Shown one piece after another: positions 1-64,000 of a DNA stretch of 64,000 nt. A model generated the notes under the pieces. The model did no database searches and had not been told where the DNA came from. It saw only the letters and a program-made list of their open reading frames with translations. How positions within the stretch are numbered: position 1 is the first letter of the stretch; the number at the start of each line of letters is the position of its first letter. The translations under genes were made by a program, and so were the position numbers. This DNA is from Candidatus Aquidulcis sp. GTDB taxonomy: Bacteria > Chloroflexota > Anaerolineae > UBA4142. The stretch is from positions 12,972-76,971 of the forward strand of contig DYJA01000003.1 of assembly GCA_020723345.1 (NCBI GenBank), given 5' to 3'.

Positions 1-1
1 A

Positions 2-676
2 TGGCTGGAGAAGCAAGGCGTGCTCGAACGCACGCACGGCGGCGCGATCCTCAGTCAGCATTTGAAATCGGAACCGGAATACGCCGCGCGCGCGCTCGCG
101 CACCCCGACGAAAAACGCAGCATCGGCGCGACGGCTGCCGCGCTGATCGAGGATGGCGACACGATCTTCGTCAACAGCGGCACCACGGCGACGCAAGTGA
201 TCAGCAACATTCCAAGTCGCGCCAAGGTCACCGTCGTCACGAACAACTTGACCGCCGCGCTCCAAGTCCACGAGGTCGGCTTTGAATTGATTTTGTTGGG
301 CGGTACGTTCTACCCGCGCTCGAACGCCGTCGTCGGTCATTTCGCCTCCGAAAATTTGCGCCGACTGAACGCGAACAAAACATTCATCGGCGCGGACGGC
401 ATCAGTCTCAAATTCGGTTACACCGTTCCCAGCAATCCCGAAGCGGAACTGGTGCGCCTGATGATCGAACGCACGCACGGCGCGGTCATCGTCGTCGCCG
501 ATCACAGCAAATGGGGCGTCGTGTCCAACTTCGAAGTAGCCAAGATCGACGAAGTGCAGATGCTCGTGACCGACGCGCAACTCAGTAAAATCGCGCGCGC
601 CGAACTCGAAGCGCGCAACGTCCGAATTATCGTCGCCGGAGCGGAAACGCGCAAGCGCCGCGCGCGGAGAGATTAA
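2..676 (+). CDS. DeoR-family transcriptional regulator, C-terminal effector-binding part (5' end lies outside the window)
   Basis: The frame is open to the window edge. 'LEKQGVLERTHGGA...IFVNSGTTA...TNN...FIGADGIS' matches the DeoR/GlpR C-terminal sugar-phosphate-binding domain. Confidence 0.8.
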   Translation, partial: WLEKQGVLERTHGGAILSQHLKSEPEYAARALAHPDEKRSIGATAAALIEDGDTIFVNSGTTATQVISNIPSRAKVTVVTNNLTAALQVHEVGFELILLGGTFYPRSNAVVGHFASENLRRLNANKTFIGADGISLKFGYTVPSNPEAELVRLMIERTHGAVIVVADHSKWGVVSNFEVAKIDEVQMLVTDAQLSKIARAELEARNVRIIVAGAETRKRRARRD

Positions 677-685
677 GGAGACCCA

Positions 686-2134
686 ATGCCGAAAAGTACG
701 GAAAGCACCTGGATCACAGTTTTGTCGGACGCCGAAATCGAAAAGATCAACGCGCAATCGCTCGCGCTCTTGGAAAAGACCGGTATCTTTGTGGATCACG
801 AAGGCGGACTGAAACTCCTTGCGCGCGCCGGAGCGAAAGTGGATTCTCAAACCAAGCGCGCGCGGATTCCCCGCAAACTCGTCGCGCAGTGCTTGAAAAC
901 CGTCCCCGATCATTTCACACTTGCCGCGCGCGATCCGCAAAAGGATTGTCCGCTCAAACGCGGCGGCAGACCGTACGCGCGCAACGGCGGCGGCGCGGAC
1001 TTTACGCTCGATCTGGACACCGGCGAATTTCGTCCGCTGATGCTCGCCGATCTGCGCGGCTATTACAAATTGATGGACGGACTCGACGGCATTGATTTTA
1101 TCGCGCCGGTGTTTGGTCAAGATATGCCGGTGGCGGGGCGCGATATTATGATGCTGCGCGAAGCGTTCGCCAACACGAGCAAGCACATTCACATGCGGAC
1201 GTTCAGCGGCGCGACGTTCAAGGTCATGTGCGAAATGGCGGCGATTGTCGCGGGCGGAAAAAAAGCGTTGAAGAAACGACCGCTCGTCAGTTTGCTCGAA
1301 GCGCCGGTCAGCCCGCTGAAATTTTTGGACGTGACGGTGGACGCGTTGTTTCTCTGCGGCGAGTACGGCATTCCGCTCGACGTGTGCGTGATGCCGATTG
1401 CCGGAGGCACCGGTCCGGTCACGATGGCAGGCAACGTGCAGTTGCTCAACACCGAATTTCTCGGCGGCGTTGTCATTTCGCAATTAGCGCATCCCGGCGC
1501 GCCGCTGCAATACGCGCCGCGCCCGATGGCGATGGACATGCGGACCGGCTTTAGTCTCGCCGGCGCGATTGAACTGGGAATGATGGCAGTCGCCGGCGCG
1601 CAGATGGCGCATTTCTACGATGTCCCCGTCAGTCTGCACGGTCCCTGGACGGATGCGATGCTGCACGACGGGCAGTCCACCTTCGAACGCACGTACATGA
1701 ATTTGATGGCGGCGTACGCCGGAGCGAACGTGCTCGTCGGCGCGGGCATGATGCAGCAAAGTTTGGTGACGAGTCACGAGCAACTCGTGATCGACAGCGA
1801 GATCAACAAGACGGTGATCCGCGCGCTGCAGGGTTTTTCCGCCGACGCCGGTCACCTGGCAATGCCCGCGATCGCGCGCGTGGGACCCGGCGGTAATTTC
1901 GTGCAAGACCCGCACACGCTCAAATATTTGCGCGGCGAACGTTATCGTCCCAGCCCATTGATCTTTCGCGATTCGCGCGACGCGTGGATGGCAAGCGGCG
2001 GCAAGACGTTCGAACAACGCGCGAACGACATCGCGCGCACGATCTTGAAAGAGCATCAAGTCACGCCGCTGCCGGACGACATCAGCAAGGCGCTCGATGA
2101 TCTCGTCGGCGACGCGATGAAATCGCTCAAGTAG
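686..2134 (+). CDS. MttB-superfamily (trimethylamine methyltransferase-like) corrinoid-dependent methyltransferase, non-pyrrolysine type
   Basis: 482 aa. The N-terminus 'VLSDAEIEKINAQSLALLEKTGIFVDHEGGLKLLARAGAKVD' is typical of COG5598/MttB. There is no in-frame TAG. Confidence 0.85.
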   Translation: MPKSTESTWITVLSDAEIEKINAQSLALLEKTGIFVDHEGGLKLLARAGAKVDSQTKRARIPRKLVAQCLKTVPDHFTLAARDPQKDCPLKRGGRPYARNGGGADFTLDLDTGEFRPLMLADLRGYYKLMDGLDGIDFIAPVFGQDMPVAGRDIMMLREAFANTSKHIHMRTFSGATFKVMCEMAAIVAGGKKALKKRPLVSLLEAPVSPLKFLDVTVDALFLCGEYGIPLDVCVMPIAGGTGPVTMAGNVQLLNTEFLGGVVISQLAHPGAPLQYAPRPMAMDMRTGFSLAGAIELGMMAVAGAQMAHFYDVPVSLHGPWTDAMLHDGQSTFERTYMNLMAAYAGANVLVGAGMMQQSLVTSHEQLVIDSEINKTVIRALQGFSADAGHLAMPAIARVGPGGNFVQDPHTLKYLRGERYRPSPLIFRDSRDAWMASGGKTFEQRANDIARTILKEHQVTPLPDDISKALDDLVGDAMKSLK

Positions 2135-2163
2135 CAGGCAATTTACTTGTCATGGGGAGACCT

Positions 2164-2253
2164 GTTCGTAGTTAGCGACGGAGCGAAGTTTGCGGAGTCG
2201 CGTCAGGCGGCGGACGGCACTCCGCAAACATCGCTGCGTGCCTGACTACGAAC
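2164..2253. repeat. Nested-palindrome intergenic element
   Basis: GTTCGTAGT (2164) pairs with ACTACGAAC (2245). GTTTGCGGAGT (2188) pairs with ACTCCGCAAAC (2219). Confidence 0.7.
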
Positions 2254-2303
2254 TTGACGCACCTCGAAATGACAACTCAAAGCAAAACAGAGGCATAGAA
2301 ATC

Positions 2304-2951
2304 ATGTCAACCCTACTCGAACAAATGAAAAAAGATTTGTACGACGGCAAGGCAGATAAAGTGAAAGCGGCGACGAAGAAAGCGCTCGCCGATGGAATGA
2401 CGCCGCAAGATATTCTCAACAATGGCTTGATCGCGGGCATGGACGTCGTGGGCAAAGATTTCAAAGCCGGCGATCTGTTCATCCCCGAAGTATTGTTGTC
2501 TGCCAAAGCAATGCACGCCGGACTCGAAGTGCTGCGCCCGCTTCTCGCCGGAACGCGCGGCGCGACGATGGGCAAAATCGTGATCGGCACCGTGCAAGGC
2601 GACATGCACGACATCGGCAAAAACTTGGTGAGCATGATGCTCGAAGGCGCGGGCTTTGAAATCACCGACCTGGGGATTGACACGTCGCCGACAAAGTTCG
2701 TACAAGCAGTGCGCGCACAGAACGCGCAAATCGTCGGAATGGCGGCGATGCTGACGACGACGATGCCCGTGATGAAAACGGTCATCGAAGAACTGACGAA
2801 AGCCGGATTGCGCGAGCAGGTCAAAGTACTCATCGGCGGCGCGCCGGTCACTGCGGCGTTTGCGAAACAAATCGGCGCGGACGCCTACGCGCCCGACGCG
2901 GCATCTGCCGTCGAGGTCGCGCGTCAACTGGCAGCGCGGGTAGAAACTTAG
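2304..2951 (+). CDS. Cobalamin-binding corrinoid protein (methyltransferase cognate)
   Basis: B12-binding DxHxxG motif 'GDMHDIGKN', with a helical cap domain ahead of a Rossmann-like domain. The ATG at 2304 was chosen because the upstream part of the ORF lies in a palindromic repeat. Confidence 0.9.
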   Translation: MSTLLEQMKKDLYDGKADKVKAATKKALADGMTPQDILNNGLIAGMDVVGKDFKAGDLFIPEVLLSAKAMHAGLEVLRPLLAGTRGATMGKIVIGTVQGDMHDIGKNLVSMMLEGAGFEITDLGIDTSPTKFVQAVRAQNAQIVGMAAMLTTTMPVMKTVIEELTKAGLREQVKVLIGGAPVTAAFAKQIGADAYAPDAASAVEVARQLAARVET

Positions 2952-3016
2952 GACAGAGATAAACACTGACGAACACTGATTTTCTTATCTGTGTTTATCT
3001 GCGTTCATCTGTGTCC
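2951..3016. repeat. Dispersed GGACACAGAT-type hairpin repeat, copy 1 of 3
   Basis: GGACAGAGATAAACACTGA...ATCTGTGTTTATCTGCGTTCATCTGTGTCC. Related copies at 19561-19616 and 48485-48550. Confidence 0.75.
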
Positions 3017-3058
3017 AATTATCCGATCAGGAGATGACAAATTCTTTGCGGAGGACAA

Positions 3059-3940
3059 ATGCCCTCTCTTCCACCATTCGATCAGCCGGGCAATTGGTAT
3101 AAAGGAAATCTGCACACGCACACCACGCAATCGGACGGCAAGCCGACGCCCGCCGAAAGTATGCAGTGGCACGCCGAGCACGGTTATCATTTTCTCGCGA
3201 TCACTGATCACAATCGGCTGACGAATCCATTCGACTTTCTGGCAAAGCCGCCGCTCCTCGCGATTCCCAGTCTCGAATATTCGACGCGGCGCGGCATGGT
3301 CGAATATCACGTCATCGCGTTGGACTTGAACACAATGCCGATCGCGCCCGCGCGCGATCCGCAAGACACGATCGACGCGGTGAACGCGGTCGGCGGCACG
3401 TGCTTTATCGCGCATCCGTACTGGCACGATCACACGCTCGACGATTTGATCATGTTGAGAGGTCACATCGGCATCGAGATTTTCAACACGGGCTGCTGGG
3501 TCGAGATCAACAAGGGGCACTCGCTCGTGCATTGGGATTTGTTATTGCGGCGCGGACAGACGCTGTGGGGACTCGCGACCGACGATTCGCACTTTCGCTA
3601 TCCCGATCACGGACGTGGCTGGGTGAACGTGCGCGCCGAGAAACTCGACCAGCCCTCGATCATCAACGCGCTGCGCGCCGGACAATTTTACGCGACGATG
3701 GGTCCCGAAATCTACGATGTGCAGTTGGAAGGACGCCAGGTCACCGTGCGCTGTTCGCCTGCGCGTTCGATCTTTCTGATCGGCGACATCTGGCACTGCC
3801 CAAACGCCGCGCAATCCTGGGATGGCAAACCGCTCACCGAGGCGACGTTCACCTTGCATCAGGGTCAACGCTACATCCGCGTCGAAGTCGTAGACATGGA
3901 CTATCAGTCGGCGTGGACGAATCCGTACTTCCTTCCGTGA
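3059..3940 (+). CDS. PHP-domain metal-dependent phosphoesterase (CehA/McbA-like)
   Basis: 'GNLHTHTTQSDGKPTP...HGYHFLAITDHN' is the PHP His/Asp signature. 293 aa. Confidence 0.8.
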   Translation: MPSLPPFDQPGNWYKGNLHTHTTQSDGKPTPAESMQWHAEHGYHFLAITDHNRLTNPFDFLAKPPLLAIPSLEYSTRRGMVEYHVIALDLNTMPIAPARDPQDTIDAVNAVGGTCFIAHPYWHDHTLDDLIMLRGHIGIEIFNTGCWVEINKGHSLVHWDLLLRRGQTLWGLATDDSHFRYPDHGRGWVNVRAEKLDQPSIINALRAGQFYATMGPEIYDVQLEGRQVTVRCSPARSIFLIGDIWHCPNAAQSWDGKPLTEATFTLHQGQRYIRVEVVDMDYQSAWTNPYFLP

Positions 3941-4884
3941 AAGAAATTTGCTCGAAGGCGGTTCACGTCGTCTGCTTTGGAATGATTACGCCGGTCGCGA
4001 TCCTGGTCGTTGATCAAATGCCCACGCACAACACCGGCGCGCTCATCAAAGACATGAGCGAATTTATCTTTGATGATGCCGCCATCGTCGCGTGCCTGCT
4101 CCGGCGATGGAACGTGCGGAGCGGACTGATCGGCACGACGTTGGGCGACGACGCGCGCGGGCGCAGCGTGGCGCGGCAACTCAAAGCGCTCGGCGTCGCG
4201 GGCAAAGTGCGGCTCTCGAAGAAAATCAAGACGCCACTTGAAGTAGACATTTCGGATCGCACTGGCGCACGCACGTACTTTTGGCAGCGCGAGCCGCGCG
4301 TGCTGGACACACTCGATACCGCCGACCTGTCGCTGCTGCGCGGCGCGCGCATGTTGTACGTGGACTGGTACGACGGCGACCATATCTTGCGCGCGATGGA
4401 CGCGGCAATCGCGCAGAACGTGCCGGTATTCTTGAACTTGGAACACAGCCATCGCGATCCGGACATTCTCGCGCGCTATGTTTCACGCTGCACGATCTGT
4501 CAAGCCAGCACGGATGCCGCGCAAAAACACAACCGCGACGCGCGCGCTATCGCGCGGAAGATCTTGGACGCAGGCGCGCAAACCGCGCTCATCACGCTCG
4601 CCGGAAAGGGTTGTTGGGCAGTGAATCGCAGAGAGACCTGGCGCGTGCATGCGCCGCGCGTCCAAGTTGTAGATGGCTGCGGCGCAGGCGCGACGTTTTC
4701 GACCGGCTTTATCTACGCGACGCTGCGCGGCTGGGATTTGGAACACGCGGCGCGCTTTGCGACGGCGGCAGCATCGCTCAAAGTCGCGCAGGTAGGATTG
4801 GAAATCGCGTCAGTCGCGCAAGCCAGACGTTTGGCGGCAAGACTCCAAGCAGAATGTGGGACAACCTTGCGAAGGTTGACTTGA
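3937..4884 (+). CDS. PfkB-family carbohydrate/nucleoside kinase
   Basis: 'VVDGCGAGATFSTGFIYA' is the PfkB C-terminal ATP/anion-hole motif. The GTG start overlaps the upstream stop (GTGA). The first ~180 codons of the track ORF overlap the PHP gene and were discarded. Confidence 0.75.
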   Translation: MKEICSKAVHVVCFGMITPVAILVVDQMPTHNTGALIKDMSEFIFDDAAIVACLLRRWNVRSGLIGTTLGDDARGRSVARQLKALGVAGKVRLSKKIKTPLEVDISDRTGARTYFWQREPRVLDTLDTADLSLLRGARMLYVDWYDGDHILRAMDAAIAQNVPVFLNLEHSHRDPDILARYVSRCTICQASTDAAQKHNRDARAIARKILDAGAQTALITLAGKGCWAVNRRETWRVHAPRVQVVDGCGAGATFSTGFIYATLRGWDLEHAARFATAAASLKVAQVGLEIASVAQARRLAARLQAECGTTLRRLT

Positions 4885-4944
4885 CGACGAACTTGGATTT
4901 GAGCTCAACCTTCGCAAGGGTTGGAGAGTACTGAAGGCGCGGAA

Positions 4945-5067
4945 AGCATCCTGAGCGGAGCAACGTTTTTTGTTGCGGAGTCGAAGGATGCGTCAAGGGC
5001 AAGGCGTCTTCCAATTCGCCGCATCCTTCGACTCCATTCCGCTTCGCTCCATTCCGCTCAAGATGCT
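4945..5067. repeat. Nested-palindrome element (CCTTCGAC / GCATCCTGAGCG family)
   Basis: GGAGTCGAAGGATG (4977-4990) is the exact complement of CATCCTTCGACTCC (5022-5035). The outer arms are GCATCCTGAGCGGAGC and GCTCC..CCGCTCAAGATGC. Confidence 0.7.
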
Positions 5068-5098
5068 AACTCGGCACACATTGGGAAACCATGAACAG

Positions 5099-6571
5099 AT
5101 GACTCACTTTGAACTCCTCACAGCAGAACAAGTCAACGAAATCCACGCCGCGTCGCTCGAAATACTTGAGAACGTCGGTTTGCTGGTGCGGAACGAAAAC
5201 GCACGCGCGCTTTTCGCGCGGCACGGTTGCCGCGTCGACAACGCAACAAACATCGTCAAGTTTCCGCGTGCCGTCGTCGAACAATATCGCGCGGCATTTC
5301 CGCCGACGTTCACTTTTCACGGACGCGATCCAAAATATGATCGCACCATCCCACGCGATCGACCGGTGATCGTCACCGGCAGTTCCGCGCCGGATTTGGT
5401 CGATCCGGTGACCGGGCAAGTGCGCCGCGCGTACTCGGACGACATCGCGCGCATCGCGCATCTCATCAACGCGTTGCCGGGTTACGACGTGTTTTCCATT
5501 TCCACGCTCGCCGAAGACGCGCCGCCCGGTTACCACACGATCGCGCGGCTGTACCCGTCGGTGAAGAATTGTGTCAAGCCGGTACGCTGCAACGCGTTGA
5601 ACGCCGACGACGCGGAAAAAATTCTGCGACTCGGCGCGCTCGTCGCCGGAAGCGAAACCGCGTATCGCGCGCGTCCGTTCATCACGGGACATTTTTGCCC
5701 GGTCGTTTCGCCGCTCACGATGGACGTTGACTCGACCGAGATGCTGATCTATTTCACCGCGCGGCAACTGCCTAATTACGCGACGATCGTGCCAAACGGC
5801 GGAATGTCGTCGCCGCTGACGCTGCTGGGAACGCTCGCGCAAGGCAACGCGGAATTTCTCGCGTGGGCAACGTTGGCGCAAATGGCGCATCCCGAAACGC
5901 CGCTGATCTACAGTTCGCTCTCGACGCTCGCGGATATGCGGCGCGGCAACTATGCGCCCGGCGCGATCGAAACGGGGATGTTGCACATCGCGCACGCGCA
6001 AATGGCGCGGTTTTACAACGTGCCCTCCGGCGGTTACATCGGCTTGACAAATTCCAAACTGAACGACGCGCAAGCCGGGTACGAGTGCGGCATGTCGGTC
6101 GTCGCGGGGTTGCTTGGCGGCGCGGATATGTTCAACCTGGGTGGCTTGCTCGACGCGCTGACGACGTTTGACTTTGGCAAAGCGGTGACTGACAACGAAA
6201 TCGCGTTGATGCTGAAACGATTGCAGCGCGGTTTCGAATTCAGCCGCGAAAACATGTCGCTCGATCTGATCGCCGAAGCAAAGCCGGGCGGAACGTTCAT
6301 GGACAAGCCGCAGACGCTCGATTTGATGAAGACCGCGCTCTTCTTGCCGGACATCGCGGATCGTAACGTGCGCGACCGCTGGCAGAAACAAGGCGCGCTG
6401 GACGCGCAAGCGCGCGCGCTGAAACGCGTGCGTGAGATTTTGGCGCGCGATAACCCGGCGGTCTTTTCGCCGGAGGTAGACGCGCGCGTGCGCGCCGCGT
6501 TCGCCGGATTGGTCAAAGGGGATTCCGTGCCGCTGAACAGTCAACAGTCAACAGTCAACAGTCAACGGTAA
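5099..6571 (+). CDS. Second MttB-superfamily methyltransferase, non-pyrrolysine type
   Basis: 'FELLTAEQVNEIHAASLEILENVGLLVRNENARALFARHGCRVD'. No in-frame TAG. The C-terminal 'LNSQQSTVNSQR' is encoded by (CAGTCAA)n heptamers. Confidence 0.85.
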   Translation: MTHFELLTAEQVNEIHAASLEILENVGLLVRNENARALFARHGCRVDNATNIVKFPRAVVEQYRAAFPPTFTFHGRDPKYDRTIPRDRPVIVTGSSAPDLVDPVTGQVRRAYSDDIARIAHLINALPGYDVFSISTLAEDAPPGYHTIARLYPSVKNCVKPVRCNALNADDAEKILRLGALVAGSETAYRARPFITGHFCPVVSPLTMDVDSTEMLIYFTARQLPNYATIVPNGGMSSPLTLLGTLAQGNAEFLAWATLAQMAHPETPLIYSSLSTLADMRRGNYAPGAIETGMLHIAHAQMARFYNVPSGGYIGLTNSKLNDAQAGYECGMSVVAGLLGGADMFNLGGLLDALTTFDFGKAVTDNEIALMLKRLQRGFEFSRENMSLDLIAEAKPGGTFMDKPQTLDLMKTALFLPDIADRNVRDRWQKQGALDAQARALKRVREILARDNPAVFSPEVDARVRAAFAGLVKGDSVPLNSQQSTVNSQR

Positions 6572-6610
6572 TCTGTTCACTGTTTACCATTCACTGTTCA
6601 CTGTTCACTG
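6537..6610. repeat. Heptamer-repeat hairpin: (CAGTCAA)4 then (TTCACTG)n
   Basis: Read directly. The left arm supplies the last codons and the stop of the MttB-2 gene. Confidence 0.85.
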
Positions 6611-6952
6611 ATTTGACAGTATCCCAAGAGTAGTGCTACACTAGTGCAGAGCAAGTGATTCGTGATGTCGGAGGGGCGTCATGAACGGTGCGTTTGAGAT
6701 TCGATGTGGAATCAATAAAGCACGAATCGCCACGTATTCTATGATGCGCGTTATTTCTCCGCGTGTCTATTCCGGCTCGCCCGTGATTGACAATCGGGTT
6801 GTCTCTTAAGATTAGGCAGACCATTCGTTTTGGGCTGCCTATTTTCTTTTGCGTCAGCCAGACTTGGAGAGGAGGTGAGGCAATCCGGGAAATCTCTCAT
6901 CGCATTTGACCATCTACCGATTCAATTCACATTCATTCAAAGGAGGAGAAGG

Positions 6953-8203
6953 ATGAACGTCAAACGCGTTACCTGGCTCATGTTGTTCGTGATCTTAGCG
7001 GCGGTCGTCGTGGCGTGCGCGCCAGCGCCCACCGCCACGCCAGTCCCACCGACGGCTGCACCCAAGCCGACAGCTGTGCCACCGACAGCTGCGCCGAAGC
7101 CGACCGAAGCGCCCAAACCGACTACTGCACCGACGGAAGCGCCCAAGCCGACAACCGCCGCAGATCCCAGCGCGGCAGTGATGGCAAAGTTGTACGAAGA
7201 AGCGAAGAAGGAAGCCGCGCTCTCCACGATCGCGCTGCCGGACGACTGGCTGAACTACGGGGAAATGAAAAAGACCTTCCTCGCGAAATTCGCCGGCATC
7301 AAGCACAACGATCTCGATCCTCAAGCCGGTTCGACGGATGAAATCAACGCCGTCAAAGCCAACAAAGACAATAAGGGTCCGCAAGCGCCTGACACCTTGG
7401 ACGTTGGCTTTGCGTACGGCACCCAGTTGAAGGACGAGAAACTGTGCATGAACTACAAGGTCGCGGTCTGGGACACGATTCCGAATGAATTGAAAGATCC
7501 AGAAGGTTGCTGGTATGGCGAGTATTACGGCGTCTTCTCGTTCGCGGTGAACAAAGCCGTCATCAAGAATCCGCCGCAGGATTGGATGGACTTGCTCAAA
7601 CCCGAGTACAAGAACAGCATCGCGATCGCGGGCGACCCACTCTCGTCGAACCAGGCGCAGCAAGCCGTGTATGCCGCCGCGCTCGCGAACAAGGGATCGT
7701 TGGATAACGTCGCGCCAGGGCTGGATTTCTTCAAGCAACTCGCGACCTCCGGCAACCTCGTGCCGGTCATCGGCGACCAATCGAAACTCGCCAAGGGCGA
7801 AACGCCGATTCTGATCACGTGGGATTATCTCGCGCTCGGGTACAAAGACGTCCTCAAGGGGAATCCGGAACTTGAAATCGTCGTGCCCAAGTCGTTGGTG
7901 TTCGGTGGTGTGTACATCGCCGCGATCAGCGCGTATTCACCGCGTCCCAACGCCGCGAAACTGTGGATGGAGTACCTCTACTCCGATGAGGGTCAGTTGA
8001 TCTGGCTCAAAGGGTACGGTCACCCTGTTCGCTACAACGACATGGCGAAGCGCAATGTGATCCCGGCGGACCTCGCCAAGAAACTGCCGCCCGCGGAATT
8101 GTACGCCAAAGCCATCTTCCCCAGCATCACGCAACTCTCGGCGGCTCGCAAGTACGTGGCGGACAACTGGGAAAAAGTCGTCGGCACCAAGATCGCAAAG
8201 TAA
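6953..8203 (+). CDS. ABC transporter substrate-binding lipoprotein (PotD/Fe3+-type SBP family) with a Pro/Thr/Ala-rich tether
   Basis: RBS AGGAGGAG upstream. Signal peptide plus lipobox 'AAVVVAC'. Repeated 'PPTAAPKPT' linker. SBP-like body. Confidence 0.85.
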   Translation: MNVKRVTWLMLFVILAAVVVACAPAPTATPVPPTAAPKPTAVPPTAAPKPTEAPKPTTAPTEAPKPTTAADPSAAVMAKLYEEAKKEAALSTIALPDDWLNYGEMKKTFLAKFAGIKHNDLDPQAGSTDEINAVKANKDNKGPQAPDTLDVGFAYGTQLKDEKLCMNYKVAVWDTIPNELKDPEGCWYGEYYGVFSFAVNKAVIKNPPQDWMDLLKPEYKNSIAIAGDPLSSNQAQQAVYAAALANKGSLDNVAPGLDFFKQLATSGNLVPVIGDQSKLAKGETPILITWDYLALGYKDVLKGNPELEIVVPKSLVFGGVYIAAISAYSPRPNAAKLWMEYLYSDEGQLIWLKGYGHPVRYNDMAKRNVIPADLAKKLPPAELYAKAIFPSITQLSAARKYVADNWEKVVGTKIAK

Positions 8204-8212
8204 CAATTCGTA

Positions 8213-8245
8213 AGACCTGTGAGGTCTCGGAGACCTCACAGGTCT
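8213..8245. repeat. 33-nt perfect palindrome between the SBP and permease genes
   Basis: AGACCTGTGAGGTCTC G GAGACCTCACAGGTCT. Confidence 0.8.
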
Positions 8246-8258
8246 CTCACAGGTAACC

Positions 8259-9248
8259 ATGCAAACTGCCCAAACTCTTTCGTCCAGATCCGCGCCGCCG
8301 TCGCGCAAACGCAATGTGTCTTTCGCGTGGCTCGGCGTCGTGCCGTTCTTCTTGTTTGCCGCCCTCTTTTTGATTCTTCCCTCCGGCATTCTGCTCGTCG
8401 GCGCAGTGCAAGACAAACAGGGGAACTTCACCTTGGCAAATTTCGCCGGGATGTTCAAGGGCGTGTCGCTTGGGCTCGTGGCAGCGCCCTCGCAAGCGAA
8501 CTTGTTGGGGTTGACCTTTCCGCTGCCCTTCACGGTTGACTTTCAATCGAATTCGATGATCAATGCGTACATCCTCAGCATCCAGGTCAGCGTCGTGACC
8601 GCGTTCTTGGGCGGCGTCATCGGTTTTCTGCTGGCGTATGCCGCCGTCCTTGGCGGTCTGCCGAAATTCGTTCGTTCCGCGCTGCTCACGTTCTCCGGCG
8701 TTGCGTCGTACTTTTCCGGTGTGCCGCTCGCGTTTGCCTTCATCGCCACGCTCGGTCGCCTAGGATTTGTGACCGTGCTTATTCGAAACATTTTTGGATT
8801 CGATCTCTACATGACCGGCTTTTCGGTGCTGAGTTTACTGGGCTTGGTCTTGACGTACACCTATTTTCAATTTCCGCTGATGGTGCTCGTCATCACGCCC
8901 GCGCTCGATGGATTAAAGCGCGAGTGGCGCGAAGCCTCGGAGAACCTGGGCGCGAGCGCGTTCGAGTATTGGCGTCACGTTGCGTTTCCGATCATCCTGC
9001 CGTCGCTGCTCGGCACGATGATTTTGCTTTTCGGCAATTCCTTCGGCGCGGTGGCGACGGCGTACGCGCTCACCGGCGGTAACTTTCAACTCGCGACCAT
9101 CCTCATCTTCCGGCAAATTCGCGGCGAAGTGTTGCAAGATCCCGGACTCGGCTACGCCGTGGCGGTCGGCATGATCGTGGTGATGGCGCTGTCGCTCGGG
9201 CTGTACTATTGGCTCCAGCGCAGAAGCGAACGGTGGTTACGACGATGA
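8259..9248 (+). CDS. ABC transporter permease
   Basis: Multi-TM protein. The region 'LKREWREASENLGASAFEYWRHVAFP' is an EAA-loop-like motif. Confidence 0.85.
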   Translation: MQTAQTLSSRSAPPSRKRNVSFAWLGVVPFFLFAALFLILPSGILLVGAVQDKQGNFTLANFAGMFKGVSLGLVAAPSQANLLGLTFPLPFTVDFQSNSMINAYILSIQVSVVTAFLGGVIGFLLAYAAVLGGLPKFVRSALLTFSGVASYFSGVPLAFAFIATLGRLGFVTVLIRNIFGFDLYMTGFSVLSLLGLVLTYTYFQFPLMVLVITPALDGLKREWREASENLGASAFEYWRHVAFPIILPSLLGTMILLFGNSFGAVATAYALTGGNFQLATILIFRQIRGEVLQDPGLGYAVAVGMIVVMALSLGLYYWLQRRSERWLRR

Positions 9249-10033
9249 AACGAATTCCACTTTTTCCCTGGATTCTGATCTTTCTCGGCTTTTTGTACTT
9301 TTTCTTGCCGCTGATCGGCACGCTCGATTTCTCGCTGCGGCTCGTCAAGGATCAGATCACGCTCGAAGCGTACAAAAACGTGGTGACCTCGGCGCGTTTC
9401 CAAAACACATTCACCTACTCGTTCATCATGGCGCTGTGGACGATTGTCGCCGCGACGCTCCTCGTCACGCCGACAGTTTACTGGGTGCATCTGAAATTGC
9501 CGCACCTGCGTCCGATCGTCGAATTTATCACGCTGCTCACGTACGTGGTCCCGGCGATCATCCTCGTGTTTGGCTTGATCCGGATCTACAGTCGTCCGCC
9601 GCTGTCTCTGCTGGAAAGCGAAATCGGCTCCGACTTTTTGCTCGTGATGGGTTACGTCTCGCTCGCGCTGCCCGCGATGTATCGCTCGGTGGATGCGGGC
9701 TTGCGCGCGATTGACGTGCGGACGCTCACCGAAGCCGCGCAGAGTTTAGGCGCGGGCTGGCGCACGATCCTTTTGGACGTCATCTTTCCGAACTTGCGCG
9801 TCGCGCTGCTCAGCGGCGCTTTCGTCACCTTCGCGATGGTCATCGGCGAATTTACGATTGCGACTTTTCTCGCGCGTCCCGCGTTCGGTCCGTACATGGC
9901 GAACCTGGGACAGACGCGTCCGTACGAATCCACCGCGCTCACGATCATCAGTCTCGCGCTGACGTGGGCGTGCATCGGCATGATGCAGTTGCTCGGGCGC
10001 GGCGCGCAAGGGCAGATCGCGGGCACGCGATAA
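9245..10033 (+). CDS. ABC transporter permease
   Basis: ATGA overlap with the upstream permease. 'TLTEAAQSLGAGWRTILLDVIFP' is an EAA loop. Confidence 0.85.
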   Translation: MKRIPLFPWILIFLGFLYFFLPLIGTLDFSLRLVKDQITLEAYKNVVTSARFQNTFTYSFIMALWTIVAATLLVTPTVYWVHLKLPHLRPIVEFITLLTYVVPAIILVFGLIRIYSRPPLSLLESEIGSDFLLVMGYVSLALPAMYRSVDAGLRAIDVRTLTEAAQSLGAGWRTILLDVIFPNLRVALLSGAFVTFAMVIGEFTIATFLARPAFGPYMANLGQTRPYESTALTIISLALTWACIGMMQLLGRGAQGQIAGTR

Positions 10034-10035
10034 AT

Positions 10036-10099
10036 CAGTCAACAGTGAACAGTGAACAGTAAACGGTCTACTGTTCACTGTTCACTGATCACTGTTCAC
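10036..10099. repeat. Heptamer-repeat hairpin (CAGTGAA)n / (TTCACTG)n
   Basis: CAGTCAACAGTGAACAGTGAACAGTAAAC ggtc TACTGTTCACTGTTCACTGATCACTGTTCACTG. Confidence 0.85.
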
Positions 10100-10109
10100 T
10101 GGAGTAACT

Positions 10110-11183
10110 ATGGCATTCCTCGAACTCACCAACATCAGTAAAGTATTTGGGCAAACCCCGGCAGTGCAGGATTTCAACTTGCAGGTCGAAAAGGGAGAAT
10201 TCGTTTCGTTCCTGGGACCCAGCGGCTGCGGCAAGACGACGACGCTGCGCATGATCGCGGGGTTTGAACTGCCGACGACGGGCACCGTCGTCGTCAACGG
10301 AAACGACGTGACGAACAAGCCGCCGCAAAAGCGCAACACCGGAATGGTGTTTCAGGCGTACGCGCTTTTTCCCAACATGAACGTCGCGGAGAATATCGGC
10401 TTTGGCTTGAAGATCGCGCGCAAACCCAAAGACGAAATCAAAAAACGCGTGGAAGAAGTGCTGGCGATCATCAAGATGGAAAGTTTCGGCAATCGCTATC
10501 CGTATCAGTTGTCCGGCGGTCAGCAGCAGCGCGTCGCGCTCGCGCGCGCGCTCGCGATTCAGCCGCAAGTGCTGCTGCTCGACGAGCCGCTCTCCGCGCT
10601 CGACGCAAAAATCCGCGTGTCGCTCCGCCAGGAAATCCGCGCGATCCAGCAAAAACTCGGCATCACCACAGTTTACGTGACACACGACCAGGAAGAAGCG
10701 CTGTCGCTGTCCGATCGCGTGGTCGTGATGAACAACAGCAAGATCGAACAGGTCGGCACGCCGTTCGAGATTTACAATTTCCCAAAGACCGAATTCACCG
10801 CGCAATTCGTCGGCACGCTCAATTCGATCCCGGCGACGGTGCGCCACGCCGCGAACGGCGAACTCACGGTGGACAGTCAAACACTTGTCACCGCGCAAAA
10901 GTTGGCAGGCATCGCGGACGGCGAAGCCGTCATGATCTCGATTCGCCCCGAACGAATAAGTTTTGCTTCCGAAGGTCGCAAGCCGAACGTGCTGAACATC
11001 AAAGTCGAGAACATCACGTTCCTGGGTTCGATCGTGCGGGTGCAGGTGCGCGCAGGCGAACACCTTTTCTTGATGGACACGTTCAACAACCCCTTCCTCA
11101 AACTGCCGGAGGTTGGCGATAAAGTTGAGATCACTTTCTCGAAGGAGGCGGTGTTGGTGTTGCGGCATGCCAGCCAAATTTGA
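10110..11183 (+). CDS. ABC transporter ATP-binding protein (PotA/CysA-like)
   Basis: Walker A 'GPSGCGKTT', signature 'LSGGQQQRVALARAL', Walker B 'LLLDEPLSALD'. Confidence 0.95.
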   Translation: MAFLELTNISKVFGQTPAVQDFNLQVEKGEFVSFLGPSGCGKTTTLRMIAGFELPTTGTVVVNGNDVTNKPPQKRNTGMVFQAYALFPNMNVAENIGFGLKIARKPKDEIKKRVEEVLAIIKMESFGNRYPYQLSGGQQQRVALARALAIQPQVLLLDEPLSALDAKIRVSLRQEIRAIQQKLGITTVYVTHDQEEALSLSDRVVVMNNSKIEQVGTPFEIYNFPKTEFTAQFVGTLNSIPATVRHAANGELTVDSQTLVTAQKLAGIADGEAVMISIRPERISFASEGRKPNVLNIKVENITFLGSIVRVQVRAGEHLFLMDTFNNPFLKLPEVGDKVEITFSKEAVLVLRHASQI

Positions 11184-11207
11184 CAATCGATCCGCTTTCG
11201 CTATAAT
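11180..11207 (+). promoter_or_regulatory. Sigma-70-type promoter of the his operon
   Basis: TTGACA (11180-11185), 16-nt spacer, TATAAT (11202-11207). About 150 nt upstream of hisD. Confidence 0.6.
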
Positions 11208-11358
11208 GAGGGCAGAATGTTAACCGAGAGGTTCGCCTTCAAGTATCATTTTACGAGCGGGGTGGATCGCTAGAGCGATTCGCCGATTTTGGCGTACCCG
11301 ATTCACCCCCAAGAGACAAGTCCAAATGCGGCTTGTCTTTTTTGTTTCTGAGAAGAAG

Positions 11359-12762
11359 ATGGTTGAGATCATTACTGGCATCCGAGCCGGACGCGCAAAA
11401 ATCCTGCAGCGGCGTGGGCGGCTGACCGAAACCGTTCCGCCTACGCTCGCCGACCGATTGCAGAAAACTTTTGGCGAGCCGCTGACGCCCGAGCAAGCCG
11501 TTGCGCGCATCATCGCCGACGTGCGCGCGCGCGGCGACGCGGCGCTGCGCGACTGGACGCGCCAACTCGACGGGGTCGCCCTCTCGTCGATCGCGGTGAC
11601 GCCGGACGAAATGGACGCGGCGTACGCGGAAACGCCGAGCGCGGTGCGCGACGCGCTCGCGCGCGCGGCGGCACGCATTCGCGCGTTTCACGAAAAGCAG
11701 AAACCAAAATCGTGGTTGTCAGGTAGGGGCGAAACATTCGCGCGAGTGCGTTCGCAATTCAACGAAGATGTGCGTTTCATGGAAGATAGAAATGCGGAAG
11801 ATGACTTGAATGCTTCGCCCCTACTGGGGCAACGCATCATTCCGCTCGCGCGCGTCGGCGTGTACGTGCCGGGCGGTACCGCGCCCCTGCCCTCGTCGCT
11901 GCTCATGTCTGCGATTCCCGCGCAGGTCGCGGGCGTGCGTGAGATCGTCGTCGCGACGCCGCCCACGATCGCGCCTGCGATTCTCGCGGCGGCAAAAATC
12001 GTAGGAGTCACGCGCGTCTATGCGCTGGGCGGCGCGCAGAGCATCGCCGCGCTCGCGTTCGGCGCGGAATCCGTCGCGCGCGTCGACAAGATCGTCGGCG
12101 CGGGCGGCTTGTTCACGACGATAGCGAAGCGGCAAGTGTTTGGCGCGGTCGGCATTGACGGCTTGTACGGTCCAACGGAAACGCTGCTGATCGCGGACGA
12201 TTCCGCGCATCCCGCGTGGTGCGCCGCGGATCTGCTCGCGCAAGCGGAGCACGACATACTCGCGACGAGCATTCTGGTTACCACTTCCCGGTTACTCGCT
12301 GATCAAGTCGCTCAAAATCTCGAATCTCAAATCTCCAATCTCTCCCGACGCGCAATCATCGCGCAATCTCTCGCCAGCCAGGGCGCGATCATCATCGTCG
12401 AAAATTTGGACGAGGCGATGGAGTTGGGCAACGCATTCGCGCCGGAGCACCTATGCCTGCTCGTGCGCGAACCCTGGAACTGGGTGGGCAAAGTAGAGAA
12501 CGCGGGCGGCGTGTTCGTGGGCGAGTGGACGAACGAAGCGCTCGGCGATTACGTGATCGGTCCGAGCCACGTGATGCCGACGGCGGGCACCGCGCGCTTT
12601 TCGTCGCCATTGAACGTGAACGATTTTGTGAAAATCACGAGCGTGTTCAGCGTGAGCGCGCGTGAGGCGCGTCAACTCGGCGAAACCGCGGCGACGCTCG
12701 CGGAAGCAGAGGGGCTGACCGCGCACGCGAACGCGATCAGACAACGAATGAGGAACGAATAG
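11359..12762 (+). CDS. hisD: Histidinol dehydrogenase carrying two in-frame repeat insertions
   Basis: 'VGVYVPGGTAPLPSSLLM', 'LAQAEHD' and 'APEHL' motifs. See findings for the 102-bp TIR element (11723-11824) and the (AATCTCN)4 tract (12316-12343). Confidence 0.9.
   Translation: MVEIITGIRAGRAKILQRRGRLTETVPPTLADRLQKTFGEPLTPEQAVARIIADVRARGDAALRDWTRQLDGVALSSIAVTPDEMDAAYAETPSAVRDALARAAARIRAFHEKQKPKSWLSGRGETFARVRSQFNEDVRFMEDRNAEDDLNASPLLGQRIIPLARVGVYVPGGTAPLPSSLLMSAIPAQVAGVREIVVATPPTIAPAILAAAKIVGVTRVYALGGAQSIAALAFGAESVARVDKIVGAGGLFTTIAKRQVFGAVGIDGLYGPTETLLIADDSAHPAWCAADLLAQAEHDILATSILVTTSRLLADQVAQNLESQISNLSRRAIIAQSLASQGAIIIVENLDEAMELGNAFAPEHLCLLVREPWNWVGKVENAGGVFVGEWTNEALGDYVIGPSHVMPTAGTARFSSPLNVNDFVKITSVFSVSAREARQLGETAATLAEAEGLTAHANAIRQRMRNE
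11723..11824. mobile_element. 102-bp miniature element with 17-bp terminal inverted repeats, in frame inside hisD
   Basis: GTAGGGGCGAAACATTC at 11723-11739 and GAATGCTTCGCCCCTAC at 11808-11824 are reverse complements (16/17). Length is 34 codons. Confidence 0.7.
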
Positions 12763-12990
12763 ACGAATGGCACGCGGGCAGGATGAGTCAACAACGGAGG
12801 AGCATCCAAGATGAAACAGCCACTTTCCATCGGGATCAGTTGAGACAATTCGACATCCGCTGATCGTCGCGTATTTGAAAGCGGCTCTGGCGCAGGAGCG
12901 CACGCGTAGCTAATCGAGAAGAAAAGCAATCCGGCTAGAGGTGGCCGGCGGCATAGCCAAAGTAGGCACATTCCTTGAAGGAGGGACTTG

Positions 12991-14064
12991 ATGAACGGTT
13001 TCGATGCCAGCACTTTGTTGCGGCAGGACTTGCTCAACTTTCCGCCGTACCGAATGGCGGCGGTGAAAATCGCGGACATGGATCGCGTGATCAAACTGGA
13101 CGCGAACGAGAATGCGTTTGGACCATCGCCGAAGGCGCTTGCGGGGCTTGCGGCGATGCGTCACTGGAATCGCTACGCGACCCAGGATGAACTGCGTCCC
13201 GCGATTGCGAGTTACGTCGGAGTCGATCCGGCGCACATCGTCGTCGGCAACGGCGGCGATGAACTGCTCGATCTGTTGGAGCGCGCATTTTTGAATCGCG
13301 GCGACGCGATCGTCGACCTGCCGCCTTCGTTTGAGATGTACGCCAAGTACGCGGAGGTGAATGGTGGGCGCGTGATTGCGGTGCCGCGCCGCGCCGATTT
13401 CTCGATTGACGTGGACACGCTCAAGCGCGTGGTGGCGCAAGACAAGCCCAAGATCATCTTCGTCGCGAACCCGAACAACCCAACGGGGACGCTCTTGTCG
13501 CGCGAGGAAATCGAACGCGTCCTCGCGCTGCCCGCGCTCGTCGTGCTGGACGAAGCGTACGCGGAGTTTGCGGGTGAAAGTTACGTCGACCGCGTGCCGA
13601 CCCAGCCCAATCTGTTCGTTCTGCGCTCGTTCAGCAAGTGGGCAAGTTTGGCAGGTTTGCGGATTGGCTACGGCGTCGCGCCAGTACGCATCGCGGACCA
13701 GCTTTTCCGAAACAAGTCGCCGTACAACGTGAACGCCGCGGCGATCGTCGCCGCGCAGGCGTCCTTGGAGGACAAGGAGTATTTGCTCGCCAACGTGCGC
13801 CGGGTCGTCGCCGAGCGCGAACGATTGACGGACGCGCTGACGCGCCTCGGCTATTTGCAGCCCTTCCCCAGTCGCACGAATTTCATTCTCTGCCGCGTGA
13901 AGCGATGCGATGCGCGCGGGCTGCGCGACGCATTGGCGGAACGGAACATCTTGATTCGCGCCGTTACGAATCCGCAGTTGCGCGACTGCATTCGCATCAG
14001 CGTCGGGACGCCGGAACAAAACGCGACGCTGCTGCGCGCGTTGGAAGAACTCACGCCCGCGTGA
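12991..14064 (+). CDS. hisC: Histidinol-phosphate aminotransferase (copy 1)
   Basis: 'LDANENAFGPSP', 'NPNNPTG' and PLP-lysine 'SFSKWASLAGLRIGY'. RBS GAAGGAGGG. Confidence 0.9.
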   Translation: MNGFDASTLLRQDLLNFPPYRMAAVKIADMDRVIKLDANENAFGPSPKALAGLAAMRHWNRYATQDELRPAIASYVGVDPAHIVVGNGGDELLDLLERAFLNRGDAIVDLPPSFEMYAKYAEVNGGRVIAVPRRADFSIDVDTLKRVVAQDKPKIIFVANPNNPTGTLLSREEIERVLALPALVVLDEAYAEFAGESYVDRVPTQPNLFVLRSFSKWASLAGLRIGYGVAPVRIADQLFRNKSPYNVNAAAIVAAQASLEDKEYLLANVRRVVAERERLTDALTRLGYLQPFPSRTNFILCRVKRCDARGLRDALAERNILIRAVTNPQLRDCIRISVGTPEQNATLLRALEELTPA

Positions 14065-14087
14065 GTCCATCCCAGCCAAGGATAAAT

Positions 14088-15212
14088 ATGTCGAATTTTG
14101 ATGCCACCAAATTGCTCCGCGAAGACCTGAACGATTTTCCGCCGTACTCGATGGGACACGTGCCGCTCGCGGAGTTGGACTCGCTCGTCAAGTTGGACTT
14201 GAACGAAAACACGTACGGACCGTCGCCCAAGGCGCTCGCCGCCGTCGCGCAGATGCGGCACTATCACCGCTACGTCGGACAGCAGGAATTGCGCGAGGCG
14301 ATCGCGCGCTATGTCGGCGTGGGGGTGGAACACATCGTCACCAGCAACGGCGCGGACGAGATGATCGATCTGGTGCAGCGCATGTTCCTCAATCACGGCG
14401 ACGCGATTGTGGACTGCCCTCCGTCATTCGAAATGTACGCGTTCTTCGCGCGCGTGAACGGCGCGCGGATCGTCCGTGTTCCACGGCGAGAGGATTTTTC
14501 CGTCGACGTGGATGCGGTAGAAAAAGCGATTTCAGATTTCAGATTTCAGATTTCAGATTCTGCAAACCCGACTGCGGAATCTCTCATCTCCAAGCTCCAA
14601 TCTCCAAAGTTGGTATTCCTCGCCAACCCCAACAACCCCGACGGCATGATGATCCCGCCTGCCGATGTGGAACGACTGCTCGCGCTGCCGGCGCTCCTCG
14701 TACTCGACGAGGCGTACGCGGAATTTGCTGGGCAGAGTTACGCCGCGCGCGTGCCGACCCAATCGAATTTGATCGTGCTCCGAACGTTCAGCAAGTGGGC
14801 GGGGCTGGCGAGTCTGCGGGTCGGCTACTGCATCGCGCCGCAGGCGATCGCGGCGAAAATTCTCCAATGCAAAGCGCCGGAGAATGTGAACGCGGCGGGA
14901 AACGTAGCGGCGCGCGCGTCGCTCGACGACCTTGAATATCTGCACGCGAATGTGCGCCGCATTGTCGCGGAACGCGAACGCCTGGCGGGAGAATTCGGGA
15001 AACTCGGCTTTCTCCAGCCCCTGCCCAGCCGCGCGAATTTTCTCTTCTGCCGCGTGCTCGGGCGCGACGCCAGGCAAATCCACGATGCGCTCGCCGGGCA
15101 CGGCATTTTGATCCGCGCATTCGGCGCGCCGCGCTTGCGCGAGTACATTCGCATTGCCATCGGAACGCCGGAGGAAAATGAGACCGTGTTGAAGGCGCTG
15201 AGGGAAATGTGA
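14088..15212 (+). CDS. hisC: Histidinol-phosphate aminotransferase paralog (copy 2) with an in-frame heptamer insertion
   Basis: Same motifs ('LDLNENTYGPSP', 'NPNNPDG', 'TFSKWAGLASLRVGY'). (GATTTCA)4 and AATCTCC-type heptamers at 14528-14612 encode 'SDFRFQISDS...SLISKLQSPK'. Confidence 0.85.
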   Translation: MSNFDATKLLREDLNDFPPYSMGHVPLAELDSLVKLDLNENTYGPSPKALAAVAQMRHYHRYVGQQELREAIARYVGVGVEHIVTSNGADEMIDLVQRMFLNHGDAIVDCPPSFEMYAFFARVNGARIVRVPRREDFSVDVDAVEKAISDFRFQISDSANPTAESLISKLQSPKLVFLANPNNPDGMMIPPADVERLLALPALLVLDEAYAEFAGQSYAARVPTQSNLIVLRTFSKWAGLASLRVGYCIAPQAIAAKILQCKAPENVNAAGNVAARASLDDLEYLHANVRRIVAERERLAGEFGKLGFLQPLPSRANFLFCRVLGRDARQIHDALAGHGILIRAFGAPRLREYIRIAIGTPEENETVLKALREM

Positions 15213-15247
15213 TTGGCGGAGGCGTGTTTCGCGAAAGATGAACAGAG

Positions 15248-15811
15248 ATGCAGCGTCTTCTTCTCATCAAACACGCGCTGCCGGAACTTGATTCGAGCCG
15301 ACCAGCCGCGGATTGGCATCTGAGCGAACGCGGGCGCGCGCTCAGCGAGTTGCTTGCGCGCAAACTCGCCGCGTATTCGCTCGACGTGATCGTGAGCAGT
15401 GTCGAGCCGAAAGCGATTGAGACCGCGCAGATCGTCGCGCAGCGCTTGAACAAGCCGCACGAAATCGCCGCGGGCTTGCACGAACACGACCGGCGCAACG
15501 TGCCGTTTTTGTCGCGCGTGGAAATCGACGCGCGCGTCGCGGAATTCTTCGCCAAGCCGCGCGAGTTGGTGCTTGGCAGCGAAACGGCAGACCAAGCGCA
15601 CGCGCGCTTTGCCGACGCGATCGCGCGCGTGCTGGAAAAACTTCCGCAGAAAAATATCGCCGTCGTCGCGCACGGCACGGTGATTACGCTTTTCGTCGCG
15701 CGGAAAATCGAAATGCCGTTTGAGTTTTGGAAACGACTGGGCTTGCCATCCATTGTCGTGTTGTCGCTTCCTGATTTGCAAGTGGAAGAGGTGATTGAAA
15801 ATGTCGAATGA
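15248..15811 (+). CDS. Histidine-phosphatase (PGM/HP) superfamily protein with a variant KHA N-terminal motif
   Basis: '[10 protein letters not shown]' sits where the family has RHGxT, followed by 'VVAHGTVI'. Embedded between hisC and hisB. Confidence 0.7.
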
Positions 15812-16400
15812 GCGAATCGCCACAGTCGAACGCGCGACGAAAGAAACGAACGTCCGCGTCACGCTCACCCTCGACGGCGCGGGCAACACCGACATCGCGA
15901 CGAGCGTGCCGATGCTCGATCATTTGCTTTCGCACGTCGCCGTCCACGGTTTGCTCGATCTCGAAATCCGCGCCACCGGCGATTTGCAGATCGACGCGCA
16001 TCACACGGTCGAAGACGTGGCGATTGTGCTCGGCGACGCGCTCGACCGCGCGCTCGGCGACAAGCGCGGCATCGCGCGGATGGGGCACGCGTACGTACCG
16101 ATGGACGACGCGCTCGCGTTCGTCGCGCTCGATCTGAGCGGGCGCGCGTACGCGGTGATTGACGCGTCGTTCGCCGCGCCGATGCTCGGCGCAATGCCCG
16201 CGTCGCTCGTCGCGCATTTTCTCGAAACGCTCGCGACGCACGCGCGAATGGATTTGCACGCGCGCGTGCTCTATGGGCGCGACGATCACCACAAAGCCGA
16301 AGCGCTCTTCAAGGCATTCGGGCGCGCGCTCGCGCTGGCGGCGGCGATTGACGCGCGGCGCGTCGGGGTGGCTTCGACGAAAGGAACCTTGAATTCGTAG
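15801..16400 (+). CDS. hisB: Imidazoleglycerol-phosphate dehydratase (monofunctional)
   Basis: '[12 protein letters not shown]', '[17 protein letters not shown]', '[11 protein letters not shown]', '[19 protein letters not shown]'. Confidence 0.95.
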
Positions 16401-16447
16401 TGAACAGTGAACAGTGGTCATCCGACTGTTGACTGTTCACTGTTGAC
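16399..16447. repeat. Heptamer-repeat hairpin (CAGTGAA family) between hisB and hisH
   Basis: TAGTGAACAGTGAACAGTGG...GACTGTTGACTGTTCACTGTTGAC. Confidence 0.8.
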
Positions 16448-16459
16448 TTGAGTGACAAG

Positions 16460-17074
16460 ATGATCGCAATTGTTGATTACGGCATGGGCAATTTGCGGAG
16501 CGCGTTGCGCGGCATCGAAAAAGTCGGCGGCGCGACGCGCATCATTCAATCGCCGCGCGAAATGATCGGCGCGCGCGCCATCGTTTTGCCCGGTGACGGC
16601 GCGTTCGGTCAAGCCATGGCGAATTTGCGCGCGGCGGGCTGGGTCGAACCGCTGAAACAGGCGTGCGCCGACGGCGTGCCGTTCCTGGGAATTTGCGTCG
16701 GCATGCAATTGCTTTTCGAGACGAGCGAAGAAATGGGACGACACGACGGGCTAGGCATTCTTGCGGGTGAAGTGAAACGATTCCCGTCCGGTCTCAAAGT
16801 ACCGCAAATGGGTTGGAACCAGTTACATTTCCAGCAATCGAATCCGCTGTTGCAAAATGTTCCGAACGACGGCTACGCGTACTTTGTCCACTCGTACTAC
16901 TGCGCGCCGCGCGATCCGTCCATCACACTGGCGACGACAGATTACGGAATTGATTTCGCGTCCATCGTCGGGCGCGGCAATTTGTGGGGCACGCAGTTTC
17001 ACCCGGAGAAAAGCCAGAGCGTTGGGCTAAAGATACTGGGAAATTTTGTGACGATGGTGGGACGGAACACGTAA
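16460..17074 (+). CDS. hisH: Imidazole glycerol phosphate synthase, glutamine amidotransferase subunit
   Basis: 'IAIVDYGMGNLRS', 'GICVGMQLL', 'GTQFHPEKS'. Confidence 0.95.
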   Translation: MIAIVDYGMGNLRSALRGIEKVGGATRIIQSPREMIGARAIVLPGDGAFGQAMANLRAAGWVEPLKQACADGVPFLGICVGMQLLFETSEEMGRHDGLGILAGEVKRFPSGLKVPQMGWNQLHFQQSNPLLQNVPNDGYAYFVHSYYCAPRDPSITLATTDYGIDFASIVGRGNLWGTQFHPEKSQSVGLKILGNFVTMVGRNT

Positions 17075-17128
17075 CACGAAATTCGTATTGCGTGTTGCGT
17101 GTTGCGTGAAATCCAATCTCCAATCTCT

Positions 17129-17866
17129 ATGATCATTTTCCCTGCAATTGATTTGCGTCACGGTCGCGTCGTGCGTTTGCAGCAAGGACGCGCGGACGCG
17201 GAAACAAAATACAGCGACGATCCCGTACAAGTCGCCGCGCGCTGGCAGAGCGAAGGCGCGGAGTGGCTGCACGTCGTCAACCTCGACGGCGCGTTCGGCG
17301 ATGATGCAGCAGCCAACTCTCTCGCGCTGCAAAACATTCTCGCGACCGTTTCGATTCCCGTGCAATTCGGCGGCGGACTGCGCGACATGGCAAGCATCGA
17401 GTCCGCGTTCGCGCTCGGCGTCGCGCGCGTTGTGATCGGCACAGCGGCAATCGAAAATCCGCAACTCGTGTCGGACGCGCTCGCGCGTTTCGGCGCGGCG
17501 CGCATCGTCGTCGGCATCGACGCGCGCGACGGCATGGTCGCGACGCGCGGCTGGCGCGAACAATCGCAGGTCAGCGCGCGTGATCTCGCGAAGCAAATGC
17601 GCGAGCGCGGCATCGCGCGCATCGTCTACACCGACATCGCGCGCGACGGCATGTTGCGCGGCATCGACGGGGACGCGATGGCGGAACTCGCGCGTGCGGC
17701 GAACGTGCGCGTGATCGCATCCGGCGGCGTCGCGAATTTACGCGACATCGAAGCGCTCGCGGCGCGACAAGAAATCGAAGGCGTGATTGTGGGGCAGGCG
17801 CTGTACTCAGGAACGCTGACGCTGAAAGAAGTATTCAGTGTTCAGTATTCAGTCGAGGAGGAATAA
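17129..17866 (+). CDS. hisA: ProFAR isomerase
   Basis: 'IFPAIDLRHGRVVRLQQG', 'VIASGGV', 'GVIVGQALY'. The C-terminal 'FSVQYSVEEE' is encoded by CAGTATT/CAGTGTT heptamers. Confidence 0.95.
   Translation: MIIFPAIDLRHGRVVRLQQGRADAETKYSDDPVQVAARWQSEGAEWLHVVNLDGAFGDDAAANSLALQNILATVSIPVQFGGGLRDMASIESAFALGVARVVIGTAAIENPQLVSDALARFGAARIVVGIDARDGMVATRGWREQSQVSARDLAKQMRERGIARIVYTDIARDGMLRGIDGDAMAELARAANVRVIASGGVANLRDIEALAARQEIEGVIVGQALYSGTLTLKEVFSVQYSVEEE
17831..17854. repeat. Left arm of the heptamer inverted repeat flanking the four-helix-bundle gene
   Basis: GTATTCAGTGTTCAGTATTCAGTC. It shares an exact 18-nt complement with 18306-18332. Confidence 0.8.
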
Positions 17867-18318
17867 TGAGTGAATTGGCTTTTGCGAAGGGCTTCAAGGA
17901 TTTGATCGTTTATCAGAGAGCGCGCCAACTGCAACGCGAAGTTTTCCCCCTGAGCAAGGCGTTTCCTCGTGATGAATCATTCTCGCTCACCAATCAGATC
18001 CGGCGCTCATCGCGTTCCATCGGCGCCAATATCGCGGAGGCATGGGCGAAACGGCGATACGAGCGACACTTTGTGAGCAAACTCAGCGATGCCGAAGGCG
18101 AACTGTTTGAGACACAGCACTGGATCGAAACTGCGGTGGAGTGCAAATATCTGGAATTGGTACAGGCAAAGGCGCTAAATGACAAATGCGTGGAAATCGG
18201 ACGTATGCTCGGCAGCATGATGGACAAAGCCGAACTTTTCTGCGGCGAACAATACAAAATTGTGCGAGAATCACACGTAGAATATTTCTTCGACTCAACC
18301 AACGCCACTGAACACTGA
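17866..18318 (+). CDS. Four-helix-bundle protein (23S rRNA intervening-sequence protein family) inserted in the his operon
   Basis: '[54 protein letters not shown]' is the family signature. TAATG overlap with hisA and its own RBS GAGGAGG. More AT-rich than its neighbours. Confidence 0.85.
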
Positions 18319-18332
18319 ATACTGAACACTGG
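18306..18332. repeat. Right arm of the heptamer inverted repeat flanking the four-helix-bundle gene
   Basis: CACTGAACACTGAATACTGAACACTGG. Confidence 0.8.
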
Positions 18333-18341
18333 ATACCAACT

Positions 18342-19160
18342 ATGCTTGCAAAGAGAATAATCCCCTGTCTCGACGTTCACGCGGGAAAAGTCACGCGCGG
18401 CGTCCAATTTGGTAAAGCCGAAAAAGGCGAACTGCGCAACGTCGGCGATCCCGTCGAATGTGCGCGCGTGTACGACGCGGCGGGCGCGGACGAACTCGTT
18501 TTCCTCGACATCACCGCGTCGTCCGAAAAGCGCGAAATCTTTCTGGACGTGGTGCGCGCGGTCGCGGATCAAGTTTTCATTCCGTTCGCGGTCGGCGGCG
18601 GCGTGCGCAGCGTCGAAGATTACCGCGCGATTTTGCTCGCAGGCGCGGACAAGGTCGCGATGAATACCGCGGCGGTCGAAAATCCCGCGATGATTACGGA
18701 CGCGGCGGAAAGATTTGGGGCGCAGTGTGTCGTCGTCGCGATAGACGCAAAATCGGAATTCGGAATTCAAAATTCAAAATTCGGCAATCGAAAATCGAAA
18801 ATCGAAAATCGAAAATGGCAAGTCTACACGCACGGCGCGCGCGTTCCCACCGGCAAAGATGTCGTCGAGTGGGCGCGCGAAGTGGAAGCGCGCGGCGCGG
18901 GCGAAATTTTGCTGACGAGCATCGACCGCGACGGGACGCGCGATGGATTCGAAATCGAACTGACGCGCGTGGTCGCGGACGCGGTGACGATCCCGGTGAT
19001 CGCGTCGGGCGGCGCGGGGCGCATTGAACATTTCGCCGACGCGATTATCGACGGACACGCGAGCGCGGTGCTCGCCGCGAGTTTGTTTCATTTTGGCGAA
19101 TTGACGGTCGCGCAGGTGAAGGAGTATTTGGCAAGTCGCGGTGTGGCGGTGAGAAGATGA
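18342..19160 (+). CDS. hisF: Imidazole glycerol phosphate synthase cyclase subunit with an in-frame heptamer insertion
   Basis: 'RIIPCLDV', '[11 protein letters not shown]', '[10 protein letters not shown]', 'VIASGGAG'. Positions 18749-18817 are AATTCNN/AAATCGA heptamers encoding '[21 protein letters not shown]'. Confidence 0.95.
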
Positions 19161-19218
19161 TGCGCGATGCGTGATGCGTGAGAATCGTCATCACGGGTTA
19201 CGCGGCGCGGAGGTTGGG

Positions 19219-19533
19219 ATGACAACTGAAATCAACTGGGATGCGAATGGACTCGTGCCTGCGATTGTACAAGACGAAAAGACAAAGCACGTGCTGATGC
19301 TCGCGTACATGAACGCCGAGTCGCTGGCGAAAACACTGGAAACGGGACTCGCGACCTTCTGGAGTCGGCGGCGGAAGAAATTGTGGATGAAAGGCGAAAC
19401 GTCGGGCAACTTGCAGCGCGTTCGCGAAATCAAGTACGATTGCGACGGCGATACGCTCCTGCTGCTCGTCGACCCGGCGGGACCGGCGTGCCACACCGGC
19501 GAGGTGAGTTGTTTTTATCGGAGTCTCACATAG
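19219..19533 (+). CDS. hisI: Phosphoribosyl-AMP cyclohydrolase
   Basis: 'GLVPAIVQD', 'LAYMNAESL', '[17 protein letters not shown]', 'DCDGDTLLL...CHTG'. Confidence 0.9.
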
Positions 19534-19560
19534 CGCAGCATAGCCGCAACCAAATCTTTT

Positions 19561-19616
19561 GGACACTGATAAACACTGATTTTTCTATCTGTGTTTATCT
19601 GTGTTCATCTGTGTCC
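19561..19616. repeat. Dispersed GGACACAGAT-type hairpin repeat, copy 2 of 3 (between hisI and hisE)
   Basis: GGACACTGATAAACACTGATTTTTCTATCTGTGTTTATCTGTGTTCATCTGTGTCC. Confidence 0.75.
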
Positions 19617-19660
19617 CAAGAATCTTCGCGGTCGTGATAGTTTCTGCGAAGGAATACTAT

Positions 19661-19942
19661 ATGGACAATGTACTAGATACGCTCTACGCCACCATCGAAT
19701 CGCGCAAAACGAGCGCGCCGCCCGATTCGTACACGGCAAAATTGTTCGCGGCAGGCGAAAACGAAATCGTCAAAAAAGTCGGCGAGGAAGCGATTGAAGT
19801 GATCGTCGCGGCAAAGGGGCAGAGCGACGAACGCGTCGTTTCCGAAATGGCGGATTTGATGTACCACGCGCTCGTGCTGCTCGCGTCGCGCGGCATCGCC
19901 TGGCGCGCGGTGGAAGACGAACTCGCGCGGCGGTTCAAGTAG
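19661..19942 (+). CDS. hisE: Phosphoribosyl-ATP pyrophosphatase
   Basis: 'SYTAKLF...KVGEEAIEVIVA...EMADLMYHALVLL'. Confidence 0.9.
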   Translation: MDNVLDTLYATIESRKTSAPPDSYTAKLFAAGENEIVKKVGEEAIEVIVAAKGQSDERVVSEMADLMYHALVLLASRGIAWRAVEDELARRFK

Positions 19943-19962
19943 GACAAATTTGCAAATTTGTC
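19943..19962. promoter_or_regulatory. Perfect 20-bp palindrome (candidate operator or hisE terminator stem) just upstream of the lysW promoter
   Basis: GACAAATTTGCAAATTTGTC reads the same on both strands. It ends 16 nt before the -35 box. Confidence 0.4.
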
Positions 19963-19978
19963 ATACCGCGCTCCAATA

Positions 19979-20007
19979 TTGACACTAGGCGGTGATGATG
20001 TTATATT
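19979..20007 (+). promoter_or_regulatory. Sigma-70-type promoter of the lysW cluster
   Basis: TTGACA (19979-19984), 17-nt spacer, TATATT (20002-20007). Confidence 0.6.
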
Positions 20008-20169
20008 CTGTCGCGAAAATTCTCGCTGAAATGAAATGGATGGACGACGCAACAAGCCGTTCGACGCGGGACGATCACGCCCGCGGTCTCTCAATCGCTC
20101 CACGCACGCTTTGGTTCAAACCGCCAGACTCGCACGGGTGGGAAGAATCTTGGCGCGCGTTTTCTTTTT

Positions 20170-20205
20170 CCCCTCCCACGCTGATGTGACCGGGAGGGTT
20201 TTTAA
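20170..20205 (+). terminator. Intrinsic-terminator-like hairpin in the lysW leader (candidate attenuator)
   Basis: CCCCTCCC...GGGAGGG stem followed by TTTTTAATT, about 25 nt before the lysW RBS. Confidence 0.5.
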
Positions 20206-20229
20206 TTGAAATCACACGGAGGAAAGAAC

Positions 20230-20394
20230 ATGACAGCCAATTGCCCGGAATGTGAAGCCGAAATCACACTCGCCAAGCCGATGCGCGGCGAGATCGTCGT
20301 GTGCCCCGATTGCGGCGTGGAACTCGAAGTGACGAGCGAAAATCCGCTCGCGTTCGATCTGGCGCCGCAGGAAGAAGAGGATTGGGGAGAATAA
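20230..20394 (+). CDS. lysW: Amino-group carrier protein LysW
   Basis: 54 aa. Zn-ribbon 'CPECEAEI...VCPDCGVEL' and an acidic tail ending 'EEEDWGE'. RBS GGAGGAAAG. Confidence 0.9.
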
Positions 20395-20395
20395 A

Positions 20396-21252
20396 ATGAA
20401 ACTCGCCGTTCTGTATTCGCGCGTCCGCGCCGAAGAGAAATTATTGTTCGAAGCGCTGGACGCGCGCGGCATCGCGTACGACAAGATCGACGACCGCGAA
20501 GTCATTTTTGATTTGCAAAATCCCGGCGCGTGGCGCGAGTACAGCGTCGTGCTGGAACGCTGCATCAATCACGCGCGCGCGCTCAACGCGCTCAAGATTT
20601 TGAACGATTGGCGCATCCCGACCGTCAACACGGCGTACGTCGCCAGCGTGTGCGGCGACAAACTCACCACGTCGACCGCGCTCGTGCATCACGGCGTGCC
20701 GACGACGCGCATCAAAGTCGCGTTCACCCCGGAATCCGCGCTCAAGGCAATCGAAGAACTGGGCTATCCGGTCATTCTGAAACCCGCCGTCGGATCGTGG
20801 GGACGTTTACTTTCCAAAGTGAATGATCGCGAAGCCGCCGAAGCGATTCTCGAACACAAAGAGACACTCGGTTCGTACCATCATTCGATTTTCTACATTC
20901 AGGAGTACATCCGCAAACCCGGGCGCGACATTCGCGCGTTCGTCATCGGCGATGAAACGGTCGGCGCGATCTATCGCGCGTCGGAACATTGGATCACGAA
21001 CACGGCGCGCGGCGGTCAGGCGACCGGCTGCCCGGTCACGCCGGAACTCAATCGCATTTGCGTCGCGGCGGCAAAAGCAGTCGGCGGTGGCATCGTCGGC
21101 GTAGACTTGCTCGAAGATCCGGAGCGCGGCTTGCTCGTCAACGAAGTCAACTACACGATTGAATTTCGCAACAGCATCACGACGACCGGCGTGGACATTC
21201 CGCAGCGCATTCTCGATTACGTCTTCGCCGTCGGTCGCGGCGAGATCAAAGT

Positions 21253-21259
<7 letters not shown>
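20396..21259 (+). CDS. lysX: LysX (RimK-type ATP-grasp alpha-aminoadipate-LysW ligase)
   Basis: ATP-grasp fold, '[14 protein letters not shown]', 'IYIQEYI', 'GVDLLE...LVNEVN'. Immediately after lysW. Confidence 0.85.
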
Positions 21260-22505
<1,246 letters not shown>

Positions 22506-22508
22506 AGA

Positions 22509-22600
22509 AATGACAAATGAGCAAATGACAAACGTGATGCGTGATGCGTGATGCGTGAGAATCAATTACCAATTACCAATTACCAATTTTCAAATGGCAA
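22509..22600. repeat. Three consecutive heptamer tracts (AATGACA-like, GATGCGT x3, AATTACC x3)
   Basis: GAAATGACAAATGAGCAAATGACAAAC GTGATGCGTGATGCGTGATGCGTGAG AATCAATTACCAATTACCAATTACCAATTTTC. They encode the hacA N-terminus. Confidence 0.85.
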
Positions 22601-23918
22601 GACGTTTGCCGAAAAGGCACTCGCGCGCGCGTCCGGTCAGCGCGAGGTCGTGGTCGGGCAAATCGTGGACGCGGCACCGGATGTCGCGCTGTCGCACGAC
22701 AACACCGGCGCGATTGCGAAAATTTTCCGCGCGCTCGGCGTCACCCGTGTCAAGTACCCGGAACGATTGGCGATTGCGCTCGATCACGCGGTTCCCGCGC
22801 CGACAACGCAGCACGCGCAGAACCACGCGGACGCGCGCAAGTTCGTCGAAGAGCAAGGGATCACAAATTTCTTCGAGGTCGGGCGCGGCATTTGTCACCA
22901 AGTTTTGAGCGAGGAAGCAATCGTCTTGCCGGGACAACTGATCCTCGGCGCGGACTCGCACACGACGCACTATGGCTGGATGGGCGCGTTCGGCGCGGGC
23001 GTCGGGCGCAGTGAGATGGCGGCGATCTGGGCGACCGGCGAGTTGTGGCTGCGCGTGCCGGAATCGATCAAGATAATCGTGGACGGCGAACTGCCGCGCG
23101 GCGTCACGTCGAAAGATTTGTGTCTCAAAGTGATCGGCGACCTCGGCGCGGACGGCGGACTGTACGCGTCGGTCGAATTTCACGGCGGCGCGATTTCCAA
23201 ACTGTCGCTTGAATCGCGCATGGTCATTCCGAACATGATGGCGGAGTTTGGGGTGAAGAACTCCTATTTACCCCCAGACGTGTCCGTATTCCGATGGCTC
23301 GCGCTACGCAAATTCAAAATTCAAGATTCGAAATTCGAAATTCAAGACGCGCAACTGCGCGAGGAAATTCTGAATTACGAATTACGAATTACGAATTCGG
23401 CTCTCTACCCTGACGACAACGCGACCTACGCCGCGACGTACCGCTACGACGCGGCGCAACTTGAGCCGTTCGTCGCGTGTCCGCATCGCGTCGACAATGT
23501 CAAGCCGCTGTCGCAAGTGCGCGGGACGCGCGTGCAACAGGCGTTCATCGGTACGTGTACGAACGGACGCATCGAAGATTTGGCGGCGGCAGCGGAAGTT
23601 TTGCGCGGCAAAAAAATCGCGCGCGGCACGCGCTTGCTCGTCATTCCCGCGTCGTCCCAAGTGTTGAGTGAAGCGATCGCGCGCGGGTACATTCAAACTT
23701 TCATCGACGCGGGTGGAGTGATCGGCGTGCCGGGCTGCGGTCCGTGCATGGGCAATCACATGGGCGTTCCCGCGCCGGGCGAAGTGACGATCTCGACCGC
23801 GAATCGAAACTTTCGCGGCAGGATGGGAACGCGCGAGTCGGAAGTGTATCTCGCGAGTCCGGCGGTCGTCGCCGCGAGCGCGGTGGCGGGGGTGATTGCG
23901 GATCCGCGTGAGGTGTAA
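22551..23918 (+). CDS. hacA: Homoaconitase / 3-isopropylmalate dehydratase large subunit with heptamer-encoded N-terminus and internal insertion
   Basis: '[11 protein letters not shown]', '[11 protein letters not shown]', 'GCGPCMGNH', '[12 protein letters not shown]'. Heptamers at 22536-22600 and 23309-23400. Confidence 0.9.
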
Positions 23919-24014
23919 GAACACGCTGAGACGCGCATCGACGCAGGGGCATTCTGTCCTTGCGTTTTCGTTCAACTCGGTGTAGATTATTCTCCGCTTG
24001 AACAGGAGGACGAT

Positions 24015-24230
24015 ATGCGAAACGAGTTTACAGCCGTCATCGAAAAAGATGGCAAGTGGTACATCGGATATTGCCCCGAGATTCCGGGAGCGAACGGTCA
24101 AGGGCGAACAATCGAAGAATGTCGCAAAAGTCTTGCCGAAGCGATCAAACTAATTTTGGATGATCGCCGTGCAGATGCCTTGCGCGGCGTTCCTGCGAGA
24201 GCAAGGCGCGAAATGGTCGTCGTCGCATGA
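24015..24230 (+). CDS. hicB: HicB-family antitoxin
   Basis: 'FTAVIEKDGKWYIGYCPEIPGANGQGRTIEECRKSLAEAI'. RBS AGGAGG. Confidence 0.85.
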   Translation: MRNEFTAVIEKDGKWYIGYCPEIPGANGQGRTIEECRKSLAEAIKLILDDRRADALRGVPARARREMVVVA

Positions 24231-24418
24231 AGCGCGAGGTGTTGCTGCGCCAATTGCGGAAATATGGTTGTTACTTGAAGCGCGAAGGGAAATCCCATTC
24301 GCTCTGGATCAATCCACAGACCGGCGTGGTTGAAGCGGTGCCGCGCCACACCGAAATTCCGAATCGGCTGGCAAAGAAGATTTGTCGTAACTTGACCGTG
24401 CCTGAAATTGGTGGGTAA
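24227..24418 (+). CDS. hicA: HicA-family mRNA interferase toxin
   Basis: 'LLRQLRKYGCYLKREGKSHSLWINP...VPRHTEIPNRLAKKICRNL'. ATGA overlap with hicB. Confidence 0.85.
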   Translation: MKREVLLRQLRKYGCYLKREGKSHSLWINPQTGVVEAVPRHTEIPNRLAKKICRNLTVPEIGG

Positions 24419-24449
24419 AAATCCTACTGCGCGCGATCCGCGGGGCAAC

Positions 24450-24518
24450 CTCGCGAGTCCGGTGGTAGTCGCGGCGAGCGCGGTGGCGGGCGTGATTGCG
24501 GATCCGCGAGAGGTGTGA
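24450..24518 (+). pseudogene. Duplicated 3' end of hacA (about 69 bp remnant)
   Basis: 24450-24518 aligns with 23850-23918 with about 7 mismatches. It still reads '...[22 protein letters not shown]'. Confidence 0.8.
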
Positions 24519-25324
24519 CTGTGACAATTCGTGTCTGTCTCGCGGGCGCGACCGGCTGGGCTGGCTCTGCGCTCGCGCGCGCGATCGCGCAAACGAATGA
24601 TATTGCCGTGGTCGCGGCGGTGTCGCGCACGCACGCGCGGCGCAATCTTGGCGATGTGCTCGACGAACCGCGTCTGACTTGCCCGATCTACGCGACCGCG
24701 CAAGAAGCGCTCGCGGATCCATGCGACGTTTTCTTCGATTACACAAAACCCAAAGTCGCTAAAGCAAATGTCGTAACCGCGTTGCAGCGCGGCGCGCACG
24801 TCGTCGTCGGCACATCAGGATTGACGGACGCCGATTACGCCGAGATCGCGGTAGTTGCGGAACAAAACAAACGCGGCGTGTTGGCGGTCGGAAATTTCGC
24901 GCTCGCGGTCGTCTTGATGCAAAAGTTTGCGGAGATCGCCGCAAAGTACATTCCGCAGTGGGAAATTATCGATTACGCGAGCGACGCCAAAAAAGACGCG
25001 CCGAGCGGAACGGTGCGCGAACTTGCTTTTCGATTGTCGCGCGTTCGCGCGTCCGAATTGACCGTGCCGCTGGAACAAACTCAGGGCATCGTCGAAACGC
25101 GCGGCGCGCGCGTCGCCGGATCACAAGTTCATTCGATTCGATTGACCGGATATACGATCTCCGCCGAAATCATTTTTGGCATGCCCGATCAAAAACTCAC
25201 GATCCGCCACGATGCGGGCAGCAGCGCGCAACCGTACGTGGACGGCGCGTTGTTGGCGATTCGCAAAGTCAATACATTTGTCGGTTTGCGGCGCGGGCTT
25301 GACAGTGTGCTGGACTTGGAATGA
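24515..25324 (+). CDS. DapB-like (4-hydroxy-tetrahydrodipicolinate reductase family) oxidoreductase
   Basis: 'VCLAGATGWAGSAL' dinucleotide fold, 'VVGTSGLT', 'KKDAPSGT'. The GTG start overlaps the stop of the hacA remnant. Confidence 0.7.
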   Translation: MTVTIRVCLAGATGWAGSALARAIAQTNDIAVVAAVSRTHARRNLGDVLDEPRLTCPIYATAQEALADPCDVFFDYTKPKVAKANVVTALQRGAHVVVGTSGLTDADYAEIAVVAEQNKRGVLAVGNFALAVVLMQKFAEIAAKYIPQWEIIDYASDAKKDAPSGTVRELAFRLSRVRASELTVPLEQTQGIVETRGARVAGSQVHSIRLTGYTISAEIIFGMPDQKLTIRHDAGSSAQPYVDGALLAIRKVNTFVGLRRGLDSVLDLE

Positions 25325-26226
25325 TCTACCAATTCATTACACTCACTCACACCGACGCGTGCGGCGCGCCCTACACCATCGGTCACGCGATCACTTGGGA
25401 GCCGCGACGCGTGCGGATGGAGTTGATCGCGTCGCGCGACGCGCTGGCGCGCGACACCGCCACGTCGGCAGGCGCGCCGTACTACGTCAAGATCGGTCTG
25501 GCGGATCGCGTGACGCCGTACCCAGCGTGGAGCGTTCGCACGGCGATTCAGAAATGTCCGGGCGGCATCGCGTATTTCAGCGCGGGCGAATCCGGTATGC
25601 AAGTCAATCCGCTGATCGAAAACGGGAAACTGTTGACGAAACCACAGGGTGCGCGCGCGGCGCATCAAAAAGACTGGACGCCGCTCAACGACACGTTCAC
25701 CTTTTTCCTTCAGCACGCGGACGCGCGCGCGGAGATTCGCGATCTGCGCATCGCGCAAAATCGAATTCACGCGGATGATCGCAAACACATTTCGGACGGC
25801 ACAAATGGTTTTGCCGTGCCGCGCATTTTGAAAAACGGCGCGCGCGTACCGCTGAAAAATCCGCCGCCGGGCAAAACCGCGCGCGGCGGCGAAACGCTGT
25901 ACGAACTCGGCGCGCCTGCCGCGCTCTCCGCGATCGGTTTGACGGCAGCAGGACGCGCGGTTTGGATCGGCTTGATCGGCGACACGGAAAATCCGACGGA
26001 CTGGGATCGCGTCGGAACGGAAGAGGACTTGGCGCACTATTTGCTCGACCTGGGTGTGACGGACGCGGTATTCGCCGGAGTGAGCGGCGATGTACAATAC
26101 TACGACGCGCGAACGCAAACGCTGTGCGTTGCCGCAGAGCGCCCCAAGCCGGAAGATATGCGTTGGGTGTTGATGCCAGGACAGACTGAACGCGGCTTGG
26201 CATGCATCGTCGAATTGGTGGAATAA
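25321..26226 (+). CDS. Hypothetical protein (no family confidently recognised)
   Basis: 301-aa ORF with ATGA overlap to the upstream gene. Codon usage resembles its neighbours. The antisense ORF of similar length is judged a shadow. Confidence 0.55.
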   Translation: MIYQFITLTHTDACGAPYTIGHAITWEPRRVRMELIASRDALARDTATSAGAPYYVKIGLADRVTPYPAWSVRTAIQKCPGGIAYFSAGESGMQVNPLIENGKLLTKPQGARAAHQKDWTPLNDTFTFFLQHADARAEIRDLRIAQNRIHADDRKHISDGTNGFAVPRILKNGARVPLKNPPPGKTARGGETLYELGAPAALSAIGLTAAGRAVWIGLIGDTENPTDWDRVGTEEDLAHYLLDLGVTDAVFAGVSGDVQYYDARTQTLCVAAERPKPEDMRWVLMPGQTERGLACIVELVE

Positions 26227-26786
26227 TGCCATTTCAATTTCACAAACTCGAAATCCCTGAAGTCATTCTCGTCCAGGTTTCCGGGCAACCCGACACGCGC
26301 GGCTTTTTCCGCGAAATCTATCGCCAAAGCGAATTTGCCGCGCACAGCATCCCGGCGTTCGTCCAGGACAATCACTCGCGTTCGACGCGCGGTGTGCTGC
26401 GCGGACTGCACTATCAAATGCATCCGCGCGCGCAGGGCAAATTCCTCATCGTCGCGCGCGGCGAAATTTTCGACGTGGCGGTCGATCTGCGGCGCGGTTC
26501 GCCGACGTACGCGCGCTGGGTCGCGCAAACGCTCTCCGCCGAAAACGGTTGTATGCTGTACGTCCCGCCCGGCTTCGCGCACGGCATTTGCGTGCTGAGC
26601 GACTTTGCCGACCTCGTCTACAAAGTCACCGCCGAATACGCGCCCGACTTGGAACGCGGCGTTATCTGGAACGATCCGGACATTCGCGTCGCGTGGCCCC
26701 TCGCCAATCCCAGTTTGTCGACGCGCGACGCGCAGTTGCCGTTGCTCCGCGACGCGGACAATAATTTTGTTTTCACAATGAGGTGA
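26226..26786 (+). CDS. rmlC: dTDP-4-dehydrorhamnose 3,5-epimerase
   Basis: 'DTRGFFREIY', 'QDNHSRSTRGVLRGLHYQ', 'KFLIVARGEIFDVAVDLR', 'LYVPPGFAHG'. Confidence 0.9.
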   Translation: MPFQFHKLEIPEVILVQVSGQPDTRGFFREIYRQSEFAAHSIPAFVQDNHSRSTRGVLRGLHYQMHPRAQGKFLIVARGEIFDVAVDLRRGSPTYARWVAQTLSAENGCMLYVPPGFAHGICVLSDFADLVYKVTAEYAPDLERGVIWNDPDIRVAWPLANPSLSTRDAQLPLLRDADNNFVFTMR

Positions 26787-26790
26787 AACT

Positions 26791-27180
26791 ATGCCCGACA
26801 AAACTATCGCACAAAAATTAGCGATCAAAGAAGATAGCCGCGTGTTCATCGTCAACGCGCCGCGCGGCTACAAAGCGAAACTTGGCGCGCTGCCGAAGAA
26901 CGCGCGCCTCGTCGCCGCGCTGACGAAAGAGGTGGACGTGATCCAGGTTTTCGTCGCGACGCGCAAAGAACTCGAAGCGCATCTGCCCGAATTGAAACCG
27001 TACCTTGCGCCGCACGGAATTTTGTGGATCACCTATCCCAAAGGATCGTCGAAAACAAAGACCGACATCAACCGCGACAACATTCGCGCGTACGCACGTT
27101 CGCTGGGCTTGGAAGCGGTCGCAATTTTTGCGGTGGACGACGATTGGTCGGCGCTGCGTTTGAAGACGATGGAGCACTGA
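26791..27180 (+). CDS. DUF3052-like small protein
   Basis: 129 aa, '...DVIQVFV...LWITYPKGSSK..TDINRD'. The family name is from memory. Confidence 0.6.
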   Translation: MPDKTIAQKLAIKEDSRVFIVNAPRGYKAKLGALPKNARLVAALTKEVDVIQVFVATRKELEAHLPELKPYLAPHGILWITYPKGSSKTKTDINRDNIRAYARSLGLEAVAIFAVDDDWSALRLKTMEH

Positions 27181-27908
27181 TGCCGCTCGAATTGCTCAGG
27201 TCGATCACCGGGCGCATCCTCGTCGAATCGCATCGCGGCGCGGAATTGCTCGCGCCCGCCAATTCATTGCGCGCGATCCAAATCGGACACGCGCGCGGCG
27301 CGGACTTGCTCGAAGTGGATGTGCAGTTGAGCGCGGACGGCGTCGCGTTTCTGCGCCACAATTACAATTTACCCGACGGACGACCGTGCCGCGACGTAAC
27401 CTGGGACGAACTCGCGTGCGTCGTCGTCGCAGGCGAACCACTGCCCAAGTTGGAAGACGTGCTCGCGTGGGCGCGCGACGCGGACGCGAAACTCTCGCTC
27501 GATCTCAAGACCGGCTTTACGCCCGAAGGCAAACTCGTCGCCGAAGTTTTGCGCGTGATCGAACGAACGCAGACGGCGAATCGCGTGATGCTGATCGCGT
27601 GGGATCACCACGAACTCGCGCGCGTCAAAAACGCGCATCCCGAAATCACGACGCGCGCGTTGATTCGCGGGCGACTTGTCAATTTGACCGACGCGCTCAA
27701 AGCGAGCCGCGCCGATTGCGTCAGTTTATCGTACGATCTGATTCGCCCGCGCGACGTCGAACAGGTTCACGCGCTGGGTGTCGCGATCACGCTCGCGGAA
27801 CTGTGGCAACCCGATTTCGATTTTGTCGCGCGCTCCGGCGTGGACATGGTGAGTTGGGGCGATCCGGCGGAAGCAAAGCAGAAACTAGATGATTCATCCA
27901 TTCACTGA
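27180..27908 (+). CDS. Glycerophosphodiester phosphodiesterase family protein
   Basis: 'ESHRGAELLAPANSLRAI...GADLLEVDVQLSADG'. ATGA-type overlap with the upstream gene. Confidence 0.75.
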   Translation: MPLELLRSITGRILVESHRGAELLAPANSLRAIQIGHARGADLLEVDVQLSADGVAFLRHNYNLPDGRPCRDVTWDELACVVVAGEPLPKLEDVLAWARDADAKLSLDLKTGFTPEGKLVAEVLRVIERTQTANRVMLIAWDHHELARVKNAHPEITTRALIRGRLVNLTDALKASRADCVSLSYDLIRPRDVEQVHALGVAITLAELWQPDFDFVARSGVDMVSWGDPAEAKQKLDDSSIH

Positions 27909-28686
27909 CAAAACCCGCCTGCAAGAGCAATATCGCGATGGCACGAACCTCGCGGCGCGCGCCGCGTTACACGCGCGCTTTACGACCGCGCCGCGTCCCT
28001 GGACATCCTGGGTGTTCGATCATCTCGATTTGCCGCGCGACGCGCGCGTGCTCGAAATCGGCTGCGGCACGGGCGGACTGTGGCGAAGCAACCGCGAACG
28101 CATTCCAACATCGTGGCGATTGACGCTCACCGATTTTTCGTTCGGCATGGTCGAGACGACGCGCGCGACCGACATCACCGCGAATCTCGCGCAAAGCGAT
28201 GCGCAGCAAATTCCCTTTCGCGACGCGGCGTTCGACGCGGCGATCGCGAATCACATGTTGTACCACGTGCCCGATCTGCCGCGCGCGCTCGCGGAAATTC
28301 GGCGCGTACTGAAACGCGGCGGCAAATTTATCGCGGCGACGAATGGCATCGCTCACATGCGCGAACTAGACGAACTGACCAGCCGTTTGGGGGTTCACCC
28401 GGGCAGCAACGCGCTCCAGTTCGGATTGGAAAACGGCGCACAAATTCTTGCCAGATATTTCTCATCAGTGCAACGAATTGATTTCGCCGACGCGCTAATC
28501 GTGACCGAAGCCGAACCACTCGTCGCGTATATTCTCTCGATGTTCTCGGCGCAAAAGATACGCGGCACTGAAGCTGAACAACAGTTGCGCCAAGTGATCG
28601 CCGAGCGCGTTACGCGTGATGGCGCGATCCGGATCACAAAATCGCAGGGCTTGTTCATTGCGGAAGGACAAATTTCCAATCTCTAA
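27889..28686 (+). CDS. Class I SAM-dependent methyltransferase
   Basis: Motif I 'VLEIGCGTGGLW', then 'AAIANHMLYHV' and 'LKRGGKFIAAT'. Confidence 0.85.
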   Translation: MIHPFTDKTRLQEQYRDGTNLAARAALHARFTTAPRPWTSWVFDHLDLPRDARVLEIGCGTGGLWRSNRERIPTSWRLTLTDFSFGMVETTRATDITANLAQSDAQQIPFRDAAFDAAIANHMLYHVPDLPRALAEIRRVLKRGGKFIAATNGIAHMRELDELTSRLGVHPGSNALQFGLENGAQILARYFSSVQRIDFADALIVTEAEPLVAYILSMFSAQKIRGTEAEQQLRQVIAERVTRDGAIRITKSQGLFIAEGQISNL

Positions 28687-28705
28687 TCTCCAATCTCCAA
28701 TTTCC
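28671..28705. repeat. Heptamer tract (AATYTCY)5
   Basis: AATTTCC AATCTCT AATCTCC AATCTCC AATTTCC. Confidence 0.85.
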
Positions 28706-28717
28706 CGTCAGGGCGCA

Positions 28718-29224
28718 ATGTCCGTCGTGCTGTCCGAAGATCGCCAACAGGTTCTGTTGCTGCGCCGCGAAGTTTTTATTTTGTGGGACTTGCCCGGCGG
28801 CGCAATCGAAAAAGGCGAAAGCCCGGCAGACGCGGCGGTGCGCGAAGCGCGCGAGGAATCGGGCTATCACATCGCGATTGAGCGCGCGGTCGGGCGGTAC
28901 TTGCATCAATCGGTGTACGGACGCGGCGATCAGTTGACGCACACGTTTCGCGCGCGCGTCGTCGGCGGCAAAGCGAAACATTTCGGACTGGAGACGACTG
29001 GCTTGCGCTGGTTTCCGGTGAACGCGCTGCCACGCGGCGTCGAACCGCTGCAACGCCAGATGATCGCGGACGCGCTGTCCGATGCGGCTGAGCCGGTCGA
29101 ACGACGGATTGATTTTGCGCGATGGAAACTCTATCCGGCGCGCGTCGTCTTCTTCGTGATGCGCGTACGGAATATCGCGGCGTGGCATGTTTTGAAATGG
29201 TGGCGCGGTCGAACGCGCAAGTAA
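28718..29224 (+). CDS. NUDIX hydrolase
   Basis: Nudix box 'GGAIEKGESPADAAVREAREESGY'. Confidence 0.85.
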   Translation: MSVVLSEDRQQVLLLRREVFILWDLPGGAIEKGESPADAAVREAREESGYHIAIERAVGRYLHQSVYGRGDQLTHTFRARVVGGKAKHFGLETTGLRWFPVNALPRGVEPLQRQMIADALSDAAEPVERRIDFARWKLYPARVVFFVMRVRNIAAWHVLKWWRGRTRK

Positions 29225-29225
29225 A

Positions 29226-29296
29226 GCCACAGAGAACACAGAGAGCACAGAGAAGAAGTTGTTGTTTTCTCTGTGTCCCCTGTGTCCTCTGTGGCA
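29226..29296. repeat. Heptamer-repeat hairpin (CACAGAG family) upstream of hacB
   Basis: CCACAGAGAACACAGAGAGCACAGAGAAG...TTCTCTGTGTCCCCTGTGTCCTCTGTGG. Confidence 0.8.
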
Positions 29297-29302
29297 AAAA
29301 AT

Positions 29303-29842
29303 ATGGAGCGTTTGATGAAATTCAAAGGGCGGGTTTGGAAATACGGCGACGACGTGAACACCGATGTGATTTTTCCCGGCAAGTACACGTACACGATTAC
29401 GGATCCGAAAGAGCAGGCGCAGCACGCGCTCGAAGATTTGGATCCGAATTTCGTGAGCCAAGTTCAGCCGGGCGACATCATCGTCGGCGGTAAAAATTGG
29501 GGCAACGGTTCTTCGCGCGAGCAAGCGGCGACGTGTCTGAAATATTCCGGCGTCACCGCGCTCATCGCGAAATCGTTCGCGCGCATTCACTTTCGCAACC
29601 TGGTGAACAATGGACTCGCGCCGATTGTCTGCGCGCCTGCGGTCGACGCGATCCAAAATGGCGAGACCGTCGAGATCGATCTCGACGCGCACACGATTCG
29701 CTGCGCCGCCGGCGCGTTCGATTTTCCGCCGCTCTCGCCGACGCTGTTTACGATCATCGAAACCGGCGGCTTGATTCCGATGCTGCGGCGCAAACTCGGC
29801 ACGGAACATCTGCCGATGCCGGAGATTAAGGGAGGAGAGTAG
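29303..29842 (+). CDS. hacB: Homoaconitase / 3-isopropylmalate dehydratase small subunit
   Basis: '[14 protein letters not shown]', '[14 protein letters not shown]', '[17 protein letters not shown]'. The start could also be 29315. Confidence 0.85.
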
Positions 29843-29899
29843 AGATTGGAGATTAGAGATTGCCGGTATCCAATCTCTAATCTCTAATCTCCAATCACT
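29840..29899. repeat. Heptamer-repeat hairpin (GATTRGA / TCYAATC)
   Basis: AGAGATTGGAGATTAGAGATTG ccggta TCCAATCTCTAATCTCTAATCTCCAATC. Confidence 0.85.
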
Positions 29900-31012
29900 A
29901 TGTACAAAATCGCTTGGCTGCCCGGCGACGGGATTGGAAAAGATGTAATGGACGCGGCGCGCGTGGTGCTCGACGCGTTGAAACTGGACGCGCAGTACAC
30001 GCCCGCCGACATCGGTTGGGAGTTCTGGTGTAACGAAGGGGACGCGCTGCCGCAGCGCACGATTGACACTTTGCGCGCGTCGCATTGCGCGTTCTTTGGC
30101 GCGATCACGTCCAAGCCGAAAGAAGAAGCGGACGCGGAACTCGCGCCGAACTTGCGCGGCAAGGGTTTTGTCTATCGCAGTCCGATTGTGCGTTTGCGCC
30201 AGATATTCGATCTGTACGTGAACTTACGCCCGTGCAAAGCGTATCGTGGCAATCCGCTGAATTATCGCGACGACATCAACCTCGTCGTCTTTCGCGAAAA
30301 CACGGAAGGGCTGTACGCCGGAGTCGAATTTCATCCGGTCCCGGACAACGTGCGCCGCGCGCTCGAAGAATCGTCCGGCGCGATGCGCGCGTTCAAAGAG
30401 ATCGCGTCGGACGATATGGCGATCACCGCGCGCGTCATCACGCGGCGCGGCGCGGAACGGATCGTCCGCCGCGCGTTCGAGTACGCGCAAAAACACAATT
30501 TCCCGACGGTGACGCTCGTCGAAAAGCCGAACGTGCTGCGCGAGACGAGCGGGTTGATGACGCGCGTCGCGCGCAAGGTCGCGCGCGATTTTCCCAAAAT
30601 CGAATTGTGGGAAGCGAACATCGACGCGATGATGATGTGGCTGCTGAAAAATCCGCAGCAGTACGGCGTGCTCGTGACGAGCAATCTCTTCGGCGATGTC
30701 GTCTCCGATTTGTGCGCGCAACTTGTCGGCGGGCTGGGTTTCGCGGCAAGCGGCAACATCGGCGACCAGTTCGCGGTCTTCGAACCGACGCACGGCTCCG
30801 CGCCCAAGTACGCCGGACAAAACAAGGTCAATCCAATCGCAACATTCTTCGCGGCAAAGTTGATGTTGGATTGGCTCGGCGAAACGGAAAGAGCGACGCG
30901 CCTCGAAAACGCGATTGCGACGGTGATCGCGGAAGGACGCGTGCGGACGTACGATATGGGCGGCAAAAGTACGACGATGGAAATGGCGGAAGCAGTCGCA
31001 GGCAAATTATGA
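29900..31012 (+). CDS. Homoisocitrate / isopropylmalate dehydrogenase family protein
   Basis: 'IAWLPGDGIGKDV', 'NLRPCKAY', 'VVFRENTEGLYAG', 'SNLFGDVVSDL', 'FEPTHGSAPKYAG'. Confidence 0.9.
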   Translation: MYKIAWLPGDGIGKDVMDAARVVLDALKLDAQYTPADIGWEFWCNEGDALPQRTIDTLRASHCAFFGAITSKPKEEADAELAPNLRGKGFVYRSPIVRLRQIFDLYVNLRPCKAYRGNPLNYRDDINLVVFRENTEGLYAGVEFHPVPDNVRRALEESSGAMRAFKEIASDDMAITARVITRRGAERIVRRAFEYAQKHNFPTVTLVEKPNVLRETSGLMTRVARKVARDFPKIELWEANIDAMMMWLLKNPQQYGVLVTSNLFGDVVSDLCAQLVGGLGFAASGNIGDQFAVFEPTHGSAPKYAGQNKVNPIATFFAAKLMLDWLGETERATRLENAIATVIAEGRVRTYDMGGKSTTMEMAEAVAGKL

Positions 31013-31713
31013 CGATCACCAGCGAACAACAAACCGCCGTCGCGAAAATGCTCGTGAACGCGGCGAAACAAAAAGAATTGACCTTGCGTGTCATCGGTGG
31101 GGTTGCGATTTACGCGACGTGTCCCAGCCTCGCGGCGCATCCGAAATTGCAGCGCGCGATCTTGGACGTAGATTTCGTCGCGCCGCGCGGCGATTGGAAC
31201 GCGCTCGAAGGAATTTTCGCGGCGAATGATCTGCGCGTGCGCGCCAAGGGAAAAGAGAGTTGGCTTTTCGAGAAAGATGGGCTGGTGGTCGAAGTGTGCG
31301 ATCCGAATTTCGGGTTTGCGAATTTCGCGCGGCGACTCGCGCTCGCATCGCCCACACTGCCGCCGACTGATCTGCTGCTCATCAAACTGGCGCGTCAACC
31401 GTTCGAGGAGCGCGACGTTCAAGACGCGATCGCGCTGTTGCTCGATCATCGCGTCGCGGACAACGAAGCAGAAGGGCAAATCAGTCACGCGTACATCGCG
31501 CGCTTGTGCGCGCGTGATTGGAAATTGTTCCACGCGGTCTACGACAACACACTGACACTGGAACGCGTCCTGGATCAGTACATCGAACCGGAGCCAGCGC
31601 AACTCGTCTGGCGGCGCATCGAGTCGCTGCAGAGCGATTTGGATCGGCAATCGAAATCGCTCGGCTGGATGATCAATCAATTTTTGCGGAAGCCAACGCA
31701 AGTGCCGCGATAA
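31009..31713 (+). CDS. Putative minimal nucleotidyltransferase-fold protein
   Basis: ATGA overlap with the dehydrogenase. 'RVIGGVAI' followed by 'DVDFV' resembles the G[GS]...DxD NTase signature. Only the last 234 codons of the long track ORF are used. Confidence 0.5.
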   Translation: MTITSEQQTAVAKMLVNAAKQKELTLRVIGGVAIYATCPSLAAHPKLQRAILDVDFVAPRGDWNALEGIFAANDLRVRAKGKESWLFEKDGLVVEVCDPNFGFANFARRLALASPTLPPTDLLLIKLARQPFEERDVQDAIALLLDHRVADNEAEGQISHAYIARLCARDWKLFHAVYDNTLTLERVLDQYIEPEPAQLVWRRIESLQSDLDRQSKSLGWMINQFLRKPTQVPR

Positions 31714-31756
31714 GACAGAGACCAGGTTTCTTCCTTCGGGAAACCTGGTCTCTTTT

Positions 31757-33568
31757 TTACGCGCGTCGTGCGAGCACAATCGCCAGCATGATCAGTATTG
31801 CCGCGCTGAACACAATCGTCAATCTGGTGTAATCTTCTTCCGTGCGCGCGGTGAAATCGCTGAGCGTAACCGCCGTTGGCGCGCCGGGACCGCCGCCAAT
31901 CGCGAATGGCGAGAACTCCGTCACGTCCGGCAATTCGACGTACCGGTAGCCGGTCACCGGATCCGTGCCGGTCGTGTACGCGCCGCTCCAGCGCGACCAA
32001 TATGTCCCGTTGCAGTGAAAGATCGCGATGTTGCTCAACGTGTTGCCGTTCGCTTCGTCGCCCGCGCCGCCCGCGCCATCGTAAAAGTATAGCCGCAGCG
32101 TAGCAGTGACGCCGGTCGTGTTCGTCGGCGTGAGATCGAACAGACGACGGACGGGCGCACCGCCGAGCGTCGTCGTACCGCACGCGTAATTCGTCGGCGC
32201 GATGTGCGCGGTGGTAACGAGGGTTGTGTTCCCCATATTCGATCCGCCGGTCTGCGTGAGTTGCGCGGTCGTCCGGCTTACGGCATCCAGAAAACTGAAC
32301 GTTCCTCCACCGGTGGTCACATTCTGCGCGGGCGTCGTGTGTCGCAGCGCGCCGTTGTTCGTGAGCGTGCCGTTCACCGTGATGAGGGATGTACCGGTGT
32401 CGAGCGTTGTGCCGGAGTTCGTCGTCAAGTTGTTGAAGGTTGTACTGCCGGTCAGCGTTTGCGATGTGCCGTTGAAGGTGACGGTGCCGGTACCGGACGA
32501 AAAGGTTCCGTTGTTCGTCCAGTTGCCAGAGACGCTAAAGTTGCGATTGTTGGGATTACTGAGCGATCTACCCGCGTTGATCGTGACGCTATTAAAGTTG
32601 TATGCCCCCGCGTTATTGAGCGCAGTCGTACCATCAATCGTCACAGTGGCAGTGCCGCCGTTGAACGCGCCGCCGTTACTGACGCTAAAACTAGAGCCAC
32701 ACACGGTAATGTTGTGCGATCCTGCATTCACTGTCGTGCCACCTGCGATCGAAACGCTACCGAAGGTTGTACTGCCGCTACCAGCAAGAGTGTGAGTCGT
32801 ACTGGTATTGTCAAAGGTCGTACTGATAGTCGAACTCTGGGTGAAGGTACCGTTGTTGGTGAAATCCCTTCTGATCGTCAGGTTGCCAGCATCATTGGTA
32901 ATATTAGCCCCGCTGTCTATCACGAGGTTGTAAAACGTCTTAGCGTTCGCGCCAGTGATTGAGCCGGGCGCGCCGGTAAAAGTGATCGTTCCTGTGCCTG
33001 GATTCATTGTCCCAGTACCAGTAGTTCTTGCCAAATTGTGGACAATTCCAAGCGATGAGGTTCCGAAATCAGCCGTTACACCTGAGCCGATGGCTATGGT
33101 CAAGTCATAGAACGTCGTATTTCCAGAAATAGTCTGCGTACCGCTGCTGCCATTCAATCGCACCGTGCCATTGTTGTGATTGAATGTTCCGCTGTTTATC
33201 CAGTTGCCACTCAGGTTGAAAATACCCGAAGTGGAGTTAAAAGTGGTACCGGAACCAATCGTCAAACTGCCGTTGAGATTCGTGGCACCAAGCAGCGTGA
33301 CATTGACGCCAGAACCGATTGAGACGTTTTCGGTGTAAGTCGCGGCGTAGACGTAGACCGTGCCGTTGGGATCGGTGTCATTCAAGGCAGCGGCGATTGT
33401 GGTATGGCAAGGCGAATTGCCGCCGCAGTTGCCCGCTGGGTCGGCATACGTTATTGGGGCAGCATACGCCGGAATCGGAGCGGAGAATGTCACGCCCGAT
33501 ACAATCATCACGAACACAACGACCGATGCAACTTTCCGATCCTTGTTGCGCCATTCTTGCCTTTTCAT
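31757..33568 (-). CDS. Secreted Thr/Gly/Asn-rich parallel-beta-helix-like repeat protein with a C-terminal TM anchor
   Basis: Signal peptide 'VASVVVFVMIVSGVTFSAPIPAYA'. Many 'GNWxNNGTF...GTVxFNG...TFYNL' units. The C-terminus 'PTAVTLSDFTA' is followed by a hydrophobic helix and RRA. RBS GGGGGAGGG. Confidence 0.8.
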   Translation of the reverse strand: MKRQEWRNKDRKVASVVVFVMIVSGVTFSAPIPAYAAPITYADPAGNCGGNSPCHTTIAAALNDTDPNGTVYVYAATYTENVSIGSGVNVTLLGATNLNGSLTIGSGTTFNSTSGIFNLSGNWINSGTFNHNNGTVRLNGSSGTQTISGNTTFYDLTIAIGSGVTADFGTSSLGIVHNLARTTGTGTMNPGTGTITFTGAPGSITGANAKTFYNLVIDSGANITNDAGNLTIRRDFTNNGTFTQSSTISTTFDNTSTTHTLAGSGSTTFGSVSIAGGTTVNAGSHNITVCGSSFSVSNGGAFNGGTATVTIDGTTALNNAGAYNFNSVTINAGRSLSNPNNRNFSVSGNWTNNGTFSSGTGTVTFNGTSQTLTGSTTFNNLTTNSGTTLDTGTSLITVNGTLTNNGALRHTTPAQNVTTGGGTFSFLDAVSRTTAQLTQTGGSNMGNTTLVTTAHIAPTNYACGTTTLGGAPVRRLFDLTPTNTTGVTATLRLYFYDGAGGAGDEANGNTLSNIAIFHCNGTYWSRWSGAYTTGTDPVTGYRYVELPDVTEFSPFAIGGGPGAPTAVTLSDFTARTEEDYTRLTIVFSAAILIMLAIVLARRA

Positions 33569-33619
33569 TTTTGCCCTCCCCCTGAAAACGGCACATAGAC
33601 GAACGCGGCAAACCACTCA

Positions 33620-33662
33620 GAAAACAAAAACGCCCTGGCGCGCGCAAACGCGCGTCAAGGCA
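33620..33662 (-). terminator. Terminator-like GC hairpin plus T-tract (copy A of a duplicated 43-nt module)
   Basis: Minus sense: TGCCTTGACGCGCGTTTGCGCGCGCCAGGGCGTTTTTGTTTTC. Downstream of the orthocaspase stop and about 50 nt upstream of the beta-helix gene start. Confidence 0.55.
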
Positions 33663-33817
33663 TTCGTCACCTTTCGCGATGCCAGACTAGGCGATCTTCA
33701 TTGGGCTGAAACGCCGGGCAGAGACGCGCTTCAGCGCATATTATCACACAGAACGAACACGAAAACAAGAGGGGAAAGGTAAAATTTTTTCAACCTTTCC
33801 CACCAATTTACCAGCGA

Positions 33818-34642
33818 TTACCCGACTTTGGCGCGCCGCGTCGTTGCTTGACACTCCAACTGCGGCGTCTGGGTGTAACGCCCGGCTTTCAAGTCGGCGC
33901 GCACTTTTTTCAGCAAGTCGGCGCGCGCGAGTTTGTTCTGGCACGCGCGCACTTGCTTGCAAAAAAAGTACGTGAACGCGCCGTGCCACGCGCCACCGAT
34001 GCGCGCGTCCGCGCTCGTCTGATCCGCGCGGCAACCCGCCCACAAGACGTGCTGCTTGGTCTTCTTTTTGCCGAACGATTGATAAAAGCTGCGCGCCTCG
34101 CGCTCGCTCACCATGTCGAACGATGCCAGCGACGGCGGCGGCAAATAGCGCGGCTTGCGGTCGAACAAAAAGTCAATCGCTTTCAAGCCGGTGCCGCTGT
34201 GGCACGTGTCGAGGTAGACTTCGAGCAAAACCGTCTTGGGTAACTGAACGAAGAGGTCGTGCAGTTCGTCGTCGAGGATAATGTGCTGCGGATCCCAATG
34301 ATCGCCTGCCGCAGCGAGATCGTGCGGACAGAACGCCTCGTCGTAATTGTCCGGCTCGTCGCCGCTCGTGTCCGGCGTCTGCGTGCCGTGACTCGACAGC
34401 GAAAAGATGAGATAATCGAATTTGCCGGCTTGCGCATCATTCACCATCGCGGTCAAGTTCGCCATGATGTTCGACTTGGTTGCCTGCGCGTCGGTCAGCA
34501 TAACGATGTCCGCGTTCGTAAAGCCGAGAAAGCCGGTCAGCACAGACACCATGTCGTTCACATCGTTGACGCAACCGTTCAATCCGTTGTTCGGATAATT
34601 CTTGAAATGGTTGATGCCAACGCACAATGCTTTGCGTGCCAT
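33818..34642 (-). CDS. Caspase-like peptidase C14 (orthocaspase), catalytic domain only
   Basis: 'KALCVGINHF', catalytic His in 'FSLSSHGTQ' and Cys in 'YLDTCHSGTG'. RBS GGGAGGAG. Confidence 0.85.
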   Translation of the reverse strand: MARKALCVGINHFKNYPNNGLNGCVNDVNDMVSVLTGFLGFTNADIVMLTDAQATKSNIMANLTAMVNDAQAGKFDYLIFSLSSHGTQTPDTSGDEPDNYDEAFCPHDLAAAGDHWDPQHIILDDELHDLFVQLPKTVLLEVYLDTCHSGTGLKAIDFLFDRKPRYLPPPSLASFDMVSEREARSFYQSFGKKKTKQHVLWAGCRADQTSADARIGGAWHGAFTYFFCKQVRACQNKLARADLLKKVRADLKAGRYTQTPQLECQATTRRAKVG

Positions 34643-34671
34643 TTTGCTCCTCCCTGTTTTCATCGCGCGAT

Positions 34672-34713
34672 GAAAACAAAAACGCCCTGGCGCGCGTCGC
34701 GCGCGCCAAGGCA
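34672..34713 (-). terminator. Terminator-like GC hairpin plus T-tract (copy B), overlapping a 22-nt perfect palindrome at 34656-34677
   Basis: Minus sense: TGCCTTGGCGCGCGCGACGCGCGCCAGGGCGTTTTTGTTTTC, followed by GTTTTCATCGCGCGATGAAAAC, then the RBS. Confidence 0.5.
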
Positions 34714-34794
34714 ACCATCACCCTGTCGTGAAAATCGCGACAGCAAGTTTTTCCCGGCACATTGTCGCACCGAACGGTTGAAAAAGCAAGGGGC

Positions 34795-34843
34795 ATAAAA
34801 AAGGGAGTGCCGCTTTTGATCCGCGCTGATACAAAAGCGGCAC
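34795..34843 (-). terminator. Intrinsic-terminator-like hairpin in the long leader
   Basis: Minus sense: GTGCCGCTTTTG...CAAAAGCGGCAC (12-bp stem), then TCCCTTTTTTAT. Confidence 0.5.
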
Positions 34844-34928
34844 ATCGCCAAGTGGTTGTTCCTCCCGCAGACGCCGGCGGGAGGAGACAACCTATCGAAA
34901 AGGAGGAGAAGAAGGGCATTTGGCGCGC

Positions 34929-34958
34929 AAACAAAAAACCACAGGGGAAGACTGTGGT
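34929..34958 (-). terminator. Riboswitch expression-platform terminator
   Basis: Minus sense: ACCACAGTCTTCCCCTGTGGTTTTTTGTTTG. The upstream GTCTGTGG can pair with CCACAG as an alternative structure. Confidence 0.7.
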
Positions 34959-34985
34959 TTAAGCGCGCCGATCTGCGCCACAGAC

Positions 34986-35112
34986 TTGTCCCCTTCAATG
35001 CCTACGAAGTTAGCTGACGGGTTGGAGTTGAAGGATACTCCTCTCGCTTGGCGAGATTCACCCCTCGATTGGTTCCTCCGTTCTCTCGGTGCACGAGAGA
35101 TTCGGCAGACAA
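34986..35112 (-). promoter_or_regulatory. c-di-AMP riboswitch aptamer (ydaO-yuaA/kimA class)
   Basis: The minus sense contains GAATC-hairpin-GAACGGAGGAACCAA, GAGGGGTGAATC-hairpin-GAGGAGTA and CCAACCCGTCAGCTAACTTCGTAGGC. These match the pseudo-twofold conserved blocks of the ydaO motif (GGGGUGAAUC; ACCCGUCAGCUAACCUCGUAAGC). P1 pairs TTGTC with GACAA. Confidence 0.85.
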
Positions 35113-35132
35113 TTGTTCGATTTTCTGGCTTT

Positions 35133-35161
35133 AATATACCACATTCCTGCCGATGTGTCAA
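35133..35161 (-). promoter_or_regulatory. Consensus sigma-70 promoter driving the riboswitch
   Basis: Minus sense: TTGACA (35161-35156), 17-nt spacer, TATATT (35138-35133). Confidence 0.7.
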
Positions 35162-35165
35162 GTAT

Positions 35166-35193
35166 TTGACGATTCCAAAATTGATGGTAGAAT
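35166..35193 (+). promoter_or_regulatory. Divergent extended -10 promoter giving a leaderless amidohydrolase mRNA
   Basis: TTGACG, 16-nt spacer, TGgTAGAAT. The ATG at 35201 lies 7 nt after the -10 box and there is no RBS. Confidence 0.55.
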
Positions 35194-35200
35194 CTTTGCG

Positions 35201-36097
35201 ATGATTATTGACGCGCACACACACCTTTTTTCGCCTGACGTGATCGCGGATCGCGCGCGATACACTCAACGCGATTCCTTTTTCGATTTTCTGTACCGCA
35301 ATCCCAAAGCGCGCATCGTCGGCGCGGCGGAATTGATCGCGGCGATGGACGCGGCGGGCGTCGCCAAATCCATCATCGCGGGCTGGGCTTGGCAGAGCAA
35401 CGATGTTTGCATCGAACAAAACTCGTGGCTGATCGAGATCGCGCGGCAGTACCCGGATCGTCTGCTCGCGCTCTGCACGGTGCAGCCGAATGCCGGCGAC
35501 GCGGCGATCCGCGAGTTTCGACGCTGCATCGAAAATGGAATGGCGGGCGCGGGCGAACTGAACGCGGACGGACAAGGTTTTCGATTGGACGATACCGGCT
35601 TGATGAACCTCGCGCGCGCGGCGATTGAACTGCGCGCGCCGATCATGCTGCACACGAACGAACCGGTCGGACACAATTATCCGGGCAAAGGACAATTGCC
35701 GCTCGCGGCGATCTACGCGCTCGTCAAAGCGCTGCCCGATCTGCGGCTCGTGCTCGCGCATTGGGGCGGCGGCTATCCATTCTACGAACTGATGCCCGAA
35801 GTGCGCGCCGCGTCGCGCAATATTTTTTACGATACCGCCGCGTCGCCGCTGTTGTACGCGCCGCAGATTTTTCGCACTGTCGTCAACATCGTCGGCGCGG
35901 ACAAAGTTTTGTTCGGCAGCGATTTCCCGCTGATCCTTTATCCCAAACGCCAAAAAGAACCCGACATGCAACCATTTCTGGATGAGGCGCGCGGCGTTGG
36001 TTTTTCGGCGGAAGAACGCGCAAAGATTTTGGGAGAGAACGCGGAAAGGGTGTTTGGGCAATCAGTCAATCAGGCAACCGGTCAGTTGGTCAACTAA
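35201..36097 (+). CDS. Amidohydrolase-2 family (TIM-barrel metal-dependent hydrolase)
   Basis: 'MIIDAHTHLF', 'MLHTNEPVG', 'LAHWGGG', 'FGSDFPL'. The C-terminal 'GQSVNQATGQLVN' is encoded by GTCAATC-type heptamers. Confidence 0.85.
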   Translation: MIIDAHTHLFSPDVIADRARYTQRDSFFDFLYRNPKARIVGAAELIAAMDAAGVAKSIIAGWAWQSNDVCIEQNSWLIEIARQYPDRLLALCTVQPNAGDAAIREFRRCIENGMAGAGELNADGQGFRLDDTGLMNLARAAIELRAPIMLHTNEPVGHNYPGKGQLPLAAIYALVKALPDLRLVLAHWGGGYPFYELMPEVRAASRNIFYDTAASPLLYAPQIFRTVVNIVGADKVLFGSDFPLILYPKRQKEPDMQPFLDEARGVGFSAEERAKILGENAERVFGQSVNQATGQLVN

Positions 36098-36132
36098 TTG
36101 ACTGATTGCCTGGTTGACCGATTGACCAATTC
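36058..36132. repeat. Heptamer-repeat hairpin (GTCAATC / GATTGAC family) spanning the amidohydrolase stop
   Basis: CAATCAGTCAATCAGGCAACCGGTCAGTTGGTCAAC taa TTGACTGATTGCCTGGTTGACCGATTGACCAAT. Confidence 0.85.
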
Positions 36133-36202
36133 CAAACATTGCTTTTTCCCAAAGTTTGTCGTAAGATACAGGTGCGGCGATCCCGCAGAAAGGAATGTGC
36201 GT

Positions 36203-36859
36203 ATGTTCAAGCGTTCGTCATTCCGATTCGTTTGCTTGATCGTCATCCTCAGCGCCGCGCTCGTCGGGTGCGGCGGTTCCGCGCCAACGCCCACGCGCGC
36301 GCTCGCGCCGACGATTGTCTTACCCACGATGGGCGCAACGCCAAACCTACCGCCTACCATGCCGCCTCTGCCGACGAACACACTCGCGCCCGCTCCGACG
36401 CTTGCGCCCAGCGTCAAAACCACGCCGACGCGCGCAGCCACCGTACCCGCCGGTTCGATGCGCGTCAAGATTTTCATGATCGCGCAAAACGATGCGGGCA
36501 AACTCGGCAAAAAGATCGGCTGCGATGATAGCGTCGTCGCGGTCGAGCGGATCATTCCGGTGACGAACGCGGTCTTGCGCGCGTCGCTCAACGAATTGCT
36601 CTCCGTGCGCGAGCAGAATTACGGAGAGTCGGGATTGTACAACGCGCTGTACCAGTCCACACTCAAATTAGATGATGTTTCGCTCGTCGCGGGCAGGGCG
36701 ACGATTTATCTTTCGGGCAAAGTGGTGCTGGGCGGCGTGTGCGACAATCCGCGCGTCGACGCGCAGATCAAAGAGACCGCGCTGCAATTTTCGACAGTGC
36801 GCCAAGTCAGCGTCCTGGTCAACAAAATTCCGCTCGAACAAGTTCTTTCGCTGAAGTGA
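36203..36859 (+). CDS. Lipoprotein with a GerMN-like domain
   Basis: Lipobox 'LSAALVGC', Pro/Thr linker, and 'VKIFMI...GCDDSVVAVERIIP...LNELL...GLYNAL'. Confidence 0.65.
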   Translation: MFKRSSFRFVCLIVILSAALVGCGGSAPTPTRALAPTIVLPTMGATPNLPPTMPPLPTNTLAPAPTLAPSVKTTPTRAATVPAGSMRVKIFMIAQNDAGKLGKKIGCDDSVVAVERIIPVTNAVLRASLNELLSVREQNYGESGLYNALYQSTLKLDDVSLVAGRATIYLSGKVVLGGVCDNPRVDAQIKETALQFSTVRQVSVLVNKIPLEQVLSLK

Positions 36860-36947
36860 AATTCCTATTTGTCATTTCGAGCGTAGCGAGGAATCTCAAA
36901 TCTCGAATCTCCAATTTCCAATCTCTAATCTCTAATACCCAATCTCT

Positions 36948-37598
36948 ATGCTTCTAACTCCCGTCCCTCTCATCCGTCGGCTCGAACTCGCGCTCCTTGC
37001 GCCGCAACTCGCGCGCGCAGAAATCGAAGCGGGCTGCGCGGCGGCAATCCAGTACGACTGCGTCGCCGTCTTCGTCAAACCGCACTATGTCGAAGTGGCG
37101 CGCAAAGCGTTGAAGGAGACGCGCATTTCTGTCGTCTCGGTGATCGGCTTTCCGCACGGCGGCGTGACGACCGCGACGAAGATGTACGAAACGCAAGACT
37201 TGTGCCAACGCGGCGCGGACGAACTCGCGATGATGATCAACCTCGGCGCGCTGCGCGATCACGATGATCTCGCCGTGCGGAACGACATCGCGGGCGTCGT
37301 CAAAACCGCGCGCGGCAAACCAATCACCGTGATTCTCGAAACGCCGCTGTTGACCGACGAAGAAAAAACGCGCGCAGGCAAAATCGCGGAATCCGCCAAA
37401 GCATCGTTCGTCATGACGGCGACCGGATTCGCGCCGAGCCAAATCATCGCCGCCGACGTCCAGTTGTTGCGCGCGACATGCCCCGCTTTGAAAATCCGCG
37501 CCGCCGGCGGAATCGAAACACAAAGCGCCGCGCTGGAAATGATCGGCGCGGGCGCGGAACGTGTGATCGTCAGTGATATTGAAAAGATATTGAACTGA
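36948..37598 (+). CDS. Deoxyribose-phosphate aldolase (DERA/DeoC)-fold protein lacking the catalytic residues
   Basis: Collinear with class I DERA, but 'ADELAMMIN', 'ITVILET', 'SFVMTATGF' and 'KIRAAGGI' replace the canonical 'ADEIDMVIN', 'VKVIIET', 'FVKTSTGF' and 'VKASGGI'. Confidence 0.75.
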   Translation: MLLTPVPLIRRLELALLAPQLARAEIEAGCAAAIQYDCVAVFVKPHYVEVARKALKETRISVVSVIGFPHGGVTTATKMYETQDLCQRGADELAMMINLGALRDHDDLAVRNDIAGVVKTARGKPITVILETPLLTDEEKTRAGKIAESAKASFVMTATGFAPSQIIAADVQLLRATCPALKIRAAGGIETQSAALEMIGAGAERVIVSDIEKILN

Positions 37599-37828
37599 AA
37601 CGATTTGGTTATACTCCTCCCTCCGAAATCCCCGATTGCTTTTCCGACCGCGATAGTCCTAATGGGTAATTGTCGTCGCCGCGACAATCTGTTAAAGTGA
37701 GGACAATCAACCTTGGGCTCGACGCAGAGACCAGGGCATTTTTGACCTACGCGCGTGTACCTTCCGCGTTCGTACTACTCCGGGATTTGCGCTTCTCCAA
37801 AAAGATCGTCGAGAAAAGTGAAAACACG

Positions 37829-40800
37829 ATGCGAAAGAAAAATAAGACGGCTATACAAAGTCCTGCTGCATCGCCTCAGGCGCGTCCGACAATTGGCTAT
37901 CTAGCCCGGACGCTCAACGGAGATAATGATCAAGCGCTGTGGTCTGGCATCACGGATGCGGCGCGCGCGCGCGACTTGAATCTATTCTGTTTTATGGGGC
38001 AATGCCTATTCGATCCGAGAGACTTTCAAGCGCAAGCGAACATTCTGTACGATCTGGCGAACGCGCAGAACGTGAATGGGCTGGTCAGTTGGGCGAGCGC
38101 GATTGGCACGTACGTCGACGCGGCAGCGCAGCGAACTTTCCACGCGCGTTTTCGTCCTCTCCCGGTGGTACCCATCGGCGGGACTATCGAAGGATTTCCC
38201 GGCGTGATGATCGATGGATACACCGGCATGCGCGCGGCGATCGTTCACCTCATCGAAACGCACGAATGTCGTCACATCGCTTTCATCCGTGGACCGGAGA
38301 ATCACACTCAAGCGCAAGAGCGTTATCGCGCCTACGTCGAAACCTTGGAAGCGTATGACTTGCCGTTGGACGCGCGCCTGATCACCCCACCGCAACACTG
38401 GGCGCACAAGACGGGCGTAGACGCAATTCGTCTGCTGCTGGACGAACGAAAATTGCGCCCACACGCTGACTTGGAAGCCCTCGTCGCGCCGAGTGATTTG
38501 ATCCTGGTCGGCGCACTTGAAGAATTGCGCCGACGGGGGATTCAGGTCCCTGAACAAATCGCGGCGGTGGGATTCAACAACAGTCTCCAGAGCCGAGCCA
38601 ACACGCCGCCGATCACTTCGAGCGCGTTGCCGTTTCACAAATTGGGGCATCGCGGAGTCGAGGTATTGGCGGATTCGCTGACGCGGAGCAGTCCCGTCTC
38701 CGAGCAAATGCTCGTGCCTCAACTAGTCATCCGACAGTCGTGTGGTTGTGTGGACTCGGCAATTGTCCAAGCCGCCGTGGTTGATTCGGGCAAAACTGAA
38801 CGCGTCACGTTCGAATCTTGGGTTGCTTCGCAGCGCGAGCAAGTTGCCGCGCGGCTGGCGCGCGCCGTAGATGAAAACGCCAAGGGTGTGACGGCTGGTT
38901 GGGCGGAGCGTCTCTTGGAAGCGTTCGTCGTCGATTTGAAAGACGCGGCGTCCAGTCGTTTTCTGCAAGAACTGAATGACACTCTGCGCCAGGTGATGAC
39001 GGCGGGCGGCGATGTGTCGGCATGGCACAGCGCGGTCTCGGCGCTGCGGCAGCAAGCTGCGCCCTATTTGCAAGGCGCGACATTACAGCGCGCCGAAGAC
39101 CTGTGGCACCAAGCCCGCGTGACTGTCGGCGATGTTGGGCAGCGGATGCAAACACAGAACGCGCTCCAAGCCACGGAACAAGATCGAATTTTGCGTGAGA
39201 TCGAAATTGAACTCCTGACGACACTCGACATCTCCGTGCTGATGGACGTCCTCGCCAAAAATCTGCCCCGGCTGGGAATTCCCAGTTGCTATCTCGCGTT
39301 GTACGAGAATCCGCAGCCATACAATTATCCGCAAGCCGCGCCCGAATGGTCGCGCTTGATGCTGGCATACACCGAGCAAGGTCGAATCGACTTGGAATCC
39401 GGCGGTCGCCGGTTTCGCACGCGCGCGCTGGTGCCGGAGGGACTGCTGCCCGCCAACCGGCAGTACGGTTTTGTCGTCGAACCGCTGTACTTTCAAGATC
39501 ACCAGTTGGGATTTGTATTGTTCGAGATCGGTCCGCGCGACGGCGGAATTTATGAAACGCTCCGCGCGCAACTCAGCAGCGCGTTGAAGAGCGCGCTGTT
39601 GTTACAGGAACGACAACAGGCAGACGAAGCGCTGGCGACCGAACGCAACCTACTGCACGCGCTGCTCGACACGCTCCCTGATTCGGTCTACTTCAAGGAT
39701 GCCGAATCTCGTTTCATTCGCATCAGCAAAGCCAAGGCGCTCCGAAATGGACTGGGCGATCCGGCGCACGCCATCGGCAAGAGCGATTACGACTTTATGG
39801 GCGAAGACCAAGCCCGCGCTTCACAAGCCGACGAGCAAGAGATCATGCGCACGGGCGTCCCCAAGATCAATGCAGAAAGAAAAATTAAACGACTCGATGG
39901 CTCGTACCGTTGGAGTCTGATCACCAAATTGCCGCTGCGCGATCCGGACGGCAACATCGTCGGCACGTTTGGCGTGACGCGCGATATTACCGGGCAGAAG
40001 GAAGCGGAAGAAGCGCTCAAACAAAGCCGCGCCGAAATCGCGCTGGTCACCGACAATGTCCCGGCGCTGATCGCGCACGTCGATTCAACCTTCCACTATT
40101 TGTTTGCGAATAAAGCGTACGCCGAGTGGTTCGGCATGAGTCCGGAGGAAATCGTCGGCAAACACGTGCGCGATGTCATCGGCGAACGCGCCTGGGAAAA
40201 GTCCGCCAAGTTCCTCGCCCAAGTCCTCCACGGAGAACTTGTTACATTTGAGCGCACCGCCGTCTCTCCGACAAAGCAAGAGCGCATTCAAAACGTTTCT
40301 CTAGTACCCCAATTCGATGAGCAAGGATCGGTCTCAGCGTACTTTGCCTTGATCCTGGACGTGACCGAGCGTAAACAATTGGAAGAAACCCTGGCGCAAG
40401 AACGCACGCTCTTGCGATCGATGATCGATAATGTGCCCGATCGCATGTACGCCAAAGACTTGGAGAGCCGTTTTATCATCGGCAATATATCGGTCGTCCG
40501 CCGCATGGGACTGAGCAGACCGGACGAAGTCATCGGTAAAACGGATTTCGATTTTCTGCCGCGAGAGACCGCCGCGCGCTTTCGCGCGGATGAACTTGCG
40601 ATCATGCAGTCGGGGCAGCCGATGATCAATCGCGAAGAACCACTCGAGCAAGTGGACGGCATCGTCACGCGTTGGAATCTGGCGACCAAGGTTCCGCTCC
40701 GCGATAGCCAAGGCAACATCATCGGAATCGTGGGCGTAGGGCGCGAAATCACCGAGCTCAAACGGGCGGAAAAAGAATTACGTCAGGCAAAAGAAACAGC

Positions 40801-43042
40801 GGAGCAAGCCACGCGCGCCAAGAGCGAATTCCTCGCCAACATGAGTCACGAAATTCGCACGCCGATGAACGCGATTGTCGGACTAAGCCACCTCGCGCTC
40901 AAGACCGAACTATCCGCCAAACAGCGCGATTATCTGAACAAGATTCAATCCTCCGCGCACGCCTTGCTGGGATTGCTCAACGACATTCTGGATTTTTCCA
41001 AAATCGAGGCGGGCAAACTCGAAATCGAAAAGACGCGTTTCCATTTCGATCAAGTGTTGAACACCGTGGCAAACGTGGTCACTTTCAAAGTGCAGGAAAA
41101 GGGGTTGGAAATTTTCTTTCGAACCGCGCCGGATGTGCCGATGGAATTGATCGGCGATCCGCTGCGCTTGGGGCAGGTGCTCATCAACTTGGTGGGCAAC
41201 GCGGTCAAGTTCACCGAAAAAGGCGAGATCATCGTTTCGACCGAGTTAGTCTCCCGGCAAGATTCGCAAGTTGAACTCCGCTTTGCCGTGCGCGATACCG
41301 GAATCGGAATGACCGAGGAACAGCGCGCCAAATTGTTCCAGCCGTTTATCCAAGCCGACGGTTCGATGACGCGCAAATATGGCGGCACCGGTCTGGGGCT
41401 CGCGATCAGCAAAGAGTTGGTGGAACGGATGGGTGGAACGATCGGCGTCGAAAGCACACCCGGCGTCGGCAGTACGTTTTACTTCACCGGCATCCTGGGC
41501 GCGCAACCGGAGGCGACGACCAAAAGGTACCGGCTCCCCATCGACTTGCGCGGCAAACGCGTGCTGGTCGCGGATGATAATCCAACGGCGCAGGATATTC
41601 TCAAAGCCATGCTGACAAATATGTCGTTCGACGTAACCACCGTGGCGTCGGGGCACGCGGCACTGCAAGAACTGGAGAGCCAATCCTACGATCTCGTGAT
41701 CCTCGATTGGCGCATGCCCGGCATGGACGGCATCGAAACCGCGCGGCGGATCAAAGCCCGCCTGCACGCGCTCAACGCGCCGAAGATTTTCATGGTCACG
41801 GCTTATGGACGCGAAGAAGCGATCAGTCAAGCGGACAAATTGGGTTTGGATGGTTTTCTGATCAAACCAATCAGCGATTCGATCCTCTTCGATACGGTCA
41901 TGGAAACCTTCGGGCGCGACCGGAAACGACCCGCCGATTCAGTCGGCGCAACCTGCCCGCTGCCCAAAGCAACTACGGCAGTGGCGGGCGCGCGCGTGCT
42001 CGTGGCGGAAGACAACGAGATCAACCAGCAAGTCGCGCGCGAAATTCTGGAAGGGTTTGGCTTGAACGTGGAAATCGCCAACAATGGCAGACTGGCAGCC
42101 GATACGCTGGCGGCAAACCCAGATCGCTTCGACGCCGTGCTCATGGACTTGCAAATGCCGGAGATGGATGGCTACGAAGCGACGCGCGTCATTCGCGCGC
42201 GCGCGAATGGCAAAACTTTGCCTATTATCGCGATGACCGCCCACGCGCTATCGAGCGAGCGACAACACTGTCTCGATGCCGGGATGAACGATTATGTCTC
42301 CAAACCGGTCGATCCGGATCTCTTGTTGGAAACCTTGTCGCGTTGGATCACGCCACAACCGGAGCAACTAATTATGATCCCACACACCAAACCGGAACCC
42401 GCGCCGGACGCGGCGGCGCTGCCCGAAGCGCTGCCGGGCATTCAAGTGCGCGACGCGCTCAAGCGCACGATGGGCAATCAGCAGTTGCTCGTGGAACTCC
42501 TCGGCGATTTTCGCCGCACGTACTCCGACGCGCCAGAACAAATTCGCCAACTCCTCGCGCGCGCGGATAACACCCCGGCGCGTCGCCTCGCGCATAGCGT
42601 GAAAGGCGTTGCGGCAAATCTCTCGATGCCCCAAGTGTTCGCCGCGGCGCGAGATTTGGAAGCGGCAATTCAGCAAAGCGATCAAACTCGCATCGCCGCC
42701 GAGTTGGAAAATTTGGAGCACGCGCTCAAGCCGGTGAGCGAATCCATCGCGCAACTTGTCGCCCAGCCAGCGTCCGCCGAGCCAACCCGCGCGCCGGCTC
42801 CCGCGCCGCTAGACCGCGCGCGGCTACGTCCGATCCTCGCAGAACTCGATACGCTGCTCAAGCGAAATAGTCTGAGCGCGCGCAAGCAATTTGGTCTGCT
42901 GAAAGAACAACTCAACGGCGCAGGCGGCGAAATCCAAGCGCAGATGGAACACTTGGAAACGTGCCTGGCGCGATTGGAGTTTAAGCCAGCCCAGGAACAT
43001 CTCGCCGCCATAGAAACGGCGCTCGACGCGAGGCCGGCTTGA
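37829..43042 (+). CDS. Soluble hybrid sensor histidine kinase: LacI-type periplasmic-binding-fold domain, uncharacterised region, 4 PAS, HisKA-HATPase, 2 REC, HPt
   Basis: N-terminus '[21 protein letters not shown]...VGFNNS'. H-box '[14 protein letters not shown]'. 'GGTGLGLAI'. REC '[11 protein letters not shown]' and '[11 protein letters not shown]'. HPt '[11 protein letters not shown]'. No obvious TM helix. Confidence 0.9.
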
Positions 43043-43054
43043 GCGGAGGATGGG

Positions 43055-43972
43055 ATGGACGCGCCTAAACAGACCATTCTGATCGTCGATGATACTCCGA
43101 CGAATATTGAGATTCTCAGCGAAACACTCGGCGGCACGTACGAAATTCTCTTCGCGACAAATGGACCCGAGGCGTTGAACATCGCCTTCGATCAGAGTCC
43201 CGATTTGATTTTGCTCGACGTCATGATGCCGGAAATGGATGGCTACGCGGTCTGCAAGCAACTCAAACAAGACGCGCGCACGCGCGGCATCCCCATCATT
43301 TTCGTTACCGCGCTGGATCAAGAAGACGACGAAACCAAAGGGCTGGGCTTGGGTGCGATCGACTATGTCACCAAACCCATTCGACCGGCGATTGTCCAAG
43401 CGCGCGTCCGCAATCATCTGGAACTAAAACGCTATCATGATTTTCTAGAAACTCTCTCCGCGACCGACGGCTTGACCGGCATTGCCAATCGCCGCCGGTT
43501 TGACGAATGCTTGGCAATCGAATGGCGTAGAGCGAGACGCAACCAGACTCCGTTGTCGCTCATTCTCCTGGACATCGACATGTTCAAAGCATACAACGAT
43601 CACTACGGTCATCTGGCGGGCGATGATTGCCTGCGCCAACTGGCGCGCACTCTCTCTCAATGCGCACAACGATCGTCTGACCTGGTTGCGCGATATGGCG
43701 GCGAAGAATTTGCCTGCCTCTTACCCGATACCGCCCTTGACGGCGCAGCGCAAGTCGCCGAACGAATACGAACGAACTTGAACAGTCTGAATATCCCGCA
43801 CGCATTTTCTCCGGTGGCTGATTACGTCACGGTGAGTCTCGGCGTCGCAACCATGATTCCGCTGGCAGGACAGCCGCTCTTCGATCTGATTCGACGCGCG
43901 GATGAATGTCTCTACATCGCCAAACGAAATGGACGCAACCAAATCAAGAGTGGCGCGGAAGAAGTCGTTTGA
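43055..43972 (+). CDS. Response regulator-diguanylate cyclase (REC-GGDEF, active-site GGEEF)
   Basis: 'ILLDVMMPEMDG', 'DGLTGIANRR', 'RYGGEEFACLL'. Confidence 0.9.
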   Translation: MDAPKQTILIVDDTPTNIEILSETLGGTYEILFATNGPEALNIAFDQSPDLILLDVMMPEMDGYAVCKQLKQDARTRGIPIIFVTALDQEDDETKGLGLGAIDYVTKPIRPAIVQARVRNHLELKRYHDFLETLSATDGLTGIANRRRFDECLAIEWRRARRNQTPLSLILLDIDMFKAYNDHYGHLAGDDCLRQLARTLSQCAQRSSDLVARYGGEEFACLLPDTALDGAAQVAERIRTNLNSLNIPHAFSPVADYVTVSLGVATMIPLAGQPLFDLIRRADECLYIAKRNGRNQIKSGAEEVV

Positions 43973-43994
43973 GTGCTCGCGCCGCTTCCACACA

Positions 43995-44034
43995 GACCCT
44001 TCGGGTTTCCGAAAACCTGAAGGGTCTTGTTTTG
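43995..44034 (+). terminator. Rho-independent terminator
   Basis: GACCCTTCGGGTTT/AAACCTGAAGGGTC stem (14 bp, 1 mismatch) followed by TTGTTTTG. Confidence 0.75.
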
Positions 44035-44100
44035 ATGGAACTATTTTTGCGCGGCAAGCGTCTGATAGACGACATCGAAAACAAACCAAGGAGGTTCCCA

Positions 44101-45578
44101 TGATTTCCCGCAAGTATTACCTGGTCGCGATCAGTTTTGCGTTCCTCGCGTTGCTCGCGCTGACGATTGGCTGTCAGGGCAGCAATCCACTCGGCGCGCG
44201 CAACACGCCCGCCGCGTACGCCAAGAGCGGCGGCGTCGACATCACCGTCTACAATCAAAACATGGCGCTCGTCAAAGACAAGCGCGTCCTCGCGCTGAAA
44301 GCGGGCATGAACGAAGTCCGCTTTACCGACGTCGCGTCGCAGATCGATCCGACGAGCGTGCAATTCACCTCGCTGACGGACCCGACCGGCACGCGCGTCC
44401 TCGAACAGAATTACGCATACGACATCGTCGGCTCGAAAAAGATTCTGGAAAAGTACCTCGATCAAAACATCGCGCTCGTGACCGAAGATGGATCCAAGTA
44501 CAGCGGCAAATTGCTGAGCGGTTCGGACGACATCATCCTGCAAAGCGACGACGGTCAAGTCACGACGGTGAAACTTGCGCGCGTGCGCGAATTGAAATTC
44601 CCCAACTTGCCCGGCGGTCTCATCACCAAGCCGACGCTGATCTGGCTCGTCAATTCGTCGAAGGAAGGCAACCACGATACCCAGGTCACGTACATGACGA
44701 ACGGCATCAACTGGAAAGCGAATTACGTCGTCGTCACAAACAAGGACGACACCGCGATGAACCTGAACGGCTGGGTGACGATTGACAATCAGAGCGGCGC
44801 GACGTACGAAGACGCGAACCTCAAACTCGTCGCGGGCGACGTGCGGCGCGTGACGCCGGTTCCCGCCGCGCGCGACGGCTACGCGCTTCCGACTGCACCC
44901 GCCGCCAAAGCCGCCGAAGCGCAATTCGTCCAGCAAGATATTTTCGAGTACAAACTATACTCGCTGCAACGCGCGACGACGATCCGCAATCGCGAGACCA
45001 AGCAGATCGAATTCACGAATGCGACAGGCACACCGATCACCAAACTGTTCGTCTACGACGGCGCGAAATCGCTGCGGTTCTACGGCTATCCAATCACCGA
45101 CGCGAATTACGGCAAGACGAGCGACACCAAAGTCGCGGTGATGATCGAGTTCAAGAACAGCGAGCAAAACAAACTCGGCATGCCGCTGCCGAAAGGGACG
45201 ATTCGCGTTTACAAAGCCGACGCCGACGGGAGCAATCAATTCATCGGCGAGGACAACATCGATCACACGCCGAAAGACGAAATGATTCGGCTGAACATCG
45301 GTAACGCGTTCGACGTGGTCGGCGAGCGCAAGCAGACGAATTTCACCAAGATCAGCGACCGCGTGTTCGAAGAGACGTACGAGATCAAACTGCGCAATCA
45401 CAAAAAGGAAGCGGTCGAAGTGCGTGTGGTCGAACATCTCTTCCGCTGGTCGAACTGGCAAATCCTGAAATCGAACCAGGATTACACCAAAACCGACGCG
45501 CAGACGATGGAATTCCGCGTGAACGTCAAACCCGACGGCGAGAGCGTGGTGAATTATACAGTGCGGTACTCGTGGTAA
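44101..45578 (+). CDS. DUF4139-like lipoprotein
   Basis: Lipobox 'LALTIGC'. 'DITVYNQNMALVKDKR...EVRFTDVASQIDPTSVQF...' is the DUF4140/DUF4139 pattern as recalled. Confidence 0.7.
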
Positions 45579-45582
45579 AAAT

Positions 45583-45690
45583 TCCGACCGCCGACGGCTG
45601 ACTGCTGATCGCCGCTCCTTCGACTGCGCTGCACTCCACTCAGGATGCTGCGGTCTGCGGTCGGTGGTCGGCGGTCTTTGCATTTTCCTC
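45583..45690. repeat. Composite element: heptamer arms (ACNGCYG / CGGYGGT) around a CCTTCGAC-family core
   Basis: CCGACCGCCGACGGCTGACTGCTGATCGCCG - CTCCTTCGACTGCGCTGCACTCCACTCAGGATGC - TGCGGTCTGCGGTCGGTGGTCGGCGGTC. Confidence 0.75.
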
Positions 45691-45712
45691 CAACTTCTGC
45701 TACGATACGCGC

Positions 45713-46444
45713 GTGACCACTGACGACAAAGCCATCACGCTCGGACATCCCTCCTACGTTTGGCGATTTGGACAAGACCGCCGGCTCGATTTGATTCGGC
45801 GGTACGTCGCGTTGGAAAACGCGCGCGTGCTCGATGTCGGCTGCGGCATCGGCGCGTACGTGGACAAGTTTCGCGCGTCCGGCGCGCGCGCGTTTGGCGT
45901 GGACGTAGATGCGGACAAACTCGCGGACGCGCGCCGCGAAAAGCATCTCGACTTGCTCGCGCTCTCCGTTTCTGAAGCGCTTCCCTTCCCCGACAATTCG
46001 TTCGACGCGGTGCTGCTGCACGAAGTCATCGAGCATGTCGCGGATGATCGCCAGACGATTTGCGAGGCGCACCGCGTTTGCAAACGCGGCGGGCGCGTCG
46101 TCGTCTTCGCGCCGAATCGGCTCTATCCGTTTGAGACGCACGGCGCGTATTTCGGCAAACGGTACGTCTTCGGCAACATTCCCTTCATCGGCTGGCTGCC
46201 CGATTTTCTGCGCGCCAAGTTCGCGCCGCACGTTCGCGCGTACACCGCGCGCGACATCCGCGCGCTCTTCGCCGGACTCGACGGCGCGCTGATCGCACAC
46301 ACACAAATTTATCCGGGCTACGACAAGATCGCGCGGTGGAGCGTGCTGCTAGCACGCTGTTTGCGCGGCGTGACGTACTTTCTGGAAAACACGCCGCTGC
46401 GCGCGTTTGGGTTGTCACATTTTGCAGTGTGGGCAAAGGAGTAA
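45713..46444 (+). CDS. Class I SAM-dependent methyltransferase
   Basis: 'VLDVGCGIGAYV', 'FDAVLLHEVIEHV', 'CKRGGRVVVFAPN'. GTG start. Confidence 0.8.
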   Translation: MTTDDKAITLGHPSYVWRFGQDRRLDLIRRYVALENARVLDVGCGIGAYVDKFRASGARAFGVDVDADKLADARREKHLDLLALSVSEALPFPDNSFDAVLLHEVIEHVADDRQTICEAHRVCKRGGRVVVFAPNRLYPFETHGAYFGKRYVFGNIPFIGWLPDFLRAKFAPHVRAYTARDIRALFAGLDGALIAHTQIYPGYDKIARWSVLLARCLRGVTYFLENTPLRAFGLSHFAVWAKE

Positions 46445-46497
46445 ACAGAAAGAGCTGCAGCGATGCCGGTCTCTTTGGATGTGCGTCAAACTTTTGG

Positions 46498-46624
46498 TTG
46501 AGACCGCCGTCGTTTCAAAACGACGGCTCAACGAGGTGGAAACTCGATGAATCGAGTTGATGCCAATCGGTTTCCAACCGATTTTCACCTCATTGAGACG
46601 CCGAATTCATTCGGCGGCGGTCGC
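46498..46624. repeat. String of short perfect hairpins inside a larger inverted repeat (MITE-like)
   Basis: GAGACCGCCGTCG...CGGCGGCGGTC are the outer arms. Inner hairpins: CCGTCGTTTcaaAACGACGG, AATCGGtttccaACCGATT, CCGAATtcATTCGG. Confidence 0.65.
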
Positions 46625-46703
46625 CCAAAAACTTTTCGCGGATAGCAATTTCGTTCAGATTAGGATATAATGTGGGCGAATGAAATGAAAGGAGTATGAA
46701 TCA

Positions 46704-46970
46704 ATGGAACGCGTCACATTAGAAATTCCTGACGAACTTGCCGGAGAATTACACATAGACCAAGCGCGCGTCAAAGAACTCCTCTTGCTCGGATTTTCCC
46801 AGATCAAGATTCAAGAAGCGCTCCTGTTGTACAAACGCGGCATTGTCTCCTTTGGACGCGCTGCCGAAATTGCGGGCGTCTCCGAGCGCGAACTTGTGCG
46901 ATATGCGCGAATGTACGCCATCCACCCGCGATCGGATGAAACGATGTTGCGCGAGGAGCTCGGCGCGTGA
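46704..46970 (+). CDS. UPF0175-family antitoxin-like protein
   Basis: 88 aa, '...LLYKRGIVSFGRAAEIAGVSERELV'. ATGA-type overlap with the downstream PIN-like gene. Confidence 0.7.
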   Translation: MERVTLEIPDELAGELHIDQARVKELLLLGFSQIKIQEALLLYKRGIVSFGRAAEIAGVSERELVRYARMYAIHPRSDETMLREELGA

Positions 46971-47482
46971 AGGTCGTCAGCGATGCGGGACCGTTGATCG
47001 CACTCGGCAAACTCGGAACCGTCGATTTGCCATTTCGGCTTTACGGGCAAATTCTGATTCCCCACGCCGTTTACGTCGAGGTCGTGGAGCGTGGGAATGA
47101 AATGGACGCACCGGATGCCAAACAGACTGAACTCGCCATGGCGCGTCAACAGATCGCGGTTGCGATAGTCGCCGAGCGCGACCTTTCCGATTCGGTTCGT
47201 TTCCCCGCACTTTCGCGCGCGGATCAAGAGACTCTGCACTTGGCTTTGCACGAACATGCCGATTTAGTTTTGGTCGATGATCTCTTGGCGCGACAGACCG
47301 CTAAAAATATCGGCTTGAAGATAAGGGGGACACTCGGCGTAATCGTCGAAGCATTTCGGAGAGAGTTGCTGACCCGCGACGACTGTGAGTTCTTGTTGCA
47401 AGCCATTTTGCAGGACGACGACATCTGGATTGATGCGCAATTGGTGCGACAAGCGCAACAAGAGATCAAGAAAAAGAAATGA
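46967..47482 (+). CDS. DUF3368 (PIN-like) putative toxin
   Basis: 'VVSDAGPLIALGKLG...LLVDDLLARQTAKNIGLKIRGTLGVI'. Confidence 0.7.
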   Translation: MKVVSDAGPLIALGKLGTVDLPFRLYGQILIPHAVYVEVVERGNEMDAPDAKQTELAMARQQIAVAIVAERDLSDSVRFPALSRADQETLHLALHEHADLVLVDDLLARQTAKNIGLKIRGTLGVIVEAFRRELLTRDDCEFLLQAILQDDDIWIDAQLVRQAQQEIKKKK

Positions 47483-47507
47483 CCTTATAGCACAAAGGAA
47501 AAAACAA

Positions 47508-48476
47508 ATGCAACTGCGCCGTTTAGGAAAATCGGATTTGGAAGTTTCGGCGCTTGGATTGGGCTGCTGGGCAATCGGCGGTCCCTGGACGATCAACGGC
47601 AATCCCGCCGGATGGGGCATCGTCGACGACGCGGAATCGACGCGCGCGATTCACCGCGCGCTCGATCTCGGCATCAACTTTTTCGATACCGCCGCGAACT
47701 ATGGCGCGGGTCACAGCGAGGTGATCCTGGGTCGCGCGCTTGCGTCCAAGCGCGATCAAGTTGTGATCGCGACCAAGTTTGGTCACATCGTCAACGAAGC
47801 GCAGAGAACCGTCGTCAGCGCGGACGATGCCGTGCCCCGCAATCTACGACAGGATTGCGAGAACAGTCTGCGCCGGTTGGGCACACAGTACATCGACCTC
47901 TATCAATTTCACGTTGGGGCTTTTCCGCCCGCGCAAGCCGCGCCGGTGCGCGATCTACTCGAAGAGTTGGTCGCGGCTGGAAAAATTCGCTGGTACGGCT
48001 GGAGCACGGACAATCCCGAAGGCGCGCGCGTTTTCGCGCGCGGGAAACACTGCGCGGCGATCCAGTTTCAGATGAATGTGATTCAGGACGCGCCGCAATG
48101 TTTGGCGGTCTGTGACGAATTCGATCTCGCGGCGATCATTCGCGGACCGCTGGCGCGCGGTTTCTTGACCGGCAAGTACGCTTCAAACACCGCGTTCGCG
48201 GAGAATGACAATCGAAGTACCGAGGGTTTTCAGAAAGGCGTGTCGGGACTCGTCGAAGGGCTGGGAAAGGTACGCGCGGTTTTGGCAAGCGATGGGCGCA
48301 CACTCGCGCAAGGCGCGCTCGCGTGGCTCTGGGCACGCAGCGAACGCGCGATTCCAATTCCCGGCTTTAGAACCGTCAAGCAGGTCGAGGAAAACGTCAA
48401 AGCATTAGAATTCGGCGCGCTCGCGCCAAAACAAATGCAAGAGATCGAGCGATTACTGAGGCGAACTACCGGATAA
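47508..48476 (+). CDS. Aldo/keto reductase
   Basis: 'RRLGKSDLEVSALGLGCWAIGG', 'FFDTAANYGAGHSE', 'IDLYQFH'. Confidence 0.9.
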   Translation: MQLRRLGKSDLEVSALGLGCWAIGGPWTINGNPAGWGIVDDAESTRAIHRALDLGINFFDTAANYGAGHSEVILGRALASKRDQVVIATKFGHIVNEAQRTVVSADDAVPRNLRQDCENSLRRLGTQYIDLYQFHVGAFPPAQAAPVRDLLEELVAAGKIRWYGWSTDNPEGARVFARGKHCAAIQFQMNVIQDAPQCLAVCDEFDLAAIIRGPLARGFLTGKYASNTAFAENDNRSTEGFQKGVSGLVEGLGKVRAVLASDGRTLAQGALAWLWARSERAIPIPGFRTVKQVEENVKALEFGALAPKQMQEIERLLRRTTG

Positions 48477-48484
48477 ACAAGCTT

Positions 48485-48550
48485 GGACACAGACAAACAC
48501 AGATGCACACAGATAAAAAAATCAGTGAAAATCTGTGTGCATCTGTGTCC
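48485..48550. repeat. Dispersed GGACACAGAT-type hairpin repeat, copy 3 of 3 (between convergent genes)
   Basis: GGACACAGACAAACACAGATGCACACAGAT aaaaaaatcagtgaaa ATCTGTGTGCATCTGTGTCC. Confidence 0.8.
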
Positions 48551-48566
48551 AATCCAGTGTGGCTCA

Positions 48567-51500
48567 CTAACTGATCAGACTAATCGCCCAGTACGTAAAC
48601 TCATTCCAATCACTATCCGACGAAACGAAAACGACGCGGATGGTGATTTTGTTTTTCCCTTGCGTGAACGACGCGGGGATCATAAAATCATCATCGCGCC
48701 ACCGCGCGGAATTGCGCCCGGCGCGATACCACGATCCCACGCGCGCGCCATCCACGTAAACGTCCGCGTTTTGATTCCCGATTCCGTAATTCAATCGCCG
48801 GCGCAAAATCACGCCATCGTTCGCTGGCTGAATCGTCATCGCAAATTGGCTGTATCCATTGTGCGCGCGTCCCGTGTCTCCGATAGCATCCGGATGGACG
48901 CCTTCGTACGAGTACGAAGATTCGCCGCTCCACGTCGCGTTCATAACAACATACTCGTGACTCGCCTCGCTCGCGGCGTTGCCAACGTCGAGTGTATCGG
49001 TCAAGATCGCGCGCGCGGTCGGCTGGTGATAATAGTACGCCAGCGCCCACACCTGTTCCGAAACATCGTTGACCTGACCGTGCTCAATCCCGACGGTGAG
49101 ACGGCGATTGAATGGAATCGCGTCCGCCAAGAACAAGCGGTACTGCGCGGTGCGATCGAAACTCGCGTCGTGAACGTTCGCCGCGAGTCCATGCACCGGC
49201 AGCGAAAAAGGACCGCCGCGATAGTACCAACCGCCGTTGAAAAAATCTTCGGTGCCGGTACCGTGAATCGCGGGCGAACGATTGTCGTCGATGTAAATTC
49301 GCTCGTCGCCTTCCAGGTACATTCGATTCGCTTCGCCAATAATCGACAGCACTACGCCGACGAAATGTCCCGCGCCCGCCACATCGAGAATCGTCACATC
49401 GGTGCCATCGCCGCCGGTGTGAATCTGATTGTTGAACTGGGTTTTGAAATAACCGACCTGCGCGAACGATGACGCAAACGCTTTGTGCTTGATCTCGTAC
49501 GAAATGCCATTCAGCGCGACGCCGCGCGAGTTGAACAGTTCGATCCGCGCGTGGTGTTCAAACGGCATCGGAAAATAAATGTACAGCGCGCTCGAATCGT
49601 CAATTCCCGCCGCGAGCGATTTCGCGCGGTGCGTGCTGAACTGCCCGATGCCGAAGAACGAACCGAGTGGCGCAGCAACACTTGGATTCGATTCGCGATC
49701 CCAGTAAATCCGAATCCACGTTCCGTTGAGAATATCCCAGACCGCTGACGAAGGCGTCGCGACGACACCGGGCACGCGCAACTTGATCGACGAGAACGCG
49801 CGCGGACCGTCGAGTTCGAACATCGTCCGGGTCGATCCAATATCGAGATTGATCGTACCGGTCGCGGTCAGGTTGCCTGCGTCGCTCTTTGGGTCTTGTG
49901 TAACCCGACTCCACAGCGTGCGGACAGTAGAACTATCTTCCGCGCCGGTCCACGTCTGAACGATTGTGTCCGGCGTGTAGAGGTGATAGTTGACGTTGTA
50001 GTAGAAATTCGTGCCGCGCGTTCCGTTCGCGGTGATCTTGATGCTGCGGCTGAACGACATCGGAAGATAACAGTAGTATCCGCCGCTCGACACGCCATCG
50101 TCGTCAACAAGCGGCGAAAGAAATGGCGCAGTCTCTCCGGCGAACAGCGTGTTCATCAGCATATCGACGCGCGGCGTCGTCTCGCCGTCGAAATAGAATT
50201 TGATGCGCGCGAGATCGCGGTTGAACCCGGTAACCCACAGGCGATAGATCGTGCCGGGTCCTTTGAGATCACACAAAACAAAATCGCCGTGCGCGTCGGT
50301 GTAAAGATAATTGCTGAAATCGGCATTGCCGCCAGTGCGGTCGTAACTCGATTGCCCACCGGCGAGGATGTTCGTTCGCAAAAAGGGCAATCGCTCGAAT
50401 TGTAGCATCGCCGCGAGTCCGGACTGCTCGACGGTCAACGTCACGCTCAAATCTTTTGTGACGCCGTCGCCGAAAACGACGTGCAAGTTGTACGTCGTCG
50501 TTTGCGTTGGCGTGACGACGCGCGTGCCGGATGTCGGAACGATTTCGCCATCCAACGTGACTTGCGTCGCGCTTTCTGTGTTCCACGCCAAAGTCGCCGG
50601 TGTGCCGGGCATGATCGAATTCGGCGTGACGGTGAACGTCGCAACTTTTTTCGGAACGACGGTCACGGTCGCGGCGAGATCGCGCGTCGTGCCGTCGAGC
50701 AAGACGACGCGCAGCGCGTACGTCGTCGTCTGCGTTGGCGCGACGACGCGCGAGCCGATTGGCGGTACCGTTTCGCCGTCGAGCGAGACCGCGTGCGCGT
50801 CGGTCACCGTCCATTGCAGCGTTGCCGATCCGCCGACTTCGATTGCTGACGGTGTCGCGGTAAACGATTGTGTTGCGATTGGTACTACAGTGATCGTCTG
50901 CGCGCCTTGCTGATCGTGCAGCCACAAAACTTGTTCGCGTACCAAGCCGCACCAATAATTGATCGCGCGCGCAGTTTGCAATCGAATCGCGCCAGTGATC
51001 GTGCGCGTCTCGCCGGGCGCGAGCGGCGCGCCGAGTCCCCAGCGGTACGGGTGATCCACGCCGGTTCGTCCGTCAAAGTCAACGCCGACGCGAAATGCAT
51101 CAATCGTTTCGGTGAAGCCACGCGAGCGAAACGTATCCCCTTCGTCGTACACAAAATCTGGATCGGGTCCCTGAGTTTGCAACGTCTCCAGCGAATCGTT
51201 GCGAACGGTGATGCTGACGTTGAGCAAGTTGCCCGCGCTGATCGCGGTCGGCGCGAGCGTCGCGCTCGTGATCGTGATGATGCCCGGCTTGACCGCGATT
51301 GCCTGCTCGCCTTGCCGATCTTGCAGCCACGCGATTTGTTCGCGCACGAGTCCCGCCCAGTATTTCACCGCGCGCGTCGTGCGTAACCGGATCGCGCCGG
51401 TGATCGTCGCGGTTTGTCCGGGCGCGAGCGGCGCGCCGAGTCCCCAACGAAACGGATGATCGACGCTCTGCGCGGCGCGTCCGTCGAAGTCAATCCCAAC

Positions 51501-52172
51501 GCGGAACGAACCGCGTGCCTCGGTGAAACCGCGCGAACGAAACGTGTCCCATTCTTCGTAGATGAAACCTGGTGCCTGCCCTGAGCTTGTCGAAGGGTCG
51601 GGTCCCTGGGTCGGCAGCGTCTCCGCCGAATCGTTGCGAACGGTGATGCTCACGCTGAGCAAGCCGCCGGTGTTCAGCGTCGTCGGCGCGAGCGTCGCGT
51701 GCGTGATCGTCACCGCGCCTGCCGGATTCACCGTGATCGTCTGCGCGCCTTGCCGATCTTGCAGCCACGCGATTCGCTCGCGCACGAGTCCCGCCCAGTA
51801 CTTGATCGCGCGCGCGGTTCGCAATCGGATCGCACCGGAGATGACGCGCGTCTCGCCGGGCGCGAGCGGCGCGCCGAGTCCCCAGCGGTACGGGTGGTCA
51901 ATTCCCGCGCGTCCGTCAAAGTCCACGCCGACACGAAACGCGTTCGCGATATCGGGGAAGCCGCGCGTGTAGAACGTGTCGCCGTCGTCGTAGACGAAAC
52001 CGGGCGCGGGGTCTTGCGTCGCGAGCGTCTCGGTCGAATCGTTGCGAACGGTGATGGTGACGTTCAGCAAATCGCCGGAGTTGAGCGACGTGGGAGAAAA
52101 AGTGACGTTGGTGATTTGTGGCGCGGCGGCGGGTAAAACGTCGTCGCGGTGATCGGAATGGTTGGTGGGCAT
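48567..52172 (-). CDS. Large multidomain protein: 3 tandem ~135-aa repeats, 2 Ig-like repeats, C-terminal DUF2961/GH172 domain
   Basis: Repeats 'VTI(T)VRNDS.ETL.TQ(G)PDP.FVY.EGDTF..RGF....AFRVG.DFDGR...DHP.RWGLGAPLAPG'. C-terminus 'YLEGDERIYIDD...HGTGTEDFFNGGWYY'. Confidence 0.85.
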   Translation of the reverse strand: MPTNHSDHRDDVLPAAAPQITNVTFSPTSLNSGDLLNVTITVRNDSTETLATQDPAPGFVYDDGDTFYTRGFPDIANAFRVGVDFDGRAGIDHPYRWGLGAPLAPGETRVISGAIRLRTARAIKYWAGLVRERIAWLQDRQGAQTITVNPAGAVTITHATLAPTTLNTGGLLSVSITVRNDSAETLPTQGPDPSTSSGQAPGFIYEEWDTFRSRGFTEARGSFRVGIDFDGRAAQSVDHPFRWGLGAPLAPGQTATITGAIRLRTTRAVKYWAGLVREQIAWLQDRQGEQAIAVKPGIITITSATLAPTAISAGNLLNVSITVRNDSLETLQTQGPDPDFVYDEGDTFRSRGFTETIDAFRVGVDFDGRTGVDHPYRWGLGAPLAPGETRTITGAIRLQTARAINYWCGLVREQVLWLHDQQGAQTITVVPIATQSFTATPSAIEVGGSATLQWTVTDAHAVSLDGETVPPIGSRVVAPTQTTTYALRVVLLDGTTRDLAATVTVVPKKVATFTVTPNSIMPGTPATLAWNTESATQVTLDGEIVPTSGTRVVTPTQTTTYNLHVVFGDGVTKDLSVTLTVEQSGLAAMLQFERLPFLRTNILAGGQSSYDRTGGNADFSNYLYTDAHGDFVLCDLKGPGTIYRLWVTGFNRDLARIKFYFDGETTPRVDMLMNTLFAGETAPFLSPLVDDDGVSSGGYYCYLPMSFSRSIKITANGTRGTNFYYNVNYHLYTPDTIVQTWTGAEDSSTVRTLWSRVTQDPKSDAGNLTATGTINLDIGSTRTMFELDGPRAFSSIKLRVPGVVATPSSAVWDILNGTWIRIYWDRESNPSVAAPLGSFFGIGQFSTHRAKSLAAGIDDSSALYIYFPMPFEHHARIELFNSRGVALNGISYEIKHKAFASSFAQVGYFKTQFNNQIHTGGDGTDVTILDVAGAGHFVGVVLSIIGEANRMYLEGDERIYIDDNRSPAIHGTGTEDFFNGGWYYRGGPFSLPVHGLAANVHDASFDRTAQYRLFLADAIPFNRRLTVGIEHGQVNDVSEQVWALAYYYHQPTARAILTDTLDVGNAASEASHEYVVMNATWSGESSYSYEGVHPDAIGDTGRAHNGYSQFAMTIQPANDGVILRRRLNYGIGNQNADVYVDGARVGSWYRAGRNSARWRDDDFMIPASFTQGKNKITIRVVFVSSDSDWNEFTYWAISLIS

Positions 52173-52240
52173 GGGCGGCTCCTGTGTGGTAAGAACAAGT
52201 ACGTGAAATGTATGTTTGGCGTATTGAGCGAGAAGAAGAA

Positions 52241-53407
52241 TCAGGGCTGATTGCGTCCCAGGAAATTGAGAACGGTTGCCTGGATGGTGGGAATGAGTCC
52301 ACTGATGAGGGAACTGATGAGCGGCAGGAGAGATGTTCCTACTATGGTTCTCAGCGCATCAATTCGCAGTGGCCAAATTGGGAACGTCTCGCTGATCAAT
52401 TTGTACTGTCGCTTAATTTCTTCCAAACGATCGGTCTTTGCCCTGATCGCTTCGGTAGTATTGGTCTGCGATGGAAATGAACCGTGCATGGTTTGGCGAA
52501 ATTCGCCGGCTAGTCGGCTCAATATTTCATCGCGCGCTTCCACCATGGCTCGGTGGGGCAGCCACAGCCAGCTAATGAACAACATAGGTGTCACGAATAA
52601 ATAGATCGCGCAAAAGATAAGTGCTTCTGGATACTTGGTTAGATTCCCCATGGGTAGACTCAGGATGATTACAACTGCCGCTATGCCTCCGCTTCCTGTT
52701 GAAATCAGCACACTGGATACTAACATCTGCCCTAGGATCCCATACCCACCTGCCCCGTCCGGGTCAAGTGGATTGACCTTGATCTTGAACCGGTCAAAGA
52801 ACCGCCAAGTGAAAATCAAACCGACCGATAGCTTGATTATTCCAAGCACTGCGCCATAAAATATAGGGGTATAGATTAGCAGGAATAACAATCTCACTAA
52901 AAATCTAGCCCACTCCTCCTCAAAAATCAAAGCTGGTTCGCGCGGAAGCTGCCCGAACAATCGAAATACCCAGTAGTACGCTACCCACGCCAATGCCACC
53001 GCGATCCATCGCCAATCGTTCACTGCGGCGATCAAGTCTGCCAAAAAATGATTGTACGATTTCTCGCCAGGTTGACGGCTCTCGCCTACAAGGTCTTTCG
53101 TCTCCAGTGTTGCAAACAGCCAGGCGAGGTAATCTGGAACTAACCAATACAATGCAATCGTCACAGGTATGCCGAATGTAGCCTGAACAAAAACCCTCAA
53201 TAACTCTTGCTCAACAAGGGGTTTATTGAAGAACGCGGGTATCCCTGCCGCAGAGACGAAAAACAGCAGGGCAACAATCAAAATGCCCGCACCAAGATTG
53301 ATGTGGAGTTTGTCACGCAGCAGTACGAGCAAGGGATCTTTCTTGTACAACTGTTGAGTCAGGACTTGTTGACTTGTTCGAGGGTTGTCTATTGGTTTCT
53401 CATTCAT
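52241..53407 (-). CDS. Orphan polytopic membrane protein (about 7 TM) with a C-terminal coiled region
   Basis: RBS GGAGGGAAAG. Hydrophobic segments run throughout. No recognisable family. More AT-rich than the flanks. Confidence 0.65.
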   Translation of the reverse strand: MNEKPIDNPRTSQQVLTQQLYKKDPLLVLLRDKLHINLGAGILIVALLFFVSAAGIPAFFNKPLVEQELLRVFVQATFGIPVTIALYWLVPDYLAWLFATLETKDLVGESRQPGEKSYNHFLADLIAAVNDWRWIAVALAWVAYYWVFRLFGQLPREPALIFEEEWARFLVRLLFLLIYTPIFYGAVLGIIKLSVGLIFTWRFFDRFKIKVNPLDPDGAGGYGILGQMLVSSVLISTGSGGIAAVVIILSLPMGNLTKYPEALIFCAIYLFVTPMLFISWLWLPHRAMVEARDEILSRLAGEFRQTMHGSFPSQTNTTEAIRAKTDRLEEIKRQYKLISETFPIWPLRIDALRTIVGTSLLPLISSLISGLIPTIQATVLNFLGRNQP

Positions 53408-53530
53408 GGATCTTTCCCTCCAATTCCTTTTCTGTAGGGTCACGAGCAAATCCCCGCACTCGCGAGAACCCATACTTCGCCTGACAACAAAACAACCATC
53501 GCCGACGCACGCCTGCGCGCCAACAACCGC

Positions 53531-53611
53531 GTCAACGAATGTTCAACGAATAAACGAATGAGTGCGCGGCGGCGCGATTCGTTTATTCGTTGTGCGAAGC
53601 CATTCGTTGAC
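53531..53611. promoter_or_regulatory. Nested 81-bp palindrome containing the 16-mer CAACGAATAAACGAAT in both orientations
   Basis: GTCAACGAATG...CATTCGTTGAC forms the outer arms. CAACGAATAAACGAAT (53544-53559) and its complement (53577-92) form the inner arms. Confidence 0.5.
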
Positions 53612-53801
53612 ACCGAAATGCACGCAAAAAAGCACCCGCCGCCAACGCGCTATACGCGCACGCCGGACAACAGGTGCTTTCCTTTCGTCACGCCAATTTG
53701 ATTTTTGCGCGGACTCCCAAGTTGCCAATCGTCATTTTGACTTCTAACCCTGAGCAGTGTCGGTTGCAAAGAGGGCTCGCGTCAATTTTCTAATGAAGTA
53801 C

Positions 53802-54089
53802 TCAAGGTCTGCGATAGATCTCGTGGTCGCCGATATTTCGAAAGACGAAAACTATTTCTCTTGTATCAGGGTCTTGCTCGACATGAAAGGTGAAAACGAA
53901 CTTGGAGGTAATGTGCCCTTCCCAAATGTTCGGATGTCCCTGCATTTTTCTGACGCGGAGCGAAGGATGGAACGGCGGATGTTCAGCGCCGCGCTGGAAC
54001 AATCTGAACGCCTGTCGCGCTCTGCGTTTCACCGTTTGCGGAAGTTGGGCATACGCAAGCCAAAACGGTTCGGTGGGGCGAAACTTCAT
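53802..54089 (-). CDS. RelE/ParE-superfamily toxin
   Basis: 95 aa, '...KMQGHPNIWEGHITSKFVFTFHVEQD...IVFVFRNIGDHEIY'. 4-nt overlap with the upstream antitoxin gene. Confidence 0.7.
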   Translation of the reverse strand: MKFRPTEPFWLAYAQLPQTVKRRARQAFRLFQRGAEHPPFHPSLRVRKMQGHPNIWEGHITSKFVFTFHVEQDPDTREIVFVFRNIGDHEIYRRP

Positions 54090-54412
54090 TTGGCATCGAG
54101 AAAGTCAAGCATTTTGTCTATCGTGTTAAACGTACGCACCCGCCCCGCGGCAATGGCTTGATCCGCCGCGCGCTCTTTGGCTTGCCACTCGCGAGTCCAA
54201 AAATATTCTTGTTCAGCGGCTACGCGGAGCGAGTCCAAGACGATGGCTTGCACCGAAACGCTTTTCTTTGTGCGCGACAACGCCTCTAGCGCATTCTCAA
54301 CAGATTCCCGCTGTTCTGGAGACATCTCGATTACCAAACGCGGTCGTCGCGGAATTGTAGTGTCCATGAACACACTTCGAGAGTGTCCAGGATTGGTCTT
54401 TACAACTGACAT
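54086..54412 (-). CDS. Putative antitoxin (partner of the RelE/ParE-like toxin)
   Basis: 108-aa ORF directly upstream of the toxin and overlapping it. No family recognised. Confidence 0.6.
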   Translation of the reverse strand: MSVVKTNPGHSRSVFMDTTIPRRPRLVIEMSPEQRESVENALEALSRTKKSVSVQAIVLDSLRVAAEQEYFWTREWQAKERAADQAIAAGRVRTFNTIDKMLDFLDAK

Positions 54413-54466
54413 TACTTTTCTCCTCGGCAGTCATTGTAGCACCGAACCAAACGAGTGTCAACGCGC

Positions 54467-54482
54467 AACGAATAAACGAATC
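54467..54482. promoter_or_regulatory. Third copy of the 16-mer CAACGAATAAACGAAT, in the TA operon promoter region
   Basis: Exact 16/16 match to 53544-53559. 55 nt upstream of the antitoxin start. Confidence 0.45.
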
Positions 54483-54600
54483 GCGCGCCATCATTGAACG
54501 ATGGCGGCGCGTTCTTTCAGATGACAAAAACACAAACGGCAACCACACGCGCGGCTGCCGCATTTACTCTCAGCCGCACGAACCCTGTACGGCTTGCAAT

Positions 54601-54676
54601 TGGTCGGGGCGAAAGGACTTGAACCTTCGACCTCATCGTCCCAAACGATGCGCGCTACCAACTGCGCCACGCCCCG
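54601..54676 (-). tRNA. tRNA-Pro (anticodon TGG), CCA encoded
   Basis: Reverse complement: CGGGGCG TG GCGC AGTTGGTA GCGC G CATCG TTTGGGA CGATG AGGTC GAAGG TTCAAGT CCTTT CGCCCCG A CCA. Folded by hand. Confidence 0.9.
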
Positions 54677-54739
54677 AAACTGATCGCAGTATAAGCGAAC
54701 TTGCCCGAATCGTCAAACGCGCGCGGTCGCGCTCGAAAA

Positions 54740-55060
54740 TTATCGCGCCTGTCCCGCAACGACATGCGCAACTTCTCGACGCGTCGCGCCCAAGATGATG
54801 AGCGAACGAACTAGCAGATCGAGCGACACGGAGGCGTCCCCCGCTTCAATCTTCGCAACGCGCGATTGACTGGATTTGAGCAAGCGCGCCATTTGCATCT
54901 GCGTCAGATTTTTGTGCTGACGGCGCTGACGGATGCTCTTGCTCAACGCCAATTTCAATTCGATGTAGGCGGACTCGTCCGGCGTGAGCGCGAGAAATTC
55001 GTCCACACCGCCAACCTTCCACCCTCTTTTCTCTAATCTCTGTTTTTTTGCTTTATCCAT
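54740..55060 (-). CDS. XRE-family HTH antitoxin (HigA-like)
   Basis: 'LTQMQMARLLKSSQSRVAKIEAG'. Downstream of the toxin gene and overlapping it. Confidence 0.8.
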   Translation of the reverse strand: MDKAKKQRLEKRGWKVGGVDEFLALTPDESAYIELKLALSKSIRQRRQHKNLTQMQMARLLKSSQSRVAKIEAGDASVSLDLLVRSLIILGATRREVAHVVAGQAR

Positions 55061-55391
55061 CCGAGTCGTACTCCTTCAACCTTTGCTTGCACACCGCGAC
55101 GATCTGTCGAGGTGTACGCTGGGTTTGCTTTTGAAATACCTCCAAAATGACAATGGCATCGTCGTCCATGCGATGTACAATCCGCCAGATCTTGCCCCGA
55201 TCAGTCACACGTAACTCGTAACACCGCGCGCCGATGGAAGGCATCCGGCGCGAATGCGGCATTGTCAGATGCTCGCCTTTTTGCAAGCAGCGCAAGAGAT
55301 ACCCAGCTTCGATGCGCGCCTCTGCCGAAAAAGGCGGAGTTCTGATTTGCCCGTGCAGCCAAACGAGCGGTTTATCTTGCGGCTCCATCAC
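55053..55391 (-). CDS. HigB/Gp49-like (RelE-superfamily) toxin
   Basis: '...ELRVTDRGKIWRIVHRMDDDAIVILEVFQKQTQRTP'. Toxin-first order, as in higBA. Confidence 0.75.
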   Translation of the reverse strand: MMEPQDKPLVWLHGQIRTPPFSAEARIEAGYLLRCLQKGEHLTMPHSRRMPSIGARCYELRVTDRGKIWRIVHRMDDDAIVILEVFQKQTQRTPRQIVAVCKQRLKEYDSDG

Positions 55392-55527
55392 TTTGCACCA
55401 TATATCAAAAATGACATATTGTCAAACCCCCGATCAATCGTGACCTTTTACGCCCTCTGTGCTTTTTGACTTGCAAAGCGAATTGTGCTACAAATGCGCC
55501 AATTCCTGGGAAACGGATGCCTCTGCA

Positions 55528-55899
55528 ATGAAAGAGACTGACAAGAAAAAGACGCTCTCGCCTGAAGAGCGCAAAAAACTGGAACAAGAGCGCGCGCAAA
55601 CCCAAATCGAACTGGAACGCTTGCGCGAATATCTGAAAACCGAACCGGATCCCACCGGCGATGCAGCCGACTTGGACGCGTACGAGCGCGAGAAAAACCT
55701 CGCGCTCGTCCGCCGGATGGAACAGAAACTCGAAGAGATCGATTACGCGCTGCGCGCCGCGAAGAAAGGCACCTACGGGATTTGCGAGCGCTGCGGCAAG
55801 CCAATCGATCCCGCGCGTCTCGCCGCGCTGCCGGAGACGACGCTGTGCGTCAAGTGCAAAAACGTATTGGAAAAAGCCGCGCGCCGCGCCGCGCTGTAG
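55528..55899 (+). CDS. DksA/TraR-family C4 zinc-finger protein
   Basis: Coiled-coil N-terminus and 'CERCGKPIDPARLAALPETTLCVKC'. Confidence 0.85.
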   Translation: MKETDKKKTLSPEERKKLEQERAQTQIELERLREYLKTEPDPTGDAADLDAYEREKNLALVRRMEQKLEEIDYALRAAKKGTYGICERCGKPIDPARLAALPETTLCVKCKNVLEKAARRAAL

Positions 55900-55919
55900 A
55901 ACTCGGACAGCAGATAACA

Positions 55920-55962
55920 GAAATCAGACGACAGAAAAAATCTGTCGTCTGATTTCCGTTTT
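55920..55962 (+). terminator. Rho-independent terminator (possibly bidirectional)
   Basis: GAAATCAGACGACAGA / TCTGTCGTCTGATTTC 16-bp stem, AAAAA loop, CGTTTT tail. Confidence 0.75.
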
Positions 55963-55996
55963 CATGCGCCATGCTTCACGCATCACGCATCACGTT

Positions 55997-56464
55997 TCAG
56001 ATTTCATTCAGCCGCGCGTGTCGATTCTCCCACAACTGCCGCGTCAAGCGCATCTGTCCCAAGTGTTCATTGTAATGCTCGACGACGTGCAAAATGCACC
56101 AACGTACCGTGTGCGGCTGAGGTTCGGGACGCACGGTCTCCAAATCTGCTTCGACAAGACGCGCGAGGATTTCTTCGCTTTCGCGCGTGACAGCATCGTA
56201 CAACGAACGCAACGCGGGAACATCGTCGCCGCGCGCGCGAAATTCCGCCTCGCGATCGCGGTCGATCTTGCGCTGCCCGACGACCTCGTGGATCCAGCGC
56301 CGTTCCGCGCCCAACGAGTGAAACGCGAGCGCGTACAGCGAGTTGGCGTCGTCGGGCAACGGTCGCCAGTTCAGCGCGTCCGCGCTCAAGCCGTCGAGCG
56401 TCTGCAAAAGATCGGCGCGTCGCTCGCGTAACGTCGAAATGTAATTTTGGATTTCCGGCAACAT
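55997..56464 (-). CDS. DinB-superfamily protein
   Basis: '...LNWRP...NSLYALAFHSLGAERRWI...ILHVVEHYNEHLGQM'. Confidence 0.8.
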   Translation of the reverse strand: MLPEIQNYISTLRERRADLLQTLDGLSADALNWRPLPDDANSLYALAFHSLGAERRWIHEVVGQRKIDRDREAEFRARGDDVPALRSLYDAVTRESEEILARLVEADLETVRPEPQPHTVRWCILHVVEHYNEHLGQMRLTRQLWENRHARLNEI

Positions 56465-56566
56465 AATCGCCCCCTCAATAATCATCCACGAAGAACGCAA
56501 AGGACACGAAATTTACTCTTTCCTTCGTGATCTTCGTGCCCGTCGTGGACAAATTTAATTCCAGCG

Positions 56567-57478
56567 TCACCCTACCTCGACGCGATTTTTCCCGGCGTGT
56601 TTCGCGCGCGTCAACGCGCCTTCCGCGCGACCGAGGAGCGCGAGGTTCTCCGTGAGGTCGCTGCCGGAGGTCGCCGCGACGCCGATGCTCACCGTCACAT
56701 GCAGATCGAGTTTCTCCAAGACAAAGTGATGTTCGGCAATCAACTTGCAGATTCGTTCGGCGAGCGCGCGCGCGCCCACCTCGTTGGTATGCGGCGCGAT
56801 AATCACGAAATCCTGTGTGTCATTGCGTCCAATGATTTCGGAATCGCGCGCCATCTTTAAGAGCAATTGACCTGTTTCGATCAGCACGCTATCGCCGGTC
56901 AAGATACTGTGCGTGCGATTGATTTCTTTCAGATTGTCGACATCGATCAGCAGCACCGCCAACGACGTTTTGTAGCGTCCACTCCGCCTCGCCTCGTACG
57001 CCAATTGATGCAACAGATAACGCCGATGATACAAGCGCGTGAGCGGATCGAGGATCGCCAACATCCACTCATTATCCGGCTTCATCGGCAGAACCGCCGC
57101 GATCTGATCGCCGGTGTGCCAACCCGCCGCCGCGTGCGTTTTCACTTCGGCGAGATCGAACGGCGCGGTCAGACAATCCGAAAGCGGCACGCGCGAACGC
57201 TCGATCAATTGCGCTTCCTCCGCGTTCTCCGCAAGAAAAATGATCGGTATGTTCGCGGTCGGCGTCAACGAACGCAGCGCGCGCGCGGTTTCCAGCCCGT
57301 TCAAACCGCTCAACGCGACGCCGAGAAAGATCGCGTTCGGTTTGTGATCGAGCGCGGTATCCACTGCCGCTATGCCGTTCGGCGCGGTGAAGACGCGATG
57401 CCGATCGGCGCGCAACGCCTTTTGCAGCGCGTTCACCGTCGCGCGCTTTTTCGAGACGATCAGAAATTTGCCAGCCAT
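56567..57478 (-). CDS. Degenerate receiver fused to a degenerate GGDEF domain
   Basis: The receiver has 'AIFLGVALSGLNG' (Gly at the phospho-Asp position). The GGDEF site reads 'GRNDTQDFVII'. Confidence 0.75.
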   Translation of the reverse strand: MAGKFLIVSKKRATVNALQKALRADRHRVFTAPNGIAAVDTALDHKPNAIFLGVALSGLNGLETARALRSLTPTANIPIIFLAENAEEAQLIERSRVPLSDCLTAPFDLAEVKTHAAAGWHTGDQIAAVLPMKPDNEWMLAILDPLTRLYHRRYLLHQLAYEARRSGRYKTSLAVLLIDVDNLKEINRTHSILTGDSVLIETGQLLLKMARDSEIIGRNDTQDFVIIAPHTNEVGARALAERICKLIAEHHFVLEKLDLHVTVSIGVAATSGSDLTENLALLGRAEGALTRAKHAGKNRVEVG

Positions 57479-57480
57479 GT

Positions 57481-57600
57481 TTTCCCTCTAGTCAATCAGA
57501 CGATCAGGCAATCAGTAATCAGGCAATTAGGCAGCCAAACAATCGGTCGACCGATTGACCGACTACCGATCGACCGATTGCCCGATTGCCTGATTGACCA
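57481..57600. repeat. Heptamer-repeat hairpin (AATCAGG / GATTGCC / CGATTGA family) overlapping the 3' end of the CCA-enzyme gene
   Basis: TAGTCAATCAGACGATCAGGCAATCAGTAATCAGGCAATTAGGCAG...CGACCGATTGACCGACTACCGATCGACCGATTGCCCGATTGCCTGATTGACC. Confidence 0.8.
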
Positions 57601-60226
57601 ACAGCTCTTCTTCGGCGCGCGTCGAAATTTCGCCGTCCAGCCGCGCGTCGCGCAATCGTTCGAGAATGTGACGATATTGCGGACCGGGGCGGATGCCCAT
57701 GCGTTTGAGATCGTCGCCGGTCAATTCGGGCGCGATACCGCGCACGCGCGTGCGGAACAGCGCGATGCGTTCGCGCGCGCGTTCGTCGTCAGTCGCCAAT
57801 GCAAAGAGCGCGAGCGCGTCGTCGCCATAATCCACGAGCAAACGATAGAGCGCGCTCGGCGCAAGCGCATCGACGCGTAGGCGCGGCTCGACCTCCGCGC
57901 GCAACGCGAGCAATTGCAGGATCGTTTCGATTTCCGCGTTCGGGAGCCGCAAGCGTCGGCAAAATTCAGCCGCAGCCGACGGCGTCAGATGGTACGCCAG
58001 CAAACCCAGGTACGTCACCGCCGTCGGCGTCCTGACCCTTCGACTATCGCTCAGGGGGGCGGCATCCTGAGCGATAGTCGAAGGATTTGCCGCGAAGTCG
58101 AAGGATTCTGCCGCGCGCGCTTGCTGAAACTTGCTCGCGTGCCAATCCGAAAAATCGAGCGGCGCAAAGATCGCTTTGAGCGCGCCGAGTTCGTGCGCGC
58201 GCGCCAACGCCTTTTCCGGCTCGCGCTCACGAAAGATCAGAGTGAACTCGTGGCGAATCCGTTCGCCGCTGACGCGCGTAAACATATCGAGCGCGTCGCC
58301 GATCAGGCGCGCGGTGCGCGGCTCGATCTTGAAACCGAACCGCTGCTCAAAACGCGCGGCGCGCAAAATCCGCGTCGGGTCTTCGATGAAACTCAGGTTG
58401 TGCAGAACGCGGATCAGCCCGCGCTGCAAATCCGCTTCGCCGCCGAACGGATCGAGCAATTGCCCGTACCGCTCCGGATCGAGGCAAATCGCGAGCGTGT
58501 TGATCGTAAAATCGCGGCGATGCAGGTCTTGCTTGATCGAACTCGTTTCGACTTCGGGCAACGCGGAAGGATGCGCGTAAAATTCCGTGCGCGCGGTGGA
58601 GAAATCGAGAGAGGAAAGATGAGAAATGAGAGATGAGAGTTTCCTGTCTTGCGTCTCTCCGCTTTCATCTTTCATCTCTTTCAGCATCCACTTCGCCGTG
58701 CCAAAGCGCGTGTGTCCGTGAACGCGTCCGCCGTATTTTTTTTGCAATGCCTGCGCGAGCGCAATCGCGTCGCCTTCGACGACGAGGTCGAGATCGAGAT
58801 TGGGCTGGTTGAGCAAGAGATCGCGCACAAAACCGCCGACGATGTACAAACTGAATCCCAGGTCGTGCGCGAGCTGGCTCGCATCGCGCAAGAGCGCGAG
58901 CAGTTCCGACGGCAGCCATTTCTCCAGACGCGCCGCCATTTCTTCCGCGCGCGTCGGACGCTGTTTGCCCCACGGTTTGATGAGATCGGTACGCGTGACG
59001 ATGCCGATAATGCGACTGTCTTTGACGACGGGCACCTGCCCCAAATCGCTCTCGATCATCACCGCGCGCAATTTGTCGAGCGAATCGTCCGGCGTGACCG
59101 CCGCCGGCTTTTGCATCAGGTTTTTGATCGGCGCGTTCAAGAGTTTGTGGCGCGCCGCGCGATCAATTTCGCGTCGCGTCACGACGCCGACGAGTTTGCC
59201 GCGCCGCACGACCGGAAAACCTTCGTGCCCGTAGCGATTCATCGCTTCGGCGGCTTGCGCGACCGTCGTCGTCGTCGCCAGCGTGTGCGCGCCGAATGAC
59301 ATGACGTGACGCACGAGCAGCGACGGCTTGATCGACGCGTTGAGCGATTTGATCAATTTCGATTTTGCCTGACGCAGCGTCATACCGCGAATCAGCGCGG
59401 CAGCGGCTTTGTCGTGTCCGCCGCCGCCGAACGCGGCGGCAGTCGCGGCAACGTCAATTTCCGCGCGTTCGGAACGCGCGACCAGTTGGATGTGATCGTC
59501 CATCTGCACGAGGAGAAAGAGCGCGGCGGGATCGTACATTTCGCGCAGTTGGTGCGCCAGCGTCGAAACCTCGTCGACGTAACCGGCGGCGCGCGCGGCG
59601 GCAAGCGCGATCGCGTGCCCGGCAATTTCGACGGTCTCGATTTTTTCGATGAGTTGCTGATACAATTTGTGCTGCGCGGCGGTGAGCGGCGGGTGCAGAA
59701 ATTCGTTGACGATGGCAAGCCGCGCGGCGCGTTCGAGCAGAAACGCGGCGGCGCGCGCGTCGCGCGGCGTCGTCGTGACGTAGGTGAGCGCGCCGGTATC
59801 TTCGTAAATGCCGAGCAATAACAGCGTCGCTTCAATCGGCGTGAGCGGCAATTCCTTGTCGCTGATCTGTTCGACGAAGAGCGTCGTCGTCGCCCCGGCT
59901 TCGCCGCCGGAAAACGTCATGCCGGGTTTGAGATCGCGCGTGAGTGGGTGGTGGTCGATGAAATGCATCCGCGTCTTGGGCGTGACGCCGCGCGCGGATT
60001 GAACACCCTGGCTGTCGACGACGACAATCGCGCGGAAATGTTGGCGCGGCAAATCTTCGGGACGCGCAAAGGGGAGCGCATCGGCGTAGAGCGCGCAAAA
60101 ATCGCGCACGTTGCGATTGAGGCGGCGCGGCAAAATCGGGAGCGCGTCGGGATAGATTTTCTTCGCGCCGAGCAGCGCGGCGAGCGCGTCGAAATCGGCG
60201 TTCTCGTGCGTGAGGATCGCGTCCAT
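57563..60226 (-). CDS. DHH/DHHA1-CBS-poly(A) polymerase/CCA-adding nucleotidyltransferase fusion protein with two in-frame repeat insertions
   Basis: 'HENADFDALAA', 'GGGGHDKAAAA', CBS pair, 'YIVGGFVRDLLL...DLDLVVEG', 'TARTEFY', 'RRDFTINTLA'. Insertions at 58037-58107 and 58600-58683. Confidence 0.9.
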   Translation of the reverse strand: MDAILTHENADFDALAALLGAKKIYPDALPILPRRLNRNVRDFCALYADALPFARPEDLPRQHFRAIVVVDSQGVQSARGVTPKTRMHFIDHHPLTRDLKPGMTFSGGEAGATTTLFVEQISDKELPLTPIEATLLLLGIYEDTGALTYVTTTPRDARAAAFLLERAARLAIVNEFLHPPLTAAQHKLYQQLIEKIETVEIAGHAIALAAARAAGYVDEVSTLAHQLREMYDPAALFLLVQMDDHIQLVARSERAEIDVAATAAAFGGGGHDKAAAALIRGMTLRQAKSKLIKSLNASIKPSLLVRHVMSFGAHTLATTTTVAQAAEAMNRYGHEGFPVVRRGKLVGVVTRREIDRAARHKLLNAPIKNLMQKPAAVTPDDSLDKLRAVMIESDLGQVPVVKDSRIIGIVTRTDLIKPWGKQRPTRAEEMAARLEKWLPSELLALLRDASQLAHDLGFSLYIVGGFVRDLLLNQPNLDLDLVVEGDAIALAQALQKKYGGRVHGHTRFGTAKWMLKEMKDESGETQDRKLSSLISHLSSLDFSTARTEFYAHPSALPEVETSSIKQDLHRRDFTINTLAICLDPERYGQLLDPFGGEADLQRGLIRVLHNLSFIEDPTRILRAARFEQRFGFKIEPRTARLIGDALDMFTRVSGERIRHEFTLIFREREPEKALARAHELGALKAIFAPLDFSDWHASKFQQARAAESFDFAANPSTIAQDAAPLSDSRRVRTPTAVTYLGLLAYHLTPSAAAEFCRRLRLPNAEIETILQLLALRAEVEPRLRVDALAPSALYRLLVDYGDDALALFALATDDERARERIALFRTRVRGIAPELTGDDLKRMGIRPGPQYRHILERLRDARLDGEISTRAEEELLVNQAIGQSVDR

Positions 60227-60350
60227 TGGGGAGAATTATAGCACAGTTGGGGAATCGGTCAATTAGTCAATCCGGCAATCGGAGATCGGTCAATCCGGCA
60301 ATCAGGAAGCAGAATACTGGTTGCCTGATCGCCGGATTGACTGATTGCCT

Positions 60351-60379
60351 AACAAAAACGCCCTGAACGATCAGAGCGT
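60351..60379 (-). terminator. Terminator after the tRNA cluster
   Basis: Minus sense: ACGCTCTGA TCGT TCAGGGCGT, then TTTTTGTT. Confidence 0.6.
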
Positions 60380-60387
60380 TTCGTCTG

Positions 60388-60461
60388 CCTCCCCGGCGAG
60401 GCTCGAACTCGCAACCTCAGCCTCCGCAGGGCTGCGCGCTATCCAATTGCGCTACGGGGAG
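60388..60461 (-). tRNA. tRNA-Arg (anticodon GCG), CCA not encoded
   Basis: Reverse complement: CTCCCCG TA GCGC AATTGGATA GCGC G CAGCC CTGCGGA GGCTG AGGTT GCGAG TTCGAGC CTCGC CGGGGAG G. Folded by hand. Confidence 0.85.
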
Positions 60462-60465
60462 ATAT

Positions 60466-60536
60466 CCCAGTATTCAGTGTCCAGTAAACAGTAATCAGAC
60501 TGAATACTGAACACCGAATACTGAATACTGAACGCA
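60466..60536. repeat. Heptamer-repeat hairpin (CAGTATT family) between tRNA-Arg and tRNA-Ser
   Basis: CCCAGTATTCAGTGTCCAGTAAACAGTAATCAGACTGAATACTGAACACCGAATACTGAATACTGAAC. Confidence 0.8.
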
Positions 60537-60537
60537 G

Positions 60538-60633
60538 CGGAGGGGGCGGGATTTGAACCCGCGACAGCGGCTTTTAGGACCACTGTAGTCACTTAGCAGG
60601 CGACCGCACTAGACCAAACTATGCGACCCCTCC
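60538..60633 (-). tRNA. tRNA-Ser (anticodon GCT) with a long variable arm
   Basis: The reverse complement starts GGAGGGG TC GCAT...GTGC G GTCGC CTGCTAA GTGAC. Variable arm ACAGTGG-loop-CCGCTGT, T-arm GCGGG TTCAAAT CCCGC, acceptor CCCCTCC G. Confidence 0.8.
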
Positions 60634-60635
60634 AG

Positions 60636-60722
60636 GAAATTTGGAAATTAGAAATTGGACGTTAGAAGTTGGATGGTTGCGGCGGGTCAAACTTCCAACT
60701 TCTAATTTCCAACTTCCGATTC
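60636..60722. repeat. Heptamer-repeat hairpin (GGAAATT / AAGTTGG family) between the two tRNA-Ser genes
   Basis: GGAAATTTGGAAATTAGAAATTGGACGTTAGAAGTTGGATGG...CAAACTTCCAACTTCTAATTTCCAACTTCCGATTCC. Confidence 0.8.
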
Positions 60723-60724
60723 CT

Positions 60725-60808
60725 CGGAGGAGGAAGGATTCGAACCTCCGTGGCTTGTGACCCATCCGCTTTCAAGGCGGCGCCGATAGTCCACTCCGGC
60801 ACTCCTCC
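60725..60808 (-). tRNA. tRNA-Ser (anticodon TGA)
   Basis: Reverse complement: GGAGGAG TG CCGGAGTGGACTATCGG C GCCGC CTTGAAA GCGGA, variable arm, GGAGG TTCGAAT CCTTC CTCCTCC G. Confidence 0.8.
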
Positions 60809-60845
60809 ACGTGCGGACAGAGTATAGCAGAGAGCGGCGATTGTG

Positions 60846-61541
60846 TCAAACGTGGGCTTGAAAACGATAGCCCAGATCGCGCTCGGTGTGGATGTAGCGT
60901 GGACGCCGCGCCGGGTCACCGAGTTTGCGGCGCAAGTGCGAAATGTACACTTTGAGATAGTCGCCGTCTTGCTCATAACCATCGCCCCACGCGTGGCGCA
61001 AAAGCGTTTGGCGCGGAACAACGCGATCTTTGTGCCGCACGAAATATTCAAGGATGCGCCATTCCTTGGGCGACAAGGCGACGGGCGCGCCCGCGACGCG
61101 CGCTTGTCGCGCGTCGAAATCGAGCCGCAAGTGTCCGTCGTCGTACACGCGTACACTCGGGTCTGCATGGCGACGCGTGCGCCGGAGGATCGTGCGGATC
61201 CGCGCGATCAATTCGGCGTTGTGAAAGGGCTTGGTCACGTAGTCGTCCGCGCCATCCGCCAAACGCTCGACCTTTTCTTTTTCGCTGGGCAGGCACGTCA
61301 GCATGACGACTGGGACGTCCGAAATCTCGCGTAGCCGGCGGCAGACTTCGCGTCCATCGCGGTTCGGCATCATGATGTCGAGCAGGATCAAATCGGGATG
61401 TTGCTCGTACGCGAGCCGCAAACACTCGGTACCGTCAATCGCCTGGATCACGCAAAATCCTTCCGCTTCGAGCAAGACGTTCAATACCTGCCGCAACGAT
61501 GGATCATCGTCGGCGACAAGGATCGTGTCTTTTTCTTTCAT
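60846..61541 (-). CDS. OmpR-family response regulator
   Basis: 'ILVADDDPSLR', 'LILLDIMMPNRDG', winged helix 'LSPKEWRILEYF...YIHTERDLGYRF'. Only the last 231 codons of the track ORF are used. Confidence 0.9.
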   Translation of the reverse strand: MKEKDTILVADDDPSLRQVLNVLLEAEGFCVIQAIDGTECLRLAYEQHPDLILLDIMMPNRDGREVCRRLREISDVPVVMLTCLPSEKEKVERLADGADDYVTKPFHNAELIARIRTILRRTRRHADPSVRVYDDGHLRLDFDARQARVAGAPVALSPKEWRILEYFVRHKDRVVPRQTLLRHAWGDGYEQDGDYLKVYISHLRRKLGDPARRPRYIHTERDLGYRFQAHV

Positions 61542-64000
61542 TGCGCCCTCCGCAAAGTAAAATGAAATGTCGCGCCATGCTGCGGTTCGCTCTCTACCCA
61601 AATTCGTCCGCCCATCGTCGTGACCATTTCCCTGGCGAGGGATAATCCCAAACCATGCCCATATACGCGGCGCGCGCTCGTTTGAGGCACGCGATAAAAA
61701 GGTTGAAAGATGTGATCCTGCTCCGCCGGGGGAATCCCCGCGCCGCAATCTTGTACCGAAACATCCACCCACTCCGCGTCCCGCGATTTGATCCGAATGG
61801 TGATGCGACTGCCGGCCGGAGAATAACTGACCGCGTTGTCGAGCAAATTTCGCAAGACCTGTTCGACGCGATGCGCGTCCGCAAACGCGAAGGGTTCGAC
61901 GCGTGAGGTTTGGATCCGAAAGTGATGTTTGCCGGGCGCGGTCTGGAACTGGCGGACGAGCCGGCGCGCCAAAGCGGCGACCGACAGCGGTTCCAATTGC
62001 ACCGGGCGCGGCGAAATCGTTGTGGCTTGGTGTTCCAGGAATTGATCCGCCAATCTCTTTAGTTGATTCCCTTCCGATTTGATGATCGCCCACAATTCGC
62101 CGCGCTGTTTGTCCGGGAGATTGCGGCGCTCGAAAAGTTCGAGCGCGCTGAGCACTGAACTCAGCGGCGAACGGAGTTGGTGCGTGATCATCGCCAAAAA
62201 GTTTTCGTATTCGATTTCGGCGCGTTGCTCTTTCGTCAAATCCCAGAACGCGCCGACCGCGCCGATCACATTTTCTTTCTCGTCGAGCAAGGGCGCAGAC
62301 GCTTTGGCAACCGGAATGATGCGCCCATCGCGCGTCCGCATCTTGCGTCCCTCCGGCACGTACATCGCTTGCTTGTGAAACAGCGCGGCTTCGAGCAATG
62401 ATTCGACTGGGTTCCCCGCCGCGTGATCGCCCAGCAAGTCAGCCCAGTTTTTCCCGCGCACTTCGTCGAGCGTCCAGCCCGTAATGCGTTCCGCGGCGCG
62501 GTTGAACATCACGATGTTGCCCGCCGCGTCTGTCGCGAAGAGACCGCTCAAGCCGCTGTCGAAGATCGCTTGGACTTTGCGCTGCTCGTTCAACACCCTT
62601 TGGAACAGTTGCGCGTTCTCGATGGCGTTCCCCACTTGATTCGCGATGGTTTGCAAAAGATCGCGTTCCTGGGTTGACCACTGGCGCGGTCGCGTATGCA
62701 CCACCGCCAGCGTACCGATGGCGCGCTCGTGCGTCACCAGCGGCACCACCAGCAATGCCTGGAGTCCGCGCGGCTCCATCAATTGGCACGCCAGGTCAGG
62801 TGCGGTTGGTTCTTCCCGCAAATTATTAACGATCAGCGGCGTACGCTGTTCAAGAATGGATGTTACCAATTCGCCCAAAGGGATCGGTCCCGTGATCGGC
62901 GGGCTCCCATGATTGATCCGCGCGGCTATGCGGTAGAGTTTGCCATCCCGAAACAAACTCAGGTCGACCACATCCACGCTAAAAAGTTTCTGCGTCCACT
63001 CAACCGCAATCTCGGCAATCGCTTGTGGATCGAAATTGGCGACCACTGCCGTGCTGATCTGCGCCAAGCCATCCAATTCCCGAACGCGCTGCTGGGTTTG
63101 CGCGTGCAAGCGCGCGTTGTCCAGCGCCACGCCGACTTGGTTCGCAATCGTCTGCAACAAGTTGATCTCGCGCGGCTCCCACTCATGCGGTTCAGCCCGT
63201 CCAACCGAGAGTATCCCAATCACGCGATCCCGCGCCGGCATCGGTACGGTCAAGACTGCCTGCAAGCCGAGTTGAATCAGGTGCGCGCGCAAAAGCGAAT
63301 TAGCGCTCGCGTCGTTTCGCAGATCGGACATGACAAACGGTTTACGCTCTTCGACGATGCCGCGCACGATCACATCAAATTGGATCCGGGGCATCGGATT
63401 AGTGGCAACCGCGTGATGTGTTCCGGCAACAAATCGAGCCGTTTCACCCTCAATCATTCGCACCGTGCAAGTATCCGCCTGCATCAACTGAACGGTCCGT
63501 TTGGCAATGATCTGCGCCAGCGTCTCCGGGTCAAGACTGGCAACGCACGCCGCGCTGAGTTGCGCCAAGCCGTCCAATTCCTGAACCCGTCGTTCCATCT
63601 GCGCGTACAGCCGCGCGTTCTCCAACGCGTTGCCGATTTGACTCCCGATATTCAACAACAGCGCGACATCGGACGGTTCATAACTCGTTCGCGTTTTGCT
63701 GCCGACGAAGATTATGCCGATCGGACGACCGCGCTGCAGAATCGGCACGCCGATCCCGGCGTGATAGCCCTCGACGCGGGGACCGGCGAACCCAACCCCT
63801 GTGTAATCGATCAGATCATTCAGCGCGATCGTTTGACCTTCCATCGCAATACTGCGCGTGACCGGATCATCCAAGCCGAGCCGGCTCACTTGCCGGCACA
63901 AGGCATCGGTTAAGCCACGACATGCCGCGAGGTTCAGATACGGCTGCGCTTCATCCCGCAAGTGGAGCGTCACCGACTCCATGCCGGTGATCGTGGCGAT
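61538..64000 (-). CDS. Multi-GAF/PAS sensor histidine kinase (5' end probably beyond the window)
   Basis: Repeated GAF units ('LLQTIANQVG.A..NA.L'), PAS, H-box 'ITHQLRSPLSSV', 'GHGLGLSLA'. TGA/ATG 4-nt overlap with the regulator. The frame stays open to 64000. Confidence 0.85.
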   Translation of the reverse strand: MATITGMESVTLHLRDEAQPYLNLAACRGLTDALCRQVSRLGLDDPVTRSIAMEGQTIALNDLIDYTGVGFAGPRVEGYHAGIGVPILQRGRPIGIIFVGSKTRTSYEPSDVALLLNIGSQIGNALENARLYAQMERRVQELDGLAQLSAACVASLDPETLAQIIAKRTVQLMQADTCTVRMIEGETARFVAGTHHAVATNPMPRIQFDVIVRGIVEERKPFVMSDLRNDASANSLLRAHLIQLGLQAVLTVPMPARDRVIGILSVGRAEPHEWEPREINLLQTIANQVGVALDNARLHAQTQQRVRELDGLAQISTAVVANFDPQAIAEIAVEWTQKLFSVDVVDLSLFRDGKLYRIAARINHGSPPITGPIPLGELVTSILEQRTPLIVNNLREEPTAPDLACQLMEPRGLQALLVVPLVTHERAIGTLAVVHTRPRQWSTQERDLLQTIANQVGNAIENAQLFQRVLNEQRKVQAIFDSGLSGLFATDAAGNIVMFNRAAERITGWTLDEVRGKNWADLLGDHAAGNPVESLLEAALFHKQAMYVPEGRKMRTRDGRIIPVAKASAPLLDEKENVIGAVGAFWDLTKEQRAEIEYENFLAMITHQLRSPLSSVLSALELFERRNLPDKQRGELWAIIKSEGNQLKRLADQFLEHQATTISPRPVQLEPLSVAALARRLVRQFQTAPGKHHFRIQTSRVEPFAFADAHRVEQVLRNLLDNAVSYSPAGSRITIRIKSRDAEWVDVSVQDCGAGIPPAEQDHIFQPFYRVPQTSARRVYGHGLGLSLAREMVTTMGGRIWVESEPQHGATFHFTLRRAQ

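Follow-up and report, generated by a model that had tools for sequence, protein, structure and literature searches.

The 64-kb window, by which we mean the whole stretch of DNA analysed, is rich in short tandem arrays of period 7, and it is probable that these tracts are the arms of lineage-wide palindromic elements that are STRR-like, have the stem architecture of intervening sequences (IVS) and for the most part lack an ORF. There is no doubt that the tracts exist and greatly exceed chance expectation. TRF called 35 period-7 arrays across the window, against a mean of 2.4 and a maximum of 6 per simulation in 20 second-order Markov simulations, and the description of them as pervasive in the first-pass annotation is well founded. 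Counting only exact tracts with 2.5 or more copies, there are 18 of period 7 and none of periods 6 and 8-12, and outside the window there are 23 such exact tracts in 1.30 Mb around hisF (81 other loci), with 13 of the 23 coming from three loci. The arrays are about 7-fold denser in non-genic DNA. The G+C content of the window, which had been described as high, is only moderate at 58%.

Arrays and hairpins of the spacers

Most arrays pair with a reverse-complement array to give hairpins of -30 to -67 kcal/mol (-30 to -51 kcal/mol for the listed hairpins when the + strand is folded), and folding upholds the earlier claim that most hairpins between genes have heptamer tracts as their arms. The gene map puts elements in the spacers of the his, lys and tRNA operons, and several spacers are occupied from stop codon to start codon. 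Coordinates are for the + strand unless otherwise stated. A two-arm hairpin of the CAGT class (6536..6610) consists of (AACAGTC)x4.4 then (CTGTTCA)x5.4, and its first arm encodes the MttB C-terminus (...PLNSQQSTVNSQR*). The AACAGTC array (6536-6566) is a rotation of the STRR unit CAACAGT, which we take to be STRR3 of Calothrix, and the comparison made earlier with cyanobacterial STRR repeats holds in kind. The permease gene - ABC ATPase gene spacer has a hairpin of (CAGTGAA)x4.1 / (ACTGTTC)x4.6 (10036..10101) with 85% identity to the element at 6538-6603.

Among the his genes, the IGPD-hisH spacer is filled by a CAGT-class hairpin of AGTGAAC / GACTGTT (16399..16448), and direct arrays of (CGTGTTG)x3.6 and (TCCAATC)x2.3 at the likely hisA start (17084..17127) are probably upstream of the true start, ATG 17129. 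The hisF-hisI spacer hairpin is (TGATGCG)x3.4 and its complement (19158..19205), and that of the hisI-hisE spacer is of period 10, CACTGATAAA / TATCTGTGTT (19551..19619), with dispersed copies of 74-75% identity at 2951-3019 and 48485-48553. The lysX-HCS spacer hairpin is (TGATTTA)x5 / (TAAATCC)x3.9 (21252..21330), and three abutting arrays, (AAATGAC)x6.4, (CGTGATG)x3.7 and (CAATTAC)x3.7 (22486..22588), cover the HCS C-terminus, the spacer and the HacA N-terminus. Five copies of AATCTCC (28671..28705) run across a methyltransferase stop and the 5' region of the NUDIX gene, the NUDIX-HacB spacer has a period-9 hairpin, (CACAGAGAA)x3 / (CTGTGTCCC)x2.6 (29228..29293; -44.7 kcal/mol), and a hairpin of (GGAGATT)x4.1 / (AATCTCT)x4.1 (29834..29900) extends from the HacB stop to the homoisocitrate/isocitrate dehydrogenase ATG. 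A period-8 hairpin, GGCAATCA... / ...TGATTGCC (36057..36131; -50.8 kcal/mol), encodes the amidohydrolase C-terminus. The direct-only array (AATCTCC)x7.9 (36892..36946) has 91% identity to 29869-29902 and ends at the ATG of a DeoC-like gene; AATCTCC arrays end exactly on the start codon in three genes.

On the - strand, a period-8 hairpin (57493..57599) encodes the C-terminus of an A-adding/CCA-type enzyme (-67.5 kcal/mol for 57481-57600 on the transcribed strand), and the region from tRNA-Arg to the start of the gene for this enzyme has a period-8 array, (CAATCCGG)x4.6 (60268..60303). Hairpins also constitute the entire tRNA-Ser(gct) - tRNA-Arg spacer (60466..60536, - strand) and the entire tRNA-Ser(tga) - tRNA-Ser(gct) spacer (60636..60722, - strand; GAAATTG / AACTTCC). 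It had been missed that these two lie between three tRNA genes. The assignment of the MttB, HisA, amidohydrolase and CCA-enzyme C-termini and the HacA N-terminus to arrays is confirmed. Several hairpins are not heptameric, those at 36057-36131, 57493-57599, 29228-29293 and 19551-19619 having periods of 8, 9 or 10.

The 111 word incidences comprise 56 canonical words, where 106 are expected with a minimum of 98. The favourite words are genome-specific, with a small number reused at unrelated sites within each genome, and there are dispersed element families within genomes, including the 69-nt period-10 family; that words form genome-specific families had also been overlooked. The hairpins do not resemble intrinsic terminators. 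Terminator-like sites are not enriched in the window (35 vs 30.5 +/- 5.7), and no hairpin of the set is among them. Folds of the sense strand show no consistent gain in stability over those of the antisense strand, and there is thus no G-U signature of RNA-level selection.

In-frame tracts and their turnover among relatives

Judged by alignment to solved structures, four enzymes carry true in-frame insertions of 16-20 aa. The second HisC-like aminotransferase has about 20 aa that are missing from PDB 8bj4 (14528..14607; (GATTTCA)x4.6 ... (CTCCAAG/AATCTCC)), and HisF is 16 aa longer than PDB 4evz, with (AAAATTC/AAAATCG)x9.7 encoding 21 residues (18749..18816). The two-arm insertions in the homoaconitase large subunit, HacA (23310..23397; (AAATTCA)x5.1 ... 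(GAATTAC)x3.7), and in the A-adding/CCA-type tRNA nucleotidyltransferase (58607..58677, - strand; sense GAAAGAT... / ...CTCTCAT) are each of about 19 aa, and are missing from PDB 4nqy and 3h37 respectively. The predicted structure of HisF has a pTM of 0.83, with pLDDT below 50 for insert residues 142-152. The structure alignments show unrelated phyla without the four inserted segments, and the insertions survive the orthologue comparison that the first-pass annotation had named as a possible refutation. Its claim of in-frame tracts in conserved enzymes stands for these four, but not for HisD as an insertion: the hisD tract, (AAATCTC)x4 (12315..12342), encodes QNLESQISNLS and is conserved in L087, but the length of the gene is unchanged relative to orthologues, including a relative without the repeat, and we therefore reject it as an insertion.

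Every in-gene tract leaves the reading frame open. The argument made earlier from 7 and 3 being coprime fits, as the arrays wholly inside genes have consensus units that are stop-free in all three sense-strand frames; the one exception has 2.3 copies and is too short for every frame to be read. Stops do occur in several of the words found between genes, for example CAGTGAA and TGATTTA.

The window belongs to an uncultured Chloroflexota lineage whose relatives all have elements of this kind. Period-7 arrays are abundant in relatives (L001, L002, L082, L085, L087 and L089), they are nearly absent from three other Chloroflexota loci, and heptamer arrays are also present in unrelated phyla, in L069 (Methylomirabilota) and L005 (Geminisphaera). 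Sequence comparison indicates that relatives keep the sites but differ in the word or in the number of copies. The AAATGAC array of the 22486..22588 site has 6.4 copies in the window, 14.6 in L087 and 5.4 in L082, and the HisC, HacA and HisF sites have different words among relatives, with other words at the HacA insertion site in L087, L085 and L082. L001, about 90% identical to the window, has two elements in common with it and unrelated hairpins in three spacers; its hisF-hisI spacer has an unrelated period-8 hairpin, and the lysX-HCS hairpin is kept save for point changes. Across 120 homologues the HisF loop varies from 5 to 42 aa; peptide families derived from palindromes recur at scattered points of the tree, some cases are nested, and the insert is absent from the nearest HisF relatives, P0005-P0009.

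The IVS-protein cassette

The hisA-hisF spacer holds an IVS-like cassette (17829..18331) that comprises a left arm, GGAGG, a 150-aa gene and a right arm. The gene (17866-18318) is for a "23S rRNA intervening-sequence protein", a four-helix bundle of PF05635/TIGR02436, and sits in the loop of a heptamer-type hairpin, the left arm, AGTATTCAGTGTTCAGTATTCAGT (17829-17854), which also encodes the HisA tail, being the reverse complement of the right arm (18306-18331). There is one cassette in the window and about 20 ORF-less elements, and the arms of one of these, the tRNA-spacer hairpin at 60466..60536, are identical at 24/25 and 23/25 positions to the cassette stems at 17829 and 18306, 42 kb away.

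Repeat-built stems bracketing an IVS-protein gene are a general association, and the earlier view that the window holds no explanation of the mechanism was too pessimistic. The inverted flanks exceed the 99th percentile of shuffles in 71 of the 75 metagenomic homologues (median score 41 vs 14 in shuffles), and 52 of the 75 are preceded by CAGT-class and followed by ACTG-class arrays, the commonest layout being (CAGTNNN)n...(NNNACTG)n. An SD-like motif is present in 72/75, and the cassette has the same orientation as its neighbours (45:9 upstream, 61:4 downstream). For cultured organisms the inverted-array layout is found in 13 of 14 loci, these being 12 cyanobacterial plasmids and one genuine 23S rRNA IVS, that of Azospirillum lipoferum 4B. 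The Oscillatoria PCC 7112 cassette has direct-only arrays at both flanks. In L087 a truncated cassette, with most of the ORF deleted, is fused to hisA at the same site as the window cassette. In the literature, RNase III cuts the stem of the Coxiella IVS, which also bears tandem GACAGAT heptamers that differ in number between strains (PMC4990558). We saw no cassettes with AATCTCC, AAAATCG, GACGAAG or other non-CAGT words in the lineage, and as the link to the cassette here is confined to the CAGT class of words, those others may have a separate origin.

Origin of the elements

An element is made up of a 7-nt word (in some cases 8-10 nt) in 3-15 tandem copies, followed by a short loop and then the reverse-complement array. 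In the full form the loop carries a ribosome-binding site and the TIGR02436/PF05635 gene; most copies are ORF-less. We suggest that arrays grow and shrink by slipped-strand mispairing, and that either fold-back or template-switch copying, or else selection for pairing, keeps the arms complementary. With regard to spread, for which no enzyme was identified, we infer that words and cassettes pass between hairpins by recombination or conversion with the arrays as homology, and internal deletion of the cassette would give at least some of the ORF-less hairpins. Most of the data are accounted for just as well by the reverse direction, in which cassettes home into the loops of hairpins that were already there. 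Copies in genes would survive only with a stop-free word, a length that is a multiple of 3 and a tolerant surface loop, and would be translated as neutral peptide loops. By analogy with the rRNA IVS, the long RNA stems may be RNase III substrates, with polycistronic precursors cut at the spacers. Such cuts in coding-region stems would destroy mRNAs, which is at odds with the persistence of in-gene copies. The direct-only arrays at 36892-36946 and in Oscillatoria count against this explanation, as does the presence in the window of a single cassette beside some 20 ORF-less elements.

Of the other explanations, the one we rate highest, although still doubtful, is that these are site-selected cis-regulatory RNA structures, comparable to REP/BIME elements or RNase III sites, which process, stabilise or translationally couple operon mRNA, the heptamers being a by-product. 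Among relatives a given spacer or codon position keeps its hairpin despite sequence replacement, and the spacers filled from stop to start codon, the AATCTCC arrays ending on three start codons and the two hairpins that form spacers within a tRNA precursor all fit, as does the literature on Nostoc, where expression is influenced by heptamer repeats close to start codons. It does not explain hairpins in coding loops of four enzymes, and the lack of the HisF insert in P0005-P0009, of strand asymmetry in fold energies and of terminator-like character also tell against it; such a role is compatible with our explanation as a secondary, exapted one. It is unlikely that the arrays are plain microsatellites, with no identity or mobility as elements, which come and go at any site because the replicative polymerase of the lineage has a preference for 7-nt slips, a proposal of Mrazek and colleagues from 2007 (in the account given in PMC4679880). 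Slippage alone gives no reverse-complement second arm beside nearly every array, and leaves unexplained the limited set of shared words with different favourites in each genome, the nearly identical 25-nt arms 42 kb apart, the dispersed 69-nt family and the systematic bracketing of one gene family, although it would account for variation in copy number of one word at a single site (6.4, 14.6, 5.4), the dominance of period 7 over 6 and 8-12, and the arrays in L069 and L005, and 7-nt repeats are the commonest long SSR class in the literature.

Still less likely is a transposase as the driver, by which a RAYT or IS200/IS605-like enzyme with its gene elsewhere in the genome would act in trans on miniature elements of the REPIN/MITE kind. 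A scan of about 50 window proteins gave no transposase or RAYT domain, no target-site duplications are evident, and word diversity is too great for one sequence-specific enzyme. In favour of this reading there are dispersed families in one genome and insertions nested in loops, and a tyrosine recombinase or integrase gene adjoins 5 of the 12 inspected cyanobacterial-plasmid cassettes. An assembly or polishing artefact at low-complexity tracts has to be considered for a metagenome-assembled genome, repeats being error-prone, and the first-pass annotation had raised chimeric or mis-polished assembly; we regard this as scarcely credible. Frames are open through all in-gene tracts, the same sites bear elements in independent assemblies from four sources (NCBI, JGI, ENA and Logan), L087 (ENA) and L088 (JGI) have identical gene maps in coordinates and product lengths over about 24 genes, and finished plasmids of cultured cyanobacteria have the same architecture.

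We thus prefer STRR-like palindromic elements with IVS-type stems, and the stem architecture that they share with the IVS suggests where a class of bacterial repeats that has long lacked an explanation may have come from.

Heptamer arrays and their hairpins

TRF finds 35 period-7 arrays in the 64-kb window, whereas 20 second-order Markov simulations of it averaged 2.4 and never exceeded 6, and the pervasive period-7 repetition claimed in the first-pass annotation is thus well founded. If only exact tracts with 2.5 or more copies are counted, there are 18 with period 7 and none with period 6 or with periods 8 to 12. As a background control we used 1.30 Mb around hisF from 81 other loci among the matches listed, all bacterial and including one close relative; there were 23 such tracts, 13 of them within three loci (the close relative and two from other phyla). 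The density is about one array per 2 kb in both the window and the loci of relatives. Arrays have about 46% G+C, against 58% for the genome, and the non-genic 12.7% of the window holds 51% of array bases, an enrichment of about 7-fold per base. Two loci of unrelated phyla, L069 (a Methylomirabilota MAG, 8456-18881) and L005 (Geminisphaera colitermitum TAV2, 11478-13446), have paired heptamer arrays near hisF, with the words GGTTCAC/GTGAACC and GAACGTC/CGTTGGA, and in L069 arrays occur even within the HisF region (10405-10473). The phenomenon is thus found beyond Chloroflexota and cyanobacteria.

With regard to the long hairpins of the first-pass annotation, those it named have folding energies of -30 to -51 kcal/mol on the + strand, and that at 57481-57600 reaches -67.5 kcal/mol on the transcribed strand. 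Their existence is borne out, and many have period 7, but several of these and related elements have period 8, 9 or 10 instead. The arrays pair in several registers, and ungapped scoring of register shifts was too coarse to follow mirrored variant units across the two arms.

Where tracts are dense, the window is a succession of biosynthetic operons, with MttB and ABC transporter genes, then hisD, two hisC-like genes, a histidine phosphatase gene, hisB, hisH, hisA, hisF, hisI and hisE, and on the lysine side lysX and the genes for homocitrate synthase (HCS), homoaconitase, HacB and homoisocitrate dehydrogenase. Most spacers in these operons are a hairpin running from stop codon to start codon, and the elements thus lie in transcribed spacers. 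Two of the hairpins are the exact spacers between three tRNA genes, a location missed earlier. Several protein termini are encoded by arrays, as had been proposed. Strong sigma-70-like promoter matches at 6613-6642, directly after the MttB hairpin (10/12), at 11180-11207 before hisD (12/12) and at 19979-20007 before the lysW/lysX genes (11/12) may be operon starts.

No known RNA family in Rfam matches the hairpins. We rejected intrinsic terminators, since in 5000-24999 no heptamer hairpin is among the terminator-like sites, in which a T run comes after a G+C-rich stem, and there is no enrichment of these sites. There is no consistent strand asymmetry in fold energy as a sign of RNA-level G-U selection: among intergenic hairpins five cases favour the sense strand and others the antisense strand, and antisense is favoured in seven of the 10 strongly folding in-gene hairpins. 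On the minus strand, 34984-35117 is a c-di-AMP (ydaO-type) riboswitch (88.5 bits); among the ORFs downstream of it is one for a caspase-domain (Peptidase_C14) protein (33818-34714), an unusual gene in that position.

The vocabulary is restricted. Seven genomes gave 111 word incidences in 78 elements, but only 56 canonical heptamers, where random words would give 106 distinct words (minimum 98 in 1000 draws); the count is of exact canonical words, as single-linkage at one mismatch had merged all of them. Each genome has its own favourites, which recur at sites that are not orthologous: in the window AATCTCC (4 sites) and words of the CAGT class, (CAGTNNN)n or (NNNACTG)n, in the relative L087 GACGAAG (5 sites) and AATGACG (4 sites), and in the relative L089 ATTGCAG (3 sites). 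There are also dispersed near-copies: a 69-nt period-10 hairpin is found in similar form at three places in the window, and two 34-nt AATCTCC arrays, 91% identical, both terminate at an ATG. Shared vocabulary and dispersed near-copies are not predicted by simple slippage, and point to copying or homogenisation between sites. The DUF2961 protein gene (1201 aa; 50429-52118, minus strand) has internal DNA repeats of period about 405-438 nt and 68-83% identity, which suggests repeated domains.

Turnover among relatives and in-frame insertions

HisF is 100% identical to one NCBI entry and 93% identical to a 'Chloroflexota bacterium' MAG protein, and further matches are from Chloroflexi and Anaerolineae MAGs. 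We compared the window with syntenic loci of relatives (L001, L002, L082, L084-86, L087/88 and L089), with HisF identity of 73-93%. Period-7 arrays are abundant in every such locus fetched, L087 having 29 in 20.8 kb with up to 14.6 copies, whereas three other Chloroflexota loci have almost none. Unit number, for which a comparison of strains had been proposed, varies between the loci of relatives: the spacer between HCS and HacA has 6.4 copies of AAATGAC in the window, 14.6 in L087 and 5.4 in L082. Sites persist while words turn over, and at the insertion sites in HisC-like, HacA and HisF genes the two-arm hairpins remain but the heptamers differ between genomes. In the case of L001, with coding DNA about 90% identical to the window, the hairpins in the hisA-hisF, hisF-hisI and hisI-hisE spacers are unrelated to those of the window; the HisF insert and the lysX-HCS hairpin are nearly unchanged.

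The first-pass annotation held that tracts lie in frame within conserved enzymes, and that homologous segments in other phyla would speak against insertion. Alignment to solved structures shows homologues in other phyla to be without the segments in four enzymes, and these are true in-frame insertions: about 19 aa in HacA, absent from M. jannaschii 4nqy; about 20 aa in the HisC-like protein, absent from 8bj4; 16 aa in HisF relative to 4evz; and about 19 aa in the A-adding/CCA-type nucleotidyltransferase, absent from 3h37. The copies keep the frame and avoid stops, which implies that they are translated.

HisD does not belong with these four. Its tract codes for QNLESQISNLS where a relative has EIEKQLGSLA at the same length, and as there is no length change it is not an insertion. 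HisD does have a separate 33-aa insert (GRGETFARVRSQFNEDVRFMEDRNAEDDLNASP, 11722-11820), which L087 and L089 are without. It has a low G+C of 51% and complementary ends, GGGCGAA...TTCGCCC, and folds only about 2 sd below shuffles; on these sequence features it may be an old, degenerate element.

The HisF insert follows immediately after the AIDAK strand, which we take to hold the catalytic Asp. In an AlphaFold model (pTM 0.83) insert residues 142-152 have pLDDT below 50, consistent with a floppy surface loop. Among 120 homologues the loop is as short as 5 aa and as long as 42 aa, and in the close relatives P0005-P0009 the insert is missing. The loop peptides fall into families that are translated palindromes (RRKTEDERR...SSVVRPSS; LKVKSQKEKVE..SNLQSPISNLQ; RIANSELGIANS..NSQFAIRNSR), spread patchily over the tree and in some cases nested. 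A second HisF insert of 5 aa (GKAEK, residues 24-28 in the beta1-alpha1 region; gene 18342-19160) is found throughout one subclade of relatives but not in the other, and overlaps a low-confidence segment of the model (residues 21-31).

The two HisC-like class I/II aminotransferase genes are in tandem (12988-14064 and 14088-15212) and have 236 nt in common at 74% identity, the heptamer insertion being only in the second. The final 87 nt of the homoaconitase gene (23830-23916) are duplicated at 84% identity 600 nt downstream (24430-24516), immediately before a DapB-like gene. The intervening 600 nt have no open frame on the + strand, and L082 has an ATP-grasp gene here; this is probably a rearrangement scar or pseudogene.

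The IVS-protein cassette

It had been said that nothing in the window explains the generating mechanism. However, one heptamer hairpin has in its loop an ORF for a protein of the rRNA intervening sequence (IVS) type. The ORF (17866-18318, 150 aa), between hisA and hisF, matches PF05635 '23S rRNA intervening sequence protein' (7.8e-33) and TIGR02436 'four helix bundle protein' (7.3e-31). The stem pairs 17829-17854 with 18306-18331, heptamer-built reverse complements with AGTATTCAGTGTTCAGTATTCAGT upstream and CACTGAACACTGAATACTGAACACTG downstream. None of the other elements in the window has such an ORF. A diversity-generating retroelement (DGR) was considered: the cassette protein scores 47 bits against the Avd model, for which the cut-off is 80, and because no reverse transcriptase (RT) was found in the window the cassette is not taken to be a DGR.

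The association is general. We took 80 metagenomic loci with homologues 58-67% identical, of which 75 have both flanks. The 130 nt on each side are inverted repeats scoring above the 99th percentile of shuffles in 71 of the 75 loci (median 41 against 14); shuffles are the null here, as a cross-locus control was contaminated by words common to loci (maximum score 110). Stems of the form (CAGTNNN)n upstream and (NNNACTG)n downstream are present in 52 of the 75. An SD-like motif precedes the start codon in 72, and the ORF has the same orientation as its neighbours in most cases (same to opposite, 45:9 upstream and 61:4 downstream), which suggests expression by operon read-through.

A tblastn search of 72,556 plasmids gave 32 records, nearly all from filamentous cyanobacteria (Nostoc 17, Calothrix 3, and others). 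Inverted period-7 or period-8 arrays flank the ORF in 13 of 14 inspected loci of cultured organisms, with arms AGCAGGGG/CCCCTGCT in Nostoc plasmid loci, ACAGGTG/CTGTCAC in Anabaena 90 (L181, plasmid pANA02), TTAGCTG/AGCTAAA in Calothrix and GAGGACG/GTCTTCT in Azospirillum lipoferum 4B, the last being a genuine 23S rRNA IVS. Only Oscillatoria PCC 7112 departs from this, the arrays on its two sides being G-rich and direct. The four-helix-bundle gene adjoins a tyrosine recombinase/integrase gene in 5 of 12 cyanobacterial plasmid loci inspected (L170, L175, L176, L177 and L180, on Nostoc, Tolypothrix, Brasilonema and Aphanizomenonaceae plasmids). In pANA02 of Anabaena sp. 90 the cassette lies between cas6 and cas4, within a CRISPR-Cas locus.

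A general link between the four-helix-bundle family and heptamer arrays is not described in the literature searched, where the only match was the Coxiella IVS paper (PMC4990558); a description may exist outside it.

Relation to known repeats, and interpretation

Mazel and colleagues are said to have described in 1990 the STRR heptanucleotide sequences of heterocystous cyanobacteria, with units that we take to be CCCCAGT, TTGGTCA and CAACAGT for STRR1 to STRR3. The resemblance to STRR proposed earlier holds for the head-to-tail 7-nt units, the many words and the many dispersed, mostly intergenic copies. Of the three units, a rotation of CAACAGT, presumably STRR3, lies at 6536-6566 and the other two were not seen; most window words differ. 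The plasmid homologues of the cassette protein are also almost all from Nostoc, Calothrix and Anabaena-type cyanobacteria. However, the host is not a heterocystous cyanobacterium but a member of the Chloroflexota (closest proteins from Chloroflexota/Anaerolineae MAGs), and the window arrays are nearly all paired into long hairpins, include periods 8-10 and occur in frame in housekeeping enzymes. In the literature searched, we found nothing that connects STRR with a gene family.

In the case of 23S rRNA, IVS with an S23p/four-helix-bundle ORF are known from Salmonella, Leptospira and Coxiella; that of Coxiella has a stem cleaved by RNase III and tandem GACAGAT heptamers, the number of which differs among strains (PMC4990558). 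The window elements are alike in having complementary termini that form a long stem, in one case with a loop ORF of the same protein family, and the stems of the Azospirillum 23S IVS are, as in the window, heptamer arrays. However, they lie in mRNA and tRNA operon spacers and in protein-coding genes rather than rRNA helices, the cassette being between hisA and hisF and not in helix 25 or 45 of 23S rRNA, and most are without the ORF. No rRNA was found in the window.

The TAACTGA repeats of marine Beggiatoaceae, also present in cyanobacteria and Bacteroidetes, are of one word in Beggiatoaceae, in 169 direct sets and one inverted, with neither hairpins nor an associated gene reported (MacGregor 2015, PMC4679880). 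Like the window arrays they lie close 5' of start codons or over ORF ends, with a few inside ORFs and these in a stop-free orientation. ATAACTG, the commonest 3' word at the metagenomic cassettes, is the same repeat (PMC4679880). The GGGAATC/GGGGAYT heptamers of Xanthomonas and Nostoc are intergenic arrays, some in inverted pairs, and vary extensively in array length and sequence at intergenic sites shared by related species (Rehm et al. 2015, PMC4692102). These are G-rich and form quadruplexes, whereas the window words have about 46% G+C and no G-runs, and form hairpins.

Rickettsia palindromic elements (RPE) were reportedly found in frame within conserved genes by Ogata and colleagues in 2000. 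The likeness is that essential proteins tolerate palindromic selfish DNA, in frame, within their surface segments, and the HisC-like, HisF, HacA and CCA-type inserts are likewise in-frame palindromes absent from orthologues. However, RPEs are 100-150 bp, of a few sequence families and without tandem 7-nt texture, so that homology of the window elements to RPE families would not be expected, and we know of no cassette gene for them. The REP/BIME and REPIN elements are also short extragenic palindromes between operon genes, in dispersed within-genome families, with possible mRNA-stability roles (PMC3116915). However, in REPs the sequence is conserved within a family and a RAYT transposase is paired with it, the arms are not tandem repeats, and there are no copies in coding sequence. 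As no RAYT (IS200/IS605-like) transposase was found among the window proteins scanned, the elements are not REPIN.

The elements are thus not STRR by host, nor rRNA IVS by location. They belong with the cyanobacterial STRR, the Xanthomonas/Nostoc heptamers and the TAACTGA repeats, the in-frame copies being parallel to Rickettsia palindromic elements and the operon-spacer copies to REP elements. A literature search for heptamer repeats in Chloroflexi or Anaerolineae found nothing. What is new is the Chloroflexota host, the systematic hairpins, the in-frame sites that persist and, most of all, the connection with the IVS-protein cassette.

On the evidence as a whole, the tracts are best read as arms of palindromic elements that resemble STRR and have an IVS-type architecture, mostly without the ORF. 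Arrays would grow and shrink by slippage, and arm complementarity could arise by fold-back or template-switch copying, or by selection. Words and cassettes would spread by recombination or conversion, and stems may be processed by RNase III, by analogy with rRNA IVS. In-gene copies would be those that pass purifying filters, having a stop-free word, a length that is a multiple of 3 and a tolerant loop. We considered two directions, in which cassettes would decay to hairpins or would home into hairpin loops. At hisA-hisF, L001 has a hairpin without ORF. In L087 this site holds a decaying cassette, which keeps both arms but only about the last 25 codons of its ORF, joined in frame to hisA; decay of a cassette towards a hairpin without ORF can thus occur. 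The hairpin in the spacer of tRNA-Ser and tRNA-Arg, 42 kb from the cassette, has no ORF, and its arms agree with the cassette stems at 24/25 and 23/25 positions. Against the reading as a whole, the tie to the cassette in the Chloroflexota lineage is for the CAGT class only, the fold energies show no strand asymmetry, and no enzyme for spread was found.

One can go further, and suppose that heptamer repeats across phyla derive, as stems or remnants, from a single class of selfish cassette built on an Avd-like IVS protein. This would take in the cyanobacterial STRR, the TAACTGA repeats and the heptamers of rRNA IVS, the last being a special case that landed in rRNA, while in Chloroflexota ORF-less derivatives would have colonised operon spacers, tRNA spacers and enzyme loops. 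The protein, whose solved relatives are nucleic-acid-binding pentamers, would recognise the arrays or help to propagate them, for example with a host reverse transcriptase or recombinase. We think this unlikely as it stands.

In annotation of MAGs such tracts give spurious N- and C-terminal extensions and 'hypothetical' peptides. The in-frame copies are a clear case outside Rickettsia of palindromic DNA tolerated near the catalytic strand of essential enzymes, and are useful for the study of loop tolerance. Heptanucleotide repeats have been known since 1990 and serve in strain fingerprinting, but to our knowledge their origin and function are unexplained, as are those of rRNA IVS and their conserved small ORF. 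This locus joins the two puzzles, as the same repeat-built stems bracket an IVS-protein gene in Chloroflexota, in cyanobacteria and in a true rRNA IVS, and the question of why the period is 7 becomes testable through binding of the protein to arrays, cutting by RNase III, and comparison of protein copy number with array density.

Follow-up and report, generated by a model that had tools for sequence, protein, structure and literature searches.

A double-foot GTAG REP relic probably translated as part of histidinol dehydrogenase in a clade of Anaerolineae

The textbook example of selfish DNA inside coding sequences is provided by the Rickettsia palindromic elements (RPEs), which are about 100–150 bp long and lie in frame within ORFs whose protein products are likely still functional. 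In the part of Di Nocera et al. (2013, PMC3733652) that is drawn on here, the RPE tag is given as CGTC, and GTAG and CGTC REPs are described inside coding regions, where they are presumed to be neutral in loops or linkers, with an emphasis on replication and repair genes (uvr, rec, polymerases) and tRNA-modification genes. REPINs are REP doublets that form one long hairpin, and their mobilization by a single-copy RAYT has been proposed (Bertels and Rainey 2011, PMC3116915). Subclass 2.4 contains long and "double foot" REPs (5′ GT[AG]G, 3′ C[TC]AC) with three G-C pairs at the stem base, which are found in frame within tnpAREP and within unrelated genes (Quentin et al. 2018, PMC6006769). Table S1 of that study lists GTAGGGGCGAAGCATTGG...CCAATGCTTCGCCC (AcylA01) and GTAGGGGCGAAAAATTTTTCGCCCCTAC (CaerA01) under this subclass. 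Cyanobacteria, Chlorobia, and Caldilineae commonly carry RAYTs of Group 4 (PMC5581495).

The 64-kb stretch of DNA analyzed here (the window) contains a single histidinol dehydrogenase gene, hisD, and 102 bp within that gene are very probably the relic of a double-foot GTAG REP that landed in frame and is now translated as a protein loop. The features are as follows.

11359 to 12762, + strand: hisD coding sequence, based on the ORF, PDB matches, PF00815, and the consensus N-terminus
11723 to 11824, + strand: inserted element of 102 nt, assigned as a decayed double-foot GTAG REP and predicted to be translated as residues ~133–166 of the 478-aa ORF
11723 to 11739, + strand: 5′ arm GTAGGGGCGAAACATTC, with the GTAG foot (11723–11726) and the basal stem GGGCGAA (11727–11733), encoding (G)RGETF
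11740 to 11807, + strand: element interior of 68 nt, encoding ARVRSQFNEDVRFMEDRNAEDDL, which holds the (near-)invariant F and F-x-E-D of the clade
11808 to 11824, + strand: 3′ arm GAATGCTTCGCCCCTAC, with the CTAC foot (11821–11824), encoding NASPL

The longest hisD ORF spans 11326 to 12762 (478 aa), and the true start is probably the Met codon at 11359, where homologs begin according to the consensus N-terminus. Solved HisD structures match the ORF at E values of about 1e-104 (9lbv: 8e-104), PF00815 is present in all 120 HisD relatives, and the similarity to HisD is full-length outside the insert. The alignment with 9lbv splits exactly at the insert (query residues 131 to 165 against chain residues 112 to 119), and insert-free HisD proteins carry a turn of 6–7 residues (DWNGEG-like) at this position, in agreement with the initial annotation, which had placed an in-frame miniature element where homologs have a short loop. 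Mapping of the site on the structure, proposed there as a check, locates it in domain III of HisD (MtHDH 139–159). The same annotation described an insertion of 34 amino acids; the 102 nt are indeed in frame, but the spacing between FHEKQ and GQRIIPL is 54–55 residues with the insert and 26 without it, a net gain of 28–29 residues, and the DWNGEG-like turn is absent from insert-bearing HisD. As the ancestral turn is missing, either the insertion would not have been clean and the element replaced the turn, or the turn would have been lost by a later deletion. The GC content falls to 0.42–0.53 across the insert compared with ~0.7–0.78 in the flanking coding sequence. The gene had also been described as the first of its operon, which holds for the window and for one relative (L174); most relatives have hisZ and hisG upstream of hisD.

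The two arms are complementary at 16 out of 17 positions, as had been noted from the sequence alone. Directly after the foot, the stem starts with three consecutive G-C pairs, and its basal part is paired without interruption over at least 7 nt, with GGGCGAA (11727–11733) opposite TTCGCCC (11814–11820); the sole mismatch (A11734 vs. C) follows, and then five more pairs. The ends of the element can be written as GTAG-GGGCGAAGCATTC ... GAATGCTTCGCCC-CTAC, and hisD reads across it as SG-RGETFARVRSQFNEDVRFMEDRNAEDDLNASPL-LGQRIIPL. The 118-nt region folds as RNA with −45.8 kcal/mol (z = −4.2, 200 shuffles). A search of the whole window for the arms with up to three mismatches returned the two arm sites only, compared with an expectation of 0.16 in shuffled sequence, where two or more matches occurred in 1 out of 100 shuffles. 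No target-site duplication was found: the flanks are TTGTCAG and TGGGGCA, and there is no direct repeat common to ...GGTTGTCAG and TGGGGCAAC....

A scan for perfect 12 + 12-nt cores located 50–80 nt apart identified 93 other loci that share the ends of the element, none of them a hisD gene, and no target-site duplication was evident in any of these copies either. The requirement for perfect 12-nt cores biases this census toward young or maintained copies. The loci belong to Anaerolineae and other Chloroflexota, Cyanobacteria, Ca. Brocadia, Rhodothermales, and Calditrichaceae, with at least 13 from a single Anaerolineae MAG (Prado095), and the Chloroflexota copies are mostly ~102–106 nt long, similar to the hisD copy. 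Relative to this family, the 3′ arm of the hisD copy equals the consensus without any difference and the 5′ arm carries one substitution (A11734) from the consensus GTAGGGGCGAAGCATTC, which is intact in L094 and L174; the 102 nt of the window copy are one codon less than the 105-nt copy in relatives. Some of the copies lie in frame within other genes, including a UvrD-type helicase fusion (L025), an Eco57I/MmeI-type methylase, and the RAYT gene itself. Copies of the terminal repeats, whose complete absence would have refuted the initial annotation, exist in other genomes but not elsewhere in the window, where neither blastn (word size 7) nor fuzzy arm matching detected a second copy and no other long GTAG...CTAC palindrome was present at the threshold used. 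The ~130 kb flanking hisD in relatives likewise contain no second copy, and no RAYT gene is present either in the window or in these flanking regions. No significant similarity was detected when the interior of the hisD copy was aligned with those of the other copies (best z 3.6, median 0.6). The hisD copy is tied to the family by its arms and overall length only.

The only recurrent protein partner found across the 93 loci is a Y1/RAYT transposase. The clustering of neighboring genes at first gave ubiquitous families only (ABC ATPases, WD40 proteins, and cysteine desulfurases), and the link was made through weak tblastn matches to an approximate E. coli RayT query, followed by confirmation with Pfam and NCBIfam. 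ORFs that overlap or adjoin copies in five loci (L005, L049, L054, L055, and L085) are Y1/RAYT proteins (PF01797; NF047646 with E values of 1e-18 to 1e-19), and the same arms are also present inside or beside RAYT ORFs in L053. The translated arms, GEAF...NASP, appear in 62 out of the 120 best homologs of one such RAYT; where the segment can be delimited it begins a few residues past the HUH motif, and variant forms co-vary (GEAS with DASP). The RAYT-flanking REP of Nostoc punctiforme (Bertels and Rainey) was considered as a member of the same family and was rejected, as its sequence is different.

On the basis of its termini, the hisD element is best assigned as a double-foot GTAG REP of RAYT/TnpA_REP subclass 2.4 (Bertels Group 4) and not as an anonymous MITE. 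It shares with the catalogued double-foot REPs (PMC6006769; PMC5581495) the 5′ GTAG, the 3′ CTAC, the three G-C pairs at the stem base, the long hairpin, the location in frame inside genes (the transposase gene included), and hosts that include Chloroflexi and Cyanobacteria. Its arms are nearly identical to the catalogued subclass 2.4 members GTAGGGGCGAAGCATT... and GTAGGGGCGAA.... We take the code AcylA01 to stand for Anabaena cylindrica and CaerA01 for Caldilinea aerophila. Unlike the catalogued copies, the hisD copy is located in hisD, is old, partly decayed, and fixed across a clade, and has an interior not recognizably related to that of other copies; it also lies inside a coding sequence and not in an extragenic location, as in the original sense of REP. 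REPINs similarly have two inverted REP-like ends, and the RAYT-flanking REP of P. aeruginosa (GTAGGGCGAATAACGC) has a similar head, but classical REPINs are extragenic, are associated with RAYT Groups 2 and 3 in Proteobacteria, and consist of two halves that are each a small palindrome, which is not evident in the hisD element. The resemblance to RPEs is functional only, as both are in-frame palindromic inserts: RPEs have CGTC instead of GTAG/CTAC ends, have no associated transposase, are confined to Rickettsia, and show no sequence relationship. Among the intragenic REPs in the part of PMC3733652 drawn on here there is no biosynthetic enzyme like HisD and no clade-wide vertical retention, whereas the copy in the UvrD-type helicase gene fits the gene pattern given there. 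The hisD copy is a clear example of a phenomenon that has already been described and represents neither a new kind of element nor a new mechanism.

An insert is present at the same site in 28 out of the 120 closest HisD proteins, giving at least 28 orthologs that are 69–84% identical. All 28 are in frame and differ by indels of whole codons only. Alignment of the orthologs, which the initial annotation had set as a decisive comparison, confines the segment to one clade of Anaerolineae-like HisD; neither the sister sequences nor any of the solved structures have it. Homolog DNA was fetched protein by protein and by a metagenome scan with an insert-region alignment (at least two insert-bearing loci), and no stop codon or frameshift was found in the DNA of 13 hisD loci, the window included. 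The dN/dS ratio is 0.07–0.16 for the rest of the gene and ~0.2–0.9 for the interior of the element in most computable pairs; for the insert, most of the pairs that allowed its computation give a value below 1. Within the insert, variation is highest at third codon positions (0.57 vs. 0.43 and 0.33), and across the clade F30 is invariant and F43 and D46 are nearly invariant. Arm pairing declines from 14–17 out of 18 positions in close relatives to 7–10 out of 18 in distant ones. The pattern indicates that the hisD copy is ancient and vertically inherited, with the peptide under relaxed but real purifying selection. From the at least 28 open, in-frame orthologs, the dN/dS values mostly below 1, and the conserved residues it is inferred that the insert is translated and tolerated, in line with one of the two options originally offered (an enzyme that tolerates a loop of repeat origin), and that HisD would be active with the insert.

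The source would be a ~105-nt single-strand hairpin element, the cognate repeat of HUH/Y1 REP-associated tyrosine transposases, of which one copy would have entered hisD, presumably through the action of the transposase, in the ancestor of a clade of Anaerolineae-like Chloroflexota. The target would have been the part of hisD that specifies the turn in the beta-hairpin of domain III, an arm swapped between the two subunits, and the site is likely to be surface exposed. The gene would have stayed open because the length is a multiple of three and one frame is free of stop codons (xGT-AGG-GGC-GAA-GCA-TTC ... AAT-GCT-TCG-CCC-CTA-C), so that translation of the element (GRGEAF...NASPL) would give an excursion of 34–35 residues in place of the turn of 6–7 residues. 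Vertical inheritance would then account for arms that are nearly perfect in close relatives and decayed in distant ones, and neither excision nor bypass would be needed.

The second of the original options, RNA-level removal or bypass of the element, which would leave mature HisD without the 34 residues, finds no support and is very improbable. The arms would indeed juxtapose the flanks, and a precise loss of 11723–11824 keeps the frame (SWLS-V-GQR), but the resulting loop would be six residues shorter than in any insert-free homolog. Nothing would keep the frame of an untranslated segment open, yet 28 diverged orthologs keep it, with the two F and the D residues conserved, third codon positions the most variable, and dN/dS mostly below 1. 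In distant relatives the pairing is lost and the insert is kept. The region matches no intron, ribozyme, or other Rfam family (matches overlapping 11723–11824 are absent even at E ≤ 10, with noise only); nor does the insert contain the splice junctions of an intein (Cys/Ser-...-Asn), for which 34 residues would be far too short. An origin as a classical MITE, that is, a deletion derivative of an insertion sequence with a DDE transposase that moved by cut and paste, has equally little to recommend it. The initial annotation had described a miniature element bounded by terminal inverted repeats, and the 17-nt inverted repeats, the small size, and the lack of any coding capacity of its own fit that description; the class does not, given that there is no target-site duplication, that GTAG/CTAC feet on a G-C-based stem match the published definition of double-foot REPs (PMC6006769), and that the ORF clustering over the 93 loci, with Y1/RAYT as the sole recurrent partner, revealed no DDE transposase. 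Least probable of all is a lineage-specific protein insertion of nonmobile origin with coincidentally palindromic ends. Its conservation as protein and the predicted order of the insert speak for such an origin, but both ends share a 17-mer with a dispersed repeat, are inverted relative to each other, and have the spacing typical of the family, which makes chance implausible, and the dispersed copies of the termini together with the published REP table effectively refute this explanation.

A further alternative, and an unlikely one, is that the hairpin has a function besides being translated and owes its retention to selection or to a RAYT-dependent process; it could modulate hisD expression as a structure in mRNA or ssDNA, or it could be a site of binding or cleavage by the REP transposase. 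The RNA fold is strong (z = −4.2), and three sequences (L175–L177) carry a two-sided change from GAA/TTC to GAG/CTC that keeps the pairing and is synonymous on both sides; this lone compensatory change may reflect a single event and could also have arisen through template switching between the arms of the palindrome. Synonymous divergence (pS) is 0.00–0.35 in the arms against 0.49–0.68 in the gene. Among the four closest sequences, identical codons are used at 5 out of 7 conserved residues in the arms and at 70 out of 279 elsewhere (Fisher p = 0.015), but the outcome depends on the sequences included (p = 0.6 for five, 0.16 for three) and is not robust, so that the conservation of synonymous sites in the arms is a hint only. 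Outside hisD, the intragenic arms of three Ca. Brocadia restriction–modification methylase orthologs are identical at 34 out of 34 positions compared with 60–71% in the interior and 58–88% in the flanks, and in two out of three of these loci (L049 and L055) a RAYT gene lies ~2.3–2.6 kb from the methylase copy; these cases came from a search that demanded perfect arms. The arms of four hisD sequences (L178, L180, L181, and L182) have decayed to 7–10 out of 18 pairs while the insert is still present, which shows that its retention does not depend on the hairpin.

The preferred reading, a translated REP relic, agrees with the AlphaFold model of HisD (mean pLDDT 87, block means of 74–89 over residues 131–170), in which a helix (135–144) and a strand (149–153) are predicted within the insert, so that the insert is predicted to form an ordered strand-helix-strand excursion. 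A more speculative extension, which we consider doubtful, is that the segment was co-opted as a folded extension of the subunit-swapped arm of HisD (domain III) and kept by purifying selection across the Anaerolineae clade and that, in lineages with a cognate RAYT, an active process keeps intragenic REP arms identical to the master sequence and counters even synonymous drift, for which the Brocadia methylase orthologs would be an example.

The locus offers a view of a selfish hairpin repeat that appears to have become a permanent protein sequence in an essential enzyme, with the donor family, the transposase, the site, the frame, and ~28 descendants at graded stages of decay visible together, and it adds a biosynthetic gene and long-term vertical retention to what has been published on intragenic REPs. 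The hisD insert can also serve as a simple clade marker for a group of Anaerolineae. Since REPs of this family can be translated, the peptide GRGEAF...NASPL (VGAKHS or MLRPY in other frames) recurs in unrelated proteins of Chloroflexota, Cyanobacteria, and Brocadia, a recurrence that is useful for annotation and for the avoidance of false "domains".

Both arms of the inverted repeat proposed in the initial annotation were found in the histidinol dehydrogenase gene (hisD), with 16 of 17 positions complementary, and the hisD frame is open across the element, in line with the claimed in-frame insertion (translation ...KPKSWLSGRGETFARVRSQFNEDVRFMEDRNAEDDLNASPLLGQRIIPL...).

11723-11739, 5' arm of the element, GTAGGGGCGAAACATTC
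11808-11824, 3' arm of the element, GAATGCTTCGCCCCTAC
11326..12762, hisD open reading frame, true start probably 11359

A search with the arm at up to three mismatches returned only these two sites in 64 kb (shuffled expectation 0.16). The element region folds as RNA at -45.8 kcal/mol (z = -4.2 vs shuffled controls), and GC is 0.42-0.53 across the insert compared with ~0.7-0.78 in the coding sequence on either side. The 64-kb window contained no other copy of the element, no REP-associated tyrosine transposase (RAYT) gene and no second hisD. Directly 3' of hisD lie two adjacent hisC-like (histidinol-phosphate aminotransferase) ORFs (12988-14064 and ~14070-15212), apparently a tandem duplication.

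Alignments to all solved HisD structures are broken in two precisely at the insert (e.g., query 131 to 165 against residues 112 to 119 of structure 9lbv), and relatives without the insert have a short turn there, which agrees with the short loop claimed for homologs. The 120 closest HisD proteins, labeled as Chloroflexi/Anaerolineae MAGs where the source is named, fall into two length classes. A homologous segment is present at the same position in 28 of the 120 (69-84% identity to the window protein; consensus SG[KR]GEAFARVRSQLKEDxRFxEDxNAxxDLANASPLLGQR), and the remaining proteins carry the short turn SWLDWNGEGALGQ. The check on distant taxa, where a homologous segment was named initially as evidence against an insertion, does not refute it: the segment is clade-specific. 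The net gain is 28-29 rather than 34-35 residues because proteins with the insert lack the original turn of 6-7 residues. A further codon has been lost from the copy in the window (102 nt, vs 105 nt in its relatives).

A scan for GGCGAARCATTC-N(50-80)-GAATGYTTCGCC, based on 12-nt cores and one genome per species, identified 93 loci, none of them in hisD. Most of these copies have the full terminus GTAGGGGCGAAGCATTC ... GAATGCTTCGCCCCTAC or a near variant. Their interiors vary by lineage; the family membership of the hisD copy is based on both arms and the length, and the interior contributes nothing. Chloroflexota copies are mostly ~102-106 nt, resembling the hisD copy in length. The hosts include Anaerolineae (at least 13 loci in one MAG), Ardenticatenales, Thermoflexales, many Cyanobacteria, three Ca. 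Brocadia, Rhodothermales, and Calditrichaceae.

Weak tblastn matches with E. coli RayT singled out five ORFs overlapping or near such copies, in four phyla:

L005 4606-5208, RAYT gene
L049 1409-2173, RAYT gene
L054 458-1156, RAYT gene
L055 4099-4869, RAYT gene
L085 4547-5383, RAYT gene

In all five, the match to Pfam Y1_Tnp and to the NCBIfam "REP-associated tyrosine transposase" (at E values of 1e-18 to 1e-19) is divided in two by an insert, and each ORF carries an in-frame GEAF...NASPL segment a few residues past the HUH motif, with one to three in-frame REP copies per gene. Three of the five are themselves among the scan matches, with perfect 12-nt cores. Among the 120 best homologs of one RAYT, 62 contain both GEAF and NASP, and most others have a co-varying GEAS with DASP or another reading frame (VGAKHS...).

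We take AcylA01 and CaerA01, two codes in the table of Quentin et al. (2018), to denote Anabaena cylindrica and Caldilinea aerophila, a member of the Chloroflexi. The GTAG head of the element suggested a link to the superfamily of GTAG-tagged REPs (PMC3733652). In RAYT subclass 2.4 (Bertels Group 4), the REPs are long, with a stem base of three G-C pairs and a "double foot" (5' GT[AG]G and 3' C[TC]AC), and insert inside tnpAREP itself and unrelated genes with the reading frame kept; GTAGGGGCGAAGCATTGG... is tabulated under AcylA01 and GTAGGGGCGAAAAATTTTTCGCCCCTAC under CaerA01 (Quentin et al. 2018, PMC6006769). Group 4 RAYTs are known from Cyanobacteria, Chlorobia, and Caldilineae (Bertels et al. 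2017, PMC5581495). The in-frame copies in RAYT genes and the double-foot ends match the account of subclass 2.4 exactly. Together, the termini, the RAYT link, and the published features identify the hisD element, at the level of sequence, as a double-foot GTAG REP. The initial description as a TIR-bounded miniature element fits its MITE-like shape but not its family, because no target-site duplication was found around it. The literal arm sequence was found in one paper only, an unrelated Microcystis study noting an inverted repeat. In-frame intragenic GTAG REPs and the subclass 2.4 family were already known; the hisD element adds to them a member in Anaerolineae that is retained across a clade. 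Rickettsia RPEs are a functional analog.

The 5' arm has one frame with a stop (TAG) and two others reading xRGEAF and VGAKHS, and the 3' arm reads NASPL, MLRPY, or ECFAPT. GRGEAF...NASPL results on either strand when a 105-nt copy is entered in the xGT-AGG frame, and the same arm peptides recur where copies sit within other long ORFs. Confirmed host genes include the UvrD-type helicase fusion of L025. Another is an Eco57I/MmeI-type methylase, which carries the REP at the same site in three Ca. Brocadia species:

L049 4781-4889, REP in methylase gene
L055 7181-7286, REP in methylase gene
L077 1049-1157, REP in methylase gene

Two explanations had been offered for the intact hisD: tolerance of the loop by the enzyme, or removal or bypass of the element at the RNA level. 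In the 12 insert-bearing hisD genes sampled and the window, the insert is open and in frame in 13 of 13. Pairwise dN/dS (Nei-Gojobori) is 0.07-0.16 for the rest of hisD; in most pairs for which it can be computed, the interior of the insert has ~0.2-0.9. Interior variability is highest at third codon positions (0.57, vs 0.43 and 0.33), and one Phe is invariant, with a second Phe and one Asp near-invariant. Such patterns call for translation and speak against removal of the element as RNA, under which neither the frame nor the codons would be constrained. The insert is probably translated, HisD is probably active with it, and the tolerance explanation is supported. As proposed initially, the site was mapped on HisD structure; alignment to solved structures and the published MtHDH domain map place it in domain III (MtHDH 139-159), in the beta arm swapped between two subunits. 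In an AlphaFold model (95-sequence alignment, mean pLDDT 87, pTM 0.86), strands are predicted at 129-133, 149-153, and 167-169 and a helix at 135-144, with block-mean pLDDT of 74-89 over residues 131-170; the insert tip is probably solvent-exposed.

Of 18 arm positions, 14-17 pair in the closer set (window, L094, L174, L175, L176, and L177) and 7-10 in L178, L180, L181, and L182: the hairpin decays and the insert stays. The following signals together hint that selection or the transposase may hold the arms at their nucleotide sequence wherever a transposase is still present; this is unlikely, and would be a minor addition that does not account for the element in hisD. In L175-L177, GAG/CTC stands in place of a GAA/TTC pair, synonymously on either side, and arm codons are identical at 5/7 in the four closest hisD genes vs 70/279 elsewhere (p = 0.015), but this excess disappears with other sequence sets. 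The three Brocadia methylase orthologs are identical at 34/34 arm bases, compared with 60-71% in the interior and 58-88% in the flanks, and L049 and L055, though not the third locus, have a RAYT gene ~2.3-2.6 kb away; however, these loci came from a search demanding perfect arms.

The hisD loop keeps attracting hairpins:

L183 10449-10553 (hisD of P0020), second REP copy of the same family, 105 nt, arms GTAAGGGCGAGGCATTT / AAATGCCTCGCCCCTAC
L179 3726-3956, hisD relative with an unrelated 66-nt hairpin insert nested in the hisD REP, in frame, perfect 17-bp inverted repeats CGCAAATCATCACGCAC / GTGCGTGATGATTTGCG
L095 1537-1779, hisD relative with an unrelated hairpin insert nested in the hisD REP, in frame, palindrome GTCATTGCGAGCGAAGC...CTCGCAATGAC

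In L183 the second copy lies nested at the first copy's 3' arm and adds 26 residues, starting again with GKGEAF. The HisD proteins P0040 and P0076 carry different inserts of 22-23 residues, starting AASRG, in the same loop, and P0120 has a different insert near it, 16 residues upstream. This HisD turn seems to be a hotspot at which inserts are generally tolerated.

Other hairpins occur in the window. The intergenic gap between ORF 686-2134 and the following gene holds an imperfect palindrome (2164-2253, 41-nt arms, 83% complementary). Close to its ends are GTAG (at 2168) and CTAC (at 2246), and it is possibly another double-foot REP, unrelated to the one in hisD; the window yielded no further copy of it. 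A scan for tetranucleotide feet returned CAGT, AACA, and ACAG most commonly. Hairpins of short tandem units, with arms such as CAGTGAA repeats opposite TTCACTG repeats, are located at 10034-10101 (between two ORFs), 29226-29295, 29837-29900, 48483-48552, 55913-55963, 57491-57598, 58608-58679, 60468-60530, and 60638-60721, and presumably resemble the heptamer STRR repeats of heterocystous cyanobacteria.

Follow-up and report, generated by a model that had tools for sequence, protein, structure and literature searches.

A putative intervening-sequence-type cassette between hisA and hisF: a four-helix-bundle gene enclosed by inverted heptamer arrays

INTRODUCTION

Why should a small gene of the 23S rRNA intervening sequence (IVS) family lie between hisA and hisF, with an inverted heptamer array on either side of it? 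The question touches two puzzles that have stood apart for decades. To our knowledge, the very large family of 23S IVS, S23p, or four-helix-bundle (4HB) proteins has a known function only in diversity-generating retroelements, and we know of no accepted role for the heptamer tandem repeats that are over-represented in many bacterial genomes. In the present analysis, the two were found to be physically linked, in that inverted heptamer arrays enclose a 4HB gene in members of at least five phyla, among them the organism of a crystallised family member (XCC0516 of Xanthomonas), and arms and gene evolve jointly. No paper joining the 4HB family to heptamer repeats was found in the open-access literature. 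Below, the window is the entire 64-kb stretch of DNA that was analysed.

RESULTS

Anatomy of the hisA-hisF junction

On the + strand of the window, hisA (17129 to 17866; PF00977, E = 2.9e-79) and hisF (18342 to 19160; PF00977, E = 6.5e-77) are split by a 150-aa gene at 17866 to 18318 (+ strand), which the preliminary description had assigned to the rRNA-IVS type. Profile searches agreed with this assignment, with matches to PF05635 (E = 7.8e-33; 113.3 bits against a cut-off of 33.8) and TIGR02436 (E = 7.3e-31; 106.6 bits against a cut-off of 24). As had also been reported, the gene has its own Shine-Dalgarno sequence, GAGGAGG (17855 to 17861, + strand), which on reading the sequence begins 2 nt past the 5' arm and on the loop side of the stem, and its start overlaps the hisA stop (TAATG). 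The gene was likewise more AT-rich than its hosts (GC, 0.506; GC3, 0.583), the GC3 of the 36 other window genes being 0.725 +/- 0.038 with a minimum of 0.648. Both arms are interleaved with coding sequence. The 5' arm (17830 to 17853, + strand), delimited by TRF, inverted-repeat search, and RNA fold, holds 3.4 copies of AGTATTC/AGTGTTC (the CAGTRTT family); the last ~12 codons of hisA, with the translated tail FSVQYSVEEE*, run through this arm and the 4HB ribosome-binding site. The 3' arm (18306 to 18336, + strand), delimited by TRF and by 23 nt of 96% complementarity to 17831 to 17853, is made of the heptamers ACTGAAC/ACTGAAT, terminates in ACTGGATAC, and contains the 4HB stop codon (TGA). 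The hisF ATG follows 5 nt past its end, and the weak hisF ribosome-binding region is located in and just past this arm. A scan of the junction found no promoter or terminator consensus, and no terminator-like site was found on the + strand between 17800 and 18350; an intrinsic terminator (GC-rich hairpin plus U tract) was rejected, since the arms run straight into start codons. Rfam gave no known RNA family at the locus and no rRNA in the window.

Pairing of the arms and the repeat background of the window

In the inverted-repeat search, the best-paired arm segments were 17831 to 17853 and 18314 to 18336, which are 96% complementary over 23 nt and contain the exact 18-nt core noted earlier; at the sole mismatch, the sense RNA has a G·U pair, and the unit variants follow one another in mirrored order in the two arms. 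Both the MFE and the centroid folds predicted a 23-bp long-range stem that encloses the ribosome-binding site and the ORF, in keeping with the pairing that the preliminary description had supposed. The entire cassette region was not more stable than its shuffles (z = -0.6), and only the long-range stem stood out. With up to one mismatch, CAGTRTTCAGTRTT matched the window 8 times, compared to 0.01 expected, and all 8 matches fell in the two cassette arms and in a cargo-less hairpin at 60466 to 60532 (no strand assigned) in the tRNA-Arg/tRNA-Ser spacer; the CAGTRTT family was found nowhere else in the 64 kb. This hairpin, already pointed out as a relative of the arms, proved to be real, with an RNA fold of -36.2 kcal/mol (z = -8.1).

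The arms have the features by which bacterial heptamer repeats are recognised, being tandem 7-nt arrays that lie in transcribed spacers between genes and are often found as convergent pairs, and the window is rich in comparable tracts. TRF detected ~40 arrays of period 7 or 8, at least 10 window arrays form inverted pairs with short loops (z = -4.5 to -8), and each junction of the his operon has a period-7/8 tract. With dozens of such tracts, one per his-operon junction, two of the same family might have come to lie on either side of an unrelated inserted gene by accident in a heptamer-rich genome. Such a coincidence is extremely improbable given the confinement of the CAGTRTT family to the arms and one other hairpin and the mirrored order of unit variants, and the family-wide comparison also speaks against it.

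Bracketing across the 4HB family

Complementary flanks (an inverted upstream/downstream match of at least 12) were present at 72% of 78 homologous loci. The corresponding figures were only 2.5% among 238 neighbouring genes (Mann-Whitney P = 1e-30) and 11.5% among swapped pairs (P = 8e-27); a match of at least 20 occurred at just 1.3% of the 238 neighbouring genes in the related loci. When 758 ORFs were tested, 43 were bracketed, and 38 of these were 4HB genes. The five others were rejected as alternative cargo since, to judge from their coordinates, each is most likely flanked by two separate hairpins of one family. The heptamer hairpins, which had been suggested to carry cargo, thus do not look like general carriers, the 4HB gene being the sole cargo found. 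Unit orientation was similarly consistent: the 5' unit was the reverse complement of the 3' unit (with at most one mismatch) at 35 of 54 loci and in direct orientation at 6 of 54. At least 19 distinct repeat-unit types were found across the 4HB loci, and the arms were complementary despite the change of unit between lineages. The flank statistics, the tally of bracketed ORFs, and the orientation counts all contradict a chance juxtaposition, which was rejected, and the bracket recurs with quite different units in Xanthomonas, Nostoc, and Azospirillum.

The bracket was found at 33 of 38 Chloroflexota-like loci, 14 of 22 in Verrucomicrobiota, and 3 of 4 in Kiritimatiellota; it was weak or absent in Bacteroidota (3 of 8) and Planctomycetota (0 of 2). 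About 8 loci that lacked a simple bracket had either a complete upstream hairpin or arrays in direct orientation. Cultured examples of bracketing included plasmids of Nostoc, Tolypothrix, and Leptolyngbya, as well as Azospirillum and Xanthomonas. In Xanthomonas campestris, XCC0516 separates accB from accC; its GGGAATC arms agree at 26 of 30 positions, and its long-range stem (z = -8.3) is mismatched at each seventh position. Rehm et al. had catalogued the 5' arm beside XCC0516 as a repeat lacking an inverted counterpart. The upstream neighbour was on the same strand at 70 of 75 loci, so that the cassette is sense-oriented within operons. Stem-gene-stem packaging is the norm in Chloroflexota, Verrucomicrobiota, Kiritimatiellota, Cyanobacteriota, and Pseudomonadota and occurs in some Bacteroidota. 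The likeness to rRNA IVSs drawn in the preliminary description was thus borne out, extends through the family, and agrees with the organization of ORF-bearing 23S IVSs.

The arms travel with the gene

The closest homologue of the 4HB protein (L002; 77% identical) is encoded after CoA-transferase genes, with CAGTGTT/CAGTATT arms like those in the window. The sites of the CAGTRTT-armed clade were hisA-hisF, CoA-transferase, hdrA-like, and metX-like, and window-type arms accompany the 4HB clade in at least four gene contexts besides hisA-hisF. Relatives with a hisA-4HB-hisF arrangement and no inverted repeats were looked for, and all four of the relatives with that arrangement (L006, L034, L089, and L093, the last with an in-frame hisA-4HB fusion) retained inverted arms of the window unit family. 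An empty site, also sought in relatives' his operons, was present in the closest relatives, where the hisA-hisF site has no 4HB gene and holds a cargo-less hairpin of the unit CAGTCAA. At a decayed site (L094/L095), the 5' arm, the ribosome-binding site, and a remnant of the ATGAGTG start were still present. One MAG carried two 4HB paralogues with differing arm families, one of which (L028) shares both its 8-mer arms and its grouping in the protein tree with a homologue in a second MAG. These arms track the gene, not the site, and arms and gene have been inherited and relocated as one. Arm unit and protein clade were correlated (Mantel r = 0.46; P = 2e-4), a correlation confounded by host phylogeny.

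Such patchy occupancy of hisA-hisF, with empty sites in the closest relatives and decay in L094/L095, together with the recurrence of the same clade and arms in several contexts and a 4HB GC3 below that of the host genes, would also be expected of a cassette that moves at the DNA level. Its arms would then be terminal inverted repeats or recombination homology, the cargo-less hairpins would be ORF-less derivatives or targets in the manner of MITEs, and RNA pairing would be incidental; the lack of strand-specific wobble bias in the arm mismatches (see below) also speaks for it. We regard this as somewhat unlikely, however. No target-site duplication was found outside the arms (GAAAGA|arm ... 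arm|CAACTA), and no transposase or recombinase gene was found inside or adjoining the cassette; with both missing, assignment to the transposon or MITE class was rejected. The arms are arrays of variable copy number with lineage-specific units and not conserved termini, and the gene is nearly always sense-oriented in operons. Recent transposition was rejected because no identical 4HB copies occurred at differing sites. No sign of recent movement was seen, as identical proteins found on many contigs (P0071 and P0034) were always in one context with identical arms, and no arm polymorphism was seen among those copies.

The encoded protein and its possible partnership with the repeats

The AF2 model of the 4HB protein (pLDDT, 87.8) has helices at residues 14 to 31, 35 to 61, 66 to 92, and 98 to 120, followed by a C-terminal tail of 30 aa that is predicted with low confidence. 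Its closest Foldseek matches were 2GSC (XCC0516; TM, 0.93) and 2RLD (BT_0352; TM, 0.88), each of which has five chains per entry, and next came Avd, which in solved structures is part of a reverse-transcriptase-RNA complex. XCC0516 and BT_0352 are four-helix-bundle proteins without assigned function; XCC0516 shares the family, the fold, and the packaging of the window protein, although the latter is only ~26 to 30% identical to XCC0516 and BT_0352. The published family motif is GxxRxxxSxxxNxxE (PMC3936711). The window protein has the motif residues R47, S51, N55, and E58, the leading G being unmatched, and R47, N55, and E58 are invariant across a 56-sequence alignment. The dN/dS ratio was 0.06 to 0.21, with dS of at least 0.95 between loci that still share arms; purifying selection acts on the protein. 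The window protein also resembles Avd of diversity-generating retroelements in its homologous four-helix-bundle fold (matches to 4DWL and 8UBx; PF22296, 46 bits). Identity as Avd was rejected: the NF033474 score (47.4 bits) falls short of the cut-off (80), the gene is surrounded by his genes, and there is no nearby reverse transcriptase or template/variable repeat.

A protein under such selection could be a partner of the repeats, binding the arrays of its own unit family in RNA or DNA, with its gene placed inside a target copy for autoregulation, and it could act in trans on cargo-less hairpins such as 60466 to 60532. Several observations point this way: the arm unit tracks the protein clade, the paralogues of one MAG have differing arms, no cargo other than the 4HB gene was found, the nearest folds after XCC0516 and BT_0352 belong to a protein of a reverse-transcriptase-RNA complex, and Xanthomonas and Nostocales, which are known for heptamer excess (PMC4692102), were found to be rich in 4HB genes. 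Against it, the correlation of unit and clade is confounded as noted above, and ~10 hairpins of at least six unit families share the 64 kb with a single 4HB gene. PADLOC gave no match, so that a link to defence systems is without support, and the literature offered no functional lead either. On balance, we consider a partnership of this kind unlikely.

DISCUSSION

The interpretation that we judge probable is that positions 17830 to 18336 are an IVS-type 4HB cassette residing in the transcribed hisA-hisF spacer and not in 23S rRNA. Like the ORF-bearing 23S IVSs (S23p) of Coxiella burnetii and Leptospira, it has a gene of the same PF05635 family and a similar size (~430 to 500 nt), with a terminal stem of at least ~20 bp (here 23 bp, with one G·U) enclosing the 4HB ORF. 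In the Coxiella IVS, RNase III cuts a terminal stem of 28 bp, and tandem GACAGAT heptamers, in strain-variable copy number, precede the S23p start codon (PMC4990558). Unlike IVSs, which lie in helix 25 or 45 of 23S rRNA, the window cassette lies in the hisA-hisF spacer, and unlike in Coxiella, its arms are themselves heptamer arrays that overlap the tail of hisA and the 4HB stop. The window gene has a strong ribosome-binding site within the loop and bears the mark of purifying selection, whereas in Coxiella this site is lost by cleavage and the ORF is decaying. Moreover, RNase III cleavage was demonstrated for Coxiella, whereas the window cassette is known from its sequence and predicted fold.

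The cassette also resembles other bacterial repeats. Known heptamer repeats include the cyanobacterial STRR, TAACTGA (PMC4679880), and GGGAATC and GGGGA(C/T)T (PMC4692102); like the arms, they are 7-nt arrays in transcribed spacers, often in convergent, hairpin-capable pairs, which often adjoin start codons with no canonical ribosome-binding site and vary in copy number among strains. The ACTGATA and ACTGATC units in the window are rotations or near-variants of TAACTGA. Studies of heptamers have dealt with the repeats by themselves, whether as G-quadruplexes or as S1, Csp, or CsrA sites, without a connection to 4HB genes. Like REP/BIME hairpins, the hairpins are dispersed, lie in operon spacers, have no U tract after them, and likely act on mRNA. 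REPs, however, are single imperfect palindromes of fixed sequence that are mobilised by RAYT, whereas the cassette arms are tandem arrays of short units, one class of which has a gene in the loop.

An IVS-type cassette would be tolerated in essential operons if expression passes through it by translational coupling, which we infer from the overlap of the hisA stop with the 4HB start, the position of the 4HB stop in the 3' arm, and the hisF ATG 5 nt farther on. Where the region is untranslated, RNase III may cut the ~23-bp duplex as it does in rRNA intervening sequences, and such a cut would free the 4HB mRNA and part the messages on either side of it. Relocation would most likely exploit the short homology between the arms and cargo-less hairpins of their unit family. 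The RNase III step by itself is possible but doubtful. Arm mismatches at 77 loci comprised 139 G·U and 146 A·C, with no excess of G·U, so that this wobble test did not support selection for pairing specifically in the sense RNA. Because there was no sense-strand wobble bias, pairing of the arms could just as well be kept up in the DNA or through turnover of the arrays. In addition, since translation of hisA (and of the L093 fusion) continues through the 5' arm, the stem would be opened by ribosomes, and hisA mRNA that was cut there would lack a stop codon. Both the read-through of hisA and the lack of wobble bias speak against a simple, efficient cleavage of this transcript within the stem.

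Under the cassette reading, rRNA intervening sequences are recast as one habitat of a broader element that also occupies essential operons (his, pdh, acc, and hdr). A more far-reaching idea, which we offer as a long shot, is that 4HB genes are the protein-coding, autonomous form of short-period repeat hairpins, with each clade recognising its own 7- or 8-nt family in RNA or DNA and propagating or regulating the cargo-less hairpins in trans. If true, it would explain both the heptamer excess of bacteria and what the proteins of a very large orphan family do. The accB-XCC0516-accC locus of Xanthomonas would be a tractable place for a test. On the practical side, the cassettes break assemblies, split annotated operons, and extend or fuse adjoining ORFs.

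Structure of the hisA-hisF junction

A 150-aa four-helix-bundle (4HB) gene with its own ribosome-binding site, bracketed by inverted heptamer tracts, had been proposed to separate hisA from hisF, and this observation was confirmed. Between hisA (17129-17866) and hisF (18342-19160), both Pfam His_biosynth matches, an ORF encoding 150 aa (17866-18318) matched PF05635 (23S_rRNA_IVP; E = 7.8e-33) and NCBIfam TIGR02436 (107 bits; cutoff, 24) and scored below the equivalog cutoff for Avd, the diversity-generating retroelement accessory protein. The protein is a clear TIGR02436/PF05635 member; its predicted four-helix fold was closest to Xanthomonas campestris XCC0516 (PDB 2GSC) and BT_0352 and then to Avd. 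The ORF overlaps the hisA stop codon (TAATG) and is preceded by a GAGGAGG ribosome-binding site (17855-17861). Tandem Repeats Finder located heptamer arrays, here called arms, at 17830-17853 (5') and 18306-18336 (3'), and a repeat search paired 17831-17853 with 18314-18336 (23 nt, 96% complementarity), the sole mismatch being a G·U pair in the sense RNA. In RNA folding, the arms were able to pair, enclosing the ribosome-binding site and the ORF. The 4HB stop codon lies inside the 3' arm, and 5 nt separate that arm from the hisF ATG. Given this stop, this spacing, and the stop/start overlap with hisA, translation would proceed from hisA through the 4HB gene to hisF by coupling. The gene, reported initially to be more AT rich than the his genes, had a GC of 0.506 and a GC3 of 0.583, versus a GC3 of 0.725 ± 0.038 for the remaining window genes. 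The CAGTRTT doublet pattern occurred 8 times in the window versus 0.01 expected and was confined to the two arms and a tRNA-spacer hairpin. A scan of the his region found no promoter or terminator consensus belonging to the cassette (arms plus 4HB gene) itself.

The bracket across the 4HB gene family

A protein scan of species-representative genomes yielded 80 homologous loci (48 to 69% identity). At nearly all of them, one array stops a little short of the ribosome-binding site and start codon, and its complement begins at the stop or just past it. For the bracket score, the 120 nt preceding each gene were compared with the stretch spanning -30 to +120 nt relative to its stop, and the highest-scoring inverted match without gaps was kept. 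Scores of at least 12 were obtained for 72% of 78 4HB loci, versus 2.5% of 238 neighboring genes at the same loci (Mann-Whitney p = 1e-30) and 11.5% of swapped upstream/downstream pairs (p = 8e-27). Of 758 ORFs (60 aa or longer) surveyed across all fetched DNA, 43 were bracketed at a score threshold of 14 or more, and 38 of these were 4HB genes according to a profile built from the family; the remaining 5, judged by their coordinates, most likely lie between two separate hairpins.

The repeated unit of the arms varied among lineages with complementarity kept (for example, CAGTRTT, CAGTGAT, CAGTGAA, CCGTAAT, CAGTGGGA, GACGGAG, CAGACGA, TCAGAGA, and GAGTAAT). Clear arrays flanked the gene on both sides at 54 loci, with 19 distinct unit types; the 5' unit was the reverse complement of the 3' unit (at most one mismatch) in 35 of these, and the units matched in direct orientation in only 6. 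The bracket was frequent in Chloroflexota-like (33/38), Verrucomicrobiota (14/22), and Kiritimatiellota (3/4) loci, weaker in Bacteroidota (3/8), and absent in both Planctomycetota loci examined (0/2). Loci L009, L015, L018, L019, L043, L044, L051, and L055 had either a full upstream hairpin plus a 3'-type downstream array or direct-orientation arrays. The cassette is operon embedded and sense oriented: the upstream neighbor was on the 4HB strand at 70 of 75 loci and the downstream neighbor at 55 of 67. A second recurrent home, in Anaerolineae-like genomes, was the E1 (transketolase-type)/E2 junction of a 2-oxoacid dehydrogenase operon (L010-L013, L015, L018-L020, L026, and L171-L177), where the E2 gene uses the end of the 3' arm, ACTGGAGG, as its ribosome-binding site. 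A premature stop within the protein-matching region, with persisting arms, was present in three of the 80 homologues (L003, 3001-3453; L021; L034); these may be pseudogenes or low-coverage sequencing errors.

For cultured organisms, a plasmid protein search returned 42 records, mostly from Nostocales. Copies in Nostoc punctiforme, N. edaphicum, Tolypothrix, and Leptolyngbya were flanked by GCAGGGGA-type and CTCCCCTG-type arrays, and an Azospirillum copy was flanked by GGACAGA/TCTGTCC. Xanthomonas orthologues and loci were retrieved with the aligned fragment of PDB 2GSC as the query. The Xanthomonas orthologue lies between accB and accC; its 5' arm, GGGAATCGGGAGTGGAGAATCGGGAATCGG, begins 6 nt past the accB stop, and its 3' arm, CCCATTCCCCATTCTCGACTCCCTATTCCC, leads straight into the accC ATG. 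Between these arms, 26 of 30 positions match and the unit variants occur in mirror-image order; the element folds with a long-range stem (z = -8.3). Rehm et al. listed the 5' arm as repeat #15 beside XCC0516, marked without an inverted partner (PMC4692102).

Linkage of arms and gene

The arms and the 4HB gene are one unit. The closest homologue (L002, 77% identity) follows CoA-transferase genes and has CAGTGTT/CAGTATT arms with the same ACTGAACACTGA end as in the window. In a neighbor-joining tree, the his-site proteins included (window, L006, and L093) clustered with L002, L004, and L005, with CAGTRTT arms throughout this clade and contexts comprising hisA-hisF, CoA-transferase, hdrA-like/hdrC-like, and metX-like genes. 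Metagenome-assembled genome (MAG) SKW216 carries both a his-site copy with CAGTATT arms (L034) and a paralogue with 8-mer arms (L028) that grouped with L017, an 8-mer-armed gene of another MAG. Protein distance correlated with 3' arm unit distance (Mantel r = 0.46, p = 2e-4), a correlation confounded by host phylogeny. Since dN/dS of the 4HB gene was 0.06 to 0.21 and dS was at least 0.95 between loci still sharing arms, substitution rates indicate that the 4HB protein is functional and that the arms are not drifting freely.

Gain and loss at the hisA-hisF site

Metagenomes were scanned with HisF and the junctions inspected, revealing four states. A comparison with the his operons of relatives for an empty site had been suggested, and the closest ones (HisF, 87% and 81% identity) indeed lacked the 4HB gene but had a hairpin without cargo built from another unit, CAGTCAA/TTGACTG, with 4, 6, and 5 units in the 3' arm among near-identical contigs. 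In two relatives, hisA and hisF overlap without a hairpin. Another four (L006, L034, L089, and L093) have the 4HB gene at this site, all with CAGTRTT arms; none had the armless arrangement named initially as a refutation. Finally, L094 (480-990) and L095 (2010-2515) represent a decayed cassette: the 3' arm is missing, and what persists is the 5' arm with the ribosome-binding site and a remnant, ATGAGTG. About 400 nt of unrelated noncoding DNA, including GC-rich repeats and an inverted repeat ('caccctgtcattgcgagg ... cgctcgcaatgacagggtg'), replaced the ORF. From these four states, the cassette is gained or lost on evolutionary time scales. Its movement is rare, since identical 4HB proteins on many contigs had one gene context each time.

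Possible RNA processing and relation to known elements

While untranslated, the duplex would be a plausible RNase III substrate, like rRNA intervening sequences, and processing of the his transcript at this stem had been suggested. Evidence counts against efficient cleavage at the window locus. The window hisA frame passes through the 5' arm, which is thereby read through; in L093 (1980-2474), hisA lacks a stop, and its frame crosses the 5' arm and joins that of the 4HB ORF; L083-L085, relatives with an empty site, have a hisA frame that spans the 5' arm and loop; and G·U pairs were not in excess among arm mismatches (139, versus 146 A·C). Maintenance at the DNA level or array turnover may account for the complementarity of the arms. 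The predicted product of the L093 frame is a HisA-4HB fusion, and in L004 (2920-3453) the frame running into the 4HB ORF opens further back, across the 5' arm. Neighboring reading frames are shifted by changes in copy number, as the unit length is not divisible by three.

The window element would work as rRNA intervening sequences with an ORF do but is not located in 23S rRNA, the defining feature of those elements. In the Coxiella intervening sequence, RNase III is reported to cleave a terminal stem of 28 bp, and the S23p start is preceded by two or three tandem GACAGAT heptamers, a number that varies by strain (PMC4990558). Heptamer repeats have been described by themselves (PMC4679880, PMC4692102), and 4HB genes have been noted within cas operons (PMC3936711). 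Full-text searches of open-access literature found no link between 4HB genes and heptamer repeats.

Other repeat arrays in the window

The window (58% GC) is crowded with period-7 and period-8 arrays, mostly in spacers between codirectional genes as inverted pairs with loops of 4 to 20 nt; examples are 6536/6573, 10036/10070, 16399/16424, 21252/21304, 29834/29872, 36057/36093, 57493/57549, 58607/58662, 60466/60499, and 60636/60690. Seven of the listed hairpins, folded as RNA, were all strong (z = -4.5 to -8). In the his region, no U tracts were found 3' of the hairpins. Spacer hairpins often extend directly into the next start codon, and a heptamer or octamer tract is present at each junction of the his operon. 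With arrays at spacers and at every his junction, the hisA-hisF junction looks like an ordinary hairpin of this kind whose loop contains a ribosome-binding site and a 453-nt ORF.

The cargo-less CAGTRTT-family hairpin between tRNAs noted in the preliminary description (60466-60536) proved real. At 60387-60809 (minus strand), a heptamer hairpin fills each of the two spacers among tRNA genes Arg-GCG, Ser-GCT, and Ser-TGA, and the two belong to different unit families (60466-60532, tRNA-Arg/tRNA-Ser, CAGTRTT, z = -8.1; 60636-60717, GGAAATT/AACTTCC, z = -7.2). Arrays of 8-nt units (CAATCAGG/GACCGATT type) at 36057-36131, 57493-57599, and 60268-60303 form inverted pairs as the heptamers do, and 8-nt arms also occur at some 4HB loci elsewhere (L017, L028, L036, L037, and Nostoc). 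Solitary pyrimidine-rich AATCTCC-type arrays lie at 12315-12342, 17112-17127, 28671-28705, and 36892-36946, and the hairpin at 29834-29900 has a 5' arm made of the complementary unit, GGAGATT. The arrays at 17112-17127 and 36892-36946 abut start codons without a Shine-Dalgarno sequence (hisA ATG, 17129; ATG, 36948), an arrangement reminiscent of TAACTGA repeats, for which a position 5' of start codons has been reported (PMC4679880).

Heptamers also occur within coding sequences. An in-frame insertion of about ten heptamers (AAAATCG/GGAATTC) in hisF (18749-18816) encodes 22 residues, in a loop hypervariable at the same position in relatives (L083, L084, L089, and L093); in L089 and L093, this loop contains in-frame inverted arrays (GACGGAA.../...TCCGTCC) that form a hairpin within the coding sequence. 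Of two tandem hisC-like genes, the second contains an insertion, in frame and coded by heptamers (14528-14559 and 14588-14607; GATTTCA x4.6, then CTCCAAG), with the product ISDFRFQISDS...SKLQSPK; this insertion is absent from the first paralogue (12988-14064). A c-di-AMP riboswitch (RF00379, 88.5 bits) is located at 34984-35117 on the minus strand.
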